Under the pieces are notes generated by a model. It worked only from the letters and a program-made list of their open reading frames with translations. It did no database searches and was not told where the DNA came from. Shown in pieces: positions 1 through 64,000 of a DNA stretch of 64,000 bases. How positions within the stretch are numbered: position 1 is the stretch's first letter; each line of letters starts with the position of its first letter. The position numbers were made by a program, and so were the translations under genes. This DNA comes from Felis catus (lineage: Eukaryota), in NCBI RefSeq assembly GCF_018350175.1, contig NC_058377.1:102920001-102984000 (forward strand), written 5' to 3'.

Positions 1-662
1 AGGTCTGTGACTATGAAACAAAATGAGTTTTTGCAAACTTTTCTACGAAAGGTTTCTATCGCGCAGAGATGTTGAAAATAATGTACAGTGAACTCCTTAT
101 GTCCAATACTTAGATTCTGCTATCGCTAATATTTTGCTATTTTTGCTTTATCATATATATATGTATATGTATAATATATACACATATATATGTATAATCT
201 GTTCAATTACCCATCGATCAAGTCATCCTTCGACCCACCTTATTTTCTGATGCATTTGGAAGTGAGATGCCGCTGTCAGTATCAGAACTTGTCACTCCCG
301 TAACACTTTAGAATTACGTCCTCAGTTAGGATTCAACATTGAGATTACACTTATTGCTAATGATTACATGAAGGTCATAGTTCAGTGGTCTAATTAATAA
401 AGCCCCTCAAAGTATTCTTCACACTCTAAAAGTTCACAGAGGTGCCTCGCAGGACTCACTGGAAAATGCCCACCATAACATGCCTGTCCCATTCCTCTTG
501 ACTGGAAACATACCCCATTCTTCCTTCCTCCCTGCCTGTTCTAGCCCTCACACATCACAATGTGTGCTGAGAACCCACTTGTGAATTGATATCCCTCCCA
601 CTTCCCGTAATAGCATCTGCTGTGTCTGTATCATTGATGTCGACTCTATGTTCTTACAGTTT

Positions 663-872
663 AAAAAAAATTTTTTTAATGTTTGTTTATTTTTGACAGA
701 GAGAGAGAGAGAGAGACAGAGCATGAGTAGGGGAGGGGCAGAGAGAGAGAGGGAGACCCAGAATCCGCAGCAGGCTCCAGGCTCTGACCTGTCAGCACAG
801 AGCCCAACGTGGGGCTCGAACTCACAGACCGCGAGATTGGACGCTCAACCCACTGAGCCACCCAGGCGGCCC
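663..872 (-). mobile_element. CAN-SINE with an internal deletion
   Basis: tRNA-derived head, (CT)n and A tail. 17-bp TSD ctatg(t/c)tcttacagttt at 646 and 873. Lacks the catgacctgagccgaagtc segment. Confidence 0.95.
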
Positions 873-2481
873 CTATGCTCTTACAGTTTTTGACCTCAGG
901 GAGGCAGAGCCTTGTTGTATTCCATACACAGGTGGGCAAGAAGGTTCTCCTGTACCGGGTCGCTGTGTCTGCAGCAGCTCAACCTGGGTCTGAAGACTTC
1001 CAGAGTCTGTTGGTTCTTGATCCTCACTTCTCTAACTTACAGGTGTCTCAGTCAAATGCAAGGCACTAGAAGGGAACAGACCACCCAACCCTTCATTTTC
1101 TGTTTTTATGTGATCTTTATTCCTGGAATTAAAATTATTTTCTCCCTGTCCCTTGGATTAAACAAAAACCAAGATCCCAGGTGTACGAATGATGTAAACC
1201 ATCGTGGGAGAGAAGAGGGAGGCTGACAGTATCTTACAAACAGGGCATGATTCCAGAATGCTGTGTCACCCCCGGAACTGCAATACAGCTTTGCCCTGCT
1301 ATCCGAGAGCAGAGGCTTCCTATGAAATCTTTCTTAAGCCAAAACAGCATAAAGCAAAGAAAAAAATTACCATTAATTTATACGGAAAAAATTTTTCAGC
1401 ATTCTCAGCAAGCCCAAAATAACCTCTCTTGGGCTTTTCTGATACCTTAGGACACATCTTGCTAACAGATGCACAAAATAAATCGAGACAAAGCACAGAT
1501 GCTCACAGACATTGTTCGGAGCTGTGGCGGCTTGATGCTGAGAGGCTGAGTGTGGTTCCTGGGGAGGGATCATGGCAGGGCCACTCTCCATGTTCGAGGT
1601 GCATGCTGAACGCTATTGTCACCTTTTGTCCTTTTTTTTTTGTAAACGTGAAGATCCGCTTTGGATGTCTTTCAGGTAGCAAAAGCAGGTGCGAATACAG
1701 GTCTTTCGTAAAAGTAAAGTGGGGCAACGCGAAATTTTGAAAGGTGAAGAATACCAGTAATGGGATTTTAAATTGGAAGAAGCAGCTGGAGGACCGGTCA
1801 AAGATTCAGGGAGAACGAGTACAAAGGATACTAAATTTAAGCTCACCTACAGTAAAATAAAACACATTAAAATCTCCAAAGACATTATGTGTATTTCTAG
1901 AAGACAGGATGATTTAAAATGCATATTATAATCATCATCAGAAATACTAGATCCATTCAATAGTGGCTTGTCTGGTTCTTGAAACCCAGGTTGAAAATGC
2001 ATAGCTCCAAAAGACGGACAGTTCATAAATAGCTCCCGTGTTGACTGTGTTACAGGTAGTGGCAAAAGGCAAAAGTTAAGAAAGGAGCTAGAAATCTCCG
2101 ATTGGTCATGTGAAGTTACCTCCTGATTGAAGAGACACCATTGGGTCTGTGTGAGTGAGAGCAGTGCACCAAAGAGCTGTTTGCTCTCTTGGAATCTTCC
2201 AGAAGGCAGGAAGCACACCATGAATTGAAAGGAACTGCTAAGAGAATGAGCTGCTAGATATAAGGAGACAACTTATGCTCTTTCTGATGAGATTCTAAGC
2301 AGGCAGTTAAGGCTGCTGTTTAAGAAGAAGGGGCCAACTGAGCTGTCTCTAGGGACTAGTGGCCACAGAGCCCCAGTGTCGTATATGGGACTTTTCCTCT
2401 ATAGAGAGAGTTCAGGGAAAGTTAAGAAAAATGTCCTAAGGTATCCACTTATGTATGGAAGGGCAGACATGGTTAAATTAG

Positions 2482-2704
2482 TTTTTTTTTAAGTTCATTT
2501 ATTTATTTTGAGAGAGAGAGAGAGAGAGAGAGTGCATGTGTGTGCAAGGGAGGGGTAGAGACAGAGGGAAAGAGAGAATCCCAAGCAGGCTCCACACTGT
2601 CAGTACAGAGCCCAATGTGGGGCTCGATCTCATGAACCGTGAGATCATGACCTGAGCCGAAATCAAGAGTCGGATGCTTAACCAGCTGAGCCACCTGGTA
2701 TCCC
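2482..2704 (-). mobile_element. CAN-SINE
   Basis: Head, (CT)n and tail structure. Confidence 0.95.
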
Positions 2705-2725
2705 AAATTACATATTAAAGAGAAT

Positions 2726-2894
2726 CTTTTTAAGTTTTATTTATTTATTTTGAGAGATACAGAGACAACACAAGTGGGGGAAAAGAAGACAGAGAGGGAG
2801 AGACATGAGGGCTCGAACTCATGAAACCTTGAGATTATAACCTGAATCGAAACCAAGAGTTGGACGCTTAACTGACTGAGCCACCCAGGCACCT
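2726..2894 (-). mobile_element. CAN-SINE (internally shortened)
   Basis: Head and tail present, middle missing. Confidence 0.9.
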
Positions 2895-3033
2895 CAAGTT
2901 AAGTATTTTTAAAGAATAGTTGATAATATGAAGGTTACCTGGTTGTAAATAGGTGTTAGTATTTCCTTACATCTTGCTATATCTTGTGTGGAAGTCATTA
3001 AAATAAAGCAAATTGTGATTCTTTTTATTATTT

Positions 3034-3243
3034 AATTTTTTTTAATGTTTGTTTATTCTTTGTGAGAAAGAGAGAAAGCAGGAGCGGGGGAGGGCCAGAG
3101 AGAGGGAGACACAGAATCTGAAGCAGGCTCCAGGTTCTGAGCTGTCAGCAGAGATCCCGACGCGGGGCTCAAACTCATGAACCATGAGACCATGACCTGA
3201 GCCGAAGTCGGCCCCTTAACCAACGGAGCCACCCAAACGCTCC
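3034..3243 (-). mobile_element. CAN-SINE
   Basis: Full structure. Confidence 0.95.
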
Positions 3244-3255
3244 TAGTTATTTTAA

Positions 3256-3485
3256 TTTTTTTTTTTTTATAAATTTTTTTTTCAACGTTTATTTATTTTT
3301 GGGACAGAGAGAGACAGAGCATGAACGGGGGAGGGGCAGAGAGAGAGGGAGACACAGAATCAGAAACAGGCTCCAGGCTCTGAGCCATCAGCCCAGAGCC
3401 TGACGCGGGGCTTGAACTCCCGGACCGCAAGATCGTGACCTGGCTGAAGTCGGACGCTTAACCGACTGTGCCACCAAGGTGCCCC
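3256..3485 (-). mobile_element. CAN-SINE (young SINEC_Fc type), tandem to the previous one
   Basis: TSD cctagttatttt on both sides. Confidence 0.95.
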
Positions 3486-4458
3486 TAGTTATTTTAATTT
3501 TAAAAGTCCCATTTTAACAGAAAATACATAGTTGAGGATTAATCATTAAAATATGCATAGGGAACACTAGGCTATTTAGACCAGAAAACACCATCTGTGG
3601 GACAGTCTTGAATGTGGCTGTAATACCTAAAAGGAGAATAAAAAAAAGGTCTGGGCAGATAACCTTGGATATCCAACTCAAGAAGTGGGTAGTGAGTATA
3701 ATACCCTACCCAAACACTCCTGGTCTCATGCCTGGCGCTCAGCTGGATGCTCCCCCTCACCCTTCTCAGGTAGTTTCCTCCAAGGAGAACTCTAATACCA
3801 TAAGCGAGGTCCTCCAGGAGCTATCAAAGAATGGACTTATTGGTATTATGGCCTCTCTGCTGGGTTCTGGACACACTCCTCACATTTTTTGCTCCAGCCC
3901 TGAAAGCGGAGTCCTGGGGACCACACTTTCCAGTCCAGGAGGTGGGGGAAGAAAGGCCACAGCTCTTCCAGAGGCAGGTAGGACAGGAGCGATAAGGCAT
4001 GACTTGTGAGGTGTCAAAAAGGGGCCCGATTCCCTCTCAAAACCCCTTTCTTTGCTTTCAGTTCCTTTGCTGGAAATCACCTCGTGTGGCTTTCTTTTCT
4101 GGGGACCTTCGGGTGATGGAAAGAAGGCTGGGTGGTGACTGACACTAGCCAGTGGCATGTCCTTCCTTAAGGGAGTTCCCAATTCTGTACCTCAAGTTTC
4201 TCCACCTGAAAACCTGGGGAAAGGCTAGAATAAGAGAATTCTAAGAGCCCCTTTGTGGTCTGGCATTCTGTATGACTGGGCTTTAACTCTGTGAAAGTGT
4301 AAATTGTTTGAGAAGAGGACCCACATTATGCGTTGCCAGCCACTTTGTCCAGCCTGGGTCAGGACAAATGAGCGCCCAAGTCTAGGTGACAGAGAAGTAC
4401 AGGAATGAGTGCTTAGGTCAAGGAAGCTGGAGTGGCCTGAGATGAACTCTGAACACTT

Positions 4459-4522
4459 TTTCATTTGGGATTTCTGAAAGTGAATCATCTCCCTTCTCAT
4501 AGGTGGTCAGGCATAAAGCTTA
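4459..4522 (+). repeat. Left copy of a 64/68-bp direct repeat flanking the LTR
   Basis: Matches 5242-5309 with 4 substitutions and one 4-bp indel. Confidence 0.9.
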
Positions 4523-4527
4523 CATGG

Positions 4528-5239
4528 TGTGAGAAATGAGTCCACCGACCCAATCGAAGGAGGGACGCAGAAACTCAGAGTACAGTGGAGTGAGGCTTTA
4601 ATCAACATTCCTGTGAGAGCAGGTGTCTGATGGACAGGCACACCTGGGGCAGTTACAGCAGACAATTTATCTCCTAGCATGAAGTCCCGCCCCCGTTTCC
4701 TCATTGGCTGAGTACTACAGAAGTTACAGCCTTACCTGGACATCGCCTATGCCCATTGGAACAAATGTACATTCCCTGAGGTGATGCAGAGACTTTCAGT
4801 CCTTCTTCCCTTTGCTCTTTGGCTCATGCTCATTGCAAAGCCCATGAAAATAAGCCGGAGAAACGGAGAGGGGAAGAAGAACCAGGAAGTGAAGTGTCTA
4901 AGGGTTCGGTACTCCATTGTTTTTGTTTGTTTGTTTGTTTTTTGGTTTTAAAAAAAAGTTTTTTTTAACACTTATTTTTTTTTGAGAGACAGAGAAGGGG
5001 TGGGGGAGGAGCAGAGGAAGAGGGAGGCAAAGAATCCGAAGCAGGTTCCAGGCTCTGAGCTGTCAGCACAGAGCCTGACACGGGGCTCGCACTCATGAAC
5101 CGTGAGATCATGGCCTGAGCTGAAGTCGGATGCTTAACCCACTGAGCCACCCAGGCACCCCGGGACTCCATTGTTGGGGGGAGGGTGGTTCATCCATATT
5201 TCCAGTAGGTTGCAAACTTGCTGTTAACTAGACAGCACA
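4528..5239 (-). mobile_element. Solo ERV LTR (carnivore type) interrupted by a SINE
   Basis: Minus strand runs TG...tttctcaCA, with a CCAAT box (agccaatgagg), GC box (gggcggga), TATA-like gagataaa and ATTAAA in U3-R-U5 order. Confidence 0.75.
4921..5161 (-). mobile_element. CAN-SINE inside the LTR
   Basis: TSD actccattgtt. Confidence 0.95.
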
Positions 5240-5241
5240 GC

Positions 5242-5309
5242 TTTCATTTGGTATTTCTGAAAGTGAACCATCTCCCCTACTTCTCATAGGTGGTCGGCCA
5301 TAAAGCTTA
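5242..5309 (+). repeat. Right copy of the 64/68-bp direct repeat flanking the LTR
   Basis: Matches 4459-4522. Confidence 0.9.
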
Positions 5310-7149
5310 AAGACATTCCCAAACAGAACTTGTCTTTCCAATGCCTTGTTGATGGCAGTTAGATCTGCAGGCAGGATGGAAAGCTGAAGGCTTATACACC
5401 AGCGCCGGACACATCTGCTTCCAGCTGTGCCGCCTCTTGCTTCCCCCAGTCACTGCTTAGTCACCACCTCTGAGGGATCCCCCGAAGTCCAGGGGCCTCA
5501 GGAATTTCTCGGGTTCTCCTGATCTTAGTGTGGTAAAAATCTCTTCTTTCGTGTTCCCAAACTAGCATCCCTTCTCGTCTGGGAATCTGACCCTGAGTTC
5601 ACATGGGCATTTCCACATCTTTCTGGGCTCCACCGACTGGCCCTGAGGTAGGCGCCTTGTCCCTTGGCCATATGACCTCCGAGATCTTTCTTGGAATTTT
5701 TCTTTTAACTTGGCACCAGAAAAGGTGATTTTCATCTTTTTTGTGGTGGGAAGGCTGGGGCATGTGAGGTGTGGACATAACCAGAGGCCATTTGTTTTTC
5801 TACTTTGTGGAAAGACCAAAGCTGACATTCACAGACGGTCACGGACCATAGAAAAATTCCTGATGTCATGAGCGTTACCAGGTCCAGTTGTCCCTAAGTT
5901 CTGGCTGCACCCTTCCCTGCATTTCCTGAGGTTTTGAGAGTCTTGGGGTGAATTCATCTGTGTGTTCCAGTCACGTTGGGTGCTGGGCTTTTGTCCCCAT
6001 GACTAAGAAGACCTCATCAAGATGCCCCAGAGACTGGAAGTATTCCCGTTTTAGGATTTCATTCTCCACACTTGTGAGGAGCTGGACTGGACCCCTAAAG
6101 TCCTCTGGCTCCATCATTTGGGGAAGTTCAGATATAGAAGCTCTAAGAAAACTTCAAGACAACTTATAAAGGAAACAGTGGAAGAAGCTTGTCTCAGGCT
6201 GCAAACCCCTGACAGAATTTGGCGGGGAGAAAGGGCGGATACGCATTTTTAAGAATTAGAACTGAATCAAGAAGCATTCGCTTGATTATCTGGTCATCTT
6301 CTGTTTGGGGCCTCCTCTGTATTTGGGGGAAGTAAGGGGCCACTGGGTAAGGTGCCAGTTAACCCGTTTGGCCTTAAATTATGGATTGGGAATCAAGTGA
6401 ACTGATCCAACCATTGACTGTCTTCCTATTTGGAGACTACGGCCTGTTTGCCTGTGAATTGGAAAGAAGTCATTTGGCTTCTAATGTCCCCTGTAGTTCT
6501 AGCATCTTATGGGTGCCTCTGAAAATCCGGCAGTTCTGTAATATGTAAAGGGAGGATTGGGACACCCATGATGAACTGTAACATCAGGATAAATGCTTCC
6601 AAAGCCAATTTAAGGGCCCTAGACGGTCCTCAACCTTGAACTGGCATGAGATCCATCCACGTATGGATGGGGGATGATAACAGAGCTGAGGATATATCCT
6701 CCTTACACCAAAACCTACTGTCCTTCCTAATGCTTCCTCCAGACTATGAGGCAGGACTCCTTGGCTACAAGGAACAGATATCCACTTTAGTTCAAGAAAA
6801 GAGCCTTTTGGAAGAAGAGAGGGTTAACCCTGGCAATCAACTCAGGTTGAGCTTTCTCCTCCTCCAATGATCTATGCTTACAAGGGTGAGGCCAGAGGGG
6901 GCTGAGGGCGATGCTGAGTCCATCCTTCCTCCGTGGCTGTTGAGTAATACCTTTTAGAAGGAGCAGCGGCCTGGACAAGTACCCCAAGAATTTTCTACCA
7001 CAGTCTCCTCACTCTGCAAGGTAGGTCCCATCTCCAAGCCCTGTCCCTTCTTTTTAAAAGGTTAGAAAGAAAGTAGAGATGTAGAAGGCAGAACTCGCCA
7101 ACTATTCCCAAATATAGGGGTCTAGAGACATCCGCACGAGGGTTTGCAA

Positions 7150-7345
7150 TAGAGTACAGGAGTTCATCGTGTGCATTCTGGAGCCAGGCTGCTCAGGCTC
7201 AAATCCTAGCTCTGCCCCTCACTTTGGCACCATTGGCAATCTACTCCAACTGTCTGTGCCTACATGTTCTCATCCCCTTAAAATGGGGCCAATAATAGTA
7301 CCTAACTCATAAGGTTGTTTTGTGGATTCAATCAACTAATACATC
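7150..7345. mobile_element. MIR (further MIR cores near 10220-10380, 12760-12960, 17400-17540, 37590-37900, 47600-47830, 52280-52500, 54680-54800)
   Basis: MIR core motifs such as tcaaatcctagctctg, aaaatggggccaataatagtaccta and gaggaaattgaggttcagagaggttaagtg. Confidence 0.75.
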
Positions 7346-8370
7346 TATCTATCTATCTATCTATCATCTATCAGCATGAGCATCATCATCTGTCATCCTC
7401 TATCATCGTAGAAGAGTCAACTGGCATATAGGAAACAGCTTGCGTGGTCTTTGCTATTATTCTATTGGATATCCCTATCACATGTTGGCTTAGCCACCGC
7501 CATGCCCTGAATCTCTAGATCGGGAAACAAATGTCGGTCAAATCAGTAGTTCTAGAAACAAACCTCTAAACTCCCTTTACTGTAGCTGTATAGGCTCCGC
7601 TACTCACAAATGTGAAATTTTGGTCCATAACTTTTGAGCTTCATTCTGCTTTCTTTCTGGGGCTGGCCTCATGATGACTGAATTGTCTGAATAATTACCT
7701 GATAATGGTTTAAAATTCTACCAGAGCTTCCTGAAAGTGGGCTTCTGATGGTCTCAGCAGCCATCACAGCGGGGATGGAGTGAGGTGGAATCACTATTGT
7801 TTCTGAAGCAGAACTACAGATGCTCAGCCACCGGACCCTCTTCGGGACTGAAGGAAAAGTCTTTTTTTAAAAAGCTCCTGAGGGAACGATCTGGAGGGAT
7901 TTTACTCCCTGCCTGACCCCCTACCAATCCCTTTCACAGTAGGAGCGATTGCTTTTGGGCAAGCCAGTCTGCACAGACTTAAAGGAGCCAGATTTCGAGA
8001 TGGTGAGTCATCAGGAGATGCCTTTTCTTGGAATGATTATTGGCTGTTTGGCGTTTGGTCAATTGCTGAGCTTTTTCAGAGCTGTACTGCCTCAGGCACA
8101 CCCATCCCTGGGAACTCTGACTCTGCAGGATGCTAATCTGCTTTCACTGAAAAAGAGGTTTTGTGGTCAAATATTTGGGGGAAATGGTGGGCTAAGAAAG
8201 GTGACAAGGCTTCTTAATTACAGGACCTCATAGATCGTTTAATACACTGCTAGGCGATATGAGTTTCCACACTGAAGATACAGGATGCAGTGATTTCCAA
8301 ACTTGTGAGAACAGTATACCTCTTTTCCTCCCTGGACCCCCCTGGGAAGCCTGTTAACAAGGAAGGTGTT

Positions 8371-8597
8371 GGGGCGCCTGGGGGGCTCAGTCCATTAAGC
8401 GTCCGGCTCTTGATTTCTGCTCAGGTCATGATCTCACGGTTCGTGGGTTCGAGCCCCCGCGTCAGGCTCTGCCCTGAGGGGACGGAGCCTGCTTGGGATT
8501 CTGTCTCTTTCCCTCTTGCTGCCCCTCCTCTGCTCATGTACTCTCTGTCTCTCTCTCAAAATAAATAAATAAACTTGAAGAAAAAAAACAAACAAAC
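8371..8597 (+). mobile_element. CAN-SINE
   Basis: ggggcgcctg head, (CT)n and A tail. Confidence 0.95.
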
Positions 8598-9980
8598 TAA
8601 GGTAGATGTCTGTACCCCATGACAAAAGAACTGTATCAGAATCTCTGGAGGCAGGATGATAGTATTCATGCTTTAAATAAATTCCCTGGGCCATTCTTAT
8701 GCACCAGGAGAACCAGTTTGAGAACCAGCATCTGGAGGAGAGATCGATCACCACTAAGAATTTGTTCAGTTTGCCTGGTAGAAGTCTGTTCACGACTCAC
8801 ACACACCTCGTGACTCGCCATTTGCACAATTCTCTTTCTGCCAAACGGCGAAATTTCAGAATCGCCAATTTCAGCATGTCTTGGCATCGGGGAACAAAGG
8901 CTTGTGCTTCCAAAAACGGTCAGAGATGCCTAGAGTGGCAGTGGGCAAAGCCTTTGACAAAATTCCCAATAGAGATACAGGAAAACTTCAAAAAAGTACA
9001 TTCCTTTTGGTACAAGGCAGAAATGAGACAAGACCAGGAACGAGCCTTGTCAGATGCTGCTGAGTGATGGCAGGACAGGAGATGGGGCTTTTGGAGTTTG
9101 AAATCACAGAGAAATCCTCAAAGATATTAGACACCTCGTTAGAAGTCACATGAAGATAAATTGCCCCTCCCTGGAGACTCCCCTTGGGGACCAATTCAGG
9201 CATGATGCTGGGGCAGTGAATATAGGGAGCACTGTCAGCCAAGGTCTACTGGTGGATCAGAAGCTCAGGGAGAGAGGCTGGTGCCCTAGCCCTGCTATGC
9301 CGTCCGAGTCTGAAGACAGTCCCAGGAAGCTCCAGAGTCAGGGATTTATTGTTTTGTCAAGGTGAGAAGAAAGAGAGGGGCTCCATGAAGTGAGAGCAGA
9401 CATAGAGGTCTGGAAGCCAACTTACCGCCCCCGAGTTGCTATGATTATGGACTCATGCTGTATTGTTGTTTAGTGAAAGGGAACAAAGACAGGGTAATTG
9501 AAGTCCAGAGGGGAAAAATGACTTGCGTAGGGTCACGCATCTTGTGTGGATGAATCAGAACACAGGTCTCTTCTGCATTGGCAGGTCCCATGGCTTCCAG
9601 ATCTAATTTCTGTTCTTTGTTATTTTCCCTAATGGATCAGCTCAGTATTGGCCTGGCTGCTGGTGCATCAGGGAATGAAACAGGATCGAAGTCCTCCTTT
9701 ACAGCCCTGCTTTAGAACCCTAAAGATTCCAAATCCCTTAGCTGAGATCCCACCAACAGCGCTTAGATACCAGACTGCAGAAGTGTTTCTGCTTTCTAAT
9801 TTGGATGCTTGTCTATGAGCAAACTACTGCGTTTTCCAGGACTGTGTGAACAACCAAACAATGCTTATGGAGTTTTGTTAGGTGCTGAAAAGAGCTTATG
9901 TTTGTTGTTTTGATTCCAAGGTTATTGCTAGTACTTACAAAAAGCAACAAATGAAAACTCCTTAATAAGCCAGGCAGCCA

Positions 9981-9994
9981 ACCCTAATTAGGGT
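9981..9994. promoter_or_regulatory. 14-bp perfect palindrome centred on a TAATTA homeodomain site
   Basis: ACCCTAATTAGGGT is self-complementary and lies about 620 bp upstream of the OR9Q2 ATG. Confidence 0.35.
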
Positions 9995-10614
9995 AACAGC
10001 TATTTGTTAAACATGCCTGCTTTTAGACTGAGAATAGAAATCTTCCTTCCTACAGTCAGAGTCCATTGCTGATTGCTAATATGCTTTTTTTTTTTTTTTT
10101 TCGGTTCATGCTCCTTTGTTCAATAGAATATAAATTTTCCTTCCTTAAAACATTCATTTACAATTTTAAATAGCTACTATATATACGTGGAGTGCTTTTA
10201 GCTTTCCTGTACACTTTTGCATCTGTTTTAATCTATGCATTAACGTTATCTCTTAAGTAGGGCAGATATTATGATCCCCTTCTGGCAGAGGAGGAAATTG
10301 AGGTTCAGAGAGGTTAAGTGCCTTGTATAAGATCAAACAGCTAATTGGAGACAGAGTTGCAAATACAAGGGTTGACTTGAAAGTCAGATAAGCACTTGCT
10401 GTCTGTTCTTAGTGTAATAGAGGTGTTCATCAGTTTTCTCTTCTAATGAGCTCTGTTATTTGTCCATTTCCACTTAAACTGCAAGGTTTGTTCAAGTCTG
10501 GTGTCTCCCGCCAGACACCCAATTTAAAGCCTTCTTGCTGGAAATGACTTGTGCGTGTCTTCAGGTTCCCCTCACCTGGCTCTTGTCCATCTTCGCAGGT
10601 AAACCGCCGGATGG

Positions 10615-11559
10615 ATGGCTGGGAGGAATGACACTGTAGTGACCGAGTTCTTCCTCACTGCGTTCCCAGAGCATCCCGAGTGGGGGCTCCCTCTCTTCCT
10701 GGTGTTTTTGAGTTTCTATCTCCTCACTCTGCTGGGGAACACGGGAATGGTCATCCTGATCCGTGTGGATGGCCGGCTGCACACCCCGATGTACTTCTTC
10801 CTTGGCCACCTTTCCTTCGTGGACATCTGCTACTCGTCCGTCACGGTCCCCCAGATGCTGGCCATGCTGCTGGAGCGTGGGGCAGTTCTGTCCTACACAC
10901 GCTGTGCCGCTCAGTTCTTCCTCTTCACCTTCTTTGCTTCCATCGACTGCTACCTCCTGGCAATCATGGCCTATGACCGCTACGTGGCCGTGTGCCGGCC
11001 CCTGCTTTATGTCACCGTCATGACCGAGAAGGCCCGCTGGGGCTTACTGGCTGCAGCTTATGCGGCTGGTTTCTCCAGTGCCTTTGTTCGGACGGTCACA
11101 GCCTTCACCCTCTCCTTCTGTGGAACCAATGAGATCGACTTTATTTTCTGTGATCTCCCTCCCCTGTTAAAGCTGACCTGTGGGGACAGCTACACCCAGG
11201 AGGTGGTCATTATTGTGTTTGCCATTTTTGTCATGCCTCTTTGTGTATTGGTGATCTTGGTGTCCTACGTGTTTATCATCGTGGCCATCATGAGGATCCG
11301 CTCTGCGGGAGGCCGGGCCAAGACCTTCTCCACGTGTGCCTCCCACCTCACGGCCGTGTCACTCTTCTTCGGCACTCTCATCTTCATGTACCTCCGAGAC
11401 AACTCGGGCCAGTCCTCGGAGGAGGACCGAGCGGTGTCAGTGCTCTACACAGTGGTGACCCCCATGCTGAACCCCTTCATCTATAGCCTGAGGAATAAGG
11501 AGGTAAAGGAGGCGGTTGTGAAAGCCCTGAGCAGGTCAAAGTCTCGTGGAAGGCCCTAG
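10615..11559 (+). CDS. OR9Q2: Olfactory receptor family 9 subfamily Q member 2, intact, 314 aa
   Basis: Full OR motif set ([46 protein letters not shown]) and N-glycosylation site NDT. Sequence matches recalled OR9Q2 (QFFLFTFFASIDCYLLAIMAYDR, GDSYTQEVVIIVFA). Splice acceptor ttcgcAG at 10597-10598. Confidence 0.95.
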   Translation: MAGRNDTVVTEFFLTAFPEHPEWGLPLFLVFLSFYLLTLLGNTGMVILIRVDGRLHTPMYFFLGHLSFVDICYSSVTVPQMLAMLLERGAVLSYTRCAAQFFLFTFFASIDCYLLAIMAYDRYVAVCRPLLYVTVMTEKARWGLLAAAYAAGFSSAFVRTVTAFTLSFCGTNEIDFIFCDLPPLLKLTCGDSYTQEVVIIVFAIFVMPLCVLVILVSYVFIIVAIMRIRSAGGRAKTFSTCASHLTAVSLFFGTLIFMYLRDNSGQSSEEDRAVSVLYTVVTPMLNPFIYSLRNKEVKEAVVKALSRSKSRGRP

Positions 11560-11948
11560 AGGGACTCTTGCTAAGTACGTCATTCCTTTGTTTCCCTGTC
11601 CTTTCTGTCTATCCTCAACTTCCACCAACTGGGGAGACTTTCCCAGACAACCCTACTTCGAATTGCACCCGAACTTCCCACCTCCACTTTCAGATTTATT
11701 ATTCTATGTCATACTTGTCACCATCCAATGCCCGATGTGCTACACATGTGATATTGTCTAATTCTCACAAACTAAAAGGTAAACTACACGAGAGGAGGCG
11801 TTTTTATCTGTGAAATCCACTTCTGTGCAGTCAGTGCCTCGCCAAGCACCTAGCACATCAAAAACACCCAACAAGTATTTGTCGAATAAACATATTCATC
11901 TCTGGTTCCAGTGTCTACCTTTCGGTTCCAACTTCCTCGTCCTCAGTT

Positions 11949-11985
<37 letters not shown>

Positions 11986-13269
11986 TATCTGCCAAGTGGG
12001 TTGACCTACTCTATAGGACTAGATTTTTGAGGATCCAGGGCATAAAGAGCAGGGACCATGTCTGTCTTATTTGCTAGCATCTGTTGAATTCTGTACATCC
12101 CAGGCACAACACACACTTGATGAGTGGAGTAAATATCTTTGGAAAATCCAAAGACTTATCAGTCTTTGTTCGTTTTTTGTTTTTGTTTTTGTTTTTTTGC
12201 ACAAGTCACTTACATTTTGCAGGGTGGGGTAAAGCAACCGCACAGAGTGCATATTGGGGCCCATTTTTCCAATATTAACTGCCGGGCAAATGTTCCCCTG
12301 ACAGATCAGTTTCTGTGGCAGGAACAGAGGCAAGCGTGTTGTAGAAGGAGCTCCGGATTTGGCATCAAAGCATCCAGGCGGTCACTTCTTAGCTGTATGG
12401 CTTCAGATTAGTTAGGGTTTGTCAGTCTGCTTTCTCAACTGTGAAATAAAACTTATTGAGCATTTACCCTCAGCCAGGTTTTGTGTGTATCACATTTATT
12501 CTCACGACAACTCCGTACATGTGCAGAAACAGAAGGTGCTGGGTGAAGTTCTATAAACGTTAATTAATTTGATTATGGTGATTGTCCCAGGGTCTGCAGC
12601 CCAATGAGCACCAGTGGGCAGAAAGACCCATAGCTGATCTGTGGGCCTTTTCATTTTAGAACTGTCTGGAACAGTGTCTTCTGGGCTGACATTAGCCTTG
12701 GGTCCAGACACCTGCAGACGTGGAGTTCACTAAAATTTTTTTAACTTAACTCTTGAAGTAATATACGCTTAAATACACACTTAAATTAATTCGAGGCACC
12801 AGGCTAAAGGCTTTACATGAATGATTTACTTTAGTCCCAGCAACTTGAGTGGAAAGTAATTCTGGTTGACCTCATTTTGCAAAAGGAAGATATTAGACCC
12901 ACAGAGGTGATATGACTTGTCCAAGTTCTGCAGCAAGAAAGTTGCAGAACAGGGAGCACCTGATCCCAAGCCTCTCTCACTCGAAAAGGTCTGCTCACAA
13001 ATGCCACCCCCCCTGTGTATTTCCCCCTGTCTCCTTCCCAGGCCCCAAGTCTCAGATGCAAATCATTTCAGAAGCATCTGGGTTTTAGTTGCTTCCTCCA
13101 ATAGGCAGTTCATCAGTACGGTGCCTCTAGGCAGTCACCAACCTTGCCTTCGTGTTTTCCTGTTCAATTTCAGTGATTGCCTAAGAATTCAAGGTTCCTT
13201 TCCAAACACCGATCATTGTTTTCTTACCATTTAATAGCATTTAATATATATTTAATTGTTTTGTTCTAT

Positions 13270-13396
13270 CATCTACATCTATTTAATCTATCTACCTATC
13301 TATCTATCCATCTATTATCTAAGTATCTATAATCTATCTACATATCTATTATCTATCCATCCATGTATCATCGATCTATCCATTATCTATCTATTA
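13270..13396. repeat. Degenerate (CTAT)n microsatellite (a second one at ~7343-7410)
   Basis: Direct reading. Confidence 0.9.
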
Positions 13397-13530
13397 TCAT
13401 CTATCAAATATGATCTCTGTTTCTAGGAGTTTGTTTTTTTAGATTCCACATACAAGTGAGATCATACAGTATTTGTCTTTCTCTGTCTGCCTTATTTCCT
13501 TTCCAGTGCAATGTTTAATAGAAGTAATGA

Positions 13531-13752
13531 GGGGCGCCTGCGTGGCTCAGTCGGTTAAGCGTCCGACTTCAGCTCAGGTCACGATCTCGCGGTCCGTGAG
13601 TTCGAGCCCCACGTCGGGCTCTGGGCTGATGGCTCAGAGCCTGGAGCCTGCTTCCGATTCTGTGTCTCCCTCTCTCTCTGCCCCTCCCCTGCTCATGCTC
13701 TGTCTCTCTCTGTCTCAAAAATAAATAAAAACCTTTAAAAAAATAAAAAAAA
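13531..13752 (+). mobile_element. CAN-SINE
   Basis: TSD aatagaagtaatga. Confidence 0.95.
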
Positions 13753-13894
13753 AATAGAAGTAATGACAGTGTACGTTCCTGTCCTGTTCTTGATCAGAAG
13801 AAACTTATTCTTTCATCAGTCACTGTGTGGGTTTTTCATAGATGTCCTTTATTAGCTTATGGGAGTTCCCTTTGATTCCTAGTTTGTTGAGAGG

Positions 13895-14121
13895 TTTTTT
13901 TTTTTTTAATTTTTAAGTTAAAAAATTTTTTTAAATGTTTATTTACTTTTGAGGGGGCGCAAGCCAGGGAGGGGTGGAGAGAGGGGACAGTGGATCTGAA
14001 GCAGGCTCTGCGCTGACAGACTGACAGCAGCAAGCCCGATGTGGAGCTCGAACTTCCGAACCGAGAGATCGTGACCTGAGCCAAAGTCAGATGCTCAACC
14101 AACTGAGCCACCCAGGTGCCC
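13895..14121 (-). mobile_element. CAN-SINE
   Basis: Full structure. Confidence 0.93.
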
Positions 14122-14759
14122 TAAGAGTTTTTTTGTTTTGTTTCATTTTTTGTTTGTTTTTTTTAAATCAGGAATGGATTTTGGATTTTGTGAGAAGATT
14201 TTTCTGTATCCACTAGGATGATCATATAGTTTTATTTTGTGCTTATTAATATGGTGGATTACATTGATTGCTTTTGGACTGTTAGATAATTCTTGTATCT
14301 TTCGGATAAACGGTTCTCGATTACAGTAAAGTACTGCTTGTATTATCAAAAAAAGTAGAAGATGCTCCTCAGTATTCTTGCTTGGTTACAAAGATCACAG
14401 ATGGTATTGCCTAAAGCCATATGCCAGTTTTAAAAGGAGACTGTAGTTCTGAGTCATCTAAATACCTCTATTAAAAGGAGAATAGAGAGTAGCATAAGAA
14501 ATGGAAGGAAAATGGGAGCAAAGAAGAAATTTGAGATGTTTTCATCTTCTGGGAAACATGTTCTGCAGGAGACAGTTTCCATGTGGGCTGAACTCTGAGG
14601 ACACGGGACCGGTGAAGAGGTCGCTGGGGATGACGTCTGCCTGGGTTGACATGAGCAGATCACAAGGGAAGATCAAAGGGTTGACAGCTGGCCTCCTGTG
14701 GTATTTGAAACAGTCGATCCCTCTTTTCTCCTGGAAGAATTTTCACTCTCTTCCTCAGG

Positions 14760-15680
14760 AGTCCTGACACTACTTTATTCCGGTTTCCTACCTCCCTGGT
14801 TCTTACTCCTCTGACTTCTTTGCTGGGTCCTTATTTCTAAATGTTAGAGTTCACACAGGGTTTGGTCATAGGTCTTTCTCTCTTTCTGTAGTTACCCCTT
14901 AGGCAATTTCATCCAGTTCCAAGGATTTAGTTCTTACTTAGAGTATTTATTTATACTTATTTTTTTTTTTAATTTGAGACAGACAGAGAGGGTGAGCGGG
15001 GGAAAGGGGCAGAAAGAGAGGGAGAGAGAATCCCAAGCAATCTCCAAGCCCGGTGTGGAGCCGATGTGGGGCTCGATCCCACAACCCTGGAATCATGACC
15101 TGATCCAAAATCAAGAGCTGGGTGCTCAACTGACTGAGCCACCCAGGCACTGCTTCCTTAGAGTATTTAAATAAAATTCAACGTCTTCACCATGGCCGGA
15201 CAGATTTAGCCAGGTTGCGTCCCAAACTACCACCATGACTATATTTACTTCTCATCTCCTTCTCCCCCGTCCACCCTGTTCTGTGAGGGCCCCACCCTGC
15301 TCTTGCAGCAATATCCTTCCACTTGCTCTCCCTTTTCTTAGAATGTGTTTACTCAGAACTTCTCATGGCTCACTCTCTTATTTTATTCAGTTCTCTACTC
15401 AAATACCCAAGAAAGGCTTTCCCCAACTCCTGCACCTCTCCATCCCAAATAGCCATCCCATGCTGGGTCGTTGTCTATTCTCTGCTCCTAGTGCACTTTT
15501 TATCCCAGGCCTTCTTGCTAGCTCATATTACAGCCATCATTTATTTATTCACACCTTCATTGTCTGTCTCCCTCTCTATGAAGGAAAAGCCAGACAAGCA
15601 ACGGTGCTATCTCCTCTTCTTTTTGCTCTCACTAGGTATTTAAAAAAATATATTTGTTTAGTAAATAAAATAATGCACCT
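14760..15680 (+). mobile_element. L2 remnant with an inserted SINE
   Basis: Pyrimidine-rich sequence with an L2 3'-end-like tgtctgtctccctctctatgaagg..gcactaggtattt..aaatatatttgt. Confidence 0.65.
14950..15150 (-). mobile_element. CAN-SINE
   Basis: TSD cttagagtattta. Confidence 0.93.
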
Positions 15681-16744
15681 TTGCTGGCATGTTTTGCATT
15701 GGGTTTTATAAGCCATGTTTAGCCAATGTATGATTTTTTTTTTTCCAGTTTGTTTTTCTAGGCATTTCCCTTGCATTTGTGTTACTCACACTTAGGTGAT
15801 AGGGAATTCTGCTAATTTATTCATCAGGCCACAAGTTGGTTTTCCTCAGGTATGGCTAACACAAAAGCACTAAAATACATTAACATTCACTTGACAGTGC
15901 TTTGCACAAAATCTTTATGTATTCTAAATCTAACGACATCAGTTACTGACTAAATATTGTCTTTTCTTATCCGGTCTTACAAATCTCTTAACATTTTTTT
16001 CGTGTCAATTTCTCGCTTTGGTCTGCGAGGGCACCAAAGGCATGGGCTGTGAATTATTCATCCCTTTAGTCCCAGGGTCAGAGTCAGAGCCTGGTAAATT
16101 GATGGCTTATTGATGGCTTGCCATAGATGTTTGTTGAAATGACAGGTACAAGGATCCTTTAAGGGAATTCAAGCATCTGGGTCCAGATGTATGCCTCTCC
16201 TCCATGAAAACCTGTCAAGGTTTTTATAAAAGTTTGCGGTTCTCTATTTCCTGAATCGATTGTCTTTTGTGTCTTAAACTAAATCCTAATTCACTTTGTC
16301 GGGTAAACTCCCAACTTGCATCCAAGTCCATCCCTAGCCAAATCAGCTTCCCCATTACTCACTGAGGATGAAGCACCTTAGAAAGGATCCAGGCTCCTGG
16401 GGAGCGTCCGAGCTGGAGGTAACGGAGGACTGGCCCACATGGATGACCACCAATTCAAACCAAATCGCCTGGGTCTAAACCTGCTGGTTCTTATCCTATC
16501 ACATATAGGCTGGATGAAACCAGAATAAAGAGATAAAATCACAGATCTGCCCAATCGATGTTTAACAGAACATTCTGGAACAGAAGATTCTGGAACCAGG
16601 TTAAGCATGGTGGTGTAATAGGACAAGACATTTTATCTTAAAATAAAAAAGTATTTTTCTTCCTAAAGCAATAGTCACTGCAAAATGATAAAGCAATAAG
16701 AGAGTATTATATAAATCCCTCCATTTTATGAAACAAAATCACTA

Positions 16745-17262
16745 TTTTGGTTACAGAGTGTTGTATAACAAACCACCCCAAAATATAGGGACTTAAAACA
16801 AGGACCGTCATTTTATTGTTGTCTCTCGCAGTTCTAGGAGTTGAGGGGACACGATGGGCAGTTTTCACTTGGGGTCTCATGTGCCGACAGCCCGAGCTGA
16901 CACTGGATCAGCTGAATGTTCACTCACTCACTTTCTGCAGACTCCGAGATTCGAAGGCTGGAAAAGCTGGAGGTCTTTGGGCATCTGCCTCTGATTCTCT
17001 GTGGCTTCGCCACATGGACTCTCCGGCATGGTGGCTTCAGAGCAGAGGGACTTCTTACGGGGAAATTCAGGGCTCCAGAGGTACACATCTGGAGAAAGTG
17101 CCAGGTGGAGGCCGTACTGGCTTTTCTAAGAGTCTTGGAAATCGTGCAGCACCACTTGTGGGACACTCTATTAATCAGAGCAGCCCTAAAGCCCTCCAGG
17201 TTCAAGGAGAGGGACACTGACTCCATCTCTTGATGAAGAAGTGGCAAACTTCTTCAAGAGCG
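16745..17262 (-). mobile_element. MaLR solo LTR (MLT1F/H-like)
   Basis: gtataacaaaccacccaaaa..cttaaaacaa..cagttctagg start and gactccatctcttgatg near the end, typical of a reverse MLT1. Confidence 0.75.
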
Positions 17263-18861
17263 TGTGAGATGGAAATATTGTCGTGGCTGGCTGTTTTTGG
17301 AAAACACGATCTGAGACAACCACTCTCAATATTTTGCTGACTCTCTTCCTAGGCATCTCTTTGTGCACATGCCGTTGTACATAAATGGGCGTAATGATAA
17401 TGCTGTCGTAAAACCTTCTTTGCGTATATCAGACCAATTGTTATGTTACAGAAAAAAGAAACTGAGGTTGGTAACATGGTTTGTCACAAGTGAGTTCATT
17501 GCAGAGCCCAAGTCTCTTGATTATAAATCTAGGACTCTCTACTTGTCCCGGTAGAATAGTGAAAGCAGGGTTCTATGGTTCATGTTGGAGTTGTGGGTGG
17601 AACAGGGTGGACTTTGAGGTATTTGAGGAACAAGGACTTGGAGGCCAGTTTGGTAAGTCATATAAAAGCAAGTGGATTTTAAATTTACAATGCAAAAATC
17701 AAATGAAGCATAAAAGTTTGAGAGACATCAGAGAGAAAGGCGGGTGGCTGATTACGTATCTCCTCTTATGGAGATTGGGCTTTTATGAGTTCAGAGAAGA
17801 CGAGAAGTCTTAGATTGGGCACTGAATAAACTTTGTTTGGCCTGGAAGGTAGATTGGGGTTGGGAGCCTGGGACAGTTCCCAAAACAAGGAATTTTTTTA
17901 ATAGTGTCTACGATATACGAGGATCTATGGTTGTTGTCTCGCATACATGTCCATTTACTCACAAACAGCTTTGGGATGTTCGGATGATTACTCCAGTTTG
18001 ACAGACGAAAAAAGCAAGTTTCAATGCTTAAATAATTTCTATGGATCACGCAGGTGAATCTCAACTTCCTGAAAAGCCAGGATTTAGAACCAACTCTCTT
18101 CACGCTACAGTGCAGTTGTTAGAGGAATCAGATTAAATAGCGAATAAAAGTTTGCTCCAGAGCTGCAAATATTTTTTAAAAAGGATTTGGACACAGAAAA
18201 AGAACATGTTCTTCTGGGGAGCTACTTAAGGCAGATGTCTGAAAGACATTTCCATCAACCAGTGGGCACCCAGGTTTGCACAAATCCCAGAGCTGGAGTG
18301 GAACTCAGAGTTTATGGGGTTCAGTGATTCTTTAGCACAAGGGTCACCTGAGGGGTGTTTCCAGGCTACGAGTGCCTGATTCCTTCACTGAGTCTTGGTT
18401 AGTAGATACAGGTGGGATTTGGGAGAAAAGCAGTAAAACCTAGTTTGTAGCCTTTCTCAGCCTCAAGGAAGTCCGAGATTTGACCCTTGGTCTAATCCCT
18501 CTTGCAATGAAGTCCAGAATTTTCTAGGTGGATCCTGGATCCAAGATGCAAGACAGCCCTGCCAAAGTGGCTCTGAAGCTTCTTGGCCACTTTTATCTGT
18601 TTGTTAAAATTGGTTATGGAGGAATTTGTAATTGATGAGCAGCTTGTATTTGCATAGATGCAGCTGTACCTGAAAAGGGGTGCTAGTCACATATCTCTAC
18701 GGGGATCATCAAGAGGCAAGGCATAATGGCTAAGGAACCCCGGAGCTGAAGCCTTCCTGAACTGAGGTCGTCCACACCCAACGAGTGCTCTCTCTCATGA
18801 CCATGCACATTCCAAGTATGGAATGACTGGGATATTTAGAAGGTGTGCCTTCTAAATGAGA

Positions 18862-18940
18862 CCTCTACCCTCCTCCCTCACTCGTGCTCTCTCTCTCTCT
18901 GTCTCTCAAAAATTAATAAATGTTAAAAAATTTTTTTTTA
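18862..18940 (+). mobile_element. 5'-truncated CAN-SINE tail
   Basis: (CT)n and A tail only. TSD aaatgag(a/g)cct. Confidence 0.8.
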
Positions 18941-19036
18941 AATGAGGCCTGTATGATGCCATCGTGTGTGAGTTTTGTGGCTGTCCCGTATCCTTAAAGT
19001 TTTCTTAAAGCTTGATTCTTGGTGTATTTTGTGAGC

Positions 19037-19042
19037 TTTATT
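19037..19042 (-). terminator. First canonical AATAAA downstream of the OR1S stop codon
   Basis: Plus-strand tttatt at 19037-19042. A scan of 19043-20045 found no tttatt or tttaat, only variant hexamers (TATAAA, AGTAAA). Confidence 0.45.
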
Positions 19043-19090
19043 GCCAAGCTGAACCCAAGACCATTGCAGCTGGTTGAGGAGAGAAGTCAC

Positions 19091-19271
19091 CTCAAACTGT
19101 CCTGCTCAGACACAAGGATCAATGAACTCGTATTATTTATCGCGGTCTTATCGGTTGTCACCTTCCCCTTTGACCTCATTCTCTTCTCGTACATCTTCAT
19201 TGTCAGGGCTGTCCTGAGAATCTCACCCACAGAGGGAAAGTGGAAAGCCTTCTCCACCTGTGGCTCTCACC
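19091..19271 (+). pseudogene. 181-bp inverted partial copy of the OR1S CDS (ECL2-TM5-start of TM6)
   Basis: Reverse complement of 20282-20462 with 6 substitutions and no indels. Translates LKLSCSDTRINEL...KAFSTCGSH. Has no 5' or 3' OR sequence. Confidence 0.95.
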
Positions 19272-20045
19272 AACTAGAACTAATAACCTTGTTTTATAGA
19301 CGAGAATGTAGACTCAAGAAAGTGAATTGACATGCCTTAAGTCTCATAACTACTTTGGGGCAGAGTCAGGACTAGAACTGATGTCTTTTATAGAAATGCT
19401 CTCTGATTTGTCATTGAATGCATTTGTCCAATTATGTTTTGCACACTAGTCCCACGAACTACTTGGTGATGAGTCAGGTCATATCCGACTGAATAAGCTC
19501 ATATATGATTGAATACGTTTGAGAATTGCTGCGTACCATACTGCCTTCTTGGAGATTTATGCTATACCAAAGGCTCTAAGAAGTTGTCTAGTGAAGACGT
19601 TTACTTCACGCAGCTCAGAGTTGCCTCACATTATTTGGATGTGGGACCCTTCTATGAACATCTCACCGAATAGTAGTTTTGGCAAAACAGACTTTGAGTA
19701 AAGCTGACCTAGAGAAATCAAGATTGAATAAAGGAATTAGTAATAATTGTCTTCAAATAAACAAACAAATAAATAAATAAATAAATAAATAAAATAACTG
19801 TCTGCAAAGCTGTAAAAGGTACTACATGCACTTGTTATTGTCTAAGTTATAAATGATTTGTGCCCAAGTTTGCAGTAACATACATGAGAATCAGAATAAT
19901 GCGCTTTCCTTGTGACTTACCAACGGGGTTAAGGTCTCGTTTCCAAGACCAGAGCTATGTGGGAAAGCCCCAGCCCCTCAGAGGCGGATCTAAAACTGAA
20001 CCATCACATCTATGCCATAAACTCTGGGCAGAATCATCCATCTGG

Positions 20046-21014
20046 TTATGGGGATAAATCAGATGCCCACGGCATCAAAGGGAGGAAGATTTTCCTACTG
20101 AGGAGCTTTCTTAGGGCACCTTTCATGTCCTTGTTCCTCAGGCTATAGATGAAGGGGTTCATCATGGGCGTCACCACAGTGAATAGCACTGCACCAATCT
20201 TATCTCCGCCATCAGGGTGAGTGGTTGAGGGGAAGAAGTAAACCCCTACAATGGTCCCATAGAAGAGCAATACAACTGTCAGGTGAGAGCCACAGGTGGA
20301 GAAGGCTTTCCACTTTCCCTCTGTGGATGAGATTCTCAGGACAGCCCTGACAATGCAGATGTAGGAGAAGAGAATGAGGGCAAAGGGGAAGGTGACAACC
20401 GATAAGCCCGCGATAAATAATACGAGTTCATTGATCCTTGTGTCTGAGCAGGACAGCTTGAGCAGAGGCGCCAAGTCACAGAAGAAGTGTGGGAGAGTGT
20501 TGCTGTCACAGAAAAGCAACGGAAGGAGTAGAAGAGTGTGTATTAGGGCAACAGCATTACTGAGGACCCACGGAATGACCGCGAGCGAAATGCAGAGCCT
20601 GGGTTGCATGATGGTCATGTAGTTCAGAGGGTGGCAGATAGCCACAAAGCGGTCATAGGCCATGACGCCCAAGAGGAAATTGTCAATAACGACAAACACA
20701 ATAGAAAAGTACATTTGCGTGATGCAGTTCTCATAGGAGATGGATTGAGTCTTGGTCTGAATATTCATTAGCATCTTGGGGACTGAGGTGGATACGGAGG
20801 AAATATCAGCAAAGGATAGATTGGCAAGGAAGAAATACATGGGAGTGTGAAGGTAAGAATCCAAGCCGATGGCCAGGATGATGAGTCCATTCCCAACTAC
20901 AGTGACCAGGTACATACCCAGGAAAAGCACAAAGAGGACCTTCTGCTGCTCAGCCTGGTTGGAGAGTCCCAGAAGGAGGAACCCAGAGACGGTGGTTCGA
21001 TTTCCTTGATGCAT
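20046..21014 (-). CDS. OR1S1: Olfactory receptor 1S (co-orthologue of human OR1S1/OR1S2), 322 aa from MHQGNRT
   Basis: OR motifs LHTPMYFFL, MAYDRFVAIC, KAFSTCGSH, PMMNPFIYSLRNKDMK. The ORF track starts at a non-ATG codon (21083). The real ATG is 21014, preceded by a polypyrimidine acceptor (ttgtgttcctttctccAG) and followed by N-glycosylation site NRT. Confidence 0.93.
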   Translation of the reverse strand: MHQGNRTTVSGFLLLGLSNQAEQQKVLFVLFLGMYLVTVVGNGLIILAIGLDSYLHTPMYFFLANLSFADISSVSTSVPKMLMNIQTKTQSISYENCITQMYFSIVFVVIDNFLLGVMAYDRFVAICHPLNYMTIMQPRLCISLAVIPWVLSNAVALIHTLLLLPLLFCDSNTLPHFFCDLAPLLKLSCSDTRINELVLFIAGLSVVTFPFALILFSYICIVRAVLRISSTEGKWKAFSTCGSHLTVVLLFYGTIVGVYFFPSTTHPDGGDKIGAVLFTVVTPMMNPFIYSLRNKDMKGALRKLLSRKIFLPLMPWASDLSP

Positions 21015-21680
21015 ATTTCTGCTGATCTGGAGAAAGGAACACAAGGTCTTCACAGACCCAAAGAAAAGCCAGTGTGGTAACATTTGGTTGCAGCCGCTGG
21101 AGGGAGGTGGAGAAGAATTACTTAATAAGGAACTACGTCAGCGGTTCAGAGACTCAGGAAATGCCTTCGAAAGGAAAGTCAGAGCCACCACGATAGACAT
21201 TTCTCAATGAACACGTTTGAAACTCGAACACCACTCTGACAGTGATGGTTAGAGTGGGTTCCAAATGCAGTGAAAAGCCTGAAACTAAGGACAATGGGTG
21301 AGGTGTACTCCATATTCTAAAGATGCTGGATAGCCCTGAAGGAATTACTTAAAAATGAAGAAAATGGCCCTGACACCTTTCCTAGCGTTCGCTTTCATTT
21401 TGAAATTGAAGAAGACAGAACTGGGAAGAGTCCCTGAGGGAAGAGATTGGGAAGGAGAACCAAGCGAGCTTACTGAAATATACTGCAGTGTGGGTGCTCC
21501 TGCCCACTCACGTTAGGGGGAGGATGCAGAAAAGCTACTCTTGGGGAACGTGTACAAGAAGGGAGACCAGAAGTTCACTTCATTCGTGGATGGATGTTAG
21601 GTGAACGGAGAAAATTTAGGGGACTTGTAAGAACCTGAAGACTTGTGTTTGTGGGCCACTTCTAAAGATGGGAGGCTCCC

Positions 21681-21966
21681 CATACAGAGAAAGGCAGATA
21701 CCATATGTTTTCACTCTTATGTGGATCCTGAGAAACTTAACAGAAACCCATGGGGGAGGGAAAGGGGAAAAAAAAAGAGGTTAGAGTGGGAGAGAGAGAC
21801 AAAGCATAAGAGACTCTTAAAAACTGAGAACAAACTGAGGGTTGATGGGGGGGTGGGAGGGTGGGGAGGGTGGGTGATGGGTATCGAAGAAGGCATCTTT
21901 TGGGATGAGCACTGGGTGTTGTATGGAAACCAATTTGACAATAAATTTCATATATTAAAAATAAAT
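21681..21966 (+). mobile_element. Young 5'-truncated L1 (L1_Fc-type 3' UTR)
   Basis: Perfect 17-bp TSD aaagatgggaggctccc at 21664-21680 and 21967-21983, a G-rich tract and an A-rich tail. Confidence 0.92.
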
Positions 21967-22916
21967 AAAGATGGGAGGCTCCCTGGATTAGCCACCTGTG
22001 GCTGGGGGAGGGGAGAAAGCATGGTGGGAGGCAATTCTGCACCCTCACCATGGCATAGCATGAGTAGGTGAGTTTCCTATCTAGAGGCCAAGTGAGTGCT
22101 CCTGGATCTTGTTGGACTCAGACCACTGTGTTGGGACTCCACCCAAAAGATCTTGCTGGGGCAGAGGAGGCCGTAGCAGTGAGGTCATGGATGGGCTGTC
22201 TTACAAAAGAGGGATCATAAAAAGATCAGGTAGAAAATGCATTGCCCTTGATGCAAGCAGTCCCAGAAAGGAGGCCTCTGAAGAACCCCAACCGGTCTCA
22301 TGACAGAGCACGCCTGCCACGCGAAACTCACCGACTGTTCGTATTCCACGGCAGCAGACTTGAGGACTTTGGTCCTCTTATCCCCTCCCTTTCTTCTTCC
22401 TTCCCACTGCATATCCCCAAGCTGCCTGAGCTCATGGGGGAGGACGAGTACTTTGAAGGGTGTGAAGTTAAAGTGTTGAATTGGTCCAGGCTTTTGCAAA
22501 CCTAGAAGTGGTCTTGAGTCCCAAAGTAGAAGTTACTTTTAAAACTAACAGTGACTGAAAAGCAAGAGGCACCACCCAAGGTGCGGCCCAGAGTCAGGGA
22601 AGGGAGACTGAACCAAGTCTGGGTTTCCTTGCAGCTGACTGGGAAGAACACTGGGCCGAGGGCTGAGGTATATGGTTCCTCCCAGTCTTTCTACTCTGCT
22701 TGCATTGCCTCCTCTTACTCTTTCTCTCCCTTCACTCATCTCTCAAAGATTCGAGATAATCGTGTCCCCAAATAACTTTTCTTTCCATGAAGAGGCCACA
22801 CCCCGGGAATCTTCCCCCTCTGGGATTCTGGCAAACTGAAGGGCAGTGGAGACTGAGCAGTAGATCTGAGGTCTCCTTGCTCATGAGAAGGCTGGCTTAC
22901 AAGTCAGAGGGGAGAA

Positions 22917-23102
22917 GGGGTGACTGGGTGGCTCAGTTGGTTGAGCATCCGACTCTTGATTTTGGCTCAGATCATGACCTCGTGGCCCCACCTCAGACTC
23001 TGTGCTGACAGTGCTTGGGATTCTCCTTTTTCCCCTCTCTCTCGGCCCCTCCCCCACTCTCTCTCTCTCAAAATAAATAAATAAACTTAAATATATATAT
23101 AA
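22917..23102 (+). mobile_element. CAN-SINE (shortened)
   Basis: TSD acaa(g/a)tcagagggg. Confidence 0.92.
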
Positions 23103-24442
23103 AACAAATCAGAGGGGGGAAGCCTATCTATTGAAGGGAGATTCCCACCCAAAGCCATGACGAGATAAAGAACTGGCAGGCATCGATATGGAAACCTCGG
23201 GGCAAGACACAGACCTGCCTTCTAAGGCCCTGTGATCACTAAGCCCTGGGCTGGTTTGGGTTTGACTAGAATGGCGACGTGTAGTTTTGAGTGACAATCT
23301 CCTGTCTCTCCCACCTGCCAGCAGTCCCACACAAATGGAGTCCCTGAGGCACCTGCCTCGCTGGTTAAGAGCAGCGCTACAGTCTAAACAGGCTCACCTC
23401 TGAAGGATGATAAGAGCTCAGGAAGTTACTGGAATCTGAACCCAGCAGCTTAACGGATTGTTGGCAGGGTAGCAGCGGGGAGCCTGGGAGCAGCTCTTAC
23501 GTATTTTTCAGAACCAGACTCTTTTCCCCAAGCACAAGTCGTGGTGCTGGGCTCTCGTGGGACATTTGGCTCTTTCAGTGTCATTTGGGATGGTGTCCCT
23601 GAAGTGCTTTCCTCAAAACAGATGGTTGTTTTCACATCCCAGCTTCGGTGAGGAAAATGGGAAAGAGCCAGGCAGCTCTGTTGTTTTGTTTCTTTGTTTG
23701 CCCTCAGGTGCCCCTTCCCACTTGTTGGTTGAGGCTCTTCATCCCGCAAGTGAATTGTTTGCTGTGTGTCTTACGTTTTCAGTGAGATGGTAAATACTTT
23801 GGATTCCTTCTGTTTCCTCTCTAGTGCCTAGTAGAGGGGGAGCACTTAAGAAATACCTCAAGAAATAAGTGAAATTCCTTTAAGGGGTTAGGATTCCAAA
23901 GAGATTCTGTCTCTAGCGGAAGGGGAGAGGCTATGGTCTTTGTGCCATGTGAATGCACGTCAGCATTGGAAGGGAATCTCGGGGTCCAGTGGTTCAGCAC
24001 TCAGGGCTCTTAGCTGCCAAAGAATGAAATAAACTCTGGGGTTTTGATACACAAAAGAAACATACTGAAATGATTTGGGGTGGTTCACAGATTTGCTGGG
24101 AAGGCAGGAGAAAGAGACCCTGAAGAGGGCAGGATCAAGCGATGCTCTATAGCCAGAGACACAACCTAAATCAGTACCTCCCTTCTAATGCTTACATGTG
24201 CCTCATTATGTCGCGCGGGTATTTCCAACCCAAACCAGGAACACTCACGCCCTCCTCACCAGGAAACAATTCAACCTATAGACTAACCGTATAGTTACTC
24301 AGGACTAATATTTAAAAGAACTACATCATGAAGAAGAAAGAAAAGGCAAGCTGTCCTGTTGCATCAATCTATCTAGTTATAGGTAGGAAGGAAATGTGGG
24401 TGGAACCATAGTCCTGACATGTTTATGAGCTCCTTCTACTAC

Positions 24443-24823
24443 AGTTATGGTCTGAATGTTTGTGTCCCCCTCAGATTCATATGTTCAGACCTAACTCTCA
24501 GGTGATGATGGTATTAGCAGGTGGCGGGGGCGGGGGGGAGGTTCTTTGGGAGGTGATTAAATCATGAGGGTGGAGCCCTCATGAATGAGATTAGTGTCCT
24601 CAGAACTGAGACTCAGAGAGACCCCCATCCCCTTCCACCATTCGAGGACACAGGGAGAAGATGGCCATCTATGAACCAGGAAGTGGACTCTCACCAGACA
24701 GGGAAACTGCCCACACCTTCGTCTCGGACTTCCAGCCTCCAGAAGTGTGAGCAATAAAACTCTGTTGTCTGTAAGACTCCCAGTTTATGATGTTTTGTTA
24801 CACAGCCTGAAATGCTTAAGACA
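24443..24823 (+). mobile_element. MaLR solo LTR (MLT1A-like)
   Basis: gttatggtctgaatgtttgtgtcccc start, ggacttccagcctccagaa, aataaa and taagaCA end. Confidence 0.9.
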
Positions 24824-25189
24824 ACTGCCAACTTAGCATGAGTCTTCTAGAAAGCAGACTCCGAAGCAGGAATTTCGATCTTGACATTCTATTTGGAAGA
24901 TCTCCCCGGGGAGGTGAGGACAACTGAGGGAAGGAGGCGAGGCTAGATGCAAACAAAGTGGTGAGACGCTTTACCGCAAGGGGATTGCACACATGCGTGG
25001 AGGGGCCGAGATTACTCATCAGACATGTTCACTCAGCATGTGGGAAGGAGTCACTGCAGCCAGGAGTTCAGAGAAGAGAAAAGGAAAGGATGCTCTTGTA
25101 CCTCATTCCTTCTCATCTCTTGTTTCCCGTCAACCTTGGGGACTTGACTCTTCTGAACTTCCAGTTGCACCATCTGGCTCCTTTGCGGT

Positions 25190-25850
25190 GCGAGAAAGCA
25201 AAATTTGGGGCACGTAGCTGGCTCAGTTGGTTAAGCGACCGGCTCTTGACTTCAGTTCAGGCCATGATCTTGCAGTTCGTGGGTTTGAGCCCCGCTTCAG
25301 GCTCTCCAATGACAGCTCTGAGTCAGCTCGGGATTCTCTCTCTCCCTCCCTCTCTCTGCCCCTCTCCCACTTGTGCTCTCTCTCTCTCTCTCTCTCAAAA
25401 TAAATAAATAAACTTTAAAAATTCAACCAAGTAAATATGAAGAACTAATTGGCTTCGTTAAATGATTCATGAATCAGGCACCATACCACTAGCAAGCAGA
25501 ATGGGGTTCTAAGGAGCTTTACAAAATGAAAGGTTTTTATAAGAAGGAGGGTAGGACAAGGAAGTTATTAATAAAAGAAAAGGATTGTTTCAGGCAAGGT
25601 CATCTTCCTTTAGGAGGAAGGGCTGGAGGGGGGGCGGGTCTCATCATGCAGATGACCTTATCTTCCTATGGGGGAGAGAGAGCTCCTCTGACAGATTACC
25701 TTACTGGTGCTGACCAGAACATCCCATATGGATTGGCTTAAAACCCCACTCCTGCGGAGGCTGAAACTGCAGTGAAGTCTTGGTTTACTGTACCGGGGGA
25801 AGTGACTCCACCTTGGTCTGTAGTTGGTTTTTTTTTTTTAACCGTGGCCA
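25190..25850. mobile_element. Probable ERV1-class LTR (MER34/carnivore-LTR-like) split by a SINE
   Basis: aaaattcaaccaagtaaat..ctaattggctt..gattcatgaatc resembles recalled carnivore LTR sequence. Family uncertain. Confidence 0.45.
25207..25421 (+). mobile_element. CAN-SINE
   Basis: Full structure. Confidence 0.93.
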
Positions 25851-27879
25851 CACAGGAAGTCAGGAACCATGTTCGGAAACATGGCTATCAATCTGAGTCT
25901 GGAAGAGGAGGCGGACTTTGTGTGGGCAGGTTTGGCAATCAGGTTCACGTGGATGTCTGCTGGCTGAGAGACCTAGGAAAAAGGGCAGAGTTTGGGAGGC
26001 GAGCAGTGTCCTTTGAAGGGTTAGCGTCCAATCCAACCCACCCCTGTGCCACTCAGATGTACTCAGGCCTCTTTCATCTCTACACTTCATACCACACTGT
26101 GGGGCTTCCATTTTTCCAAGGGAATGAAAACACTCTGAGAAGGGAAGGATAAGCCCCTTTAGCCCAGAGCAGCATTTCTCAACCTTGTATTCATTATTGC
26201 CCAGGTACCCTCTCCTCTTAAGGACCCTTTATATCTTTTATCTTCAATTCTCTCCAGCTCCCATGACATTAAATACTATGGAATAAGATTTTGTCAGATA
26301 AAGGTGAGCTTTGGAGAGAAAACCATTAGAATATCTAAGATTTTTTTCACCTCCAAGTACTGATTTTTGCCCACGTGGGGGCGATGTTGTCCCTGTGGAG
26401 ATCCCATCAAGGGGGTGGCCAGTGTTGGTCTCTTGGAAAACTACAGCAAGAGTATTAGCAAAACAAGTCCTAGTCCCTCTGTTTCTAGCTGGCCCTGAGG
26501 CTCTGGCTGAGTTCCTCATCCCCCTCCTTCATTTGTCATCAGACTCTCTGACTCTGGGATCGCACTTTGGCTGATCTGGATTGTTTTCTGCTTCCCCGAG
26601 GGGTAAGGATACATAGTTGTCCTAACCTTTTGGGTTCTGGTTTTCATGATTGCTCATTATAATCTTCCCTCCAGAGTTCAAAATTATCCTGGTTCAAGGT
26701 TTTGGGAACTGGAAACCCCCTTTCTCTACCATGCTGTGAAATTTTGGAGGTAGAACCTGAGGGTTAGCCCTATCGAAAGAGAAGGACTTGGGAAAATCTC
26801 CTAAGCTTCTGACTATGTTTTATCTGTTCAAAGTTTATTAACAAAACATTACTTAGACTTTACTCCATATCCTGTTCTGGCTTAGGTATTAGGGGGAAGT
26901 CATGCGGGTTAACGCTCAGGCTCTACCCTCTTAGACGTTCACGGTTAACTTGCAGATACAAGATGTGAACAAAGAAGCAAGAACTTGAAGTTGCCAATGG
27001 CAGGTGGAGACAAGTACAGTGATTGCCGTCAGCTATCAAGCATGGTAGAGAAAATGCTGCAGGAATCCAGGAGACGGAGAGTTATCTGTGGACTGGGCTA
27101 GTAAGTAAATATCTCATGGAAGACGTGAACCAGAGTCGTTCTTTTAACATGGGTAGGGTGTACATGGGTGGGGAGACACAGAGAGGGATTGTGAAGCAGG
27201 GCAATGGTCTGAGCAGAGGCCACATGGTGGGACCATGCATGGCATGTTCTGGGTTCAGTAAAGAGACCGGTGTCGTTAAGGTTGAGGTTCCTAAGAAGAA
27301 GTAAGAAATAAAGTTGAAAAGTTGTACCTTGGGGCCTGATCTTGGAGCGCTTTTAATGTCAGGGAAAGGTGCTGCTTTTGCATTTACCAATTCCTTATCA
27401 ATCATTTCTAGTCGCTCGTAAATTACATGGTGTGGAGTCATTCTACGAACAAAGTCATGGAATCTGGAGCTGGAGGGCACCACGAAGGTCAACTAAAATA
27501 TCGCTCATTGTACAAATGAATAAATTGATCCCTAGAAGGATGGGTGCCTTGTTGACATCAGTTGATTAGTTTGGGCAGAACCAAAAAGAGAACTGCATGA
27601 AGTGGTTTCCAGTCCAGTATAATTTAAAAGCTCCATAATCCCAGCCATTTTTTCTTAGCTGGTTTGAGATAAACACTGATAAAATCACCAAGGGCTCAGA
27701 TAACAAAATATCTCCAGAAAAGCCTGGTTGAGACATAGGTGTTTTAGGCTCTGACTAGTGGGGCATGGGAGTTCAGAGAACTGGAGTATGGGGGCCAGAG
27801 AAACCATCTGATGACAAGTGCCCATTTCACATGTCTAGCATAAGACACCCAGAAACAAAAATGAGATGTTAGAATCAAG

Positions 27880-28290
27880 CTCACAATGGATAAAGAAATA
27901 GGATTAACAAATTGTGGTATATTCATACACTGAGATACTACTCAGATATAAAAAAGAACAAATTGCTAAAATTCATAACCACCTGTTTGAATCTCAAAAA
28001 CATCATGTTAAGCGAGGGAAGGCAGACACAAAAAGAATACAAACTGTGTGGGTTCCATTCATATGGAATTTCTGAATGGGCACAGCTAATCTGCAGTGAT
28101 AGAAGTCAGAACAGTGGTTGACTCGGCAGGGAGGGGAATTGATTGGAAAGGTGGCACAAGAGACATTTCTGGGGTGATGAAAATATCTTATTATTGAATA
28201 CAGTTGCCCAAATACATGAAACCAAGCCATTGGAAATCTATGCATTTTATTGTATGCTGCTTACACTTCAATTAAAATATAATAAAACCA
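27880..28290 (+). mobile_element. Old L1ME/MC-type 3' end
   Basis: caatggataa..ttgtggtatattcatac, aatctcaaaaacatcatgttaagcga, ttctggggtgatgaaaat and an A-rich end. Confidence 0.75.
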
Positions 28291-29429
28291 AAATAAGGCC
28301 AGTACATTTTCCTTTTTGTGCTTCAAGGGGAATTTGAATATATGATGGCATCGGAGTTTCTGGAAAAATCTTTTCTTGCCTTGTCGTTTCTCCCAGAGAA
28401 GCAGAGGTGGAGATGTTAAAGCTTTGCTGGGATTCTGGAAGCAGAAGCTGGGAGGCAGCGTGAAGCCAAGGATGTTTCTACATATGGTAACATCGAAAGG
28501 GAAGATATCGACCTCCAAGATGTCTTGGTCTAACAGGAAGTTGGTCCACACTCGACAAGAGAGATGAGACCAGATATGTGGCGGAATCTTAGAAATAAGA
28601 AGACCCAGGATAGAACAAGCCAGTGGGCACTTATGTACAGCCACAGGGATTTGCTGGAGGCTTCTGGACTTGTATGTATGGGTGGGAGGGAGTCTTAGAC
28701 ATTTTGGAGCCAGAGTTTCTAAGAGCAACTTGGCCATGGAAAAAATATAAACCCTTCTGTGAGAATACACATAAGAAGCACCAAAACTTATGTTGAGGAA
28801 GACACAGGCACACCTTACACCATGTGTAAGACACTGATAATTGTGTGGTTATGTTCCCAATAGTCTGTAGACTCCTTGAAAGCAGGTATCTTGTGTTTTG
28901 TCTATGAATTCCAGCATATAGCACAGTGTCAGGTACATAATACAGTCCCCTTTTCATTCCCAAGTCACCATCACTCAACATTCTTGTGTATACCAAATCC
29001 TTGCCCCCCATCACCACTCTCCTCCTTATTTTCATAGCACCAGCATATGGATGTATTATCTCTTTCCCTCTCGGGAACATTAGACCCATAAAGTCAGAGA
29101 CTTTGGCAAATAGTAGATTCTTTCTACACATTTGTTTAAAAATGAGTAAATGAACACCCATGATTAATATTTGTTGAAGGGGTTGTTGTATTATGGCATC
29201 GAGGTGCCTTTCTAAAACAATTTTACAAAGATCACCAAGTATGTGGGCTGTGATCTCAGGGGATGGTTACAAAACACTGTGGCCCATCTCTGTTGAGTAA
29301 CCTCTTTCCCCCCATGTGTGAGCACCATACTTTTTTCCTTCTCATGAGAGCTGGATAGAAACCAAAAAGGAGCAACTAAGACAAGTCAAGTCAGAGCTGA
29401 TGGGCAAAGAGAGGTCCAAGCAATAATCA

Positions 29430-29690
29430 CCATCCTATTTCAAGCTTCTGATTATTTTCCCTAGAATCCATAATTTTACAATGTGGTTTTCAAAGTAGCT
29501 CCTGGGAGAGGGAGAGGGAGAGGGAGGAAGAAAAGGGAATGTGGTCATCATTGTGAAAATGCCTGTTGTGACGTTTGATGATGTGCTGTTGCAGGTTGTT
29601 TCTGACCCAACTAATATCCACAAAGTGAACAGTCTACCCAGGATGTGTTGTTACATAATCTCTCTTATTCCAGCCTTCTCTTATCTAGCC
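29430..29690 (-). pseudogene. Possible highly degraded OR fragment (ECL2-TM5)
   Basis: HFVDIS..C, then FPFL..SY..I..ILGKIIRS, in OR order, with a (CCCTCT)n expansion between PFL and SY. Weak evidence. Confidence 0.3.
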
Positions 29691-30931
29691 ATCTCTCCGT
29701 CTACACTTGTTAGTCGTGCTTGGATAAAACAGACGGGCACAAGTAACACACTCCTTATATGGTTTCCTTGGTCTTCAACCTGTGGAAAGGAGAAAATGGA
29801 ATTCTTGGGAATTTTCAGGAATGTACAAAATTAAGCCATGTAAAAACTATTCTCACCATTCTTTATCCTCTTTACTCATTATGGTAGGCATCTAAAATTT
29901 GTTCAATGGTTAGAAACAGTAGGTATATTACTATATGCCAAGTGAATACCAGCGAATACGCAGATGCTGGAAAAAGCCCGTGAGCCTTACCAGGTGGCAT
30001 TTGAGGAAAGACACTTTCCAGTCTCCCACTAGTATCAATAGTTCTGTGCAGGATTGCATGTCAAAACTGCCAATCTGAGGACTTATTTGCTTCCAAACCG
30101 TGTTATTTCTTAGAACATCATTCATAGGATTTGTATAAAATTTCTCAAGTATATAGGCTTAAGACTATTTTATTTACAAGGATGACTCAAAGTTAGCAAC
30201 AGACAGGGCCACGAACTCACACACGGAAACAGCTACCGGCAAGATTGACTGATCTGTCGTGACGGTTTCTCGCCCAGTGCTTCTTGTTCTGGTCTTTTCC
30301 TGGTCCCAAATGTGTAAACTTAACCTCTGACCCCGTGTGTCATGTTTCCTGTTCTTTCTTTTCCCCTGGACATTCGTGGATTCTCTAAACCAGTAGCCTC
30401 TCTGTGTTGCTTATTATGCTTTAATTCTTGCGGGAGAGTTACGATGCCTTTTCCAATTTCCCTAATTTCTCAAAATACCTTTCCTCAGAATTTGGGTTTA
30501 AATATAAATAATTATTTTTGAGAAGTGCTGGGAAGGAATTTGCACATGGAAACAAAACTCTCACCACCGTGGCTAACCCTTCCTTTCATGCACCCGTTGA
30601 ACCAGGAGAAAGGACTTGGGGAAATCCAGTGTGACAAACATATCAGTGATAAAGTGTTTAAGAAGACATAACGATGTTTCTGGCAAAGTTACTTGCAGGC
30701 AGTGTCATTTCAGTGAATGGAAGTGATTTCCATTTTGTACTGCATGTAGTGTCATGTTTAATTTTTAAAAAAGAAAAAAAGACAAAAAGGAGGAGCTTCC
30801 ATTCAGCTAAAATATGCCCAGGAAGGTAACTAGGGGAGCCCAGTAATCCAGCTGAAAGGATTGATCGCTGCTCTGGAAGCTTCATCTGGATAGAGTAACA
30901 GTTCACCTTCTTTTTGGGTCCCGAGTTAATT

Positions 30932-31175
30932 TTCTTTTTTTTTTTCTCTAAAAAAATTTTTTTTTCATTTATTTATTTTTGAGAGACAGACACAGAGACA
31001 GAGCACAAGTCGGGGAGGGGCAGAGAGAGAAGGAGAAATAGAATCCGAAGCAGGCTCCAGGCTCCCAGCTGCCAGCACAGAGCCTGACGCGGGACTGAAA
31101 CTCACAAACTGTGAGATCGTGAAATGAGCTGAAGTCGGATGCTTAACCGACTGAGCCACCCAGGCGCCACCCCCC
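30932..31175 (-). mobile_element. CAN-SINE
   Basis: TSD agttaatttt. Confidence 0.95.
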
Positions 31176-32246
31176 CCCCAAGTTAATTTTCTATGATTTG
31201 TGACCTTAAATAAAAACAAAATGAGGCATGGAAACACAGTTGGAAACTTTCCTGATGTTTGCATTCTCGACAATGTCTCGCACAGTGTGCACATGTAATT
31301 GATTCATTCTGTCCTGATGTGGCTTGGCCTGCATAGGTTGATAAGCAGCTTGCCAACCAGAGTTCTGTTCCTTCCCTCCAGCATTTAGCTGGAAGCAAAG
31401 GCATTTCTCATACATTGTGAAATCCATGACTGGTTCCAGAATAATTAACACTTTGTAGTCCTTCTCCTTACCCCCATGTGACATCAGCGTGAAAACAATT
31501 AAAAGCGTGGAAAGCAGTCATTTTGAAGAGAAGAAGTAACTGAGACAAAAATACGCCAGTTTAGGAAGAATAAGAAAGGTGGATTGTGCTGTGATAGGAG
31601 TTTACAGAAACTGTCATTTATCTGCTTACAAGAGTAACACAGTCTCACTTTACAAAACTTGGAAACATGCATGAATGAATGAAGAAGAAACGATTACCCA
31701 TAATTCTACAAAGCCCAGATAAGAACCACTAACTTTTTGGTGTGTGTCTATTCATTATTCTGCACATGTGTGTTTACCAAACTGGGCTACCGTTATACAT
31801 ACAGGTTTGTTTCTGGCTCTTACCACTTAGTGTTCTGATGAGAAACATTGCCCCTTATTGTTTAATATTGATTGAAATGCATTGTAAGTATGTTATATTC
31901 ATGTGTCCAACACTGGAAGTGAGATTTTAATGCCTTTTCGTTTTATAAAGGTAAGGAACAGGCTTCTAGTTCCACTTACGTTAGCCTTAATTATTTGACA
32001 TTATGATTTTAGAACGAGAATTACTGAATTAGTAAAAAGAAGCATTTTCAGGCCTTCGGTAAACTTAGCCCTATGGCATTTAGAAACGTTGTACCAAGTC
32101 CTTAGGTGAGTTTTAGTATCCCCTGGCTGACACTTACTTCTTGGGGTCACTAGCTGAAGTCAGCCTAATGGGCAACATCCAGTCCCTTCCCTGACAGGTC
32201 GTGTCCGCCCCCAACTGTTCCGGAGCAAGTAATTTCTGTTAAGAAC

Positions 32247-32615
32247 TGTCCTTGGATCCCTCTTTGCTTCATTTTTCCTCAGGAAGGCTGGGCAGCATGA
32301 AGCCAGCTGTGCAAGGCACCGAGGAGCGAATTCTACAGGGTTTGCCTGTGGTCAGGGAGCAGGTGCAGGAGGACGGAACCACCATGGGGCTGCAGGACGT
32401 GCCGCGGTGGGAGGACCAGTGGCGCCACCTGCTGAGCGGGTCTTCGACCAGTAGCCGTTAAGAAGGCACCGGAAGAGGTGAGGAAGGAGAGTAAAGCTGC
32501 AGGAAAGCCAACAAGGGCACGGAGGGCTTGTACCCGCAGTGCTGGCGTCCTGCTCAGTCAATGGATGCCAATTCCTGCCCGCTTCCTGGCACAATGAAGG
32601 ACGATGAAGGCAACC
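32247..32615 (-). pseudogene. Degraded OR10W-like pseudogene relic (TM4 to C-tail, with frameshifts and deletions)
   Basis: Minus strand contains aag acc cgc tca gca ggt gg- cgc cac tgg [15-nt deletion] tcc tcc cac, versus OR10W1 aag atc cac tcg gca gct ggc cgc cac cgg gcc ttc tcc acc tgc tcc tcc cac. LQPHGGSVLLHLLP resembles [14 protein letters not shown], and LRKNEAK resembles LRNREMK. The motifs occur in the correct order. Confidence 0.75.
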
Positions 32616-33132
32616 CATTGGGATGTATGGAAGGAAAGAAATTGATGCATTAGATACGCTTCTGTTTGCCACACGTTCGTATCTAAAACAACAATACAGT
32701 GTATTTCTCTTAGTAAGGTCTATGTCTGTAGGAACACATCTAACTGAAGGCGTCGTTCACAGGATACCTCAGTATCATCGCCTTCTCAGGAGGCAGGGCG
32801 TCTGTGATGCTTTAGTCCCAGCATGCATGGTGGGGGGGCCGGGGGGGGGGGGCGGGGAGGTCCTGACGAAGCAATTGCCCCGACTGAGCTCTGAACCTTT
32901 AAAGTAGGGCCCGCAGACTAGCTCTCCTGCATTGAGGTTTTTGTCCACATTTTCCAAATCTTATTCAAGCACTTCAAGAAAATGAGTACAGACTGTGGAC
33001 GTGGGGCCAACATGGCAAAAAGAAACGTCAACTGCAAAGTGTGGGGGAGGTAAGTATGAGAATTCCATATTCGTTGTTCAGAGTCCATTATCACGGCCAC
33101 TGACAGACACCCACCCCCAGGCCCCTTAAGCC

Positions 33133-34092
33133 TCAACGGGTGTCCGAGGCTGCTTTACTGGCGATGGCATTCCTCAGGGCACCTTTGACATCCTTGTTCC
33201 TAAGGGTGTAAATCAGCGGGTTGAGTAAGGGGGTGACGAAGGTGTAGACCAAGGCGATTTGGCGGTCCTCGTCCTCTGAGGTGCTGGAGCGGGGACGCAG
33301 GTAGACCAGGCTGCAACAGCCATACTGCAGCAGGACCACGGTGAGGTGCGACGAGCAAGTGGAGAAGGCCCGGCGGCGGCCCTCGGCGGAGCGGATGCGC
33401 AGGATGGCGGAGGCGATGAACACGTAGGACACACAGATAAGCAGGAAGGGGACGGTCAGCACCAGGATGCCCACCACGTAGAGCACGGCCTGGTGCACGC
33501 GGATGTCGGCGCAGGCCAGCCGCAGGACGGGAGGCACGTCGCACAGGAAGTGGTTGATTTCCCGGCGGTGCCCGCAGAAGGGCAAGGTGAAGATCAAGCA
33601 GGCGAGCTGCAGGGAGAGGAGGAGGGCCAGGCCCAGGGCGCACAGCACCATCCGGACGCACAGCTTCTGGGTCATGATGAGGGTGTAGCGCAGCGGGTGG
33701 CAGATGGCCACGTAGCGATCGTATGCCATGATTGCCAAGAGGAAGCAGTCAGCGCTGCCAAGGGCGACGAAAAAGAACATTTGGGCCCCACAGCCAGCCA
33801 GCGGAATGGGTTTCCGGGCGCCCCAAAGGTTGGCAAGCATCAGAGGCACCACAACAGAGGTGTAGCAGATTTCCAGGAAAGACAGGTTGCACAGGAAGAA
33901 GTACATGGGGGTGTGCAGCGAGCTGTGTGTGCGCACCGCCCAGACGATGGCCGCGTTGCCACAAAGGATCATCAAGTAGAGCAGGAGGAAGAGGAGGAAG
34001 AGGAGGGCCTGCAATTCGGGGACGGTGGTGAACGCGCGGAACACGAACTCGGTGGGGCCGGACTGGTTGAGGACGGGGCTCCTGGCAAACAT
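33133..34092 (-). CDS. OR10Q1: Olfactory receptor 10Q1, intact, 319 aa from MFARSPVLNQS
   Basis: OR motifs present. The C-terminal third (QYGCCSLVYLRPRSSTSEDED..KAASD) matches recalled human OR10Q1. Acceptor cttgcAG at 34099-34098 lies just before the ATG, so the 26 upstream in-frame codons are probably intronic. Confidence 0.93.
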   Translation of the reverse strand: MFARSPVLNQSGPTEFVFRAFTTVPELQALLFLLFLLLYLMILCGNAAIVWAVRTHSSLHTPMYFFLCNLSFLEICYTSVVVPLMLANLWGARKPIPLAGCGAQMFFFVALGSADCFLLAIMAYDRYVAICHPLRYTLIMTQKLCVRMVLCALGLALLLSLQLACLIFTLPFCGHRREINHFLCDVPPVLRLACADIRVHQAVLYVVGILVLTVPFLLICVSYVFIASAILRIRSAEGRRRAFSTCSSHLTVVLLQYGCCSLVYLRPRSSTSEDEDRQIALVYTFVTPLLNPLIYTLRNKDVKGALRNAIASKAASDTR

Positions 34093-35602
34093 GTCCCCTG
34101 CAAGCGAGCGACAGAAAGGGCCGGATCTTCCTTCGCTGAGTTGTTTTATTGCGGGAAGAAAAGCAGACATTTTAAATTTGATTTCTGATTTGGCATTTAG
34201 TATCCAGTTTCCAAATTCAGTGCTTGGGATGAATTCACACTAGAGGCTACGGTATATGTTTTCCCAAGGAATCTTCAAAAATGGGATAGATAGTAATCTG
34301 TAGAGTTCCTTGTGCCAAAGACTTATAGATATTCTTTGGTGAAATGTCTTTTTTTTTTTTTTTTTTTTACACTGGTATTTTACATCTAATTTGACAAGGG
34401 CTAAATCTTTGCTTGCATTGCATCGAACAGTTGTGCGGTTGTAGATGTTTTTTACATTAGACAAACGGATGTGGTTTTTTTGGTAAACATTCTTAGTGAA
34501 ATGTAACAACCAGAGGCATTCACAAATCCTAAGTGTAGGGCTTGAATTTTTTGCACTGTAAATACACTAGTATAGCCACTATCAAGAGGGACAAATTGAA
34601 CAATTCCAGAAACTTACACCCATCTCTCCTGTCTCCTGACTTTCTACCTTACAAAGGTAAACCGCCCTTTCAACTTTGGTCACTGCAGATCAGTTTACGT
34701 TTCAATTCCTACGTGTGATGATAAAGCGTGTACTGTCTTGTGACGGGCTCCGACGTTGTGTCTGCAAAGTTATTTCTGCTGTTCCATGTAACATTTGTTA
34801 TCCTTTCTGTTGTTTTAGAGTCTTCCATTTTACGGCTGTGCTGCGATTTATTCTAGAGTTCACTTTTCATCCCATTATTTTGGCTCAGATAAAACTGGGC
34901 CAACACCTTTTATTCCAGTCCTTTCTGAGATACACTTTTTATATATTTCCTCTCGTTTCAATTTTTTTTTTCTAAATTTCCAGGCATGAACCTAAACTTT
35001 AGGGCTAGGACAGATTCACCTAGACGGGGACTGTAGGGAGTAAGGAAAAATGAAGGTAGAACTGCTAGACATAAGAAAAGGCAATAAGGAAACTAAAAAT
35101 GCAGTAGCAGAATTGAAATAGACATTAGAACACGCAGGCGAGTAAGAAAAGAACTTTAAAAGCATCTAGGAAGGGAAAAGTACGTATAAATTAAGCACCT
35201 TCGGCTACTACAACTTGCCCAAGAGACAATAAAGTCATATCTGTAGGTTTAAGAAAAACAAACTGGTGTCAAAGAATTCTGTACCCACGCTTTAGTGATT
35301 TAGGTTCAAAAGCAACAGATAGACTCTCTCAGATTTACAAGGGCTTAGGAAGTATGTCGTTCTAAATACAATTGAAATAATTTCTCAACAAAGACTCTGT
35401 GCTCCTGGGTGATTAATCAGGATACATAATCCAGGACTGGGGAAGTTGTAATGGAAAAACTCGATGTGAAAAATCAAATAGTAAATATATATATTTAACA
35501 CTAAATGGTTAATACAAATATTATTCAAAGAAAAAAAATTCCCCGAATAGTGCTTGAAAACATACATAATATAAAATGCAAACATTAAAATAATTCCTCA
35601 CA

Positions 35603-35808
35603 TTAAAAAAACTTTATGTTTATTTATTTTTGAGAAAGAGAGAGAGTGCAAGCAGGGAAGGGGCAGAGAGAGAGGGAGACACAGAACGCAAAGCAGGCTT
35701 CAAGCTCCAAGCTGTCAGCACAGAGCCCGACGTGGGGCTCGAACTCACCGCGAGATCATGAGCTGAATTGAAGTTGGACGCTTAACCAACTGAGCCACCT
35801 AGGTGTCC
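35603..35808 (-). mobile_element. CAN-SINE
   Basis: TSD aataattcctcacatt. Confidence 0.95.
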
Positions 35809-36879
35809 CAATAATTCCTCACATTTAAAACCATGAATTATATTCATTGGTAAACTGATAGGGAGTGATGGGAGAAATAAAATAATAATGAAGTAATATC
35901 CTCAATCTGTATAAGGAAGGATTCAAGAGATATTTCATTCGGACGTGACTAATCACAGAAATACCTATTCAAACGTATATTTCTATAATGATCATATGTA
36001 GAATAAGTCACAGCATATCCATCCCAAATGACCCGATTAAGAGTACATATAGTGCAGAGAACAAAAGGCTGAAACAAAGGAAAATGTGAACAAGCATATA
36101 AGATGAAATGGCTTAAACAAGAAAAGTAAATGTTTAATTTCTGCAAACAAGTTTAAATGAAGTTGATGTTCCATTAAAGACAGAGTCTCATATTTACATC
36201 ATAGGCACATCCACCCAGTGTACACACAAAGACCTAGAAAGGCTGGCATTACTTTGGTTTAGCATGACATTTTGTGACTGAGCCAATGCAAGGGGACAGA
36301 AAAAAGGAGATAGAGGATTTCACGAACTGAAAACACAACAGAACCAATCGAAAAATTAGGACCACCCCGACAGTCAGTCCACTGGCTAGTCATTTTGTAA
36401 TTATGTGATTTTATTACGTATGACAAAACCTGATAAGATGTTACGTGGCTATAAATTATGAAAATTAACAATGGACTGCTTAAGAAACACCTGATAATTA
36501 CAGGCTGCTAAAAATTTTTGTGGGATAAGGCGTGTACCAGAACAATGAAAGACTGGGAACGAAAATGATACAATTTTCAGTAAGTTCATATTCATATCTG
36601 CCATGGGTCTAAATGTTCACGCCATCGTTACAAAAGCTAAAACTGGAATTAACATATCCTGAGAATCAAGGCTTTGATTTCAGGTGATACAGACTCAAAG
36701 CCCTCGGCTTTAGATCCAAAGGTTGATGAATAAGTTCCCCTTTGAATATTTTAAGTTAAAGTAAATGATTATGGTAAGTATGTACTTCATGCTTTGTTTG
36801 GATCTTAGGGCTTTCTGGGTTTTGTTTGTTTGTTTTGTTTTGTTTTTTAATCAATGTTAGTTAGAAAGTGCCTTTCCCA

Positions 36880-37095
36880 GGGCGCCTGGGTGGCTCAGTC
36901 GGTTAAGCATTGGACTCTTGGTTTCGGCTCAGGTCACGATCTCACGTTTCATGAATTTGAGCCCTGTGTCGGGCTCTGTGCTGACAGCACAGAGCCTGCT
37001 TGGAATTCTCTCTCTCTCTCTGTTCCTCCCCTGCTCCCTCTCTCTCCTTCTCTCTCTCTCAAAAATAAATTAATAAACTTAAAAAATTTTAAAAA
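36880..37095 (+). mobile_element. CAN-SINE
   Basis: TSD agaaagtgcc(t/c)ttccc. Confidence 0.95.
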
Positions 37096-38731
37096 GAAAG
37101 TGCCCTTCCCTCAAACAACCACCAAAAGGAATGAGTGAATAATAAATAAGACACCAGGGAATAAACCTAAGGAGTAACAAGTAGGAACTATTTGAAGAAA
37201 ACTGTTACATGGCTGGATGGAAAACCCAATATTTTAGTGTTAACTGGCTCTGAAGGAATGTGTAATTTCTATGAAATTCCTATCAAAATCCCTAGAAGAA
37301 TAAACAGATGGAAAGACAAGAGAGCTAAAAAAAAAAAAAAATGAGTGCCATCACAGAACAGAATTTGCATCACAAGATGTTAAAATAGATCACAAATGAT
37401 CATATGTTATAAAATAGATCCTATGTTATGTCATAAATCAAAATGGCGTTCGTAGAGCACCAGAGATCCAGCACGTTAGAACAGAAAGAATCATTAACAG
37501 TAGCCGATCGTTCGATAGCATTCATTTGGTCAGGCATTGATTTATGCAGTTTACATTCCTTGACTTATTTCACAACGGTCCTCTAAAAAGGGGCTCTTGT
37601 ACCTGTTGTATGGATGAGAAAACTGAGGCCCAGAGAGGTTAAGTAACTTGCCCAAAGCTGTCACCACAGCTAGCACGTGCCAGAATGGGAATTTAAACGT
37701 AAGTTGGCTCCAGAGTCTCTTGTCTTAATCACTGTGTTATATTGCTTCTGTCTATTATGTGCATCAGTTTTATTATTTGTAAAATGGATCTGAAAATACA
37801 TGTATCTACTTCGTAGGTTGTTGTCAGACTTTGTCAAAGGAATTATTTTATAAAAGTACTTAGAACAGTCCAGGCACAGAGTATACATGCAATGGATACG
37901 AACTATTGTCACTATTTCAAATCAATTCGAGAGGACCAACAGTTTCCTGATATGGACTCAGGACAATGGGCTAATCATTTAAAAAAAAGAACTCCCTAAC
38001 ACATTATGTATCAACATTTATTTCTGATGGACTTAAGATTCAAATATTTTAAAAAGAGGAAGAAAACTACAAGATAGTGAAGATGAACGTTTTTCAGTCC
38101 AAAGAGTACAGATGATTTGCAAGCAAATGTGCTGCACGCATAAAAAGATTGATATTTTGACAGAATAAAAATTTAAAAGATCTGTGGGTCAAAAATAAAA
38201 TAAGCAAACTAAATAGAAGGTGAAATCTTATATAATTCACCAAAAATAAACCCATCAATAGAAAAACAAATAGAGGATCTGAACAGGCAATTCAAAAAAG
38301 AAATATGCAAACGCAAACAAATATATGCAAATCCAATGTCATTAATACTCAAATAAATATACAATGAAACAAGATCAGATACTATTTTCTGCTTATAAAC
38401 TGACAGTAGCGGAAAAAAAGATAATCCCTGCTGTTGTTAAAGTTTCAAGGAGAGACACATCCCTGACTATTGTTAGTGGAAGTAGAAGGTGCTAGAAAAA
38501 TTTCTGAAGTATAATCTGGAGATACGTAATAGGAGACTTGAGTAAATGCCTACATTTTGCTTCAGTGATATTCTTTTTAAAAATTTATTCTTATAGACTA
38601 TGAGTCTGTGCATAAAATTATTACAGTTTTCAATATAACAGTGAAAAACTGTGTCAACCAAAATATCAGTAATAAGAAAATGGTTAATCCATGTGAGAGA
38701 ACATGTAATCATTTAAAAATGATATTGCAGA

Positions 38732-39120
38732 CTATTGACAAGAGCCAAAGTATGGAAAGAGCCCAAATGTCCATCGACGGATAAATGGATAAAGAAGATG
38801 AGGTATATATATATAATGGAATATTACTCAGCAATAAAAAACAATGAAATCTTGCCATTTGCAATATATGATTTCACTCATATGTGAGAATTAAGATACA
38901 AAACACATGAACATAAAGGAAGGGAATCAAAAATAATATAAAAACAGAGAGGGAGACAAACCATAAGAGACCTTAAATACAGAGAACAGACCGAGGGCTG
39001 CTGCAGGGGAGGTTGGTGGGGGGATAGGTTAAACAGGTATGGGCATTAAAGAGGGCACTTGTTGGGATGAGCACTGGGCGTTATATGTAAGTGATGAATC
39101 ACTAAATTCTATTCCTGAAA
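38732..39120 (+). mobile_element. Carnivore L1 3' end inserted into an older L1M
   Basis: Typical carnivore L1 ORF2-end and 3' UTR sequence. Degenerate TSD aaaaa(t/gc)gat(a/g)ttgcaga. Internal deletion of roughly 65 bp relative to the recalled consensus. Confidence 0.8.
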
Positions 39121-40274
39121 AAAAAGCGATGTTGCAGAAAATTATTTAATAAGATCTAGAAGGCTCATGAAGAAGCAGATTATAAAAAAGCATTACATCA
39201 TGATTCCATTTAAAAAACAATTATATCTACTCATAAATTGAAAGAACATTTTTAAAAATGTTAATAATAGATATTGATGGGGGAGTGGGATTGAGAATCT
39301 TTTTCTTTATGACTTACGCTTCTCTGTCTTTACAAATTTTATAATGAACATACACAATTTGGCAATCATATAGCAAATTAAAATTTTTCCTCTGTGCATT
39401 GGTGTCTCAACATGGTGTTGGGAAGGAGGGCTGGTAGAGTGTCAGTCACACGGATTTTTGTAGTCAATGAGATCTGGTTATGAAATCTAGTCCCCTTATA
39501 TTTGCTAATTTAATTTCCACATTAATTATGTTACTTGGTAAGCCTTGGTTCTCTAATGTATGATGGAGGAAGTGAATCTGGTGCCTAATAGGGAATTTAT
39601 GAAGATTAAATATTTCAAAAAATAATGTGTCTGGGGATAGCAAGCATCCAACTGCCCTCCCCTCTCTTTTCTCACGGTGGTGAGTTTCCTTTGGATATTT
39701 ACCGTTCGTTCTTGTCTCTTCCAGAGTGGAAGAGCTTCCTCTACAGCTGAATCCTTCCAGGTTGTACAGTTGCTCTCATAAACCTTGAATAATAATAGTA
39801 ACAGAAAATAAGGAAGAGTAAAACAAAGTGAAAGTGAGATTTCAGTAAAATAATTAAAATTATGTGTGGTGAAAACCACATAAGAGATCTGGATTCAAGA
39901 AAACATTTCAAAATGATTCTATCGGATTAAGACATGGGCATTGAATGTGCAGCACTGTACCTCATGAGAACATGCGAGATTTGGTACAAGACATAATCTG
40001 GGGATAAAGTAAGACATGTAGTATTGGAACCTGATGTCTGCCAGGACAAGTCACTACAAGGTGATTTCAAGGAGCAACTCGCACACACATCCAAGGTGGG
40101 TCTACATAGCCTATTGAAAAACCAGACGCAACAGAGTTTGTGTTTACAAAATAGGGCTTTCCTCTTCAGGGTTCATTTTCAAAGGTTTTTCACTCTGCTG
40201 TTCTCAAAGAACCTCCCAACCCTGTTATCATCACTACCTGTGAATTCACTTGATTTCCAGCTACTTGTATTCCT

Positions 40275-40284
40275 TCCCTGGGGA
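40275..40284. promoter_or_regulatory. Perfect O/E (Ebf) site upstream of OR10Q1
   Basis: TCCCTGGGGA matches TCCC-NN-GGGA. A single 10-mer can occur by chance. Confidence 0.35.
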
Positions 40285-40870
40285 GTTCATGCTTAAAGCA
40301 CTCAACTCTGGTAGTGCCCGTCTGATAAACATTTCAGTCAGGGCTACATTTAAGCAATATTTAAGGGCAAGAATGTCTCTCTTGTTCATCAGTGTATCCC
40401 TATGGCCATTGATTTGATTCAAACTAAATCGGATTATTTTGTGGTTAAATTTCGTGCCCTTTAAACTTCCTTTAAAAGCCAACGTCGGGTGGCTCCTTCT
40501 ACAGCCCAGTTAGCCTGCAATTCCTCCAGCTCCACCTTGACTGGGACTTCCTCAGTCCAGTGGTTATTTAGTTTGTTTGTCTGCTACAGGGCATAAAGCA
40601 GGGCTCGGGTGGGATAGATTCAGTTGATGAGTAGTGGGAAGCACTGATGTACGTGTTGAGCCAGTAAGTTTGAGAATGTTGGGAAACTCAGGTAATGATT
40701 ATTCCTCAATAGCCAATGAAGCAGTATTGGAGTTTGTAATGTATTGCATCCTGGCAACGCATAAACAGCATGCATGTAACACAGAAACACTTTTGAAAAT
40801 GTCAGGGAACCATGAAACCACGGCCAGGTCCCGCCATAGGTCAAACGTGTACTCTTTTAGAAAATATGCA

Positions 40871-41072
40871 GGGGCACCTGGTTGGTTCAGTCAGTGAAGC
40901 GTCCGACTTTGGCTCAGGTCATGATCTCATGGTTTGTGAGTTTGAGCCCCACGTCGGGCTCTGTGCTGAGGGTTCAGAACCTGGAGCCTGCTTTGGATTC
41001 CGTGTCTCCCTCTCTTTCTGTCCCTTCCCTGCTCACACAATCTCTCTCTCTCTCTCTCAAAAATAAATAAAA
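40871..41072 (+). mobile_element. CAN-SINE
   Basis: Full structure. Confidence 0.95.
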
Positions 41073-42905
41073 CAGAAAGTTGAATCCTTATATCTGGGAA
41101 CTGTAAGGGGACTCAAGAGACGTCAGTTCTATCCTCTTGTATCCTACATGCAAAAACTGAGGTCCACCAAGATGAAGCCTTGTCCAAAGGCACGTGGCTG
41201 GTTATGGGCAAACCTGAGGCCAGAATCCACACTGGATGTATTAGTTAGCAGAGAGTAGAGTCTATGTATATCAATACCTCACTTTTCACCTATATCAAGG
41301 GCTGCTTAACTTACCTAGAGACTGCAAACATCTAGGCAAAACAGGATACTTGGTATGACTCTGGTAGTGTTGCTAAAAAACATGCCCAGACTCAGACTAC
41401 TACTGTGCACACAGGTAAGGGAGGCCACATCTTTTGCAAATATTTTGAGAGCTCTTTAATACATCTCCTGCCCCCCAAACTATTTCCCTTAGATACATCC
41501 TACTCCTCTTTCAGAGCTCAGTTCAGTTCTTCCCCAGAAAACTTTTCCTGATTCTCATTTTCCCCCAACTCTAGAGATAGGTGCTCCCTCTGTGAACTTC
41601 CAGAAAACCCCTTCATCTCAACTCTAAGGTCATGCATAGTAACTTACCCATAAATAAATCAAGTGAACATTTATTGAGTGTCTGTTATTAACTCAAGTCT
41701 TGGGCTCAGCTATGTAGAGGGATCTAAGAAAATTACGACTTAATTGCCAAATTCAGCCTTATAAGGAAACAAAGCACCTGAGAAGAGAATTTAAACATCT
41801 TCTGAGGAACCAGTTTTGAAACTGTGTTCCTTAGAACATGAGCTGTTGGCGATGCTTCAGGAATGAGTTTGATGACATTGAAAACATTCACACTCTTCCT
41901 CAAGGTTCACGATGCATATTAGTACAATAAAGTTCTCTGAGGTCCTATTGTAAAGCAAAGAGCTTAATTTTGCCTGAAAAATTTCCAGCTATTTTCACCA
42001 TGGAATACTTCGGTTTTCACATAGCACCATTAAATTGCTTATGATTTAATAACGTTACTGGAAAAAAATGAGTTTCATGCTATACTCTTTAGGATGGTCC
42101 CGAGGAGGAAATAGTGAAAGAAAAGGCAAAAGACGTGTTTCATACTGGCTTTATACTTATCAGGTATATGAAACTGAGCAATTCAATCACTTATCAGAGT
42201 TTCCTTTTCTGTATCTGTGAAAGTGGATAGTAACACACACTCTGATAATTCATTGGTTTTCCACAATTTAATATTGATATACATGAGTATTTTTCCCCAA
42301 TAGTAAACATTATAGGAATTTGTGTTTCTATTATTATTTTTAAAAATAAAATCTAAATCAAATCAATCAAAGGAATTAAGTCTCTTGAGATGCTCTCTTA
42401 CCATTTTGAAATTTGCTTCATTCCATCAGCCTTCTAAGGAAATTCACTAAAGAGAAGGTTACCTTTTTTTCCCCTTTTCCTTTTTTTTTTCTGAGTTGCT
42501 CAGTTCCCACCCTGTAGGATAAAGGAGCTCTCTCTCAGAGTTCACTGACTTTTACAGGATAAAATGCAGTGAGGATCCATGAACTTTGCATGGTGCAATA
42601 TGTCCTGGAGAGGAGAAGTAGATGCTATGTGATACCTACAATATCCAGGTAAAAACAGAGAAGTTTCCTCTACATGCTAATATTCAGGAGAAGAGACACC
42701 TCTTAGAAATTTATGGTCAAGGTGAAGTAGGGTAAGAGAGATATCCTTTGGAAGGATGATCCTGTCGAATAATCCTAATTCAAGTTTGGAATTAGAAGTC
42801 TAGTCTCTTCCTTAACCATAGGAAATAAATTCTGGTACAGCCACTCAGAGTCCAGTCTTGTCTGATCTAGTCAGATCATTTAGTGTCCTTTGTAAAAGGT
42901 CTTTA

Positions 42906-42927
42906 AAATTAATGAGTCCCCAAAGAG
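42906..42927. promoter_or_regulatory. Candidate composite homeodomain (Lhx2) plus O/E (Ebf) motif
   Basis: aattAATGA-g-TCCCCAAAGAG: TAATGA one base from an O/E-like CCC-NN-AGAG site, in about 1 kb with no recognisable repeat. Confidence 0.45.
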
Positions 42928-43908
42928 GAGGAATTTCCCCAATGGTTTCCCCTCAAACTGAACCCAACTAGAGAAAAGTATTTGAGGAAAATTATTTTCT
43001 GAATTGACGAACTCAGCCAGTTGCCAATGGGCAACTCTTCTGTGTGGCCACTGTAGACATTTACTATCCGAGAATTCCATGAGGGTCTCCTCATTCCTTT
43101 CCTGTACCCGCCAGGGAACTTTCTAACGTTGTGTTCCAGACAGTTTCCCAGTGAGCATTGTTGAATGCCCACGTTCATTTCAGCCTGAACTCACGGCGTA
43201 TGTGTGATGCACTAATTCAGCACTAGCCTAGGCATCTGGGGATCTAAAGTATAGTTACAGCTCTGCCACGGGGCTCCTTCATCTTCGGCAAATACTGAAG
43301 CTCTAACATGGGCTCCTCATGTGGGGTGCGAGGTCATTGATTAATAGACATCATGGATCCTTTCAGCTCTAAACTTCTATGAACAGTGGGTGCCTTTTTC
43401 TTGAGAAGCAGAAAATTTATGAAGGATTTTCCCATAATCATTCCTTCTGGTCTATGGCCTCATTTCCTCTTATCTTACTTGTTTTTGTTTCTTGATTAAC
43501 TTTTTTCTCTGCTGATACTTTCTTAGTCATTAAAAGGTGGTGTTTTGTTTTGTTTTGTTTTGTAATTATAGTTACGTTTCCAACTCTGCCTTGCCATGTT
43601 TTTCTTATTTGTTTCTCCCTTCCCACCTCCCTCCAGACTTCATGGACTTAAAATCACATACCTTCTCATCATTGCTGCCATTTATTTTTAGCCACGTTCG
43701 GCCTCCTTGTCTCATGTCCATTATCAACAATACATTTTTAGTCAATATGTAACAAATATTTATTGAACTCCTGTTGTGAGGTAGGCCCTTCTGCCAACTC
43801 TCCGGATACTTCAGTGTACAAAATAGACAACTATTTTGTCCTCACAGAGATTGTGTTCTTGGAGAGGGGAGAACAGATCGCAAGCAATAAATAAGAATAC
43901 GCACATTT

Positions 43909-44112
43909 GGGGCGCCCAGGTGGCTCAGTTGGTTGAGCGTCCGACTTCGGCTCAGGTCACGATCTCACGGTTGGTGGGTTCCAGCCCCACGGCGGGCTCT
44001 GTGCTGGCAGCTCAGAGCCTGGATGGAGCCTGCTTCGGATTCTGTGTCTTCCTCTCTCTCTGCCCTCCCCTGCTGATGTTCTGTCTCTCTCTCAAAAATA
44101 AATAACCATTAG
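43909..44112 (+). mobile_element. CAN-SINE, left arm of an inverted pair
   Basis: Preceded by aagaatacgcacattt. Confidence 0.95.
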
Positions 44113-44127
44113 AAAAATACGCACGCT

Positions 44128-44335
44128 AAATTTTTCTTAATGTTTATTTATTTTAGAGAGAAACAGAGTGCGGGCAGGGGAGAGGCAGAGAGGGAGGGAG
44201 ACACAGAATCTGAAGCAGGCTCCAGGCTCTGAGCTGTCAGCACAGAGCTCGACACGAGGCTCCAACCCACGAACCGTGAGATCATGACCTGAGCTGATGT
44301 CGGAGGCTTAGCAGACTGAGCCACCCGGGCGCCCC
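44128..44335 (-). mobile_element. CAN-SINE, right arm of the inverted pair
   Basis: Followed by aagaatacgcacattt. Confidence 0.95.
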
Positions 44336-44867
44336 AAGAATACGCACATTTCATAACATGCCAGAGGGGTGGGTGCTATAGAGAAGAAGCAGAACGGGGT
44401 AAGGGTAATGGGAGAGAGAGCAGGAGAGAGTGATGTTCTAGGCAAGACGGGTGCAGAGGGCTATTCTGCGTTCCAGGAAGGCTTCTGCAAGGCAGTGAAC
44501 AGATCTACGAAATGATGTGCCAGCCACAGGAAGGGAAAAAAAAGGCTTAGGGCAGAGGCAACTTCACGTGGAAAGGTCTTCTCTGAAGCCGAAATAAGCA
44601 AATCAGATTTTTCCGTAAAGGTCCAAGGTATCTAAAGTCTATGTGAGTGAAGACAGCTTGCCTTTTATATTCGTGGCAATGGCCAAGTAAATCTGTGCTC
44701 GTTCTTATGACTGAACGGGTGGGTAAGTGCATATGGGGGCTGTACTCAGACCCATTTTCCTGTCTGTCCCACACAGATACATTTATTTGTTCAGATGACC
44801 TCATTCCCACAAACATCTTTTACATCCTTGCCATAGTTTCCACATAATTGTAGGTTATAAACGTTTT

Positions 44868-45090
44868 TCTTTTAAAAAATTTTTTGTAACATTTCCTTTT
44901 ATTTTTGAGAGAAAGAAACCGAGCACGAGCGGGGGAGGGGCACAGAAAGAGGGAGACACAGACTCCGAAGCAGGTGCCAGGCCCTGAGCTGTCAGCACAG
45001 AGCCGGAGGCGGGGCTCCAACCCACGAACTGTGAGATCATGACCTGAGCCGAAGTCGGACACTGAACTGACTAAGCCACCCAGGCGTCCC
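44868..45090 (-). mobile_element. CAN-SINE
   Basis: Full structure. Confidence 0.95.
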
Positions 45091-46099
45091 AACATTTTTC
45101 TTTTTAAAGGTCATGTTCATACTTATACTTTTTGTGACTATTTAATAGTATTGATGTTCCACAATTTATTAAACCATTCACTAATACTGGACATTTAGGG
45201 TGTTTTAATTTTTATTTTTTACTACTTCAGATAAATATATAGCTAATATAGACCATTTGATTCCTTTAGTCATCCTATAAACTTTCTTATCGCCCCTACG
45301 GTTAATTTGCACGGATATTTTTATATGATTTAGAAGGTAATTATGATGTATGATACACTTCACATTTGTTAAGAGGATAAATCTCATGTTGTGTTCTTAC
45401 CACAATAATTTTTTTTTTTAGTTTTTAGAATCACAAGACATTTTTTTAAAGGGCAGCAAGAGTATTTTGAAAACATCAGCAAAAGCTTTACAGAAATCAA
45501 CTTTGAAAAGTTCATGCTTTACATTTGCCAACGATGGCATCTAATTAACTCAATTATGATAAATAAAATATACATGATCTTGATAGACTTATTTTCCTTT
45601 TATGGGCACTCCTTGATAAACTCCCAGCTCCCGGAGTTTGGTAGAATCAACCACAACAAGTTCAATACTACATAATCGAGCACACTCCACAGCAATTGCA
45701 ACGACAAACTGGTCCAAGCTTAGCAGCGGGAACCTTGCAGCGTCCGTGGTTCCGACGCAGGGGTAATGGCTCATAACACTGCTAATATTTTCTGAATGTT
45801 TTCTCTATGCCAGGCAATTGTACTAAGTTTAAATATATGTAAATACATGAATACGTTAAAAAACCATGGTACCAAGTGAGATTACTTTAGGGGGGGGAGG
45901 GAAATCAGAAAGAAGGCCAAGGACTGAGCACCAACATCTGGGTGTCGGGACAATAAAGAGCGTCCAGCCAAGGACAATGAGGAGGATGAATATAAGGACA
46001 GGGAGGCTTAATGAAGTACCATCCACATGCCCATCATTGTGAATCTATGATTGCAACAACCACATTTCTTCTGATCTGGGCATCTGAGGGGGTGGCTGG

Positions 46100-46494
46100 T
46101 GACGCAGGCGGCAAGGAATTGCACTAAGAGTAGAGCAATGAGCAGAACAGAGTTTATTCGCTCTGCAAGGGAGGAGAGGGGCCAGACATCAAGAGGAATG
46201 TCGACCCCGAGTTTCTGTTAGCCGGGCCTTTAAACGTTTTCTAAAAAAATTTTTTCATGTTTATTTATTTTTTGAGAGAGAGAGAGAGAGAGACAGAATG
46301 TGAGCAGGGGAGGGGCAGAGAGAGAGGGAGACAGAGAATCCAAAGCAGGCTCCAGGCTCCGAGCTGTCAGCACAGAGCCCGACGTGGGGCTCGAGCTCAC
46401 AAGCGGTGAGATCATGACCTGAGCTGAAGTCGGACGCTTAACTGACTGAGCCACCCAGGAGCCCCTCAACGTTTTTTTTTTTTTTAATTTTCTT

Positions 46495-46526
<32 letters not shown>

Positions 46527-46564
46527 CATGAGCAGGGGAGAGGGGCAGAGGGTAAGAGAGAGAG

Positions 46565-46606
<42 letters not shown>

Positions 46607-46990
46607 CCTGCTCAGCGTGGTGCCTGACATGGGGCTTGATCCCGCAACTCTGGATCATGACCAGAGCCAAAATTAAGCGTTGGATGTCAACCGACTGAGC
46701 CACCCAGGCACCCCTAGGCTAGGCCTTTTAACGGGTTTTAAGGATGTAAGAGGGTTGCAGCTGTGCCCATGTGGGAAAGTGAGTGGCGGGATCCACTATT
46801 GGCCGGGTAGAGCAGGAGGTGACCAGTTCCTTGGGGGGACTCCGTATGGGGCTCGTCTGCGATGTGGGTTGTGGTCCAGCTAGAAAAGAATATGTTTTGT
46901 AGTTGTGGTCTATTTTCTGAGACCGGGAGCACCATAACGCAGAAAAACAAAGAGTTGGGGCCAAGTCCAGATGCCTGTGAGCTTGGTCTG
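46100..46990 (-). mobile_element. Probable ERV LTR hosting two nested SINEs
   Basis: Starts tgacgcagg with a reverse AATAAA (gagtttattcg) about 50 bp in. Sequence ggccttt(a/t)aacg is repeated on both sides of the SINE block. The right limit is uncertain. Confidence 0.5.
46237..46714 (-). mobile_element. Two CAN-SINEs: a younger one (46237-46465) in the tail of an older one (46472-46714)
   Basis: aacgtttt flanks the first SINE. ggccttt(a/t)aacg flanks the pair. Confidence 0.92.
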
Positions 46991-47029
46991 GAAGCTTGAC
47001 TGGGGAGCAGGCTTTGAATAGAAACTTTT

Positions 47030-47600
47030 CAACATCCAAAATATATTTTAAGTGCCACATACCCAAAACACAATTCTTGATTTTCCTCACTAAATTTTAC
47101 TTTCTCCTAGGAGTCTCAGTTTTAGTAGATGGCATCTCATTCCACTTTTAGAAGTCAAAAAAAAAAAAATGAAGTCTTCCTTGACTCCCCTCTTTCACTC
47201 ACACCCCACATCCCGTCTGTACAAAATTCTATTGGCTTTACCTTCCAAAGACATCAGAAATGTGATTCCTTGCCTAGATTGTTACAACAGATGCCTAACA
47301 AGACTCTGGTCCCCTGTTTTCTCTCAAATAGCGTATTTTCTACTCCACAAGCAGAGTGATTTACTTAAAATATAAGCCTGATAATGCTCCCACTCCACTC
47401 AAATCTCTCCCGTGGCCTTGTACCTTAGGGTGAAATCGAAGCTCTTACTATGGTCTATACATTGCTTCACGATTCTGACTTTGTGTAATTTCTTATCTCC
47501 TTTCATATCTTATCTGCTACCATACCACCGTCTGTTGCTTTCTGCTTCACCCTGTGTCTAGAGTAAAACAGCCTCCTTGCTGTTTGGCTCACCGGGCATT
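47030..47600 (+). mobile_element. L2 remnant
   Basis: ccttgactcccctctttcactcacaccccacatcc and gcagagtgatttacttaaaatataagcctgat are typical L2. Confidence 0.75.
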
Positions 47601-47998
47601 GGGCACTTTGTTCTGGAAAGAGTAATAGAGCATATTGATTAAGTGGGTGGACTCAGATGCTCTGTTTCCTGGGTTTGATCTCTGGTTATGCGTCTCACCA
47701 TTTTTTTTTAAACCTTGTATAGTAATTTAACCTTTCTGTGCATCCGTTTCCTTATCTATGAATTGGGGATAATAATGATATGCCTCTTCTAAAGTTTTGG
47801 AAAGGATAAATGAATAAAACCTTGTAAGTGATCACGAAGGGGTCAGCTATCATCATCATCGTCGTCATCATCATCATCATCATCACCGTCGTCATCCATG
47901 AAGCAGAAAAGAAGGACTAGGACTTGACAGCATATCCACAAGAAGTTTATAGGTTTAAGTTTCTTTTTTTCTTTTTTTTTTTTAAGTTTATTTACTTA

Positions 47999-48225
47999 GG
48001 GGCGCGTGGGTGGCTCAGTCGGTTAAGCGTCCGACTTCAGCTCTGGTCATGATCTCACAGCTTCCGGGTTCGACCCCCGCGTTAGGCTCTGTGCTGAGGG
48101 CTCAGAGGTGGAGTCTGCTTCGGATTCTGTCTCCCTCTCTCTCTGCCCTCCCCCCCCCCCCCCCCCCCCCCCCCCGCTCACTCTCTGCCTCTCTCTGTCT
48201 CTCTTTCTCAAAAGTAAAGAGAACA
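47999..48225 (+). mobile_element. CAN-SINE with a poly-C expansion
   Basis: Head, a long C run within the (CT)n region, and a tail. Confidence 0.93.
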
Positions 48226-48247
48226 TTTAAAAATAGAGAGAAAGAGA

Positions 48248-48436
48248 CTAGAATTCTCTCTCCACAATATGAGGTGACAACGAGAAGACAGGAAACCAGG
48301 AAGGGTGTCCTCACTAGATGCTGGCACATTGATTGATCTCGGACTTACTGTTTCCAGAACTTTGAGGGATACATTTCGGCTGTTTAAGCCACTCAGCCTG
48401 TGGTGTTTTGTTACAGCAGCCCATGCCAACTAAAAC
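48248..48436 (+). mobile_element. MLT1 3' half
   Basis: gtttaagccactcagcctgtggtgttttgttacagcagccc..aactaaaaCA terminus. Confidence 0.8.
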
Positions 48437-49469
48437 ATATATGTTCTGTTAATCATTTCGGTAGGTTTAGGTAGAATGGGAAAGGTTTCCTTTAAAATCA
48501 TTACACTCATTACTGCTAACAAATACTATAAACTAAACAGACTTCTTTCACCTCTACAGATCTTAAATGGCTGAATCTCAAAAAGAAGGAATTCTCTCAG
48601 GTCAATTTACCCTTTCATTGTTGCTGCTGATCCCCTCAAGCTTCAATCTATTTGATGAGTCAGCAGAACACCCCAAGGAAGGAAGTGTGGAGAAGATGCT
48701 GGAAGAACCTCTCATAACGTCACTTGGGAAAATAGCCCCTCCAGTTCTCTTCCTTTATTTTCCTTCTGGGGCCCCCAAATAACGACGATAATGATAGGAG
48801 CAATAACAATACAACAATGGTTGATATCACGCTTATAGGGCTTATTGTAAAACCTGCCGGAATTCATTTAATCCTTAAATGATTCTTTCAGCTACGTTTA
48901 TTGTAATCTCCATTTGATTAAAAATAAAATCAAAGCACAGAGGCCTTAAGTGATTCTTTCCTTGTCACACATGTAGAAAGAGGCAAACCCAGGTATCATG
49001 GCTCCTGTGCTGTGCCACAAATCTTCTTCATTGCCGCTCGGTAAACTTCCAGATAACCACTTCTTTAATTATGTAACTAATTAGGGATTATTGACTGTAG
49101 AATGCCACTGATAAATGAACGTGTTACTAAGAAGTTAATTACTACCTAAAATTCTAGGGGCTATCGAGAATATTTAAAAAGACACAAAAATCATCTTCTT
49201 AAAAGCCCCAGACAGGTGAAAAGATAATAAAGTATTATCAGAATATAACTGGAAGGAAAACAGGAATTCACTAAGGCAAATGAGCATGGACGCTACTGTT
49301 ACTTTTCCCAGAAAATAAAGCTTATTTGGAGGACGTGCATTGTGAGGTAGAGGGCATAAACAATATTCTTTCATACAATAATTGTCTAGCCAATACTTTA
49401 TTAAGGGGAAATTGGGCCGTTAACATATTTTCATTTCTCCATAAAATACTATATAATAAACAATCCTTT

Positions 49470-49950
49470 TCTGATTGTTCTCTGTTTGTCCCTAACTCTC
49501 AGGATCCTTTTCTGCCCTGTCTTGCTCTACAAGTCTAGTTTCTGAGAACCGAATCACTCAGTCTACACTGCCCTCTTGCTTCCAGTTGGGTTTGGCCAAT
49601 GGGAGACAGGGCAAGGGTTGGGTTGGGAGGGTGCAAGCAGAGAGAGGCGGGGCTATTTATCTCCCTGCTCTCTCCTTGCCTGGCTGGAGTCCTGTCAGTT
49701 GTTGCTTTTCCCCCCCTAAAGCCCTGAAGGTACAGTTTCTACCAAGTGTTTTCTCTCAATGAATCTAGCTCTTACTGGTCTCTGATAATACTGTACCACC
49801 TTATGTCTGTGAGGTCCAGGGGTGATCGTGGCTTCTTTCTATTGCTAGACTGGTGTGTGTTGCCACTCTTATTGGTTCCTTTACTTCGATATGTAATCTT
49901 TTTATTATTATTATTTTTTCAGTTAAAATCTATTGAATGAACCCTCTCTT
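49470..49950 (+). mobile_element. Ancient ERVL LTR (LTR33-like)
   Basis: gccctcttgcttccagttgggtttggccaatggga and ggggctatttatctccctg match recalled LTR33 core motifs. Confidence 0.65.
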
Positions 49951-50206
49951 TCCAGCCAATAACTGAGAGGCAGTATCATACTTGTCACTTTCTGTTGTTA
50001 TGCACATTTGTTAATTTCCTTTCTGGAAGAGAATTAGTGAGTAAAAAAGTAGACAAATTTTAGAGGTCTCTGGCATACATAGCTAAATAATATCCAGATA
50101 ATTTATATCATTTTTTAAAGATGACTTATTAACTAGGAGAAATTCCAGTTGCATGGAGATTGGCATAAGCTGGAACCAAATCCTTGCCTGAAGGTTATAC
50201 CCTCCC

Positions 50207-51151
50207 CTAGTTGTTCTGGGAGAGGCAATTCCTGGCAAGAACTCTCCCCAGGGTCCCCTTCATTTCACGGTTCCTCAGGGTGTAGATAAGTGGGTTGAGC
50301 AGTGGGGTTCCCAATGTGTACACCAGTGAAATGAACTGATCTTGCTTGGGGTAGTAGCTGGAGTTGGGGCGCAGGTACATGAAGGCACAACAGCCATACT
50401 GCAGCAGGACCACGGAGAGGTGGGAGGAGCAGGTGGAGAAGGCCCGGTGGCGGCCAGCTGCCGAGTGGATCTTGAGCACAGCAGCCACAATGAAGGCGTA
50501 GGAGGTGGCGATGAAGAAGAAAGGCATGGCAATGGCCAATGTGGCCGCCACCAGCACTGCCTGCTCATGGATGTGGCTGTTGGTGCAAACAAGACGCATC
50601 ACCGGTGGCACATCGCAAAAGAAGTGCTCGATAGTCCGCGCCCGGCAGAATGGCAGCGAGAAGATGAAGGCCACCAGTTGTATGGACAGGAACAAGCCAA
50701 TGACCACAGAGGCCACGACCAAGTGGACACAGAGAGTTAAAGTCACAGTGAGCGGGTACTGCAAGGGGGAGCAAATAGCAACATACCGGTCATAGGCCAT
50801 GGCAGCCAAGAGGAAGCAGTCAGCACTACCAAGCCCAATGAAGAAGATCATCTGAGTGGCACAGCCCAGGAGGGTGATGGTCTTCTCTGACTGGAGGATG
50901 TTGGTCAGGATGTGGGGCACCACCACAGCAGTGTAGCATAGTTCTATTCCCGAGAGGCTGCCCAGGAAGTAGTACATGGCTGTGTGCAGGCGTGCTTCTG
51001 TATGGATGGCCACCACAATGAAGACATTCCCACCAATGATCAAGATATAAACCAGGCTGACTCCAAGGAAAAATAAGACCTGGAGCTCTGGGGGAGACGG
51101 ATAGGCCAAGAACACAAATTCCATCAACATTGAGTGATTTCCCCAGGTCAT
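50207..51151 (-). CDS. OR10W1: Olfactory receptor 10W1, intact, 314 aa
   Basis: Matches recalled OR10W1 ([52 protein letters not shown]). N-glycosylation site NHS near the N-terminus. Confidence 0.93.
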
Positions 51152-51811
51152 TGAGCTAAGAGAGAGGATCTCTGCCGAGAGTTACAAAGCAGGAGGGAAA
51201 ATGAGACCAGTGATATATTTAGTTCACACTCTGAGCCATGTTCTAATCTGATCAGGTCTGGAGTTAGAAACTTTGAATTGAGACTAATTCTCTCTTTCCC
51301 TCTTCTTTTACCAAGTCTTTTCACATAAATATCTACAGCTCTATAACTTAATTTCTAAGTGCCAAGAGTTGGCCTGAATTGTATAAGATTTTTTTTTTTT
51401 TAAGAAAAAGAGGCAGAAGAAGTTTGTGGCATTCTCAACAATTTTTAGGAGAAGGGGAATGCAAATTAATTCTTTCAGTAAATTCATAAGAAAGTGTCAA
51501 GGAATTCTTGAAAGCAGGGGTCAGTCATTAAGATGAGGGCGGGAAGCTATTTATTCATTCACTCATTCATTCACATATCTATTTACACCCAGTGCCTCCT
51601 GAGGGATTGACTCAGGAATATATGGATGTAACACTGAAAATCCAATCATAAGATGGAAATTGATGAAAGTAAACAATGCTCATGGAGAGCTCACACAGGT
51701 CTGAGATGGACAGGGTCAGGGATGAGCCTTCCGCTCCTGGTTTCTCAATTCATACCCAATCAAGAGAAGTGCAGGACTTGAAGAAAACAGGGAAATTTAT
51801 CATAGAGCTCC

Positions 51812-51939
51812 TCCCAAGCAGGCTCCGTGCCATCAGCACAAAGCCCAATATGGGGCTCCATTCCACGAACCGTGAGATCTTGACCTGAGTCAAAATCAAG
51901 AGTCGGACACTCAACAGACTAAGCCACCCAGGTGCTCCT
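51812..51939 (-). mobile_element. CAN-SINE 5' half only
   Basis: Head present. No (CT)n or tail. Confidence 0.85.
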
Positions 51940-53329
51940 CAACCTTCCCATTTTCAACATTAATTATTTATGATGAACTTTGAAGAAAAATCTTAAGCCA
52001 GAAGCACCACACTAGTACAAATTGTCCACATACACCCAGCTCCGTGTCACAAGCATAGGGAGAAATGTGACTAGACTGTCACAGATATTCAGAGCACCTG
52101 GGGCACAAATGACTCTGTTGTTTCTCCAACAGCTGATGAGTAGTGTCCAGTTCCTATCAATTCTCTTTTCTTCTTCTGAACTTTGGTCATGCTCTGAATG
52201 ATTTCTAATATTACCTGTCCTATTCAATATTTTATTAAAATATGAGGAGTAGGGGCAGTGCATCCGTGTGAAATCAGTTTTGAATTAAATGATGTGGTTT
52301 GAAAAATCTCACGTCCTGGCTCTGTGATGCTGGGCGATATATAATTTCTCTGAGTCTTAGTTTCTTTACTTGACAAATGGGGATAATAATTATACTTAGT
52401 TCTGAGGGTTTTTGTTTGGATTAAAAGAGTTCATTATGTAAAGTATCTACCACAATGCATAGTTCATCACAAGAGCAGCTCGATAACAGATAACCATCAT
52501 TATTATCCATAAGTTCAAGGGCAGACATCTGTCCTTATTTACATTTTCATCTCCCATATCACCAAGCCTAATGTACAAATTATAGGCACTTGATAAATAC
52601 ATGTTGTATGGATAAATATACTATGAAAAGTATGTCATTTATACTTTTTTTTTTCACTTTCTCTTTCACTTTTAAGGTGATTTCATGATCAAATCATCCG
52701 TTTAAGAGCCCGCATGGAAAACAACTTGGTAACCAACATTAGGGCTGCACTGTGGAAAATACCCTGTCACTATGGAACATAACAAGTAGAAGGCTATAAC
52801 AAACACATCTAGGGCTAGTTTCCCACTTATATTTGATAGAGGGCTTTGGAACCTGTGTGATAATGATGACTTTAGAGAATTTTATGATAGCCACACTTCT
52901 GTCATTTTAATAGTGCTCTCCAAGATCTATAATAAAATATTTATAAAAGAGTTATCTATAGGTCATTAATTCTTAGTGCTGGAGAGGACTTCAGAAATTA
53001 CCTAGTTCAGTCCTCTGTCAGATGCTTGAATTTTCCATATAATACCTGAACATCGGGTCCACTTCAAAGCCTGGGGAATGCCATTACTTCCTAACTTGGT
53101 TGCTTTGTTGTTGGATAGCATAATTCCCTAAAATTCTTTTCTTGTAATGGCTGAAACCTGCTTCAGTAACCTCTACATTCCATTCTGTTCTATGGCATGG
53201 GGCCATTGTTTCATGAAACACTTCTGGAACTAAGAGCTTTTATCATGCAGCCCTAAATTTTCTCCCATTTTCCTTTTGGTATTCCTTGAACGACATAGTT
53301 TTGTTACGTCTCAGTTTCAGCTCTGGAAA

Positions 53330-53405
53330 TGCTTTCATTTTTGTTGTTGTTGCGTTCTGTTTTGTGTTTGAGAGAGAGAAAGCATGAGCGGAGGAGGGGC
53401 AGAGG

Positions 53406-53457
<52 letters not shown>

Positions 53458-53580
53458 CTTAAGCAGTCTTCACACTCAGCCTGGAGCCTGACACAGGGCT
53501 CAATCCCGTGACCCTGGGATCATGACCTGAGCCAAAATCAAGAGTCAGATGCTCAACCGATGGAGCCATCCAGGCTCCCT
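53330..53580 (-). mobile_element. CAN-SINE with long (GA)n
   Basis: Full structure. Confidence 0.93.
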
Positions 53581-53849
53581 GGAAATGTTCTAATTTTAAA
53601 TAACTTACTTAGAAGTATACTGCATGGGACAGATCACAGGGATGGTCAAGTATAAAGAGATCTGGGTATCAGTATCTGTCCATTGGCAGTCTATTGCTTC
53701 AGACTAACCAAAATTAGATTCATCCAGTTGTTTGTGTTTCATTGTTTTGATAGTCTCCTCAGACATGGACTGAGGTAGCTCCCTGGATGCTAAAACCCTA
53801 AACATTATTTTTTCATTTTCAGAGAAGCAAAACATGCTCATCATGTTTA

Positions 53850-54010
53850 TACTTATATTTATATTAAATATATTATGTATTTAATAGATATTAATTAATT
53901 TAATCAATTAATTATATTATATAACTATAATTATGTTATATAATATAATTAATATAATATATAATATAATAATATAATATAAATATATTAAATATATTTT
54001 ATATGTATGC
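53850..54010. repeat. AT-rich low-complexity tract including (ATATA)n
   Basis: Direct reading. Confidence 0.9.
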
Positions 54011-55156
54011 CATAAAAATTTATGTACATCAAAGTCTGATTCAATGCTATAAAGAAGTGTGTCATAAGATTAAACAACATACGTCTCTGACATAGTTTGT
54101 GATTAGGGGATTCGGAAAGGCTTCCTAGAGGAGTAATATTCAAGCTTAAATCTGAAAAATAGAATTAATCAGGAGAAGAACGACAGGCAGAGTAATGGGG
54201 TCCATATTCCGGGCAGATGAAAAAGTAGATTGAATGTTCAAAGAGAGTGAAACTTATTGTAACCGCATGTCATCAACTTGTTTTTCCAAGTTGTTACTAA
54301 ACATGTGGCATGGGACAGAGGCAAGAGTAGAGAGAGCACTCCAGCATCGTGCCCAGAAATCTGCCCAGGCTGGCATCTGTTCGTGAAGCCACACCTATCT
54401 CGGTGGCTGCAAGTCACAGCCCACGCCATATCTACATCTCCCCTCTTACCTCTCCAGCCAGGCCAGCCCCATGTGGCAAGAGTGTCTGAGAAACCTTGCC
54501 CGTGTGCATTCTGGAAATACAAGATGTCCAGACGGCAGTGGCTCTCAAATTGTGGAGTTAGCATTGTGCAAAACAAGGGGGTTAGCAGATTTGGTGATAC
54601 CACACCCCAGGCAGAATCTCAAGCTATTATTAATAGCGATGTCACTGGGGCAGATCAACTCACATTAATGTCTGTCTCCTCATGTTCCGAAAACATAAAT
54701 AATAATACTCACCTAATGGAGTTGTGATGGAATTAAATGGGATAAAGTATTTAGAACCCTTGGTTTGATGTGTGAAACCTATTAAGTTGCATAATAAATG
54801 TTAATTCTTCTCTCCTTTCTTCGGATCTGTTAAAAGGATATTAATAATACCTGCTTCATAGCAGAGGATTAAATGAGGTACCTTACAAGAAAAGGACTTT
54901 TATTAATTCCTTAAACCTTCTCCAAACTTACATTAGCCATCCCTTCAGTATTTTTTAGGCTAAGATGAGTTATTACCATTTTAATCAGAAGAATAGGCCT
55001 TCCAAGTGAATTTAGAGGAACACGATAAGCCGTGGGCTGAATGAGCTCTAAAATCTTGGAGTCTCTACTTGCAGAGCCATTACTTGCTTTTCTAGCCTGG
55101 TGTCATTGGGTACCTGGTATGTTGTAAATCTAGAAGGAGACAGAAAAAGACTCCTT

Positions 55157-55330
55157 CTTACCTTTATCATGAGAAGGAGGAGGGGTGTACCGAGCCGGTC
55201 TCCTCAGGTCTAGTCGTAAGAGACGGAAGAGAGCAGGTGAGGGCTGTTTGGTGGAGACAGAGAGGACCATGAGGCCAGAAAGTTGGCCCCGTGGGATGGA
55301 AGCTTTAGTAACCTTCCCAAGGAAATTCGC
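55157..55330 (-). promoter_or_regulatory. Candidate non-coding 5' exon and promoter of OR10W1
   Basis: Minus-strand donor aag|GTAAGA at 55162/55161, with O/E-like sites ccccgtggga (~55287) and ttcccaaggaa (~55314) just upstream. Confidence 0.3.
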
Positions 55331-55700
55331 GGAAGGAATAAATTGCTCTGCTCTCTAGGGCCTTAGTCCATAAATTCTGTCTCTCCCAGCAGGTGGTTTC
55401 ATGACTGTTGATCTCTCCTGTGACCAGATAATGAGCCGAAGCCAAAACTGTCCCTGCACTTGGGAGCTCCCATCAATGGAAGATCTGCTGTGAGCTTGTC
55501 AAAGTGAAGACCAGTATTAAACCCTTTATCAACACTCTCAGCGTCCCATATAATTTCCTGAGAAATAAGACAGTCCCTAATCAAGGTCATTTGTGCTTCC
55601 TGTTTCAAGTAGTTGACTGCCACCAGATTGTCATAGCTGGGTCAGCCCAAGTCCCAAGTTATTATTGCCGTGGGGAACTGAGACCATATTTTGTATTTTA

Positions 55701-56474
55701 GGGGTGTCTGGGTGGCTCAGTCGGTTAAGCATCTGACTTCAGCTCAGGTCATGACCTCATGGTTCAAGGGTTCGAGCCCCACATGGGGCTCTGTGCTGAC
55801 AGCTCAGCTCCTGGAGCCTGCTTCAGATTCTATGTCTCCCTCTCTCTTTCCATCCCCCCTCACACTCTGTCTCTCTGTCTCTCTCAAAAATGAATAAACG
55901 TTAAAAAAATTATATTTTCTATGAAAAAGGGGGACCTGGTAACCTTGGTTATATATAAAGGAATGAATTGAGGGGAAATGCTAGACAGACATTTAACTTT
56001 CCTCTGTCGCTTATTAATTCTATATTTTTTTAACGTTTGTTTATTTTTGTGAGAAAGACAGAGCATGAACAAGGGAGGGACAGAGAGAGAGGGAGACACA
56101 GAGTCTGAGGTAGGCTCCAGGCTCTGAGCTGTCAGCACAGAGCTTGATGCGGGGCTCAAACTCACGGACAGCGAGATCATGACCTGAGCCGAAGTCGGAC
56201 ACTTAACTGACTGAGCCACCTAGGCACCCCTCCTCTGTCACTTCTTTTTTTTTTTTTTTTTAATTTTTCTTTAACATTTATTTATTTTTGAGACAGAGAG
56301 AGACAGAGCATGAACGGGGGAGGGGCAGAGAGAGAGGGAGACACAGAATCGGAAACAGGCTCCAGGCTCCGAGCCATCAGCCCAGAGCCTGACGCGGGGC
56401 TCGAACTCCCGGACCGCGAGATCGTGACCTGGCTGAAGTCGGACGCTTAACCGACTGAGCCACCCAGGCGCCCC
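55701..56474. mobile_element. Cluster of three CAN-SINEs (55701-55910 +, 56020-56231 -, 56244-56474 -)
   Basis: Three heads and tails. TSD tcctctgtc(g/a)ctt around the middle one. Confidence 0.93.
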
Positions 56475-57175
56475 CAGAAGCCTCTTCTTTAAGGAGGTGA
56501 TGTTTGACCTGAAACATGAATGATGAGAAGAAGCAATCCATGAAATATGGGATTAAAAAAAAAAAATTCAAACACAGGGAAATACAGTTGAAGGTAGTAA
56601 AGAACTCAAAGCTGGAAGAAAAAAAAAACCGCAACATGCCTAAAATAAAAAAATATTGAAATGTAAGCATATCCAGGCATATGGATATTGGAAATCTTAT
56701 CATTCAGAGACCTTCACTGAGAAAACGAGACGTGGGGAAGTGGCCTGATTTGTATAGTGTCCAAAAAGTCAGTGGCAAAAACGGGACTAACTTGGTTCTT
56801 CTGATTTCATCTAAGAATGTCCGCTGACTATTGAGCATTAAAACCAGGTGGCTCTTCAGGATCCCAAGGGAAGTGAGTAGAGAATAAGCATCTAGTTTTA
56901 AAAGATCAGCACACTGCTTTCAATAACTCCTTAGGCCAAGGATTTAATCTTTTTCTAAAGATGAAAACTAATCAGAGTGAGAATTTTTTGAGATTGAATA
57001 TATTTCTAAGAACTAAATGATTGCACATTTTGAAGTAATACTTTGTATGATGAGTTTCTAGTGAATAAAATGTCGTTAAAAGGATTTCCTCACATTTTTC
57101 TAATACAGAAATGTAAATAATACCACTGAGATGACAAGTTGCATCAGAGCCTTTCTTTGTCATTTCCTAGGCTGT

Positions 57176-60100
57176 TGTGGTCATTTTAATGTATTATCTT
57201 GGCTAGGCCAGAGTCCCTAAATATTTGGTCAAACACCAGTCTAGATGTTACTTGTGAAGATATTTTTAGGTGAGATTAACAATTTAATGAGTAGGATTTG
57301 AGTAAAGCAGACTATTATCTGTTATGTGGGTGGGTCACATCTAATCAGTTGAAAGCCTTAAGAGGAAAGAGGACTGAGGTGCCCTGAATAAGAGGGATTC
57401 TTCCTCTAGACTGCCTTCACATTCAAGCTGAGACATCAACTCTTCCCTTGGTCTTCAGCCTGCTGGCCTACCCTGCAGAGTTTGAACTCACTAGACCCAC
57501 AACTGCATGAGCCAATTCCATAAAACAAGCTTTTCCTCCCTCCCCCCCCCCCCATGCAACCTATTGGTTCTGCTTCCTGGAGAACCCTGATTAATACAGT
57601 TTTTTATCCCAAGAGTGGTTCTAGAGGAACAGAATATTAAGGATGAGTTTTCAGAATTGGTTCTGGGGTTTGTGGAATTGTCTCACTAATCTGATAAGAG
57701 TTAAAGGCACTGAAGACTCCACTTCAAGTGGTAAAGGGAACACTGAGTCTACAGTGTGATGCAGCAACAAAGATACGCAAAATATCACCACTGGCTACAG
57801 CTAAGTCAGTACTTATGGAAGCCAGGTTTTGGGTGACCATGCACATGATACCTTCAGATATTTTCGTCCAAGTGATGACTATAATGAGATTGGCTGTTTG
57901 CTTCTAAATGCACTAGAGTAAGTGGGAAAGAAAAGGTTGAGTCCGGTGATTCAAAGTCTCAGCTCTACTATTTCATAAATGACCTGAAAACTTCCATGCC
58001 TGCCTGAAAGAGACCAGTGTATTCTGTAGTTGTGAGCTGAGGTTGCTGAAAAACACACCCAGAATCTCATTCTGTGAGTGGCTGATTTACAATGTAAATT
58101 GGATTCTTAGCCTCTCAGGGTTTCCTCCTGACGTTTGAAGACATTAGCTGGGAAGGAATGGGACCCTAAAAATTGGAATGAGGATATACAGGATAATTCC
58201 TGATGATTCTGGGGGCATAGAACCCCTAAATTCTGATGAGTCTTCTTTGGCAGTAGAACAAGGCATACCACTCCCACTGAGGAGATTAATCCTGCCTTAC
58301 CTATAATGGCCTCCGCTGAGGGATTTGCCTTATGAGACACTGCTGGTTCTCCATAGGATCCACTCCCATCACCCCTCTTTGCTTCTTGACCTATAACTAG
58401 GCCCAAGTCCCAGCAGGCCCTGAAAGATGGGGTACAAAGTCTATCATTAAAAAAAATTTTTTTTACACTTATTTATTTTTGATAGACAGAGAGAGACAGA
58501 GCACAAGTGGGGGAGGGGCAGAGAGAGAAGGAGACACAGAACTGAAGCAGGCTCCGGGCTCCGAGCTATCAGCACAGAGCCCGACGCAGGGCTTGATCTC
58601 ACAAACCACAAGATCATGACATGAGCTGAAGTCGGACGCTTAACTGACTGAGCCACCCAGGCGCCCCTACAAAGTCTATCATATGAAGAGGTGCATTACA
58701 TTGTAAAAGAAATACATGATTTTTTCTAATTTATAACAAACAAAAATCTAGGGAATGTGCGTAGAAATGGATATTAAATGTATGGGTTAATGATGGGAGG
58801 AACACAAAGTTGGATCAGGCTGAATTTATCGACATGGGTCCGCAAAGCATAGATTCTCAATTAACTTTGCAGCTTGGGGTGTTAGGGCTCTTAACAATTT
58901 GATTGTTTGGTTGAAACATGGGCCAGTAGGGGGGCTACACCAAAATAAGTTGAAATACGAGTCCTGCTTTGGTCTACTGTAGAGAAAACAATTGAAAAGC
59001 TTCAGGAGATTAGAAGTTAGAGTGGATTTGTCACTTAAGACCCGCTTACCTATCCCAGGAAAGTCCAGAAGACACAACTTTCCCCATGACTGTGGGAAAC
59101 AAATTTATAAGGGGAGCCCCCAACATTTTTGAAGGCTGTGTGATTGCTTTTCTCTCTGTCAGAAATTTCAGTGAGATCTGCTGCCTCTAAATTGGGAAGC
59201 CTAAATGCAATGGAAATACTTGGACCCCAGGGTGGCCAAGGCCAAGTGATGGTACTTACTTGTCAAAGGTAGGGTGGGTGTGGTTATTACACTGCACAGA
59301 GTCGAAGCAGTAATCAGAATAGTCTACTTCACAGAGACTTACGGCCTTGGCTAGTTGGTCACAGTGCTCCCAGAAGTGAAAGGATGAGAAGTCTACTACG
59401 TTATTACTTGATATGTATGAGTGGAAGAGTTCCGGATCAAGTGAACAAAAGTGTAACTTGAATCATAAAACAGAGAGTCAATTCCCAGACTTGAGCTAGT
59501 TCGCAGACCTAGAACCCCTTGAATGAAGGGGGAGGCTGTGCCCTCATGGGGAAGGACCCTACTATGCTTCCAAAAATGTATGTATGCTGTTAATCTTTTG
59601 CTCAGTCTTCCCCAAAGGGACCTAAACACTTTCAGCAACATGACTACCTTGGGGGAAAGGAAATAATCAGAATTTTCAGGTCTACTATACAATGGCCATG
59701 AACTGACACTAATTCCAGGAGACCCAGAAATCACTGTAGTCCCTAGTCAGAGTAGGTGCTTATGGAGACCAGGGGATCAAAGAACTTTTTTGCTCAGGTT
59801 CATCTCACAGTGGGTCCAGTGGGTCCCTAAACCCATCCTGTATTTTCTCCCCCAGTTTGGGATGCTTACTTTCAGGAAGATTTGGCTTCTCTGCATACAA
59901 TGCTTCTGCCGAAACTACATACTTACAGAATGCTTTATTTACAGTCACGGCATTTCATGCGGCATAGTTTTTTGCTCAAGGAACTCACTTTCTAGTAAAT
60001 GAAGTGATAATGGGCCCATGTTCATGGAACTCATTGGTCTTACCATGTTTCCCACCATCCTGAAGCATCTGGCTCGGTAGAGTAGTGAATGACCTTTTGA

Positions 60101-61552
60101 AGATAATTACAGCACCAGCTGGCTGACAGTACCTTTCAGGGCTGAGGCAAGTTTCTCCAGGAGGCTTTATGTGCTCTAAATCAGCATATAGTATTATTTC
60201 TCCCGTAGCCAGGACTCATACTTCCCATAGCCAGAAATATAGCATTATTTCTCCCATAGCCAGGACTTGCAAATCAGTGGGTGGAAATGGGAATGGATTC
60301 TGGTCATCCATCAGCAAAATTATTCTTTTCTGCCCCCATGACATTATGCTTTGCTGGTCAAGAGGTCTCTGTACCAGCAAACTGGACTGGTACAAACTTG
60401 AACTGGAAGTTAAGACTGTCACCTGGCCACTTTGGGCTCCTCATGACCCTGAATCAACAGGAAAACAAGGTATTACTGTACTGACTGGGGTAACATCCTG
60501 ATTACGAAGGGGAAATTGGACTGTTGCTTCATAATAGAGGTACTGAAGAGTGTCTTTCAAGGGAATCCCTTAGGGTATGTCTTAGTACTACCATGCCCTG
60601 TGGTTAAAATGGATGGGCCACTACAACAATTCAATTCAAGGAAGACTGTAAAAGTCCCAGACCTTTTGGGAAGGAAAGTTTGAGTCACTCCATTACATAA
60701 AGAACCACGGCAAGCTGGGATACTTTCTAAGGAGAAAGGGAATATGGAATGGGTATTGAAAGAAGGGATTTATAAACATCAGTTTTGAGCACATAACCAT
60801 TTGCAGAAATGAAGACTGCAATTGTTAGGTGTGTTTCTTCTTTATTTTTTTTAAGGAATATGTTTGTGAGTATGTATGTGTGTATTTTCTTCCCTTTCTT
60901 ATCCCATTAAAATATAACATAAAATGTATTAACTTTACATCATAGTATTTAAGTTACAGAGTATAAAGGACAAGGGTGAACATCACCCAAAGACTTTGCA
61001 TTCTCTTGGGGAGGAAAAGTACATTTTTGGTTATAGACACGATAATTGTTATCAGGTTGGGTAGAAATATGGCTGTTATTGTCTTTATTTGGAGGTCAAG
61101 TATGGTCTAAGGAGATGAGTATGAACGTCAAGTGGACAGGGGGTGGATAGTGATGATTACTTTTATGAGTCAATTGGCTAGGCTATGGTACTCGGTTGTT
61201 TAGTCAAATGCCAGTCAAGATGCTGCCATGAAGGTGTTTTTCAGATGTGCTGAACATGTAAATAAGTAGACTTTGTGCAGAGCAGCTTACCCTCCATAAT
61301 GTGGATGGACCTCATCTAATCTCTTAAAGGTCTTGAGAGAAAAGGCTGAGGCAGCCAGAAAAGGAAGGAATTCTTTTTCCATTGCCTTCAAACTCAAGAT
61401 GGCAACTGATGCCTGCTGGAACTTTCAGCCTGTTGGCCTCGGCCGAACATTTTGGATTTGCCCAACTTCACAACTGTGTGAGCCAATTGCTTGCAAACAC
61501 CTCTTTCTCTATCCTGTTTGTTCTGTTTCTCTGGAGAATGTTGACCAATACA
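57176..61552 (+). mobile_element. ERVL provirus with both MLT2-type LTRs (57176-57598 and ~61149-61552), internally deleted
   Basis: 5' LTR is followed by a PBS-like gagtggttctagagga, gag-like DMGP, protease-like HELTLIPGDP, integrase remnants, dUTPase LRLSPGHFGLLM, a polypurine tract and the 3' LTR ending aataCA. No RT motifs are visible. Confidence 0.85.
58446..58667 (-). mobile_element. CAN-SINE inside the ERVL
   Basis: TSD tacaaagtctatcat. Confidence 0.95.
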
Positions 61553-61824
61553 GAGGATGACCGCTGGAGAGTTTGACCATGATACTTGATGACCCACTCT
61601 TGCTTTCCCAGAACTTAGGGGGTCTTATGTTGGCCTAAGTTATTCTCAACACATGTTAACTCTCAGAGCAAACTGATTCTGCACCACCTTTCCTGACTTA
61701 CTTGTACAATCCTGGATTGAATGTGGGAGCATAGGTTAGACCCAACCACAGGACCTTGTAATGTACAAAAGAGGCTTAATGAAGGAAATAGGTGCATTAA
61801 CCAGGTTATTACTTGTCATACTTT

Positions 61825-62036
61825 AAAGGTTTTTTTTAAGCTTATTTATTTATTTGAGAGAAATAGAGAGTGTGAGCAGAGGAGGGGCAGAGAGAGACAG
61901 GGAGAGAGAGAATCCCAAGAAGGCTCCACTCTGTCAGTTCACAGCCCAATGCGAGGCTCAAACCCATGAACCGTGAGATCATGACCTGAGCCGAAATCAA
62001 GAGCAGGTCACTTCACCGACTGAGCCACCCAGGCAA
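61825..62036 (-). mobile_element. CAN-SINE
   Basis: TSD tgtcatact(t/c)taaa. Confidence 0.95.
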
Positions 62037-62411
62037 CTCTGTCATACTCTAAACACAAAACAAGAATAAGGCATTTTAGGTGAGATATCCTTATGAACAT
62101 TTTCCAAGCAATCAGCTAATACCATTGTTTCTCAAGAGGAAGCTTCAAAGATAATAACATTGCTTCAGAATAAATGTAGACTTTTAATCCGTGGCTAAGT
62201 GAATAATAGCCTACAGAAATCTTGTCAATTTTCAGTTTTAAAGGTTCAGAGAACTTTAAAAACATCAAAGTGAACTGTAGCAAACAAGCATGTTAGGGAC
62301 AGAAGAAATGAAAATCCAAACTTTGGAGAAATAAATGTAAATCTGGCATTTGTGGTAAGGGTTTCACTGTTGTCCTATGCTCAGGGACCTGTTTCAAGTC
62401 CCCCTGAAACT

Positions 62412-63371
62412 TCAGAGAGCTTCACCTGTTCCTTTGCTACTGATGGCCTTTTTCAGGGCACCTTTGACATCCTTGTTCCTAAGGGTGTAAATCAGCGGGT
62501 TGAGTAGGGGGGTGATGAAGGTGTAGACTAGGGCAAACTGGCGGTCCTCATCCACCGACGAGCCCGATTGGGGACGCAAGTAGACCAAGGCACAGAAGCC
62601 ATACTGCAGCAGGACCACGGTGAGGTGCGACGAGCAGGTGGAGAAGGCCCGGCGGCGGCCCTCGGCGGAGCGGATGCGCAGGATGGCGGAGGCGATGAAC
62701 ACGTAGGACACACAGATAAGCAGGAAGGGGACGGTCAGCACCAGGATGCCCACCACGTAGAGCACGGCCTGGTGCACGCGGATGTCGGCGCAGGCCAGCC
62801 GCAGGACGGGAGGCACGTCGCACAGGAAGTGGTTGATTTCCCGGCGGTGCCCGCAGAAGGGCAAGGTGAAGATCAAGCAGGCGAGCTGCAGGGAGAGGAG
62901 GAGGGCCAGGCCCAGGGCGCACAGCACCATCCGGACGCACAGCTTCTGGGTCATGATGAGGGTGTAGCGCAGCGGGTGGCAGATGGCCACGTAGCGATCG
63001 TATGCCATGATTGCCAAGAGGAAGCAGTCAGCGCTGCCAAGGGCGACGAAAAAGAACATTTGGGCCCCACAGCCAGCCAGCGGAATGGGTTTCCGGGCGC
63101 CCCAAAGGTTGGCAAGCATCAGAGGCACCACAACAGAGGTGTAGCAGATTTCTACGAAAGACAGGTTGCACAGGAAGAAGTACATGGGGGTGTGCAGCGA
63201 GCTGTGTGTGCGCACCGCCCAGACGATGGCCGCGTTGCCACAAAGGATCATCAAGTAGAGCAGGAGGAAGAGGAGGAAGAGGAGGGCCTGCAATTCGGGG
63301 ACGGTGGTGAACGCGCGGAACACGAACTCGGTGGGGCCGGACTGGTTGAGGACGGGGCTCCTGGCAAACAT
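62412..63371 (-). CDS. Second OR10Q paralogue (OR10Q1-like, possibly the OR10Q2 orthologue), intact, 319 aa
   Basis: Collinear with 33133-34092 at a constant offset of 29279 nt. Identical except L72V, eight TM6-ECL3-TM7 residues and nine C-tail residues. Confidence 0.92.
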   Translation of the reverse strand: MFARSPVLNQSGPTEFVFRAFTTVPELQALLFLLFLLLYLMILCGNAAIVWAVRTHSSLHTPMYFFLCNLSFVEICYTSVVVPLMLANLWGARKPIPLAGCGAQMFFFVALGSADCFLLAIMAYDRYVAICHPLRYTLIMTQKLCVRMVLCALGLALLLSLQLACLIFTLPFCGHRREINHFLCDVPPVLRLACADIRVHQAVLYVVGILVLTVPFLLICVSYVFIASAILRIRSAEGRRRAFSTCSSHLTVVLLQYGFCALVYLRPQSGSSVDEDRQFALVYTFITPLLNPLIYTLRNKDVKGALKKAISSKGTGEAL

Positions 63372-63636
63372 GTCCCCTGCAAGAGAGCGACAGAAAGGGC
63401 CGGATCTTCCTTCGCTGAGTTGTCTTATTGTCCGAGTTAGAATAAAGGCACGTTTCGTGCAGAAAAAAATAACTCAATTCCTCAAATCATCTAGTTTGTT
63501 AAAAAAAAACCAAACGAAAGCGAAGTGTTGGGTGTTGTGTGATATAAATATCGTGAGAAGTAAAACAGTAAAACCCTGCTGTGTCTAAATAATTATTCCA
63601 AGTGTTGTTTTATAAAGAACAGAAGTTTCCAATATA

Positions 63637-63703
63637 TATTTTTTTAATATATGAAATTTATTGTCAAATTGGTTTCCATACAACACCCAGTGCTCTTCAA
63701 TGA
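63637..63703 (-). mobile_element. Minimal 5'-truncated young L1 (~67 bp)
   Basis: Its 3' ~55 nt are identical to the end of the 21681-21966 L1. TSD ccaatata at 63629-63636 and 63704-63711. Confidence 0.85.
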
Positions 63704-64000
63704 CCAATATAATTCTTAAGAAGTTTATTATGAAAAATAATTTTTAAGAGTACTCCAGAGCTAAAACCTCTCAACTGATATGAAAAATATGAAAAATGGA
63801 AAGGAGAAAGGAGAGAGAGGGAAAACTGTTAATTTTCTCACACTGTGTAAAGAGTGACTTATATATAGACTTTATATGATTAAAGTATAAACTTTATTGA
63901 GATGTGGGTGGTTAGAGAAAAGTTTATTCTTTATACATTCTTTAATATTTATTTATTTATTTATTTATTTATTCATAAAATGTTTTTTTTTTATTTTGAG

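Follow-up and report, generated by a model that had tools for sequence, protein, structure and literature searches.

Can a gene carry, in its own messenger RNA, an antisense copy of part of its coding sequence (CDS), and if it can, how would such a copy arise and what would it do? The question is raised by an olfactory receptor (OR) gene of the domestic cat (Felis catus) and by a 181-nt inverted fragment of it that lies downstream of its stop codon. Both belong to a window of 64,000 nucleotides, which is the whole stretch of DNA analysed here. The original prediction, drawn from the letters of the sequence, was that the copy may fall inside the 3'UTR of the gene and thereby produce a fold-back mRNA, amounting either to a built-in cis-antisense control or to a hidden inactivation of an apparently intact receptor. 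We regard as likely a plainer explanation of the whole, in which an isolated inverted duplication of template-switch-type origin left a copy that has been drifting and that is probably present in some of the transcripts.

The host gene and its inverted copy

The elements of the locus are the following, in positions of the window:
20046..21014, minus strand: intact OR1S1-like olfactory receptor CDS, an uninterrupted single-exon open reading frame (ORF) of 322 amino acids plus stop
20282..20462, minus strand: source arm, nucleotides 553-733 of the CDS (codons 185-245)
19272..20045, minus strand: spacer and putative proximal 3'UTR, 774 nt of unique sequence without AATAAA or ATTAAA
19091..19271, plus strand: inverted 181-nt copy with six differences from its source

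Judged by its domain and by its ORF and relatives alike, the host gene is an olfactory receptor of the OR1S subfamily, which agrees with the intact OR1S coding sequence of the original prediction. The Pfam 7tm_4 profile matches the protein over the whole seven-helix domain (E = 3.5e-57; 194.8 bits against a cut-off of 27), and residues 33-308 align to profile positions 3-280 of 280. The closest relatives are olfactory receptor 1S1-like proteins from 13 other felid species (98-100% identity), followed by those of mustelids, dog, and rhinoceros (88-90%), and the top matches in non-felid mammals are named 1S1-like or 1S2-like at 80-91% identity. There is an in-frame ATG further upstream at 21083 that is probably not the true start of the CDS. 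A pyrimidine tract followed by CAG stands immediately 5' of the ATG of the gene, and this layout is common in receptor coding exons.

The window is an OR cluster, with other receptor ORFs at 10615, 33133, 50207, and 62412. The TM7 region of the OR1S1-like gene (20128-20195) is 90% identical over 69 nt to that of the receptor at 10615-11559 (11433-11501), a member of an unrelated subfamily; the identity far exceeds that of the remainder of both genes and reflects either strong motif conservation or a small conversion tract. Two of the other receptor ORFs, at 62412-63371 and 33133-34170 (minus strand), are 29 kb apart and match at 97% over approximately the CDS only, which suggests either a duplication whose flanks have diverged or gene conversion limited to the CDS. 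Opposite these GC-rich receptor genes are antisense ORFs of 280 aa (33346-34188, plus strand) and 290 aa (62568-63440, plus strand), whose translations are rich in glycine, glutamate, and alanine; the GC content is 0.56 in 32001-34000. These antisense frames are most likely by-products of composition and not genes.

The copy at 19091-19271 is the reverse complement of 20282-20462 at 175 of 181 positions. A repeat search and our own independent comparison both recovered this inverted repeat exactly where the original prediction had placed it. Within the 64-kb window the copy matches its source arm with E = 2e-83 (blastn), and apart from it the rest of the window has just weak paralogue similarity to the CDS of the gene. 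The mismatched positions (copy/gene) are 19096/20457, 19146/20407, 19173/20380, 19189/20364, 19197/20356, and 19226/20327. When the alignment is extended without gaps, identity drops to random at once on both sides, and the borders of the copy are sharp. The arms are spaced by 1010 nt of unique sequence. The end of the stop codon (20046) is separated by 774 nt from the nearer border of the copy (19271), in line with the distance of 775 nt first given, and an (AAAT)n microsatellite occupies 19755-19793 of this spacer. The source arm spans the end of extracellular loop 2, TM5, intracellular loop 3, and the start of TM6, and the 7tm_4 profile aligns to the copy at profile positions 149-222 only. 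Because the copy reads in the receptor sense on the plus strand, it would be antisense within any transcript of the OR1S1-like gene.

By these comparisons the inverted duplication of an OR1S1-like coding fragment is a real genomic feature. The competing thought that a chimeric or fold-back read entered the consensus of the assembly has, in our estimate, hardly any chance of being right, as the arms differ at six positions, have 1010 nt of unique sequence between them, and end in sharp edges; a fold-back artefact would yield an identical palindrome beginning at the turning point.

Origin and age of the copy

The copy stands isolated in its surroundings. Its flanks (300-800 nt each), compared with the flanks of the gene or with the whole CDS in local DNA alignments, score at shuffle level, and 51-99% of shuffles equal or exceed the real sequence (p = 0.5-0.7). 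At the protein level, searches of both strands of 16000-20045 with an OR1S profile HMM and with tblastn found no significant receptor homology beyond the 181 nt. A 103-aa ORF at 19019-19327 crosses both junctions, and its matches in protein databases are receptor fragments of unrelated species only. Rfam gave no RNA family match in 17500-21500. Inspection of the edges of the copy revealed neither a poly(A) tract or A-run nor a target-site duplication, and L1-mediated retroposition of a receptor fragment was ruled out for want of the tail and of the target-site duplication. An origin as a SINE or other transposon was likewise ruled out, since the copy belongs to no repeat family within the window, its flanks are unique there, and transposon hallmarks are absent.

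An older history may also be conceived, in which the copy is the relic of an inverted receptor pseudogene, with a 181-nt patch that the neighbouring gene renewed through gene conversion. Such conversion, confined to coding sequence, may indeed occur in this cluster, where 62442-63430 and 33163-34151 match at 97% over only about 990 nt and the match stops at the flanks at megablast sensitivity. Moreover, the profile alignment extends weakly into the left flank of the copy ('CVS..V.P'), an extension that has no support at the DNA level. Gene conversion nevertheless requires flanking homology, and none is detectable beside the copy; with the flanks at shuffle level in DNA and without significant similarity in protein, we consider this history very improbable.

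With retroposition and transposition excluded and a pseudogene patch unlikely, the remaining explanation is a templated insertion in inverted orientation. The fragment was copied in reverse complement from a nearby place on the same chromosome (175/181 at a spacing of 1010 nt), as a template switch would do, and an inverted duplication of the template-switch type, in all likelihood a neutral one, is the most likely reading of the sequence. In such a scenario, a growing strand would jump, through an error of replication or repair, to the other strand at a distance of about 1 kb, copy 181 nt, and return, in an event of the FoSTeS/MMBIR type. The inverted fragment would then have landed 774 bp downstream of the stop codon of the OR1S1-like gene, where it would have drifted unconstrained while the gene remained under purifying selection.

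According to the template-switch model, a nascent strand copies a nearby complementary strand and then returns (four-point model; Loytynoja and Goldman, 2017, PMC5453318). The copy behind the OR1S1-like gene resembles the products of template switching, FoSTeS, and MMBIR in being a nearby reverse-complement insert without transposon hallmarks. Four-point template switches, however, mostly involve tens of bases and a single fork (PMC5453318), whereas here 181 nt were taken from about 1 kb away, and by its size the copy would fit the FoSTeS/MMBIR class more than that of the short template switches. It offers a clean case, open to dating, of an inverted templated duplication of middle size (181 nt taken over a distance of about 1 kb); studies usually deal with short template switches or with rearrangements in the kilobase range, and this size class falls between the two.

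The direction of the changes can be read from the orthologues. Four of the six differences are non-synonymous (G203V, A212D, C220F, and S229P) and the other two are synonymous. At all four residues the gene agrees with 13 felid orthologues and with two mustelids, dingo, and rhinoceros, and therefore the non-synonymous changes arose in the copy. The copy in addition carries A202, which is the state in most felids, whereas V or L stands at this residue in mustelids, dog, and rhinoceros; the duplication should thus postdate the split from the caniforms. The event most likely belongs to the cat (feliform) lineage and dates back millions of years. Taking 4-6 substitutions per 181 sites and assumed rates of 1-2.2e-9 per site per year, the age would be roughly 10-33 My, with Poisson limits of about 3-72 My. 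Transversions account for four of the six differences, three of them G>T/C>A (p of about 0.1 under a 2:1 transition bias), which hints that some of the changes may date from the copying itself, if the synthesis was error-prone; the age of the copy would then be overestimated.

The gene and its copy have since fared differently. The host gene is nearly invariant among 14 felid species, and the cat protein differs at one of 322 residues from that of the clouded leopard (Neofelis) and from that of Geoffroy's cat (Leopardus). The 60 codons of the source arm are almost invariant in felids, whereas the same 60 codons have undergone four replacements in the copy, which indicates that the gene is under purifying selection and the copy is not. 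All six mismatches between the arms are uncompensated, at least four of them lie on the copy side, and the pattern fits neutral drift; there is no sign in these substitutions that complementarity has been kept by selection.

As for repeats in the vicinity, the nearest one is an approximately 80-nt truncated piece of a SINE at 18862-18942, about 150 nt beyond the copy. This piece (window positions 18862-18960) is flanked on the minus strand by near-identical 10-mers, GCCTCATTTA before it and GTCTCATTTA after it, which look like a target-site duplication. Elsewhere in the window, 43907-44337 is 81% identical to its own reverse complement across 431 nt and apparently consists of two head-to-head SINE copies, and many other pairs of SINEs occur at 75-93%.

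Transcript ends and the place of the copy

Whether the copy enters the mature mRNA depends on where transcripts of the gene end and how they are spliced. The signals relevant to this, all on the minus strand, are listed from the stop codon onward:
19915..19922: donor-like TTG/GTAAGT with the break at 19921/19920, in the putative 3'UTR 125 nt after the stop; a sequence pattern only
19605-19600: AGTAAA variant hexamer, before the copy
19561-19556: CATAAA variant hexamer, before the copy
19392-19387 and 19298-19293: TATAAA variant hexamers, before the copy
19070..19086: acceptor-like pyrimidine tract plus CAG directly past the copy, from a motif scan; a sequence pattern only
19037..19042: first canonical AATAAA, 1004 nt downstream of the stop and 49 nt beyond the copy
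16812..16817: distal AATAAA, candidate distal poly(A) site, 3229 nt after the stop

Scanning of the 774 nt between the stop codon and the copy gave neither AATAAA nor ATTAAA on the strand of the gene. This absence, and the position of the first AATAAA at 19042-19037, are as the original prediction had them, and the variant hexamers it named as caveats (AGTAAA near 19600, TATAAA near 19390 and 19295), together with the donor at 19921/19920, are all present. The lack of a canonical signal in a stretch of this length is unremarkable, since composition-matched shuffles lead one to expect 1.09 and have zero in 32% of cases. The two canonical signals past the copy are of different quality: the region downstream of the one at 19042-19037 is GU-poor, and the one at 16812-16817 is followed by a strong GU/U-rich stretch.

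What is known of OR transcripts in mouse provides a measure for these distances. Two studies give median 3'UTR lengths of 773 nt and 1576 nt for mouse OR genes, and single 3'UTRs are about 1.0-1.2 kb long. Alternative polyadenylation affects 77% of the genes, with distal isoforms of about 2 kb and proximal isoforms with medians of 0.6-0.8 kb. Approximately two thirds of the 3' ends lie at a canonical signal and one third do not, and introns within the 3'UTR are known from only 13 mouse Olfr genes. A transcript must exceed 955 nt after the stop to include the copy, and by eye count of the first 131 or so table rows, about 85% of mouse OR genes have an isoform of such length, and in about 40% even the shortest isoform exceeds it. 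The best cluster in the genus of the mouse, at 80% identity to the cat protein, is that of Olfr1496, the family 1 subfamily S member 1 of Mus musculus. Its 3'UTR is a single one of 1075 nt in one data set, and in another there are two, of 1254 nt (75%) and 3344 nt (25%). The canonical signals of the cat gene, at 1004 and 3229 nt after the stop, may be compared with these values of 1075-1254 and 3344 nt.

The copy is thus located in the zone normally covered by OR 3'UTRs, and so it is probably included in at least part of the transcripts. The mouse data make its inclusion plausible, and on balance we lean toward a substantial share of the gene's transcripts carrying it. The points against inclusion, namely the weak region downstream of the AATAAA at 19042, the variant hexamers before the copy, and the putative pair of donor and acceptor, give room to a different outcome, in which the copy is a silent scar of the genome and is kept out of the mature mRNA by early ends (at AGTAAA 19605, CATAAA 19561, or TATAAA 19392 or 19298) or by splicing from 19920 to about 19070. 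The TATAAA at 19298 has a GU-rich stretch downstream. The roughly one third of mouse OR 3' ends that use no canonical signal, and the medians of 0.6-0.8 kb for proximal isoforms, also speak for early ends. On the side of splicing, donor-like and acceptor-like motifs are found on either side of the copy, and as sequence patterns they would define an 851-nt 3'UTR intron whose removal would excise it. Against the silent scar, the isoforms beyond 955 nt in about 85% of mouse OR genes (the same eye count of about 131 rows) and the shortest Olfr1496 isoform, which is already 1075 nt long, speak against early ends, and the restriction of 3'UTR introns to just 13 mouse Olfr genes speaks against the splicing route. 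We would give the silent scar a minor, though real, chance. A junction at these motifs would lie more than 55 nt after the stop, and by this pattern the spliced transcript would be a candidate for nonsense-mediated decay.

The predicted duplex and its possible consequences

If the copy is included, the transcript would pair its TM5-TM6 coding region with the copy as a 181-bp duplex. The in silico fold that the original prediction proposed as a check was run on RNA from 19020-20500, and the complete 181-bp stem was obtained in both the minimum-energy and the centroid structures; the two arms alone have a predicted energy of -356 kcal/mol. The predicted structure is a long near-perfect duplex like those formed by 3'UTR inverted repeats of the ADAR type. 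In it each of the 37 adenosines in the coding arm has a U as its partner, and A-to-I conversion would be non-synonymous at 26 of these 37 positions. ADAR acts promiscuously on intramolecular duplexes of such length and near-perfect pairing, and these can also bind Staufen, PKR, or Dicer. Because translating ribosomes would unwind the coding arm once the mRNA is in the cytoplasm, it is in the nucleus that the duplex would matter.

A fold-back mRNA at this locus is a plausible prediction. In its consequential form, most transcripts would extend across the copy as far as the AATAAA at 19042 or further, and the duplex would act in cis as a brake or a diversifier; while in the nucleus it would be hyper-edited from A to I, with recoding of TM5-TM6, or the mRNA would be retained there or poorly translated. 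Consistent with this form, no canonical signal precedes the copy and one follows it by 49 nt, the main 3'UTR of mouse Olfr1496 measures 1075-1254 nt, and the full duplex is predicted with every adenosine of the coding arm paired and with 26 of 37 changes recoding. The known promiscuity of ADAR on long duplexes points the same way. Yet the AATAAA at 19042 has a GU-poor downstream region, and the six mismatches, four of which change amino acids in the copy, are compatible with neutral drift, with no selection on pairing to be seen. The single difference in 322 residues from Neofelis and Leopardus is hard to square with heavy random recoding or silencing, and a full-text literature search found no paper on ADAR editing of OR mRNAs. 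Nor did the literature searched include any RNA or transcriptome study of cat olfactory mucosa. Taking both sides together, we think it rather unlikely that the consequential form is correct. We look with similar reserve on a related proposal, that the copy is a newborn exonic editing-complementary sequence, by which a large share of the transcripts folds back in cat olfactory neurons and is hyper-edited or damped, and that this is tolerated under purifying selection.

The strongest claims of the original prediction fare poorly in the comparison among felids. Provided that the copy has the age implied by its six changes, the receptor stayed functional alongside it, which argues against a hidden inactivation; this is disfavoured by a gene that is nearly invariant in 14 felids next to a copy with four amino-acid changes. 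A built-in cis-antisense control is without support, since the copy bears no sign of kept complementarity. In both of these stronger versions, inactivation and evolved control, the fold-back idea is not supported by the substitution pattern, and from the conservation of the gene, any effect of the copy would seem to be mild. Should the copy be co-transcribed even so, the locus would be a natural experiment on a long duplex between CDS and 3'UTR in neurons that rely on one receptor mRNA, and would show the birth of an editing-complementary sequence in one step.

Several known RNA systems are akin to the predicted arrangement. Inverted pairs of SINE or Alu elements in 3'UTRs, which are associated with ADAR hyper-editing, nuclear retention, and Staufen binding, likewise have two near-identical arms of 180-300 nt, which in the cat gene too would share a single transcript and pair into a long intramolecular duplex. 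In the cat gene, however, one arm is the gene's own CDS, so that editing would recode and translating ribosomes must open the duplex. Recoding sites served by editing-complementary sequences, such as the Q/R site of GluA2 (with an intronic complement) and Kv1.1 (an exonic hairpin in an intronless gene), also have a complement to the CDS on the same pre-mRNA, and Kv1.1 shares with the OR1S1-like gene a single coding exon. Their structures are short, imperfect, and deeply conserved, and are edited in a site-specific manner, whereas the OR1S1-like duplex would be long, near-perfect, and apparently drifting, and would give promiscuous editing. Finally, young microRNA loci of plants and the hpRNAs of Drosophila similarly consist of an inverted duplication of a gene fragment that is complementary to its parent. 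Both arms of those loci lie outside the target and act in trans via small RNAs, whereas in the OR1S1-like case a single arm adjoins the parent gene and is possibly on the same RNA.

Follow-up and report, generated by a model that had tools for sequence, protein, structure and literature searches.

Two OR10Q1-type olfactory receptor genes of the cat carry the sequence marks of recurrent gene conversion outside a TM6-ECL3-TM7 island and the C-terminal tail

In the window, a 64,000-nucleotide stretch of Felis catus DNA, two intact olfactory receptor genes of the OR10Q1 type lie 29 kb apart on the minus strand. They are very probably ancient OR10Q1/OR10Q1-like paralogues between which interlocus gene conversion has recurred, mostly from A to B. 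At the level of sequence, the comparisons below demonstrate the paralogy, the orthology of each locus, and the conversion with its recurrence, boundaries and direction. The part played by selection is a separate component of this reading and is weighed separately.

Gene A (33133..34092, minus strand) is the OR10Q1 orthologue and possesses the ancestral (A-type) island and tail, and gene B (62412..63371, minus strand) is the OR10Q1-like orthologue with the derived (B-type) island and tail. Each CDS consists of 319 codons and a stop codon. The Pfam 7tm_4 profile (cut-off 27) matched gene A with 183.8 bits (E=8e-54, profile 1-278/280) and gene B with 186.7 bits (E=1e-54, profile 1-280/280). Both are single-exon ORFs with the olfactory receptor motifs PMYFF at residue 62 (TM2), MAYDRY at 122 (end of TM3), an SHL-containing motif at 248 (TM6) and NPxxY at 291 (TM7). 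The top protein matches are all named OR10Q1 or OR10Q1-like (80-95% identity). The gene A protein is the cluster representative P0002, and the felid members with the A island bear the name OR10Q1; the gene B protein is P0121, and the felid members with the B island bear the name OR10Q1-like. By these features, A and B are assigned to the class A GPCR olfactory receptors (Pfam 7tm_4), in the OR10Q1 group. The ORF of copy A extends to 345 aa, and its start is an upstream ATG outside the A/B homology. Because the annotated orthologues of A are 319 aa, translation most likely begins with the ATG at 34092. A further olfactory receptor gene, at 50207-51151 between A and B, is skipped by the conversion.

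When A and B were compared ungapped at an offset of 29279, four segments were distinguished. The homogenised tract (A, 33318..34151; B, 62597..63430; minus strand) covers the last 59 nt of the 5′ UTR and CDS nt 1-775, from TM1 to the QYG motif of TM6. Only 5 of its 834 nt differ (33358, 33874, 33876, 34105 and 34145; 99.4% identity), and the UTR portion is homogenised as well. The island (A, 33228..33317; B, 62507..62596; minus strand) corresponds to CDS nt 776-865, residues 259-288, and comprises the outer end of TM6, ECL3 and the start of TM7. Here 23 of 90 nt differ, and the residue signature is CSRSTEIV in A and FAQGSVFI in B. In the next 54 nt (A, 33174..33227; B, 62453..62506; minus strand), which encode the NPxxY region of TM7 to helix 8 (CDS 866-919), no difference was detected. 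The C-terminal tail (A, 33133..33173; B, 62412..62452; minus strand; CDS 920-960, stop included) differs at 18 of 41 nt. All four counts had been obtained at the same offset in the sequence-only reading of the window, and they were reproduced here. The eight island and nine tail residues reported there as protein differences were also recovered; the one remaining difference, given there as L72V, is L73V in the 319-aa numbering. The contrast between tract and island gave p=1e-19 in Fisher's test, and p=3e-13 with synonymous sites alone. In a Sawyer-type permutation of polymorphic sites (fragment length), p was <=1e-4 for the window pair, and likewise in five pairs. For the window pair, dS reaches about 1.1 in the island, as against 0.010 in the tract.

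Outside the homology, 338-363 of the 500 nt on either side differ between A and B, which is the random level. By blastn, collinear similarity was limited to 33163-34151 versus 62442-63430, and the similarity remaining in the flanks consisted only of dispersed SINE-like repeats of ~200 bp. The flanks of the A locus are orthologous to those of the A loci of Panthera, Ursus, Lontra, Camelus and Hippopotamus, and the flanks of the B locus to those of the B loci of the same genera. The lack of flank similarity claimed from the letters alone is thus borne out, with locus-specific flanks kept across carnivores and cetartiodactyls. The 5′ limit of the homology (A, 34150..34154; B, 63429..63433; minus strand) lies 59-60 nt upstream of the ATG, at the position of an ancestral splice acceptor, and A/B similarity stops there in every species pair. 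A pyrimidine run, CAG and then G are found exactly at this limit in Ursus B, Lontra B, Camelus B and Hippopotamus A, and the acceptor AG is mutated in both felid copies. No further copy of the A or B island was found in the genome; since the B island is unique there, no third donor exists.

Sixteen sequences from six lineages, together with protein-level data, were sampled for the phylogenetic comparison. In the tract tree, A paired with B within every lineage with support of 100/100, and an all-A clade was rejected (cost 628.6 lnL, AU p=8e-12). In the island tree, A was split from B by locus (100/100) with all B copies together, and a felid A+B clade was rejected (AU p=3.3e-4). Within species, A and B differ in the tract of this comparison at 6 positions in the window, 14-19 in Panthera, 15 in Ursus, 5 in Lontra, 15 in Camelus and 61 in Hippopotamus; differences between families number 67-127. 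In five lineages, the within-species dS of the tract ranges over 0.010-0.034, as against 0.21-0.43 between families. Derived states common to both copies of a single lineage number 23 in Felidae, 13 in Ursus, 17 in Lontra, 24 in Camelus and 25 in Hippopotamus, and all such lineage-private states sit at or before CDS 754. Sites fixed for an A-versus-B difference in all pairs are confined to CDS 776-835 and 924-943. In all six lineages, the first island difference, and with it the 3′ breakpoint, is at CDS 776, just past the QYG toggle motif. Among all carnivore copies, the 54-nt block shows either full identity or at most 3 differing nt, but between A and B it differs at 6/54 nt in camel and 11/54 in hippo. 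The sequence-only reading had proposed two old paralogues overwritten by ectopic conversion, and had set as a test beforehand that the paralogues group by species in the tract and by locus in the island, with similar breakpoints in independent lineages; the two trees and the recurrence of the CDS 776 breakpoint agree with these predictions. The recent overwrite that it described is no more than the last in a series of episodes that began before placental mammals radiated.

Both island types are present, locus by locus, across placental orders. The A island of the window is identical to that of Panthera A and 6-8 nt off the A copies of Ursus, Lontra, Camelus and Hippopotamus, and its residue signature was found in 12/12 marsupial proteins. 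Among orthologues, omega is 0-0.04 for the A island and 0.03-0.12 for the B island, so that each version is under purifying selection (omega 0-0.12). The tails also group by locus. Among orthologues, the A tail evolves fast (5-13/41 nt, omega about 1), and the B tails of felids, Ursus, Lontra, Camelus and Hippopotamus are 0-4/41 nt apart. Island/tail chimeras were detected in Odobenus, Callorhinus and Sturnira, and mixed islands in phocids, Molossus, Lemur and Tamandua. These indicate that the island can be converted. Because chimeric islands have been fixed in pinnipeds, bats and a lemur, the constraint on it is evidently not absolute.

Inside the homogenised tract, B-type proteins of many orders retain V/I73, L109, G113 and A114. 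Position 73 is V or I in 34/40 B-type proteins and L in 83/87 A-type proteins. Other felid B genes possess ancient B alleles at CDS 222-240, 324-337 and 490 (S76, T79, L109, T110, G113 and T164), and felid co-derived sites flank these micro-islands on both sides. In contrast, gene B of the window has A states at these sites, including the felid-A-specific A110 and A164, and its tract shows 6-11 differences from A-type sequences versus 19-22 from Panthera B. The latest A-to-B conversion in the lineage of the window is mapped by these A states to a minimal interval of 62882..63150 (CDS 222-490) and a maximal one of 62597-63152, on the minus strand. Codon 73 of B (63153..63155, minus strand; Val, with Leu in A at 33874-33876) is the sole ancient B-specific codon of the tract remaining in this genome. 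The differences at CDS 217 and 219 are common to gene B of the window, Panthera B and Hippopotamus B. B also has a private UTR change 53 nt upstream of the ATG. The micro-islands are gone in the lineage of the window, Lontra and Camelus, and partly gone in Ursus.

The following history accounts best for these patterns. A and B are the felid orthologues of two tandem paralogues that were duplicated before the placental orders diverged, and the coding exon is the only part still alignable between them. The first ~835 nt of the exon, to the codon after QYG, have been homogenised repeatedly through non-reciprocal interlocus gene conversion; the events were independent in Felidae, Ursidae, Lontra, Camelidae and Hippopotamus, and lie further back in the last. 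A was the donor in most cases: wherever a lineage lacks the B-diagnostic TM2/TM3 codons, both of its copies carry A states. Conversion has spared the C-tail and the 90-nt TM6-ECL3-TM7 island, which are in the ancestral state in A (shared with marsupials) and in a derived state in B. In the lineage of the window, a later A-to-B tract, from CDS about 222 to at least 490, has probably also removed the TM2/TM3 micro-islands of gene B, so that the two proteins now differ at residue 73 (L73V), in the island and in the tail alone.

It is plausible that selection keeps the island. For the specific form of this proposal, Ballesteros-Weinstein positions were assigned from conserved motifs, with H249 as the anchor, which we take to be 6.40 and which agrees with QYG at 6.47-6.49. 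The QYG assignment is that of bioRxiv 10.1101/2022.08.02.502184. We lean slightly towards purifying selection on B-specific cavity-floor residues (6.50 and 6.52; also 3.33 and 3.37 in most mammals) that would remove converted alleles. Selection against converted alleles would explain both the fixed boundary and the survival of tiny B-specific islands within the tract.

The same conversion might also have proceeded with an island that selection does not protect, tracts being stopped there by heteroduplex formation and mismatch-repair rejection. This is possible, though we judge it less probable. The island is 20-25% divergent and sits at the 3′ edge of the sole homologous segment, with only 54 alignable nt past it, followed by the divergent tail and unrelated 3′ sequence, so that it would resist heteroduplex extension in any case. 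Such a homology boundary would reinforce itself, since each conversion restores the identity of the tract and the tract stays convertible, and the 5′ limit is the plain end of homology at an old exon boundary. Moreover, some lineages have lost islands or micro-islands and yet kept the ORF, and any working receptor should show purifying selection on its island, which is no evidence that conversion does harm. However, the boundary has not crept: it stands at CDS 776 in six lineages whose separation dates back as far as about 80-100 My. Two micro-islands (24 and 14 nt) with B-specific pocket residues have lasted in most mammals amid long perfect homology, and in carnivores the 54-nt block past the island was homogenised while the island was spared. 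Together with the low omega of the islands among orthologues, these observations speak indirectly for purifying selection at the B-specific residues.

It is distinctly unlikely that the near-identity is an assembly or polishing chimera in which A reads corrected B, a concern that applies above all to the A-like stretch of B over CDS 222-734. This stretch and P0121 occur in this one assembly alone, on 1 contig, and every other listed felid B retains S76, T79, L109, T110, G113 and T164. The general mosaic is nevertheless repeated in independent assemblies of Panthera (four assemblies between both loci), Ursus, Lontra and Camelus, and B is not a wholesale copy of A, since it has its own codon 73, UTR change, island and tail. 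Sampled words of the B region were present at 93-97% in 20 runs from nine studies; A-derived and B-derived words are inseparable in this count, so it is weak evidence for the tract itself.

A recent segmental duplication followed by rapid divergence of island and tail under positive selection would fit the 99.4% identity of the tract, but it is refuted by the unrelated A/B flanks, the orthologous flanks in other orders, the island tree and the island dS of about 1.1, at which synonymous sites too are saturated; the true recent duplicates of Suricata look otherwise, with 94-95% identity running over at least 6.3 kb including flanks. Extreme purifying selection on the tract in both genes with conversion absent is refuted as well: OR10Q1 proteins are unusually conserved for olfactory receptors (80-90% identity across placentals), but the tract tree pairs A with B within lineages, silent and UTR sites are homogenised within species and diverge between species (dS 0.01 versus 0.21-0.43), and 13-25 derived states per lineage are common to both copies.

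By analogy with paired receptors of the immune system, the homogenisation could itself be functional, although we consider this unlikely. Conversion would keep the odorant-contacting TM1-TM5 of both receptors in step, while the island and C-tail would give different basal activity, coupling or trafficking. If so, one odour channel might have two read-outs, such as two glomerular targets, because the basal activity of a receptor guides axon targeting, and residues 73, 109, 113, 114, 259 and 261 together with ECL3 would be the minimal evolution-defined determinants of the A/B difference. The pair offers a very clean natural experiment: in several mammalian lineages, two receptors have repeatedly been made nearly isogenic save for a few residues by the TM6 toggle, in ECL3, in early TM7 and in the tail, and in most mammals positions 3.33 and 3.37 also differ between them. 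This provides a short list of residues for asking what distinguishes two odorant receptors, and models of the limits that selection and sequence divergence set to conversion tracts can be tried on the pair. In annotation, trees built from whole OR10Q1/OR10Q1-like genes will falsely suggest lineage-specific duplications, and orthology calls should use the island, the tail or the flanks.

The mechanism is not new: olfactory receptor genes are known to convert one another, and mosaic concerted evolution within conserved boundaries is established as well. Interlocus conversion among clustered olfactory receptor genes yields mosaic or homogenised coding regions, according to a review that cites Sharon et al. 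1999 (PMC1995454). As in those clusters, A and B are converted tandem paralogues; unlike them, the pair is ancient and conserved, at least five mammalian lineages show its conversion with one and the same breakpoint, and an intervening olfactory receptor gene is skipped. No paper tying OR10Q1 to conversion was found in the literature searched. Mosaic concerted evolution over more than 100 million years, with boundaries conserved in several species, was described by Carson and Scherer (2009, PMC2720389), who took it to mean that one region co-evolves while another diverges in function. Their pairs resemble A and B in that one part has been kept alike since before the mammalian orders split while the rest diverged. 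The word "olfactory" does not occur in that paper, and the A/B mosaic differs in lying inside one 960-nt exon, with islands down to 14-90 nt. In the paired leukocyte receptors KLRC/NKG2, Siglec-11/16 and CEACAM, ligand-binding domains are homogenised and signalling tails are distinct, as three papers describe (PMC3210942, PMC5701461 and PMC5112662). By analogy only, most of the ligand-facing part of A and B would be in step and the cytoplasmic tail distinct. However, the olfactory receptor island includes cavity-lining positions, so that ligand tuning itself may differ, and A and B are not known to signal in opposite ways. The primate L/M opsins, too, are class A GPCR paralogues in tandem, and conversion has homogenised them outside a few tuning sites that are thought to be retained by selection. 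That pair is of recent origin and lies on the X chromosome, and the spectral effects of its retained sites have been measured. A and B share with it the conversion of tandem class A GPCR genes; they differ in being ancient.

The two OR10Q genes of the window, A (33133-34092) and B (62412-63371), were compared without gaps at offset 29279. In the tract, which covers 59 nt of 5' UTR and CDS 1-775 (33318-34151 in A, 62597-63430 in B), only 5 of the 834 positions differed. In the adjacent island, corresponding to outer TM6, ECL3 and early TM7 (33228-33317 and 62507-62596, CDS 776-865), 23 of 90 positions differed. The following 54-nt block (33174-33227 and 62453-62506, CDS 866-919) was identical (0/54), and the tail (33133-33173 and 62412-62452, CDS 920-960) differed at 18 of 41. 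The 500 nt on either side differed at 338-363 of 500 positions, as random sequences do. By blastn, collinear similarity was confined to 33163-34151 versus 62442-63430, and the rest of the flanks had nothing in common but dispersed SINE-like repeats about 200 bp long. The contrast between tract and island gave a Fisher p of 1e-19 (3e-13 with synonymous sites alone), and a Sawyer-type permutation test, scripted on the same logic as GENECONV, gave p<=1e-4. Thus, the difference counts of the sequence-only reading were reproduced exactly and its claim that the flanks are dissimilar holds, SINE-like repeats aside; the observation is confirmed.

A and B are minus-strand ORFs that encode full-length olfactory receptors (ORs; Pfam 7tm_4, E=8e-54 for A and 1e-54 for B). 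In A, a 345-codon ORF opens at an ATG outside the homology limit; since the orthologues have 319 residues, the start was taken as 34092. Every one of the best database matches was named OR10Q1 or OR10Q1-like, and within the felid 90% cluster, members with the A-type island were named OR10Q1 and members with the B-type island OR10Q1-like. A and B were the only close copies in the whole assembly, the next paralogue being 71% identical, and the other ORs of the window reached at most 55% protein identity to them. One of these, an intact gene of 314 codons (50207-51151, minus strand), lies between A and B with about 55% protein identity to both and has no part in their exchange. The whole-assembly search found no other copy of either 90-nt island. 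An import of either one from a third gene that still exists is therefore excluded, and a third donor was rejected. Opposite the two coding regions there are plus-strand ORFs of 280 (33346-34188) and 290 codons (62568-63440). Because the sense-frame GC3 of 0.89 strips stop codons from the opposite strand, they were read as a by-product of composition and not as genes.

Both loci with 3-kb flanks were collected from Panthera (four assemblies for the two loci together), Ursus, Lontra, Camelus and Hippopotamus; Suricata contributed two copies. In the flank alignments, every A locus was collinear with the A flanks of the window and every B locus with the B flanks, and A and B flanks were unrelated. 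With the tract counted from 60 nt upstream of the ATG to CDS 775, A and B of the same species differed at 6 positions in the window, 14-19 in Panthera, 15 in Ursus, 5 in Lontra, 15 in Camelus and 61 in Hippopotamus, versus 67-127 differences between families. The island gave 18-24 differences between A and B within species, 0-12 among A genes and 1-16 among B genes, and the tail behaved in the same way. Across felids, Ursus and Lontra, the 54-nt block was identical or at most 3 nt apart in every A and B copy, and A and B differed in it at 6/54 in camel and 11/54 in hippo. Among the A copies of felids, bear and otter this block has no synonymous change; about 3 per pair would be expected from the tract dS of 0.22-0.27. 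That the mosaic is an assembly artefact is contradicted by its recurrence in independent assemblies of five other genera, and therefore the main pattern is real; in 20 runs from 9 studies, 93-97% of the sampled B-region words were also present, words that cannot tell A from B inside the tract.

The two Suricata copies, at a distance of 29.4 kb, share 94-95% identity over a stretch of at least 6.3 kb that takes in the flanks, and both have an A-type island and flanks matching locus A of the window; no B-type gene was seen in Suricata. This pair arose by segmental duplication of A and does not represent a converted B; it was omitted from the argument. A fragment 3.7 kb downstream of one copy (L025) resembles the window OR at 20046-21083.

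In the tract tree, A paired with B in every lineage (100/100), and in the island tree all A genes were apart from all B genes (100/100). Forcing an all-A clade on the tract cost 628.6 log-likelihood units (AU p=8e-12), and forcing a felid A+B clade on the island cost 28.9 (p=3.3e-4). Between A and B of the window, dS was 0.010 in the tract and about 1.1 in the island; orthologous tracts of different families gave 0.21-0.43. Co-derived states, found in both copies of one lineage and absent elsewhere, were counted for each lineage (Felidae 23, Ursus 13, Lontra 17, Camelus 24, Hippopotamus 25), and none lay beyond CDS 754. Only at CDS 776-835 and 924-943 did A and B show a fixed difference in every pair, and the first island difference was CDS 776 in 6/6 lineages. 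The trees, dS and co-derived states rule out both constraint alone as the cause of the tract likeness and a recent duplication as the source of the pair. A and B are in concerted evolution by interlocus gene conversion. The sequence-only reading had proposed ectopic conversion of old paralogues, expecting grouping by species in the tract, by locus in the island, and recurring breakpoints; all of these were found, and its interpretation of the pair is supported.

Weak-to-strong changes outnumbered the reverse among the co-derived substitutions of Felidae (14:2) and Camelus (11:5), and the direction was opposite in Lontra (4:9) and Hippopotamus (4:14). GC-biased conversion in the tract is suggestive only. 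The GC content of the tract is 0.62 in the window versus 0.56 in hippo.

Inside the tract, B of Panthera differs from A at CDS 217-240, 324-337 and 490. Judged by proteins, the same differences are present in Lynx, Prionailurus, Leopardus and Herpailurus; the residue changes of felid B relative to A are L73V, C76S, S79T, V109L, A110T, S113G and A164T. Several alleles of these micro-islands are also found in Hippopotamus B and Ursus B. Among 134 surveyed proteins, B-type receptors have V/I73 (34/40), L109 (31/40), G113 (29/40) and A114 (30/40), and A-type receptors have L73 (83/87), V109 (82/87) and S113 (83/87). Taking R126 as 3.50, residue 109 is at position 3.33 and residue 113 at 3.37. Felid co-derived substitutions flank the micro-islands on both sides (CDS 139, 259-291, 399-448 and 494-663). 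Five of them fall within 33 nt between two micro-islands (CDS 259-291; 33802-33834 and 63081-63113), and this cluster may represent a short patch that was imported and then passed to both copies.

Of the B-specific micro-island states, codon 73 is the only one left in B of the window. Between CDS 222 and at least 490 its states are those of A, including the felid-A-specific A110 and A164, which points to a recent A-to-B conversion in this lineage over 269-556 nt, as judged from one assembly. Since the micro-islands were also lost to A states in Lontra and Camelus, and Ursus is without one of them, A is the usual donor.

Helix positions were assigned from motifs. Codon 259, where the island begins, comes directly after Q256-Y257-G258. 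These residues correspond to the 'FYG' toggle motif of ORs (BW 6.47-6.49), which makes up the floor of the odorant cavity (bioRxiv 10.1101/2022.08.02.502184), and the island therefore begins at position 6.50. At the other end, A/B homology stops 59-60 nt upstream of the ATG, at an ancestral splice acceptor: several copies retain a pyrimidine run there, with CAG and a further G after it. Its AG is lost in both felid copies (34152-34160 and 63431-63440), by a different change in each, and both have a second acceptor-like site 6 nt before the ATG. As homology is limited to the coding exon, conversion is limited to it as well.

At the eight variable island residues, A has CSRSTEIV and B has FAQGSVFI. 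The two island/tail haplotypes recur by locus in carnivores, cetartiodactyls, perissodactyls, bats, primates, tree shrew and afrotherians, and island type agreed with tail type in 94 of the 134 proteins. Because the A signature was present in 12/12 marsupial proteins, the A island is ancestral and the B island derived. The constraint on the C-termini is asymmetric: the B tail (62412-62452) is near-invariant between orders (0-4/41 nt), and the A tail (33133-33173) changes fast (5-13/41, omega about 1). Island/tail chimeras or finely mixed islands were seen in pinnipeds (P0018, P0043, P0050 and P0069) and bats (P0076 and P0021), and phocids have FARSTEFV at the eight residues in both copies. Thus, conversion had other breakpoints in some lineages.

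We lean slightly towards selection as the force that maintains the island. The position of the boundary is constant to within one codon, very small B-specific islands at positions of the cavity persist within long identity, orthologous island omega is 0-0.12, and in carnivores the 54-nt block is homogenised beyond an island that is not. A pure homology barrier, with no selection on the island, seems rather unlikely to us; in its favour, the island is 20-25% divergent and lies at the margin of the homologous segment, and several lineages (Odobenus, Callorhinus, phocids, Sturnira, Molossus, Lemur and Tamandua) have fixed islands that are chimeric or mixed.

The A/B pair is a natural chimera series for structure-function work on ORs and can be used for models of the limits of conversion. 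A literature search found 29 papers naming OR10Q1, none of them on its evolution. Gene conversion among OR genes is established, according to the citation of Sharon et al. (1999) in PMC1995454, and other gene pairs have been described in which mosaic concerted evolution has kept the same boundaries for more than 100 My (PMC2720389).
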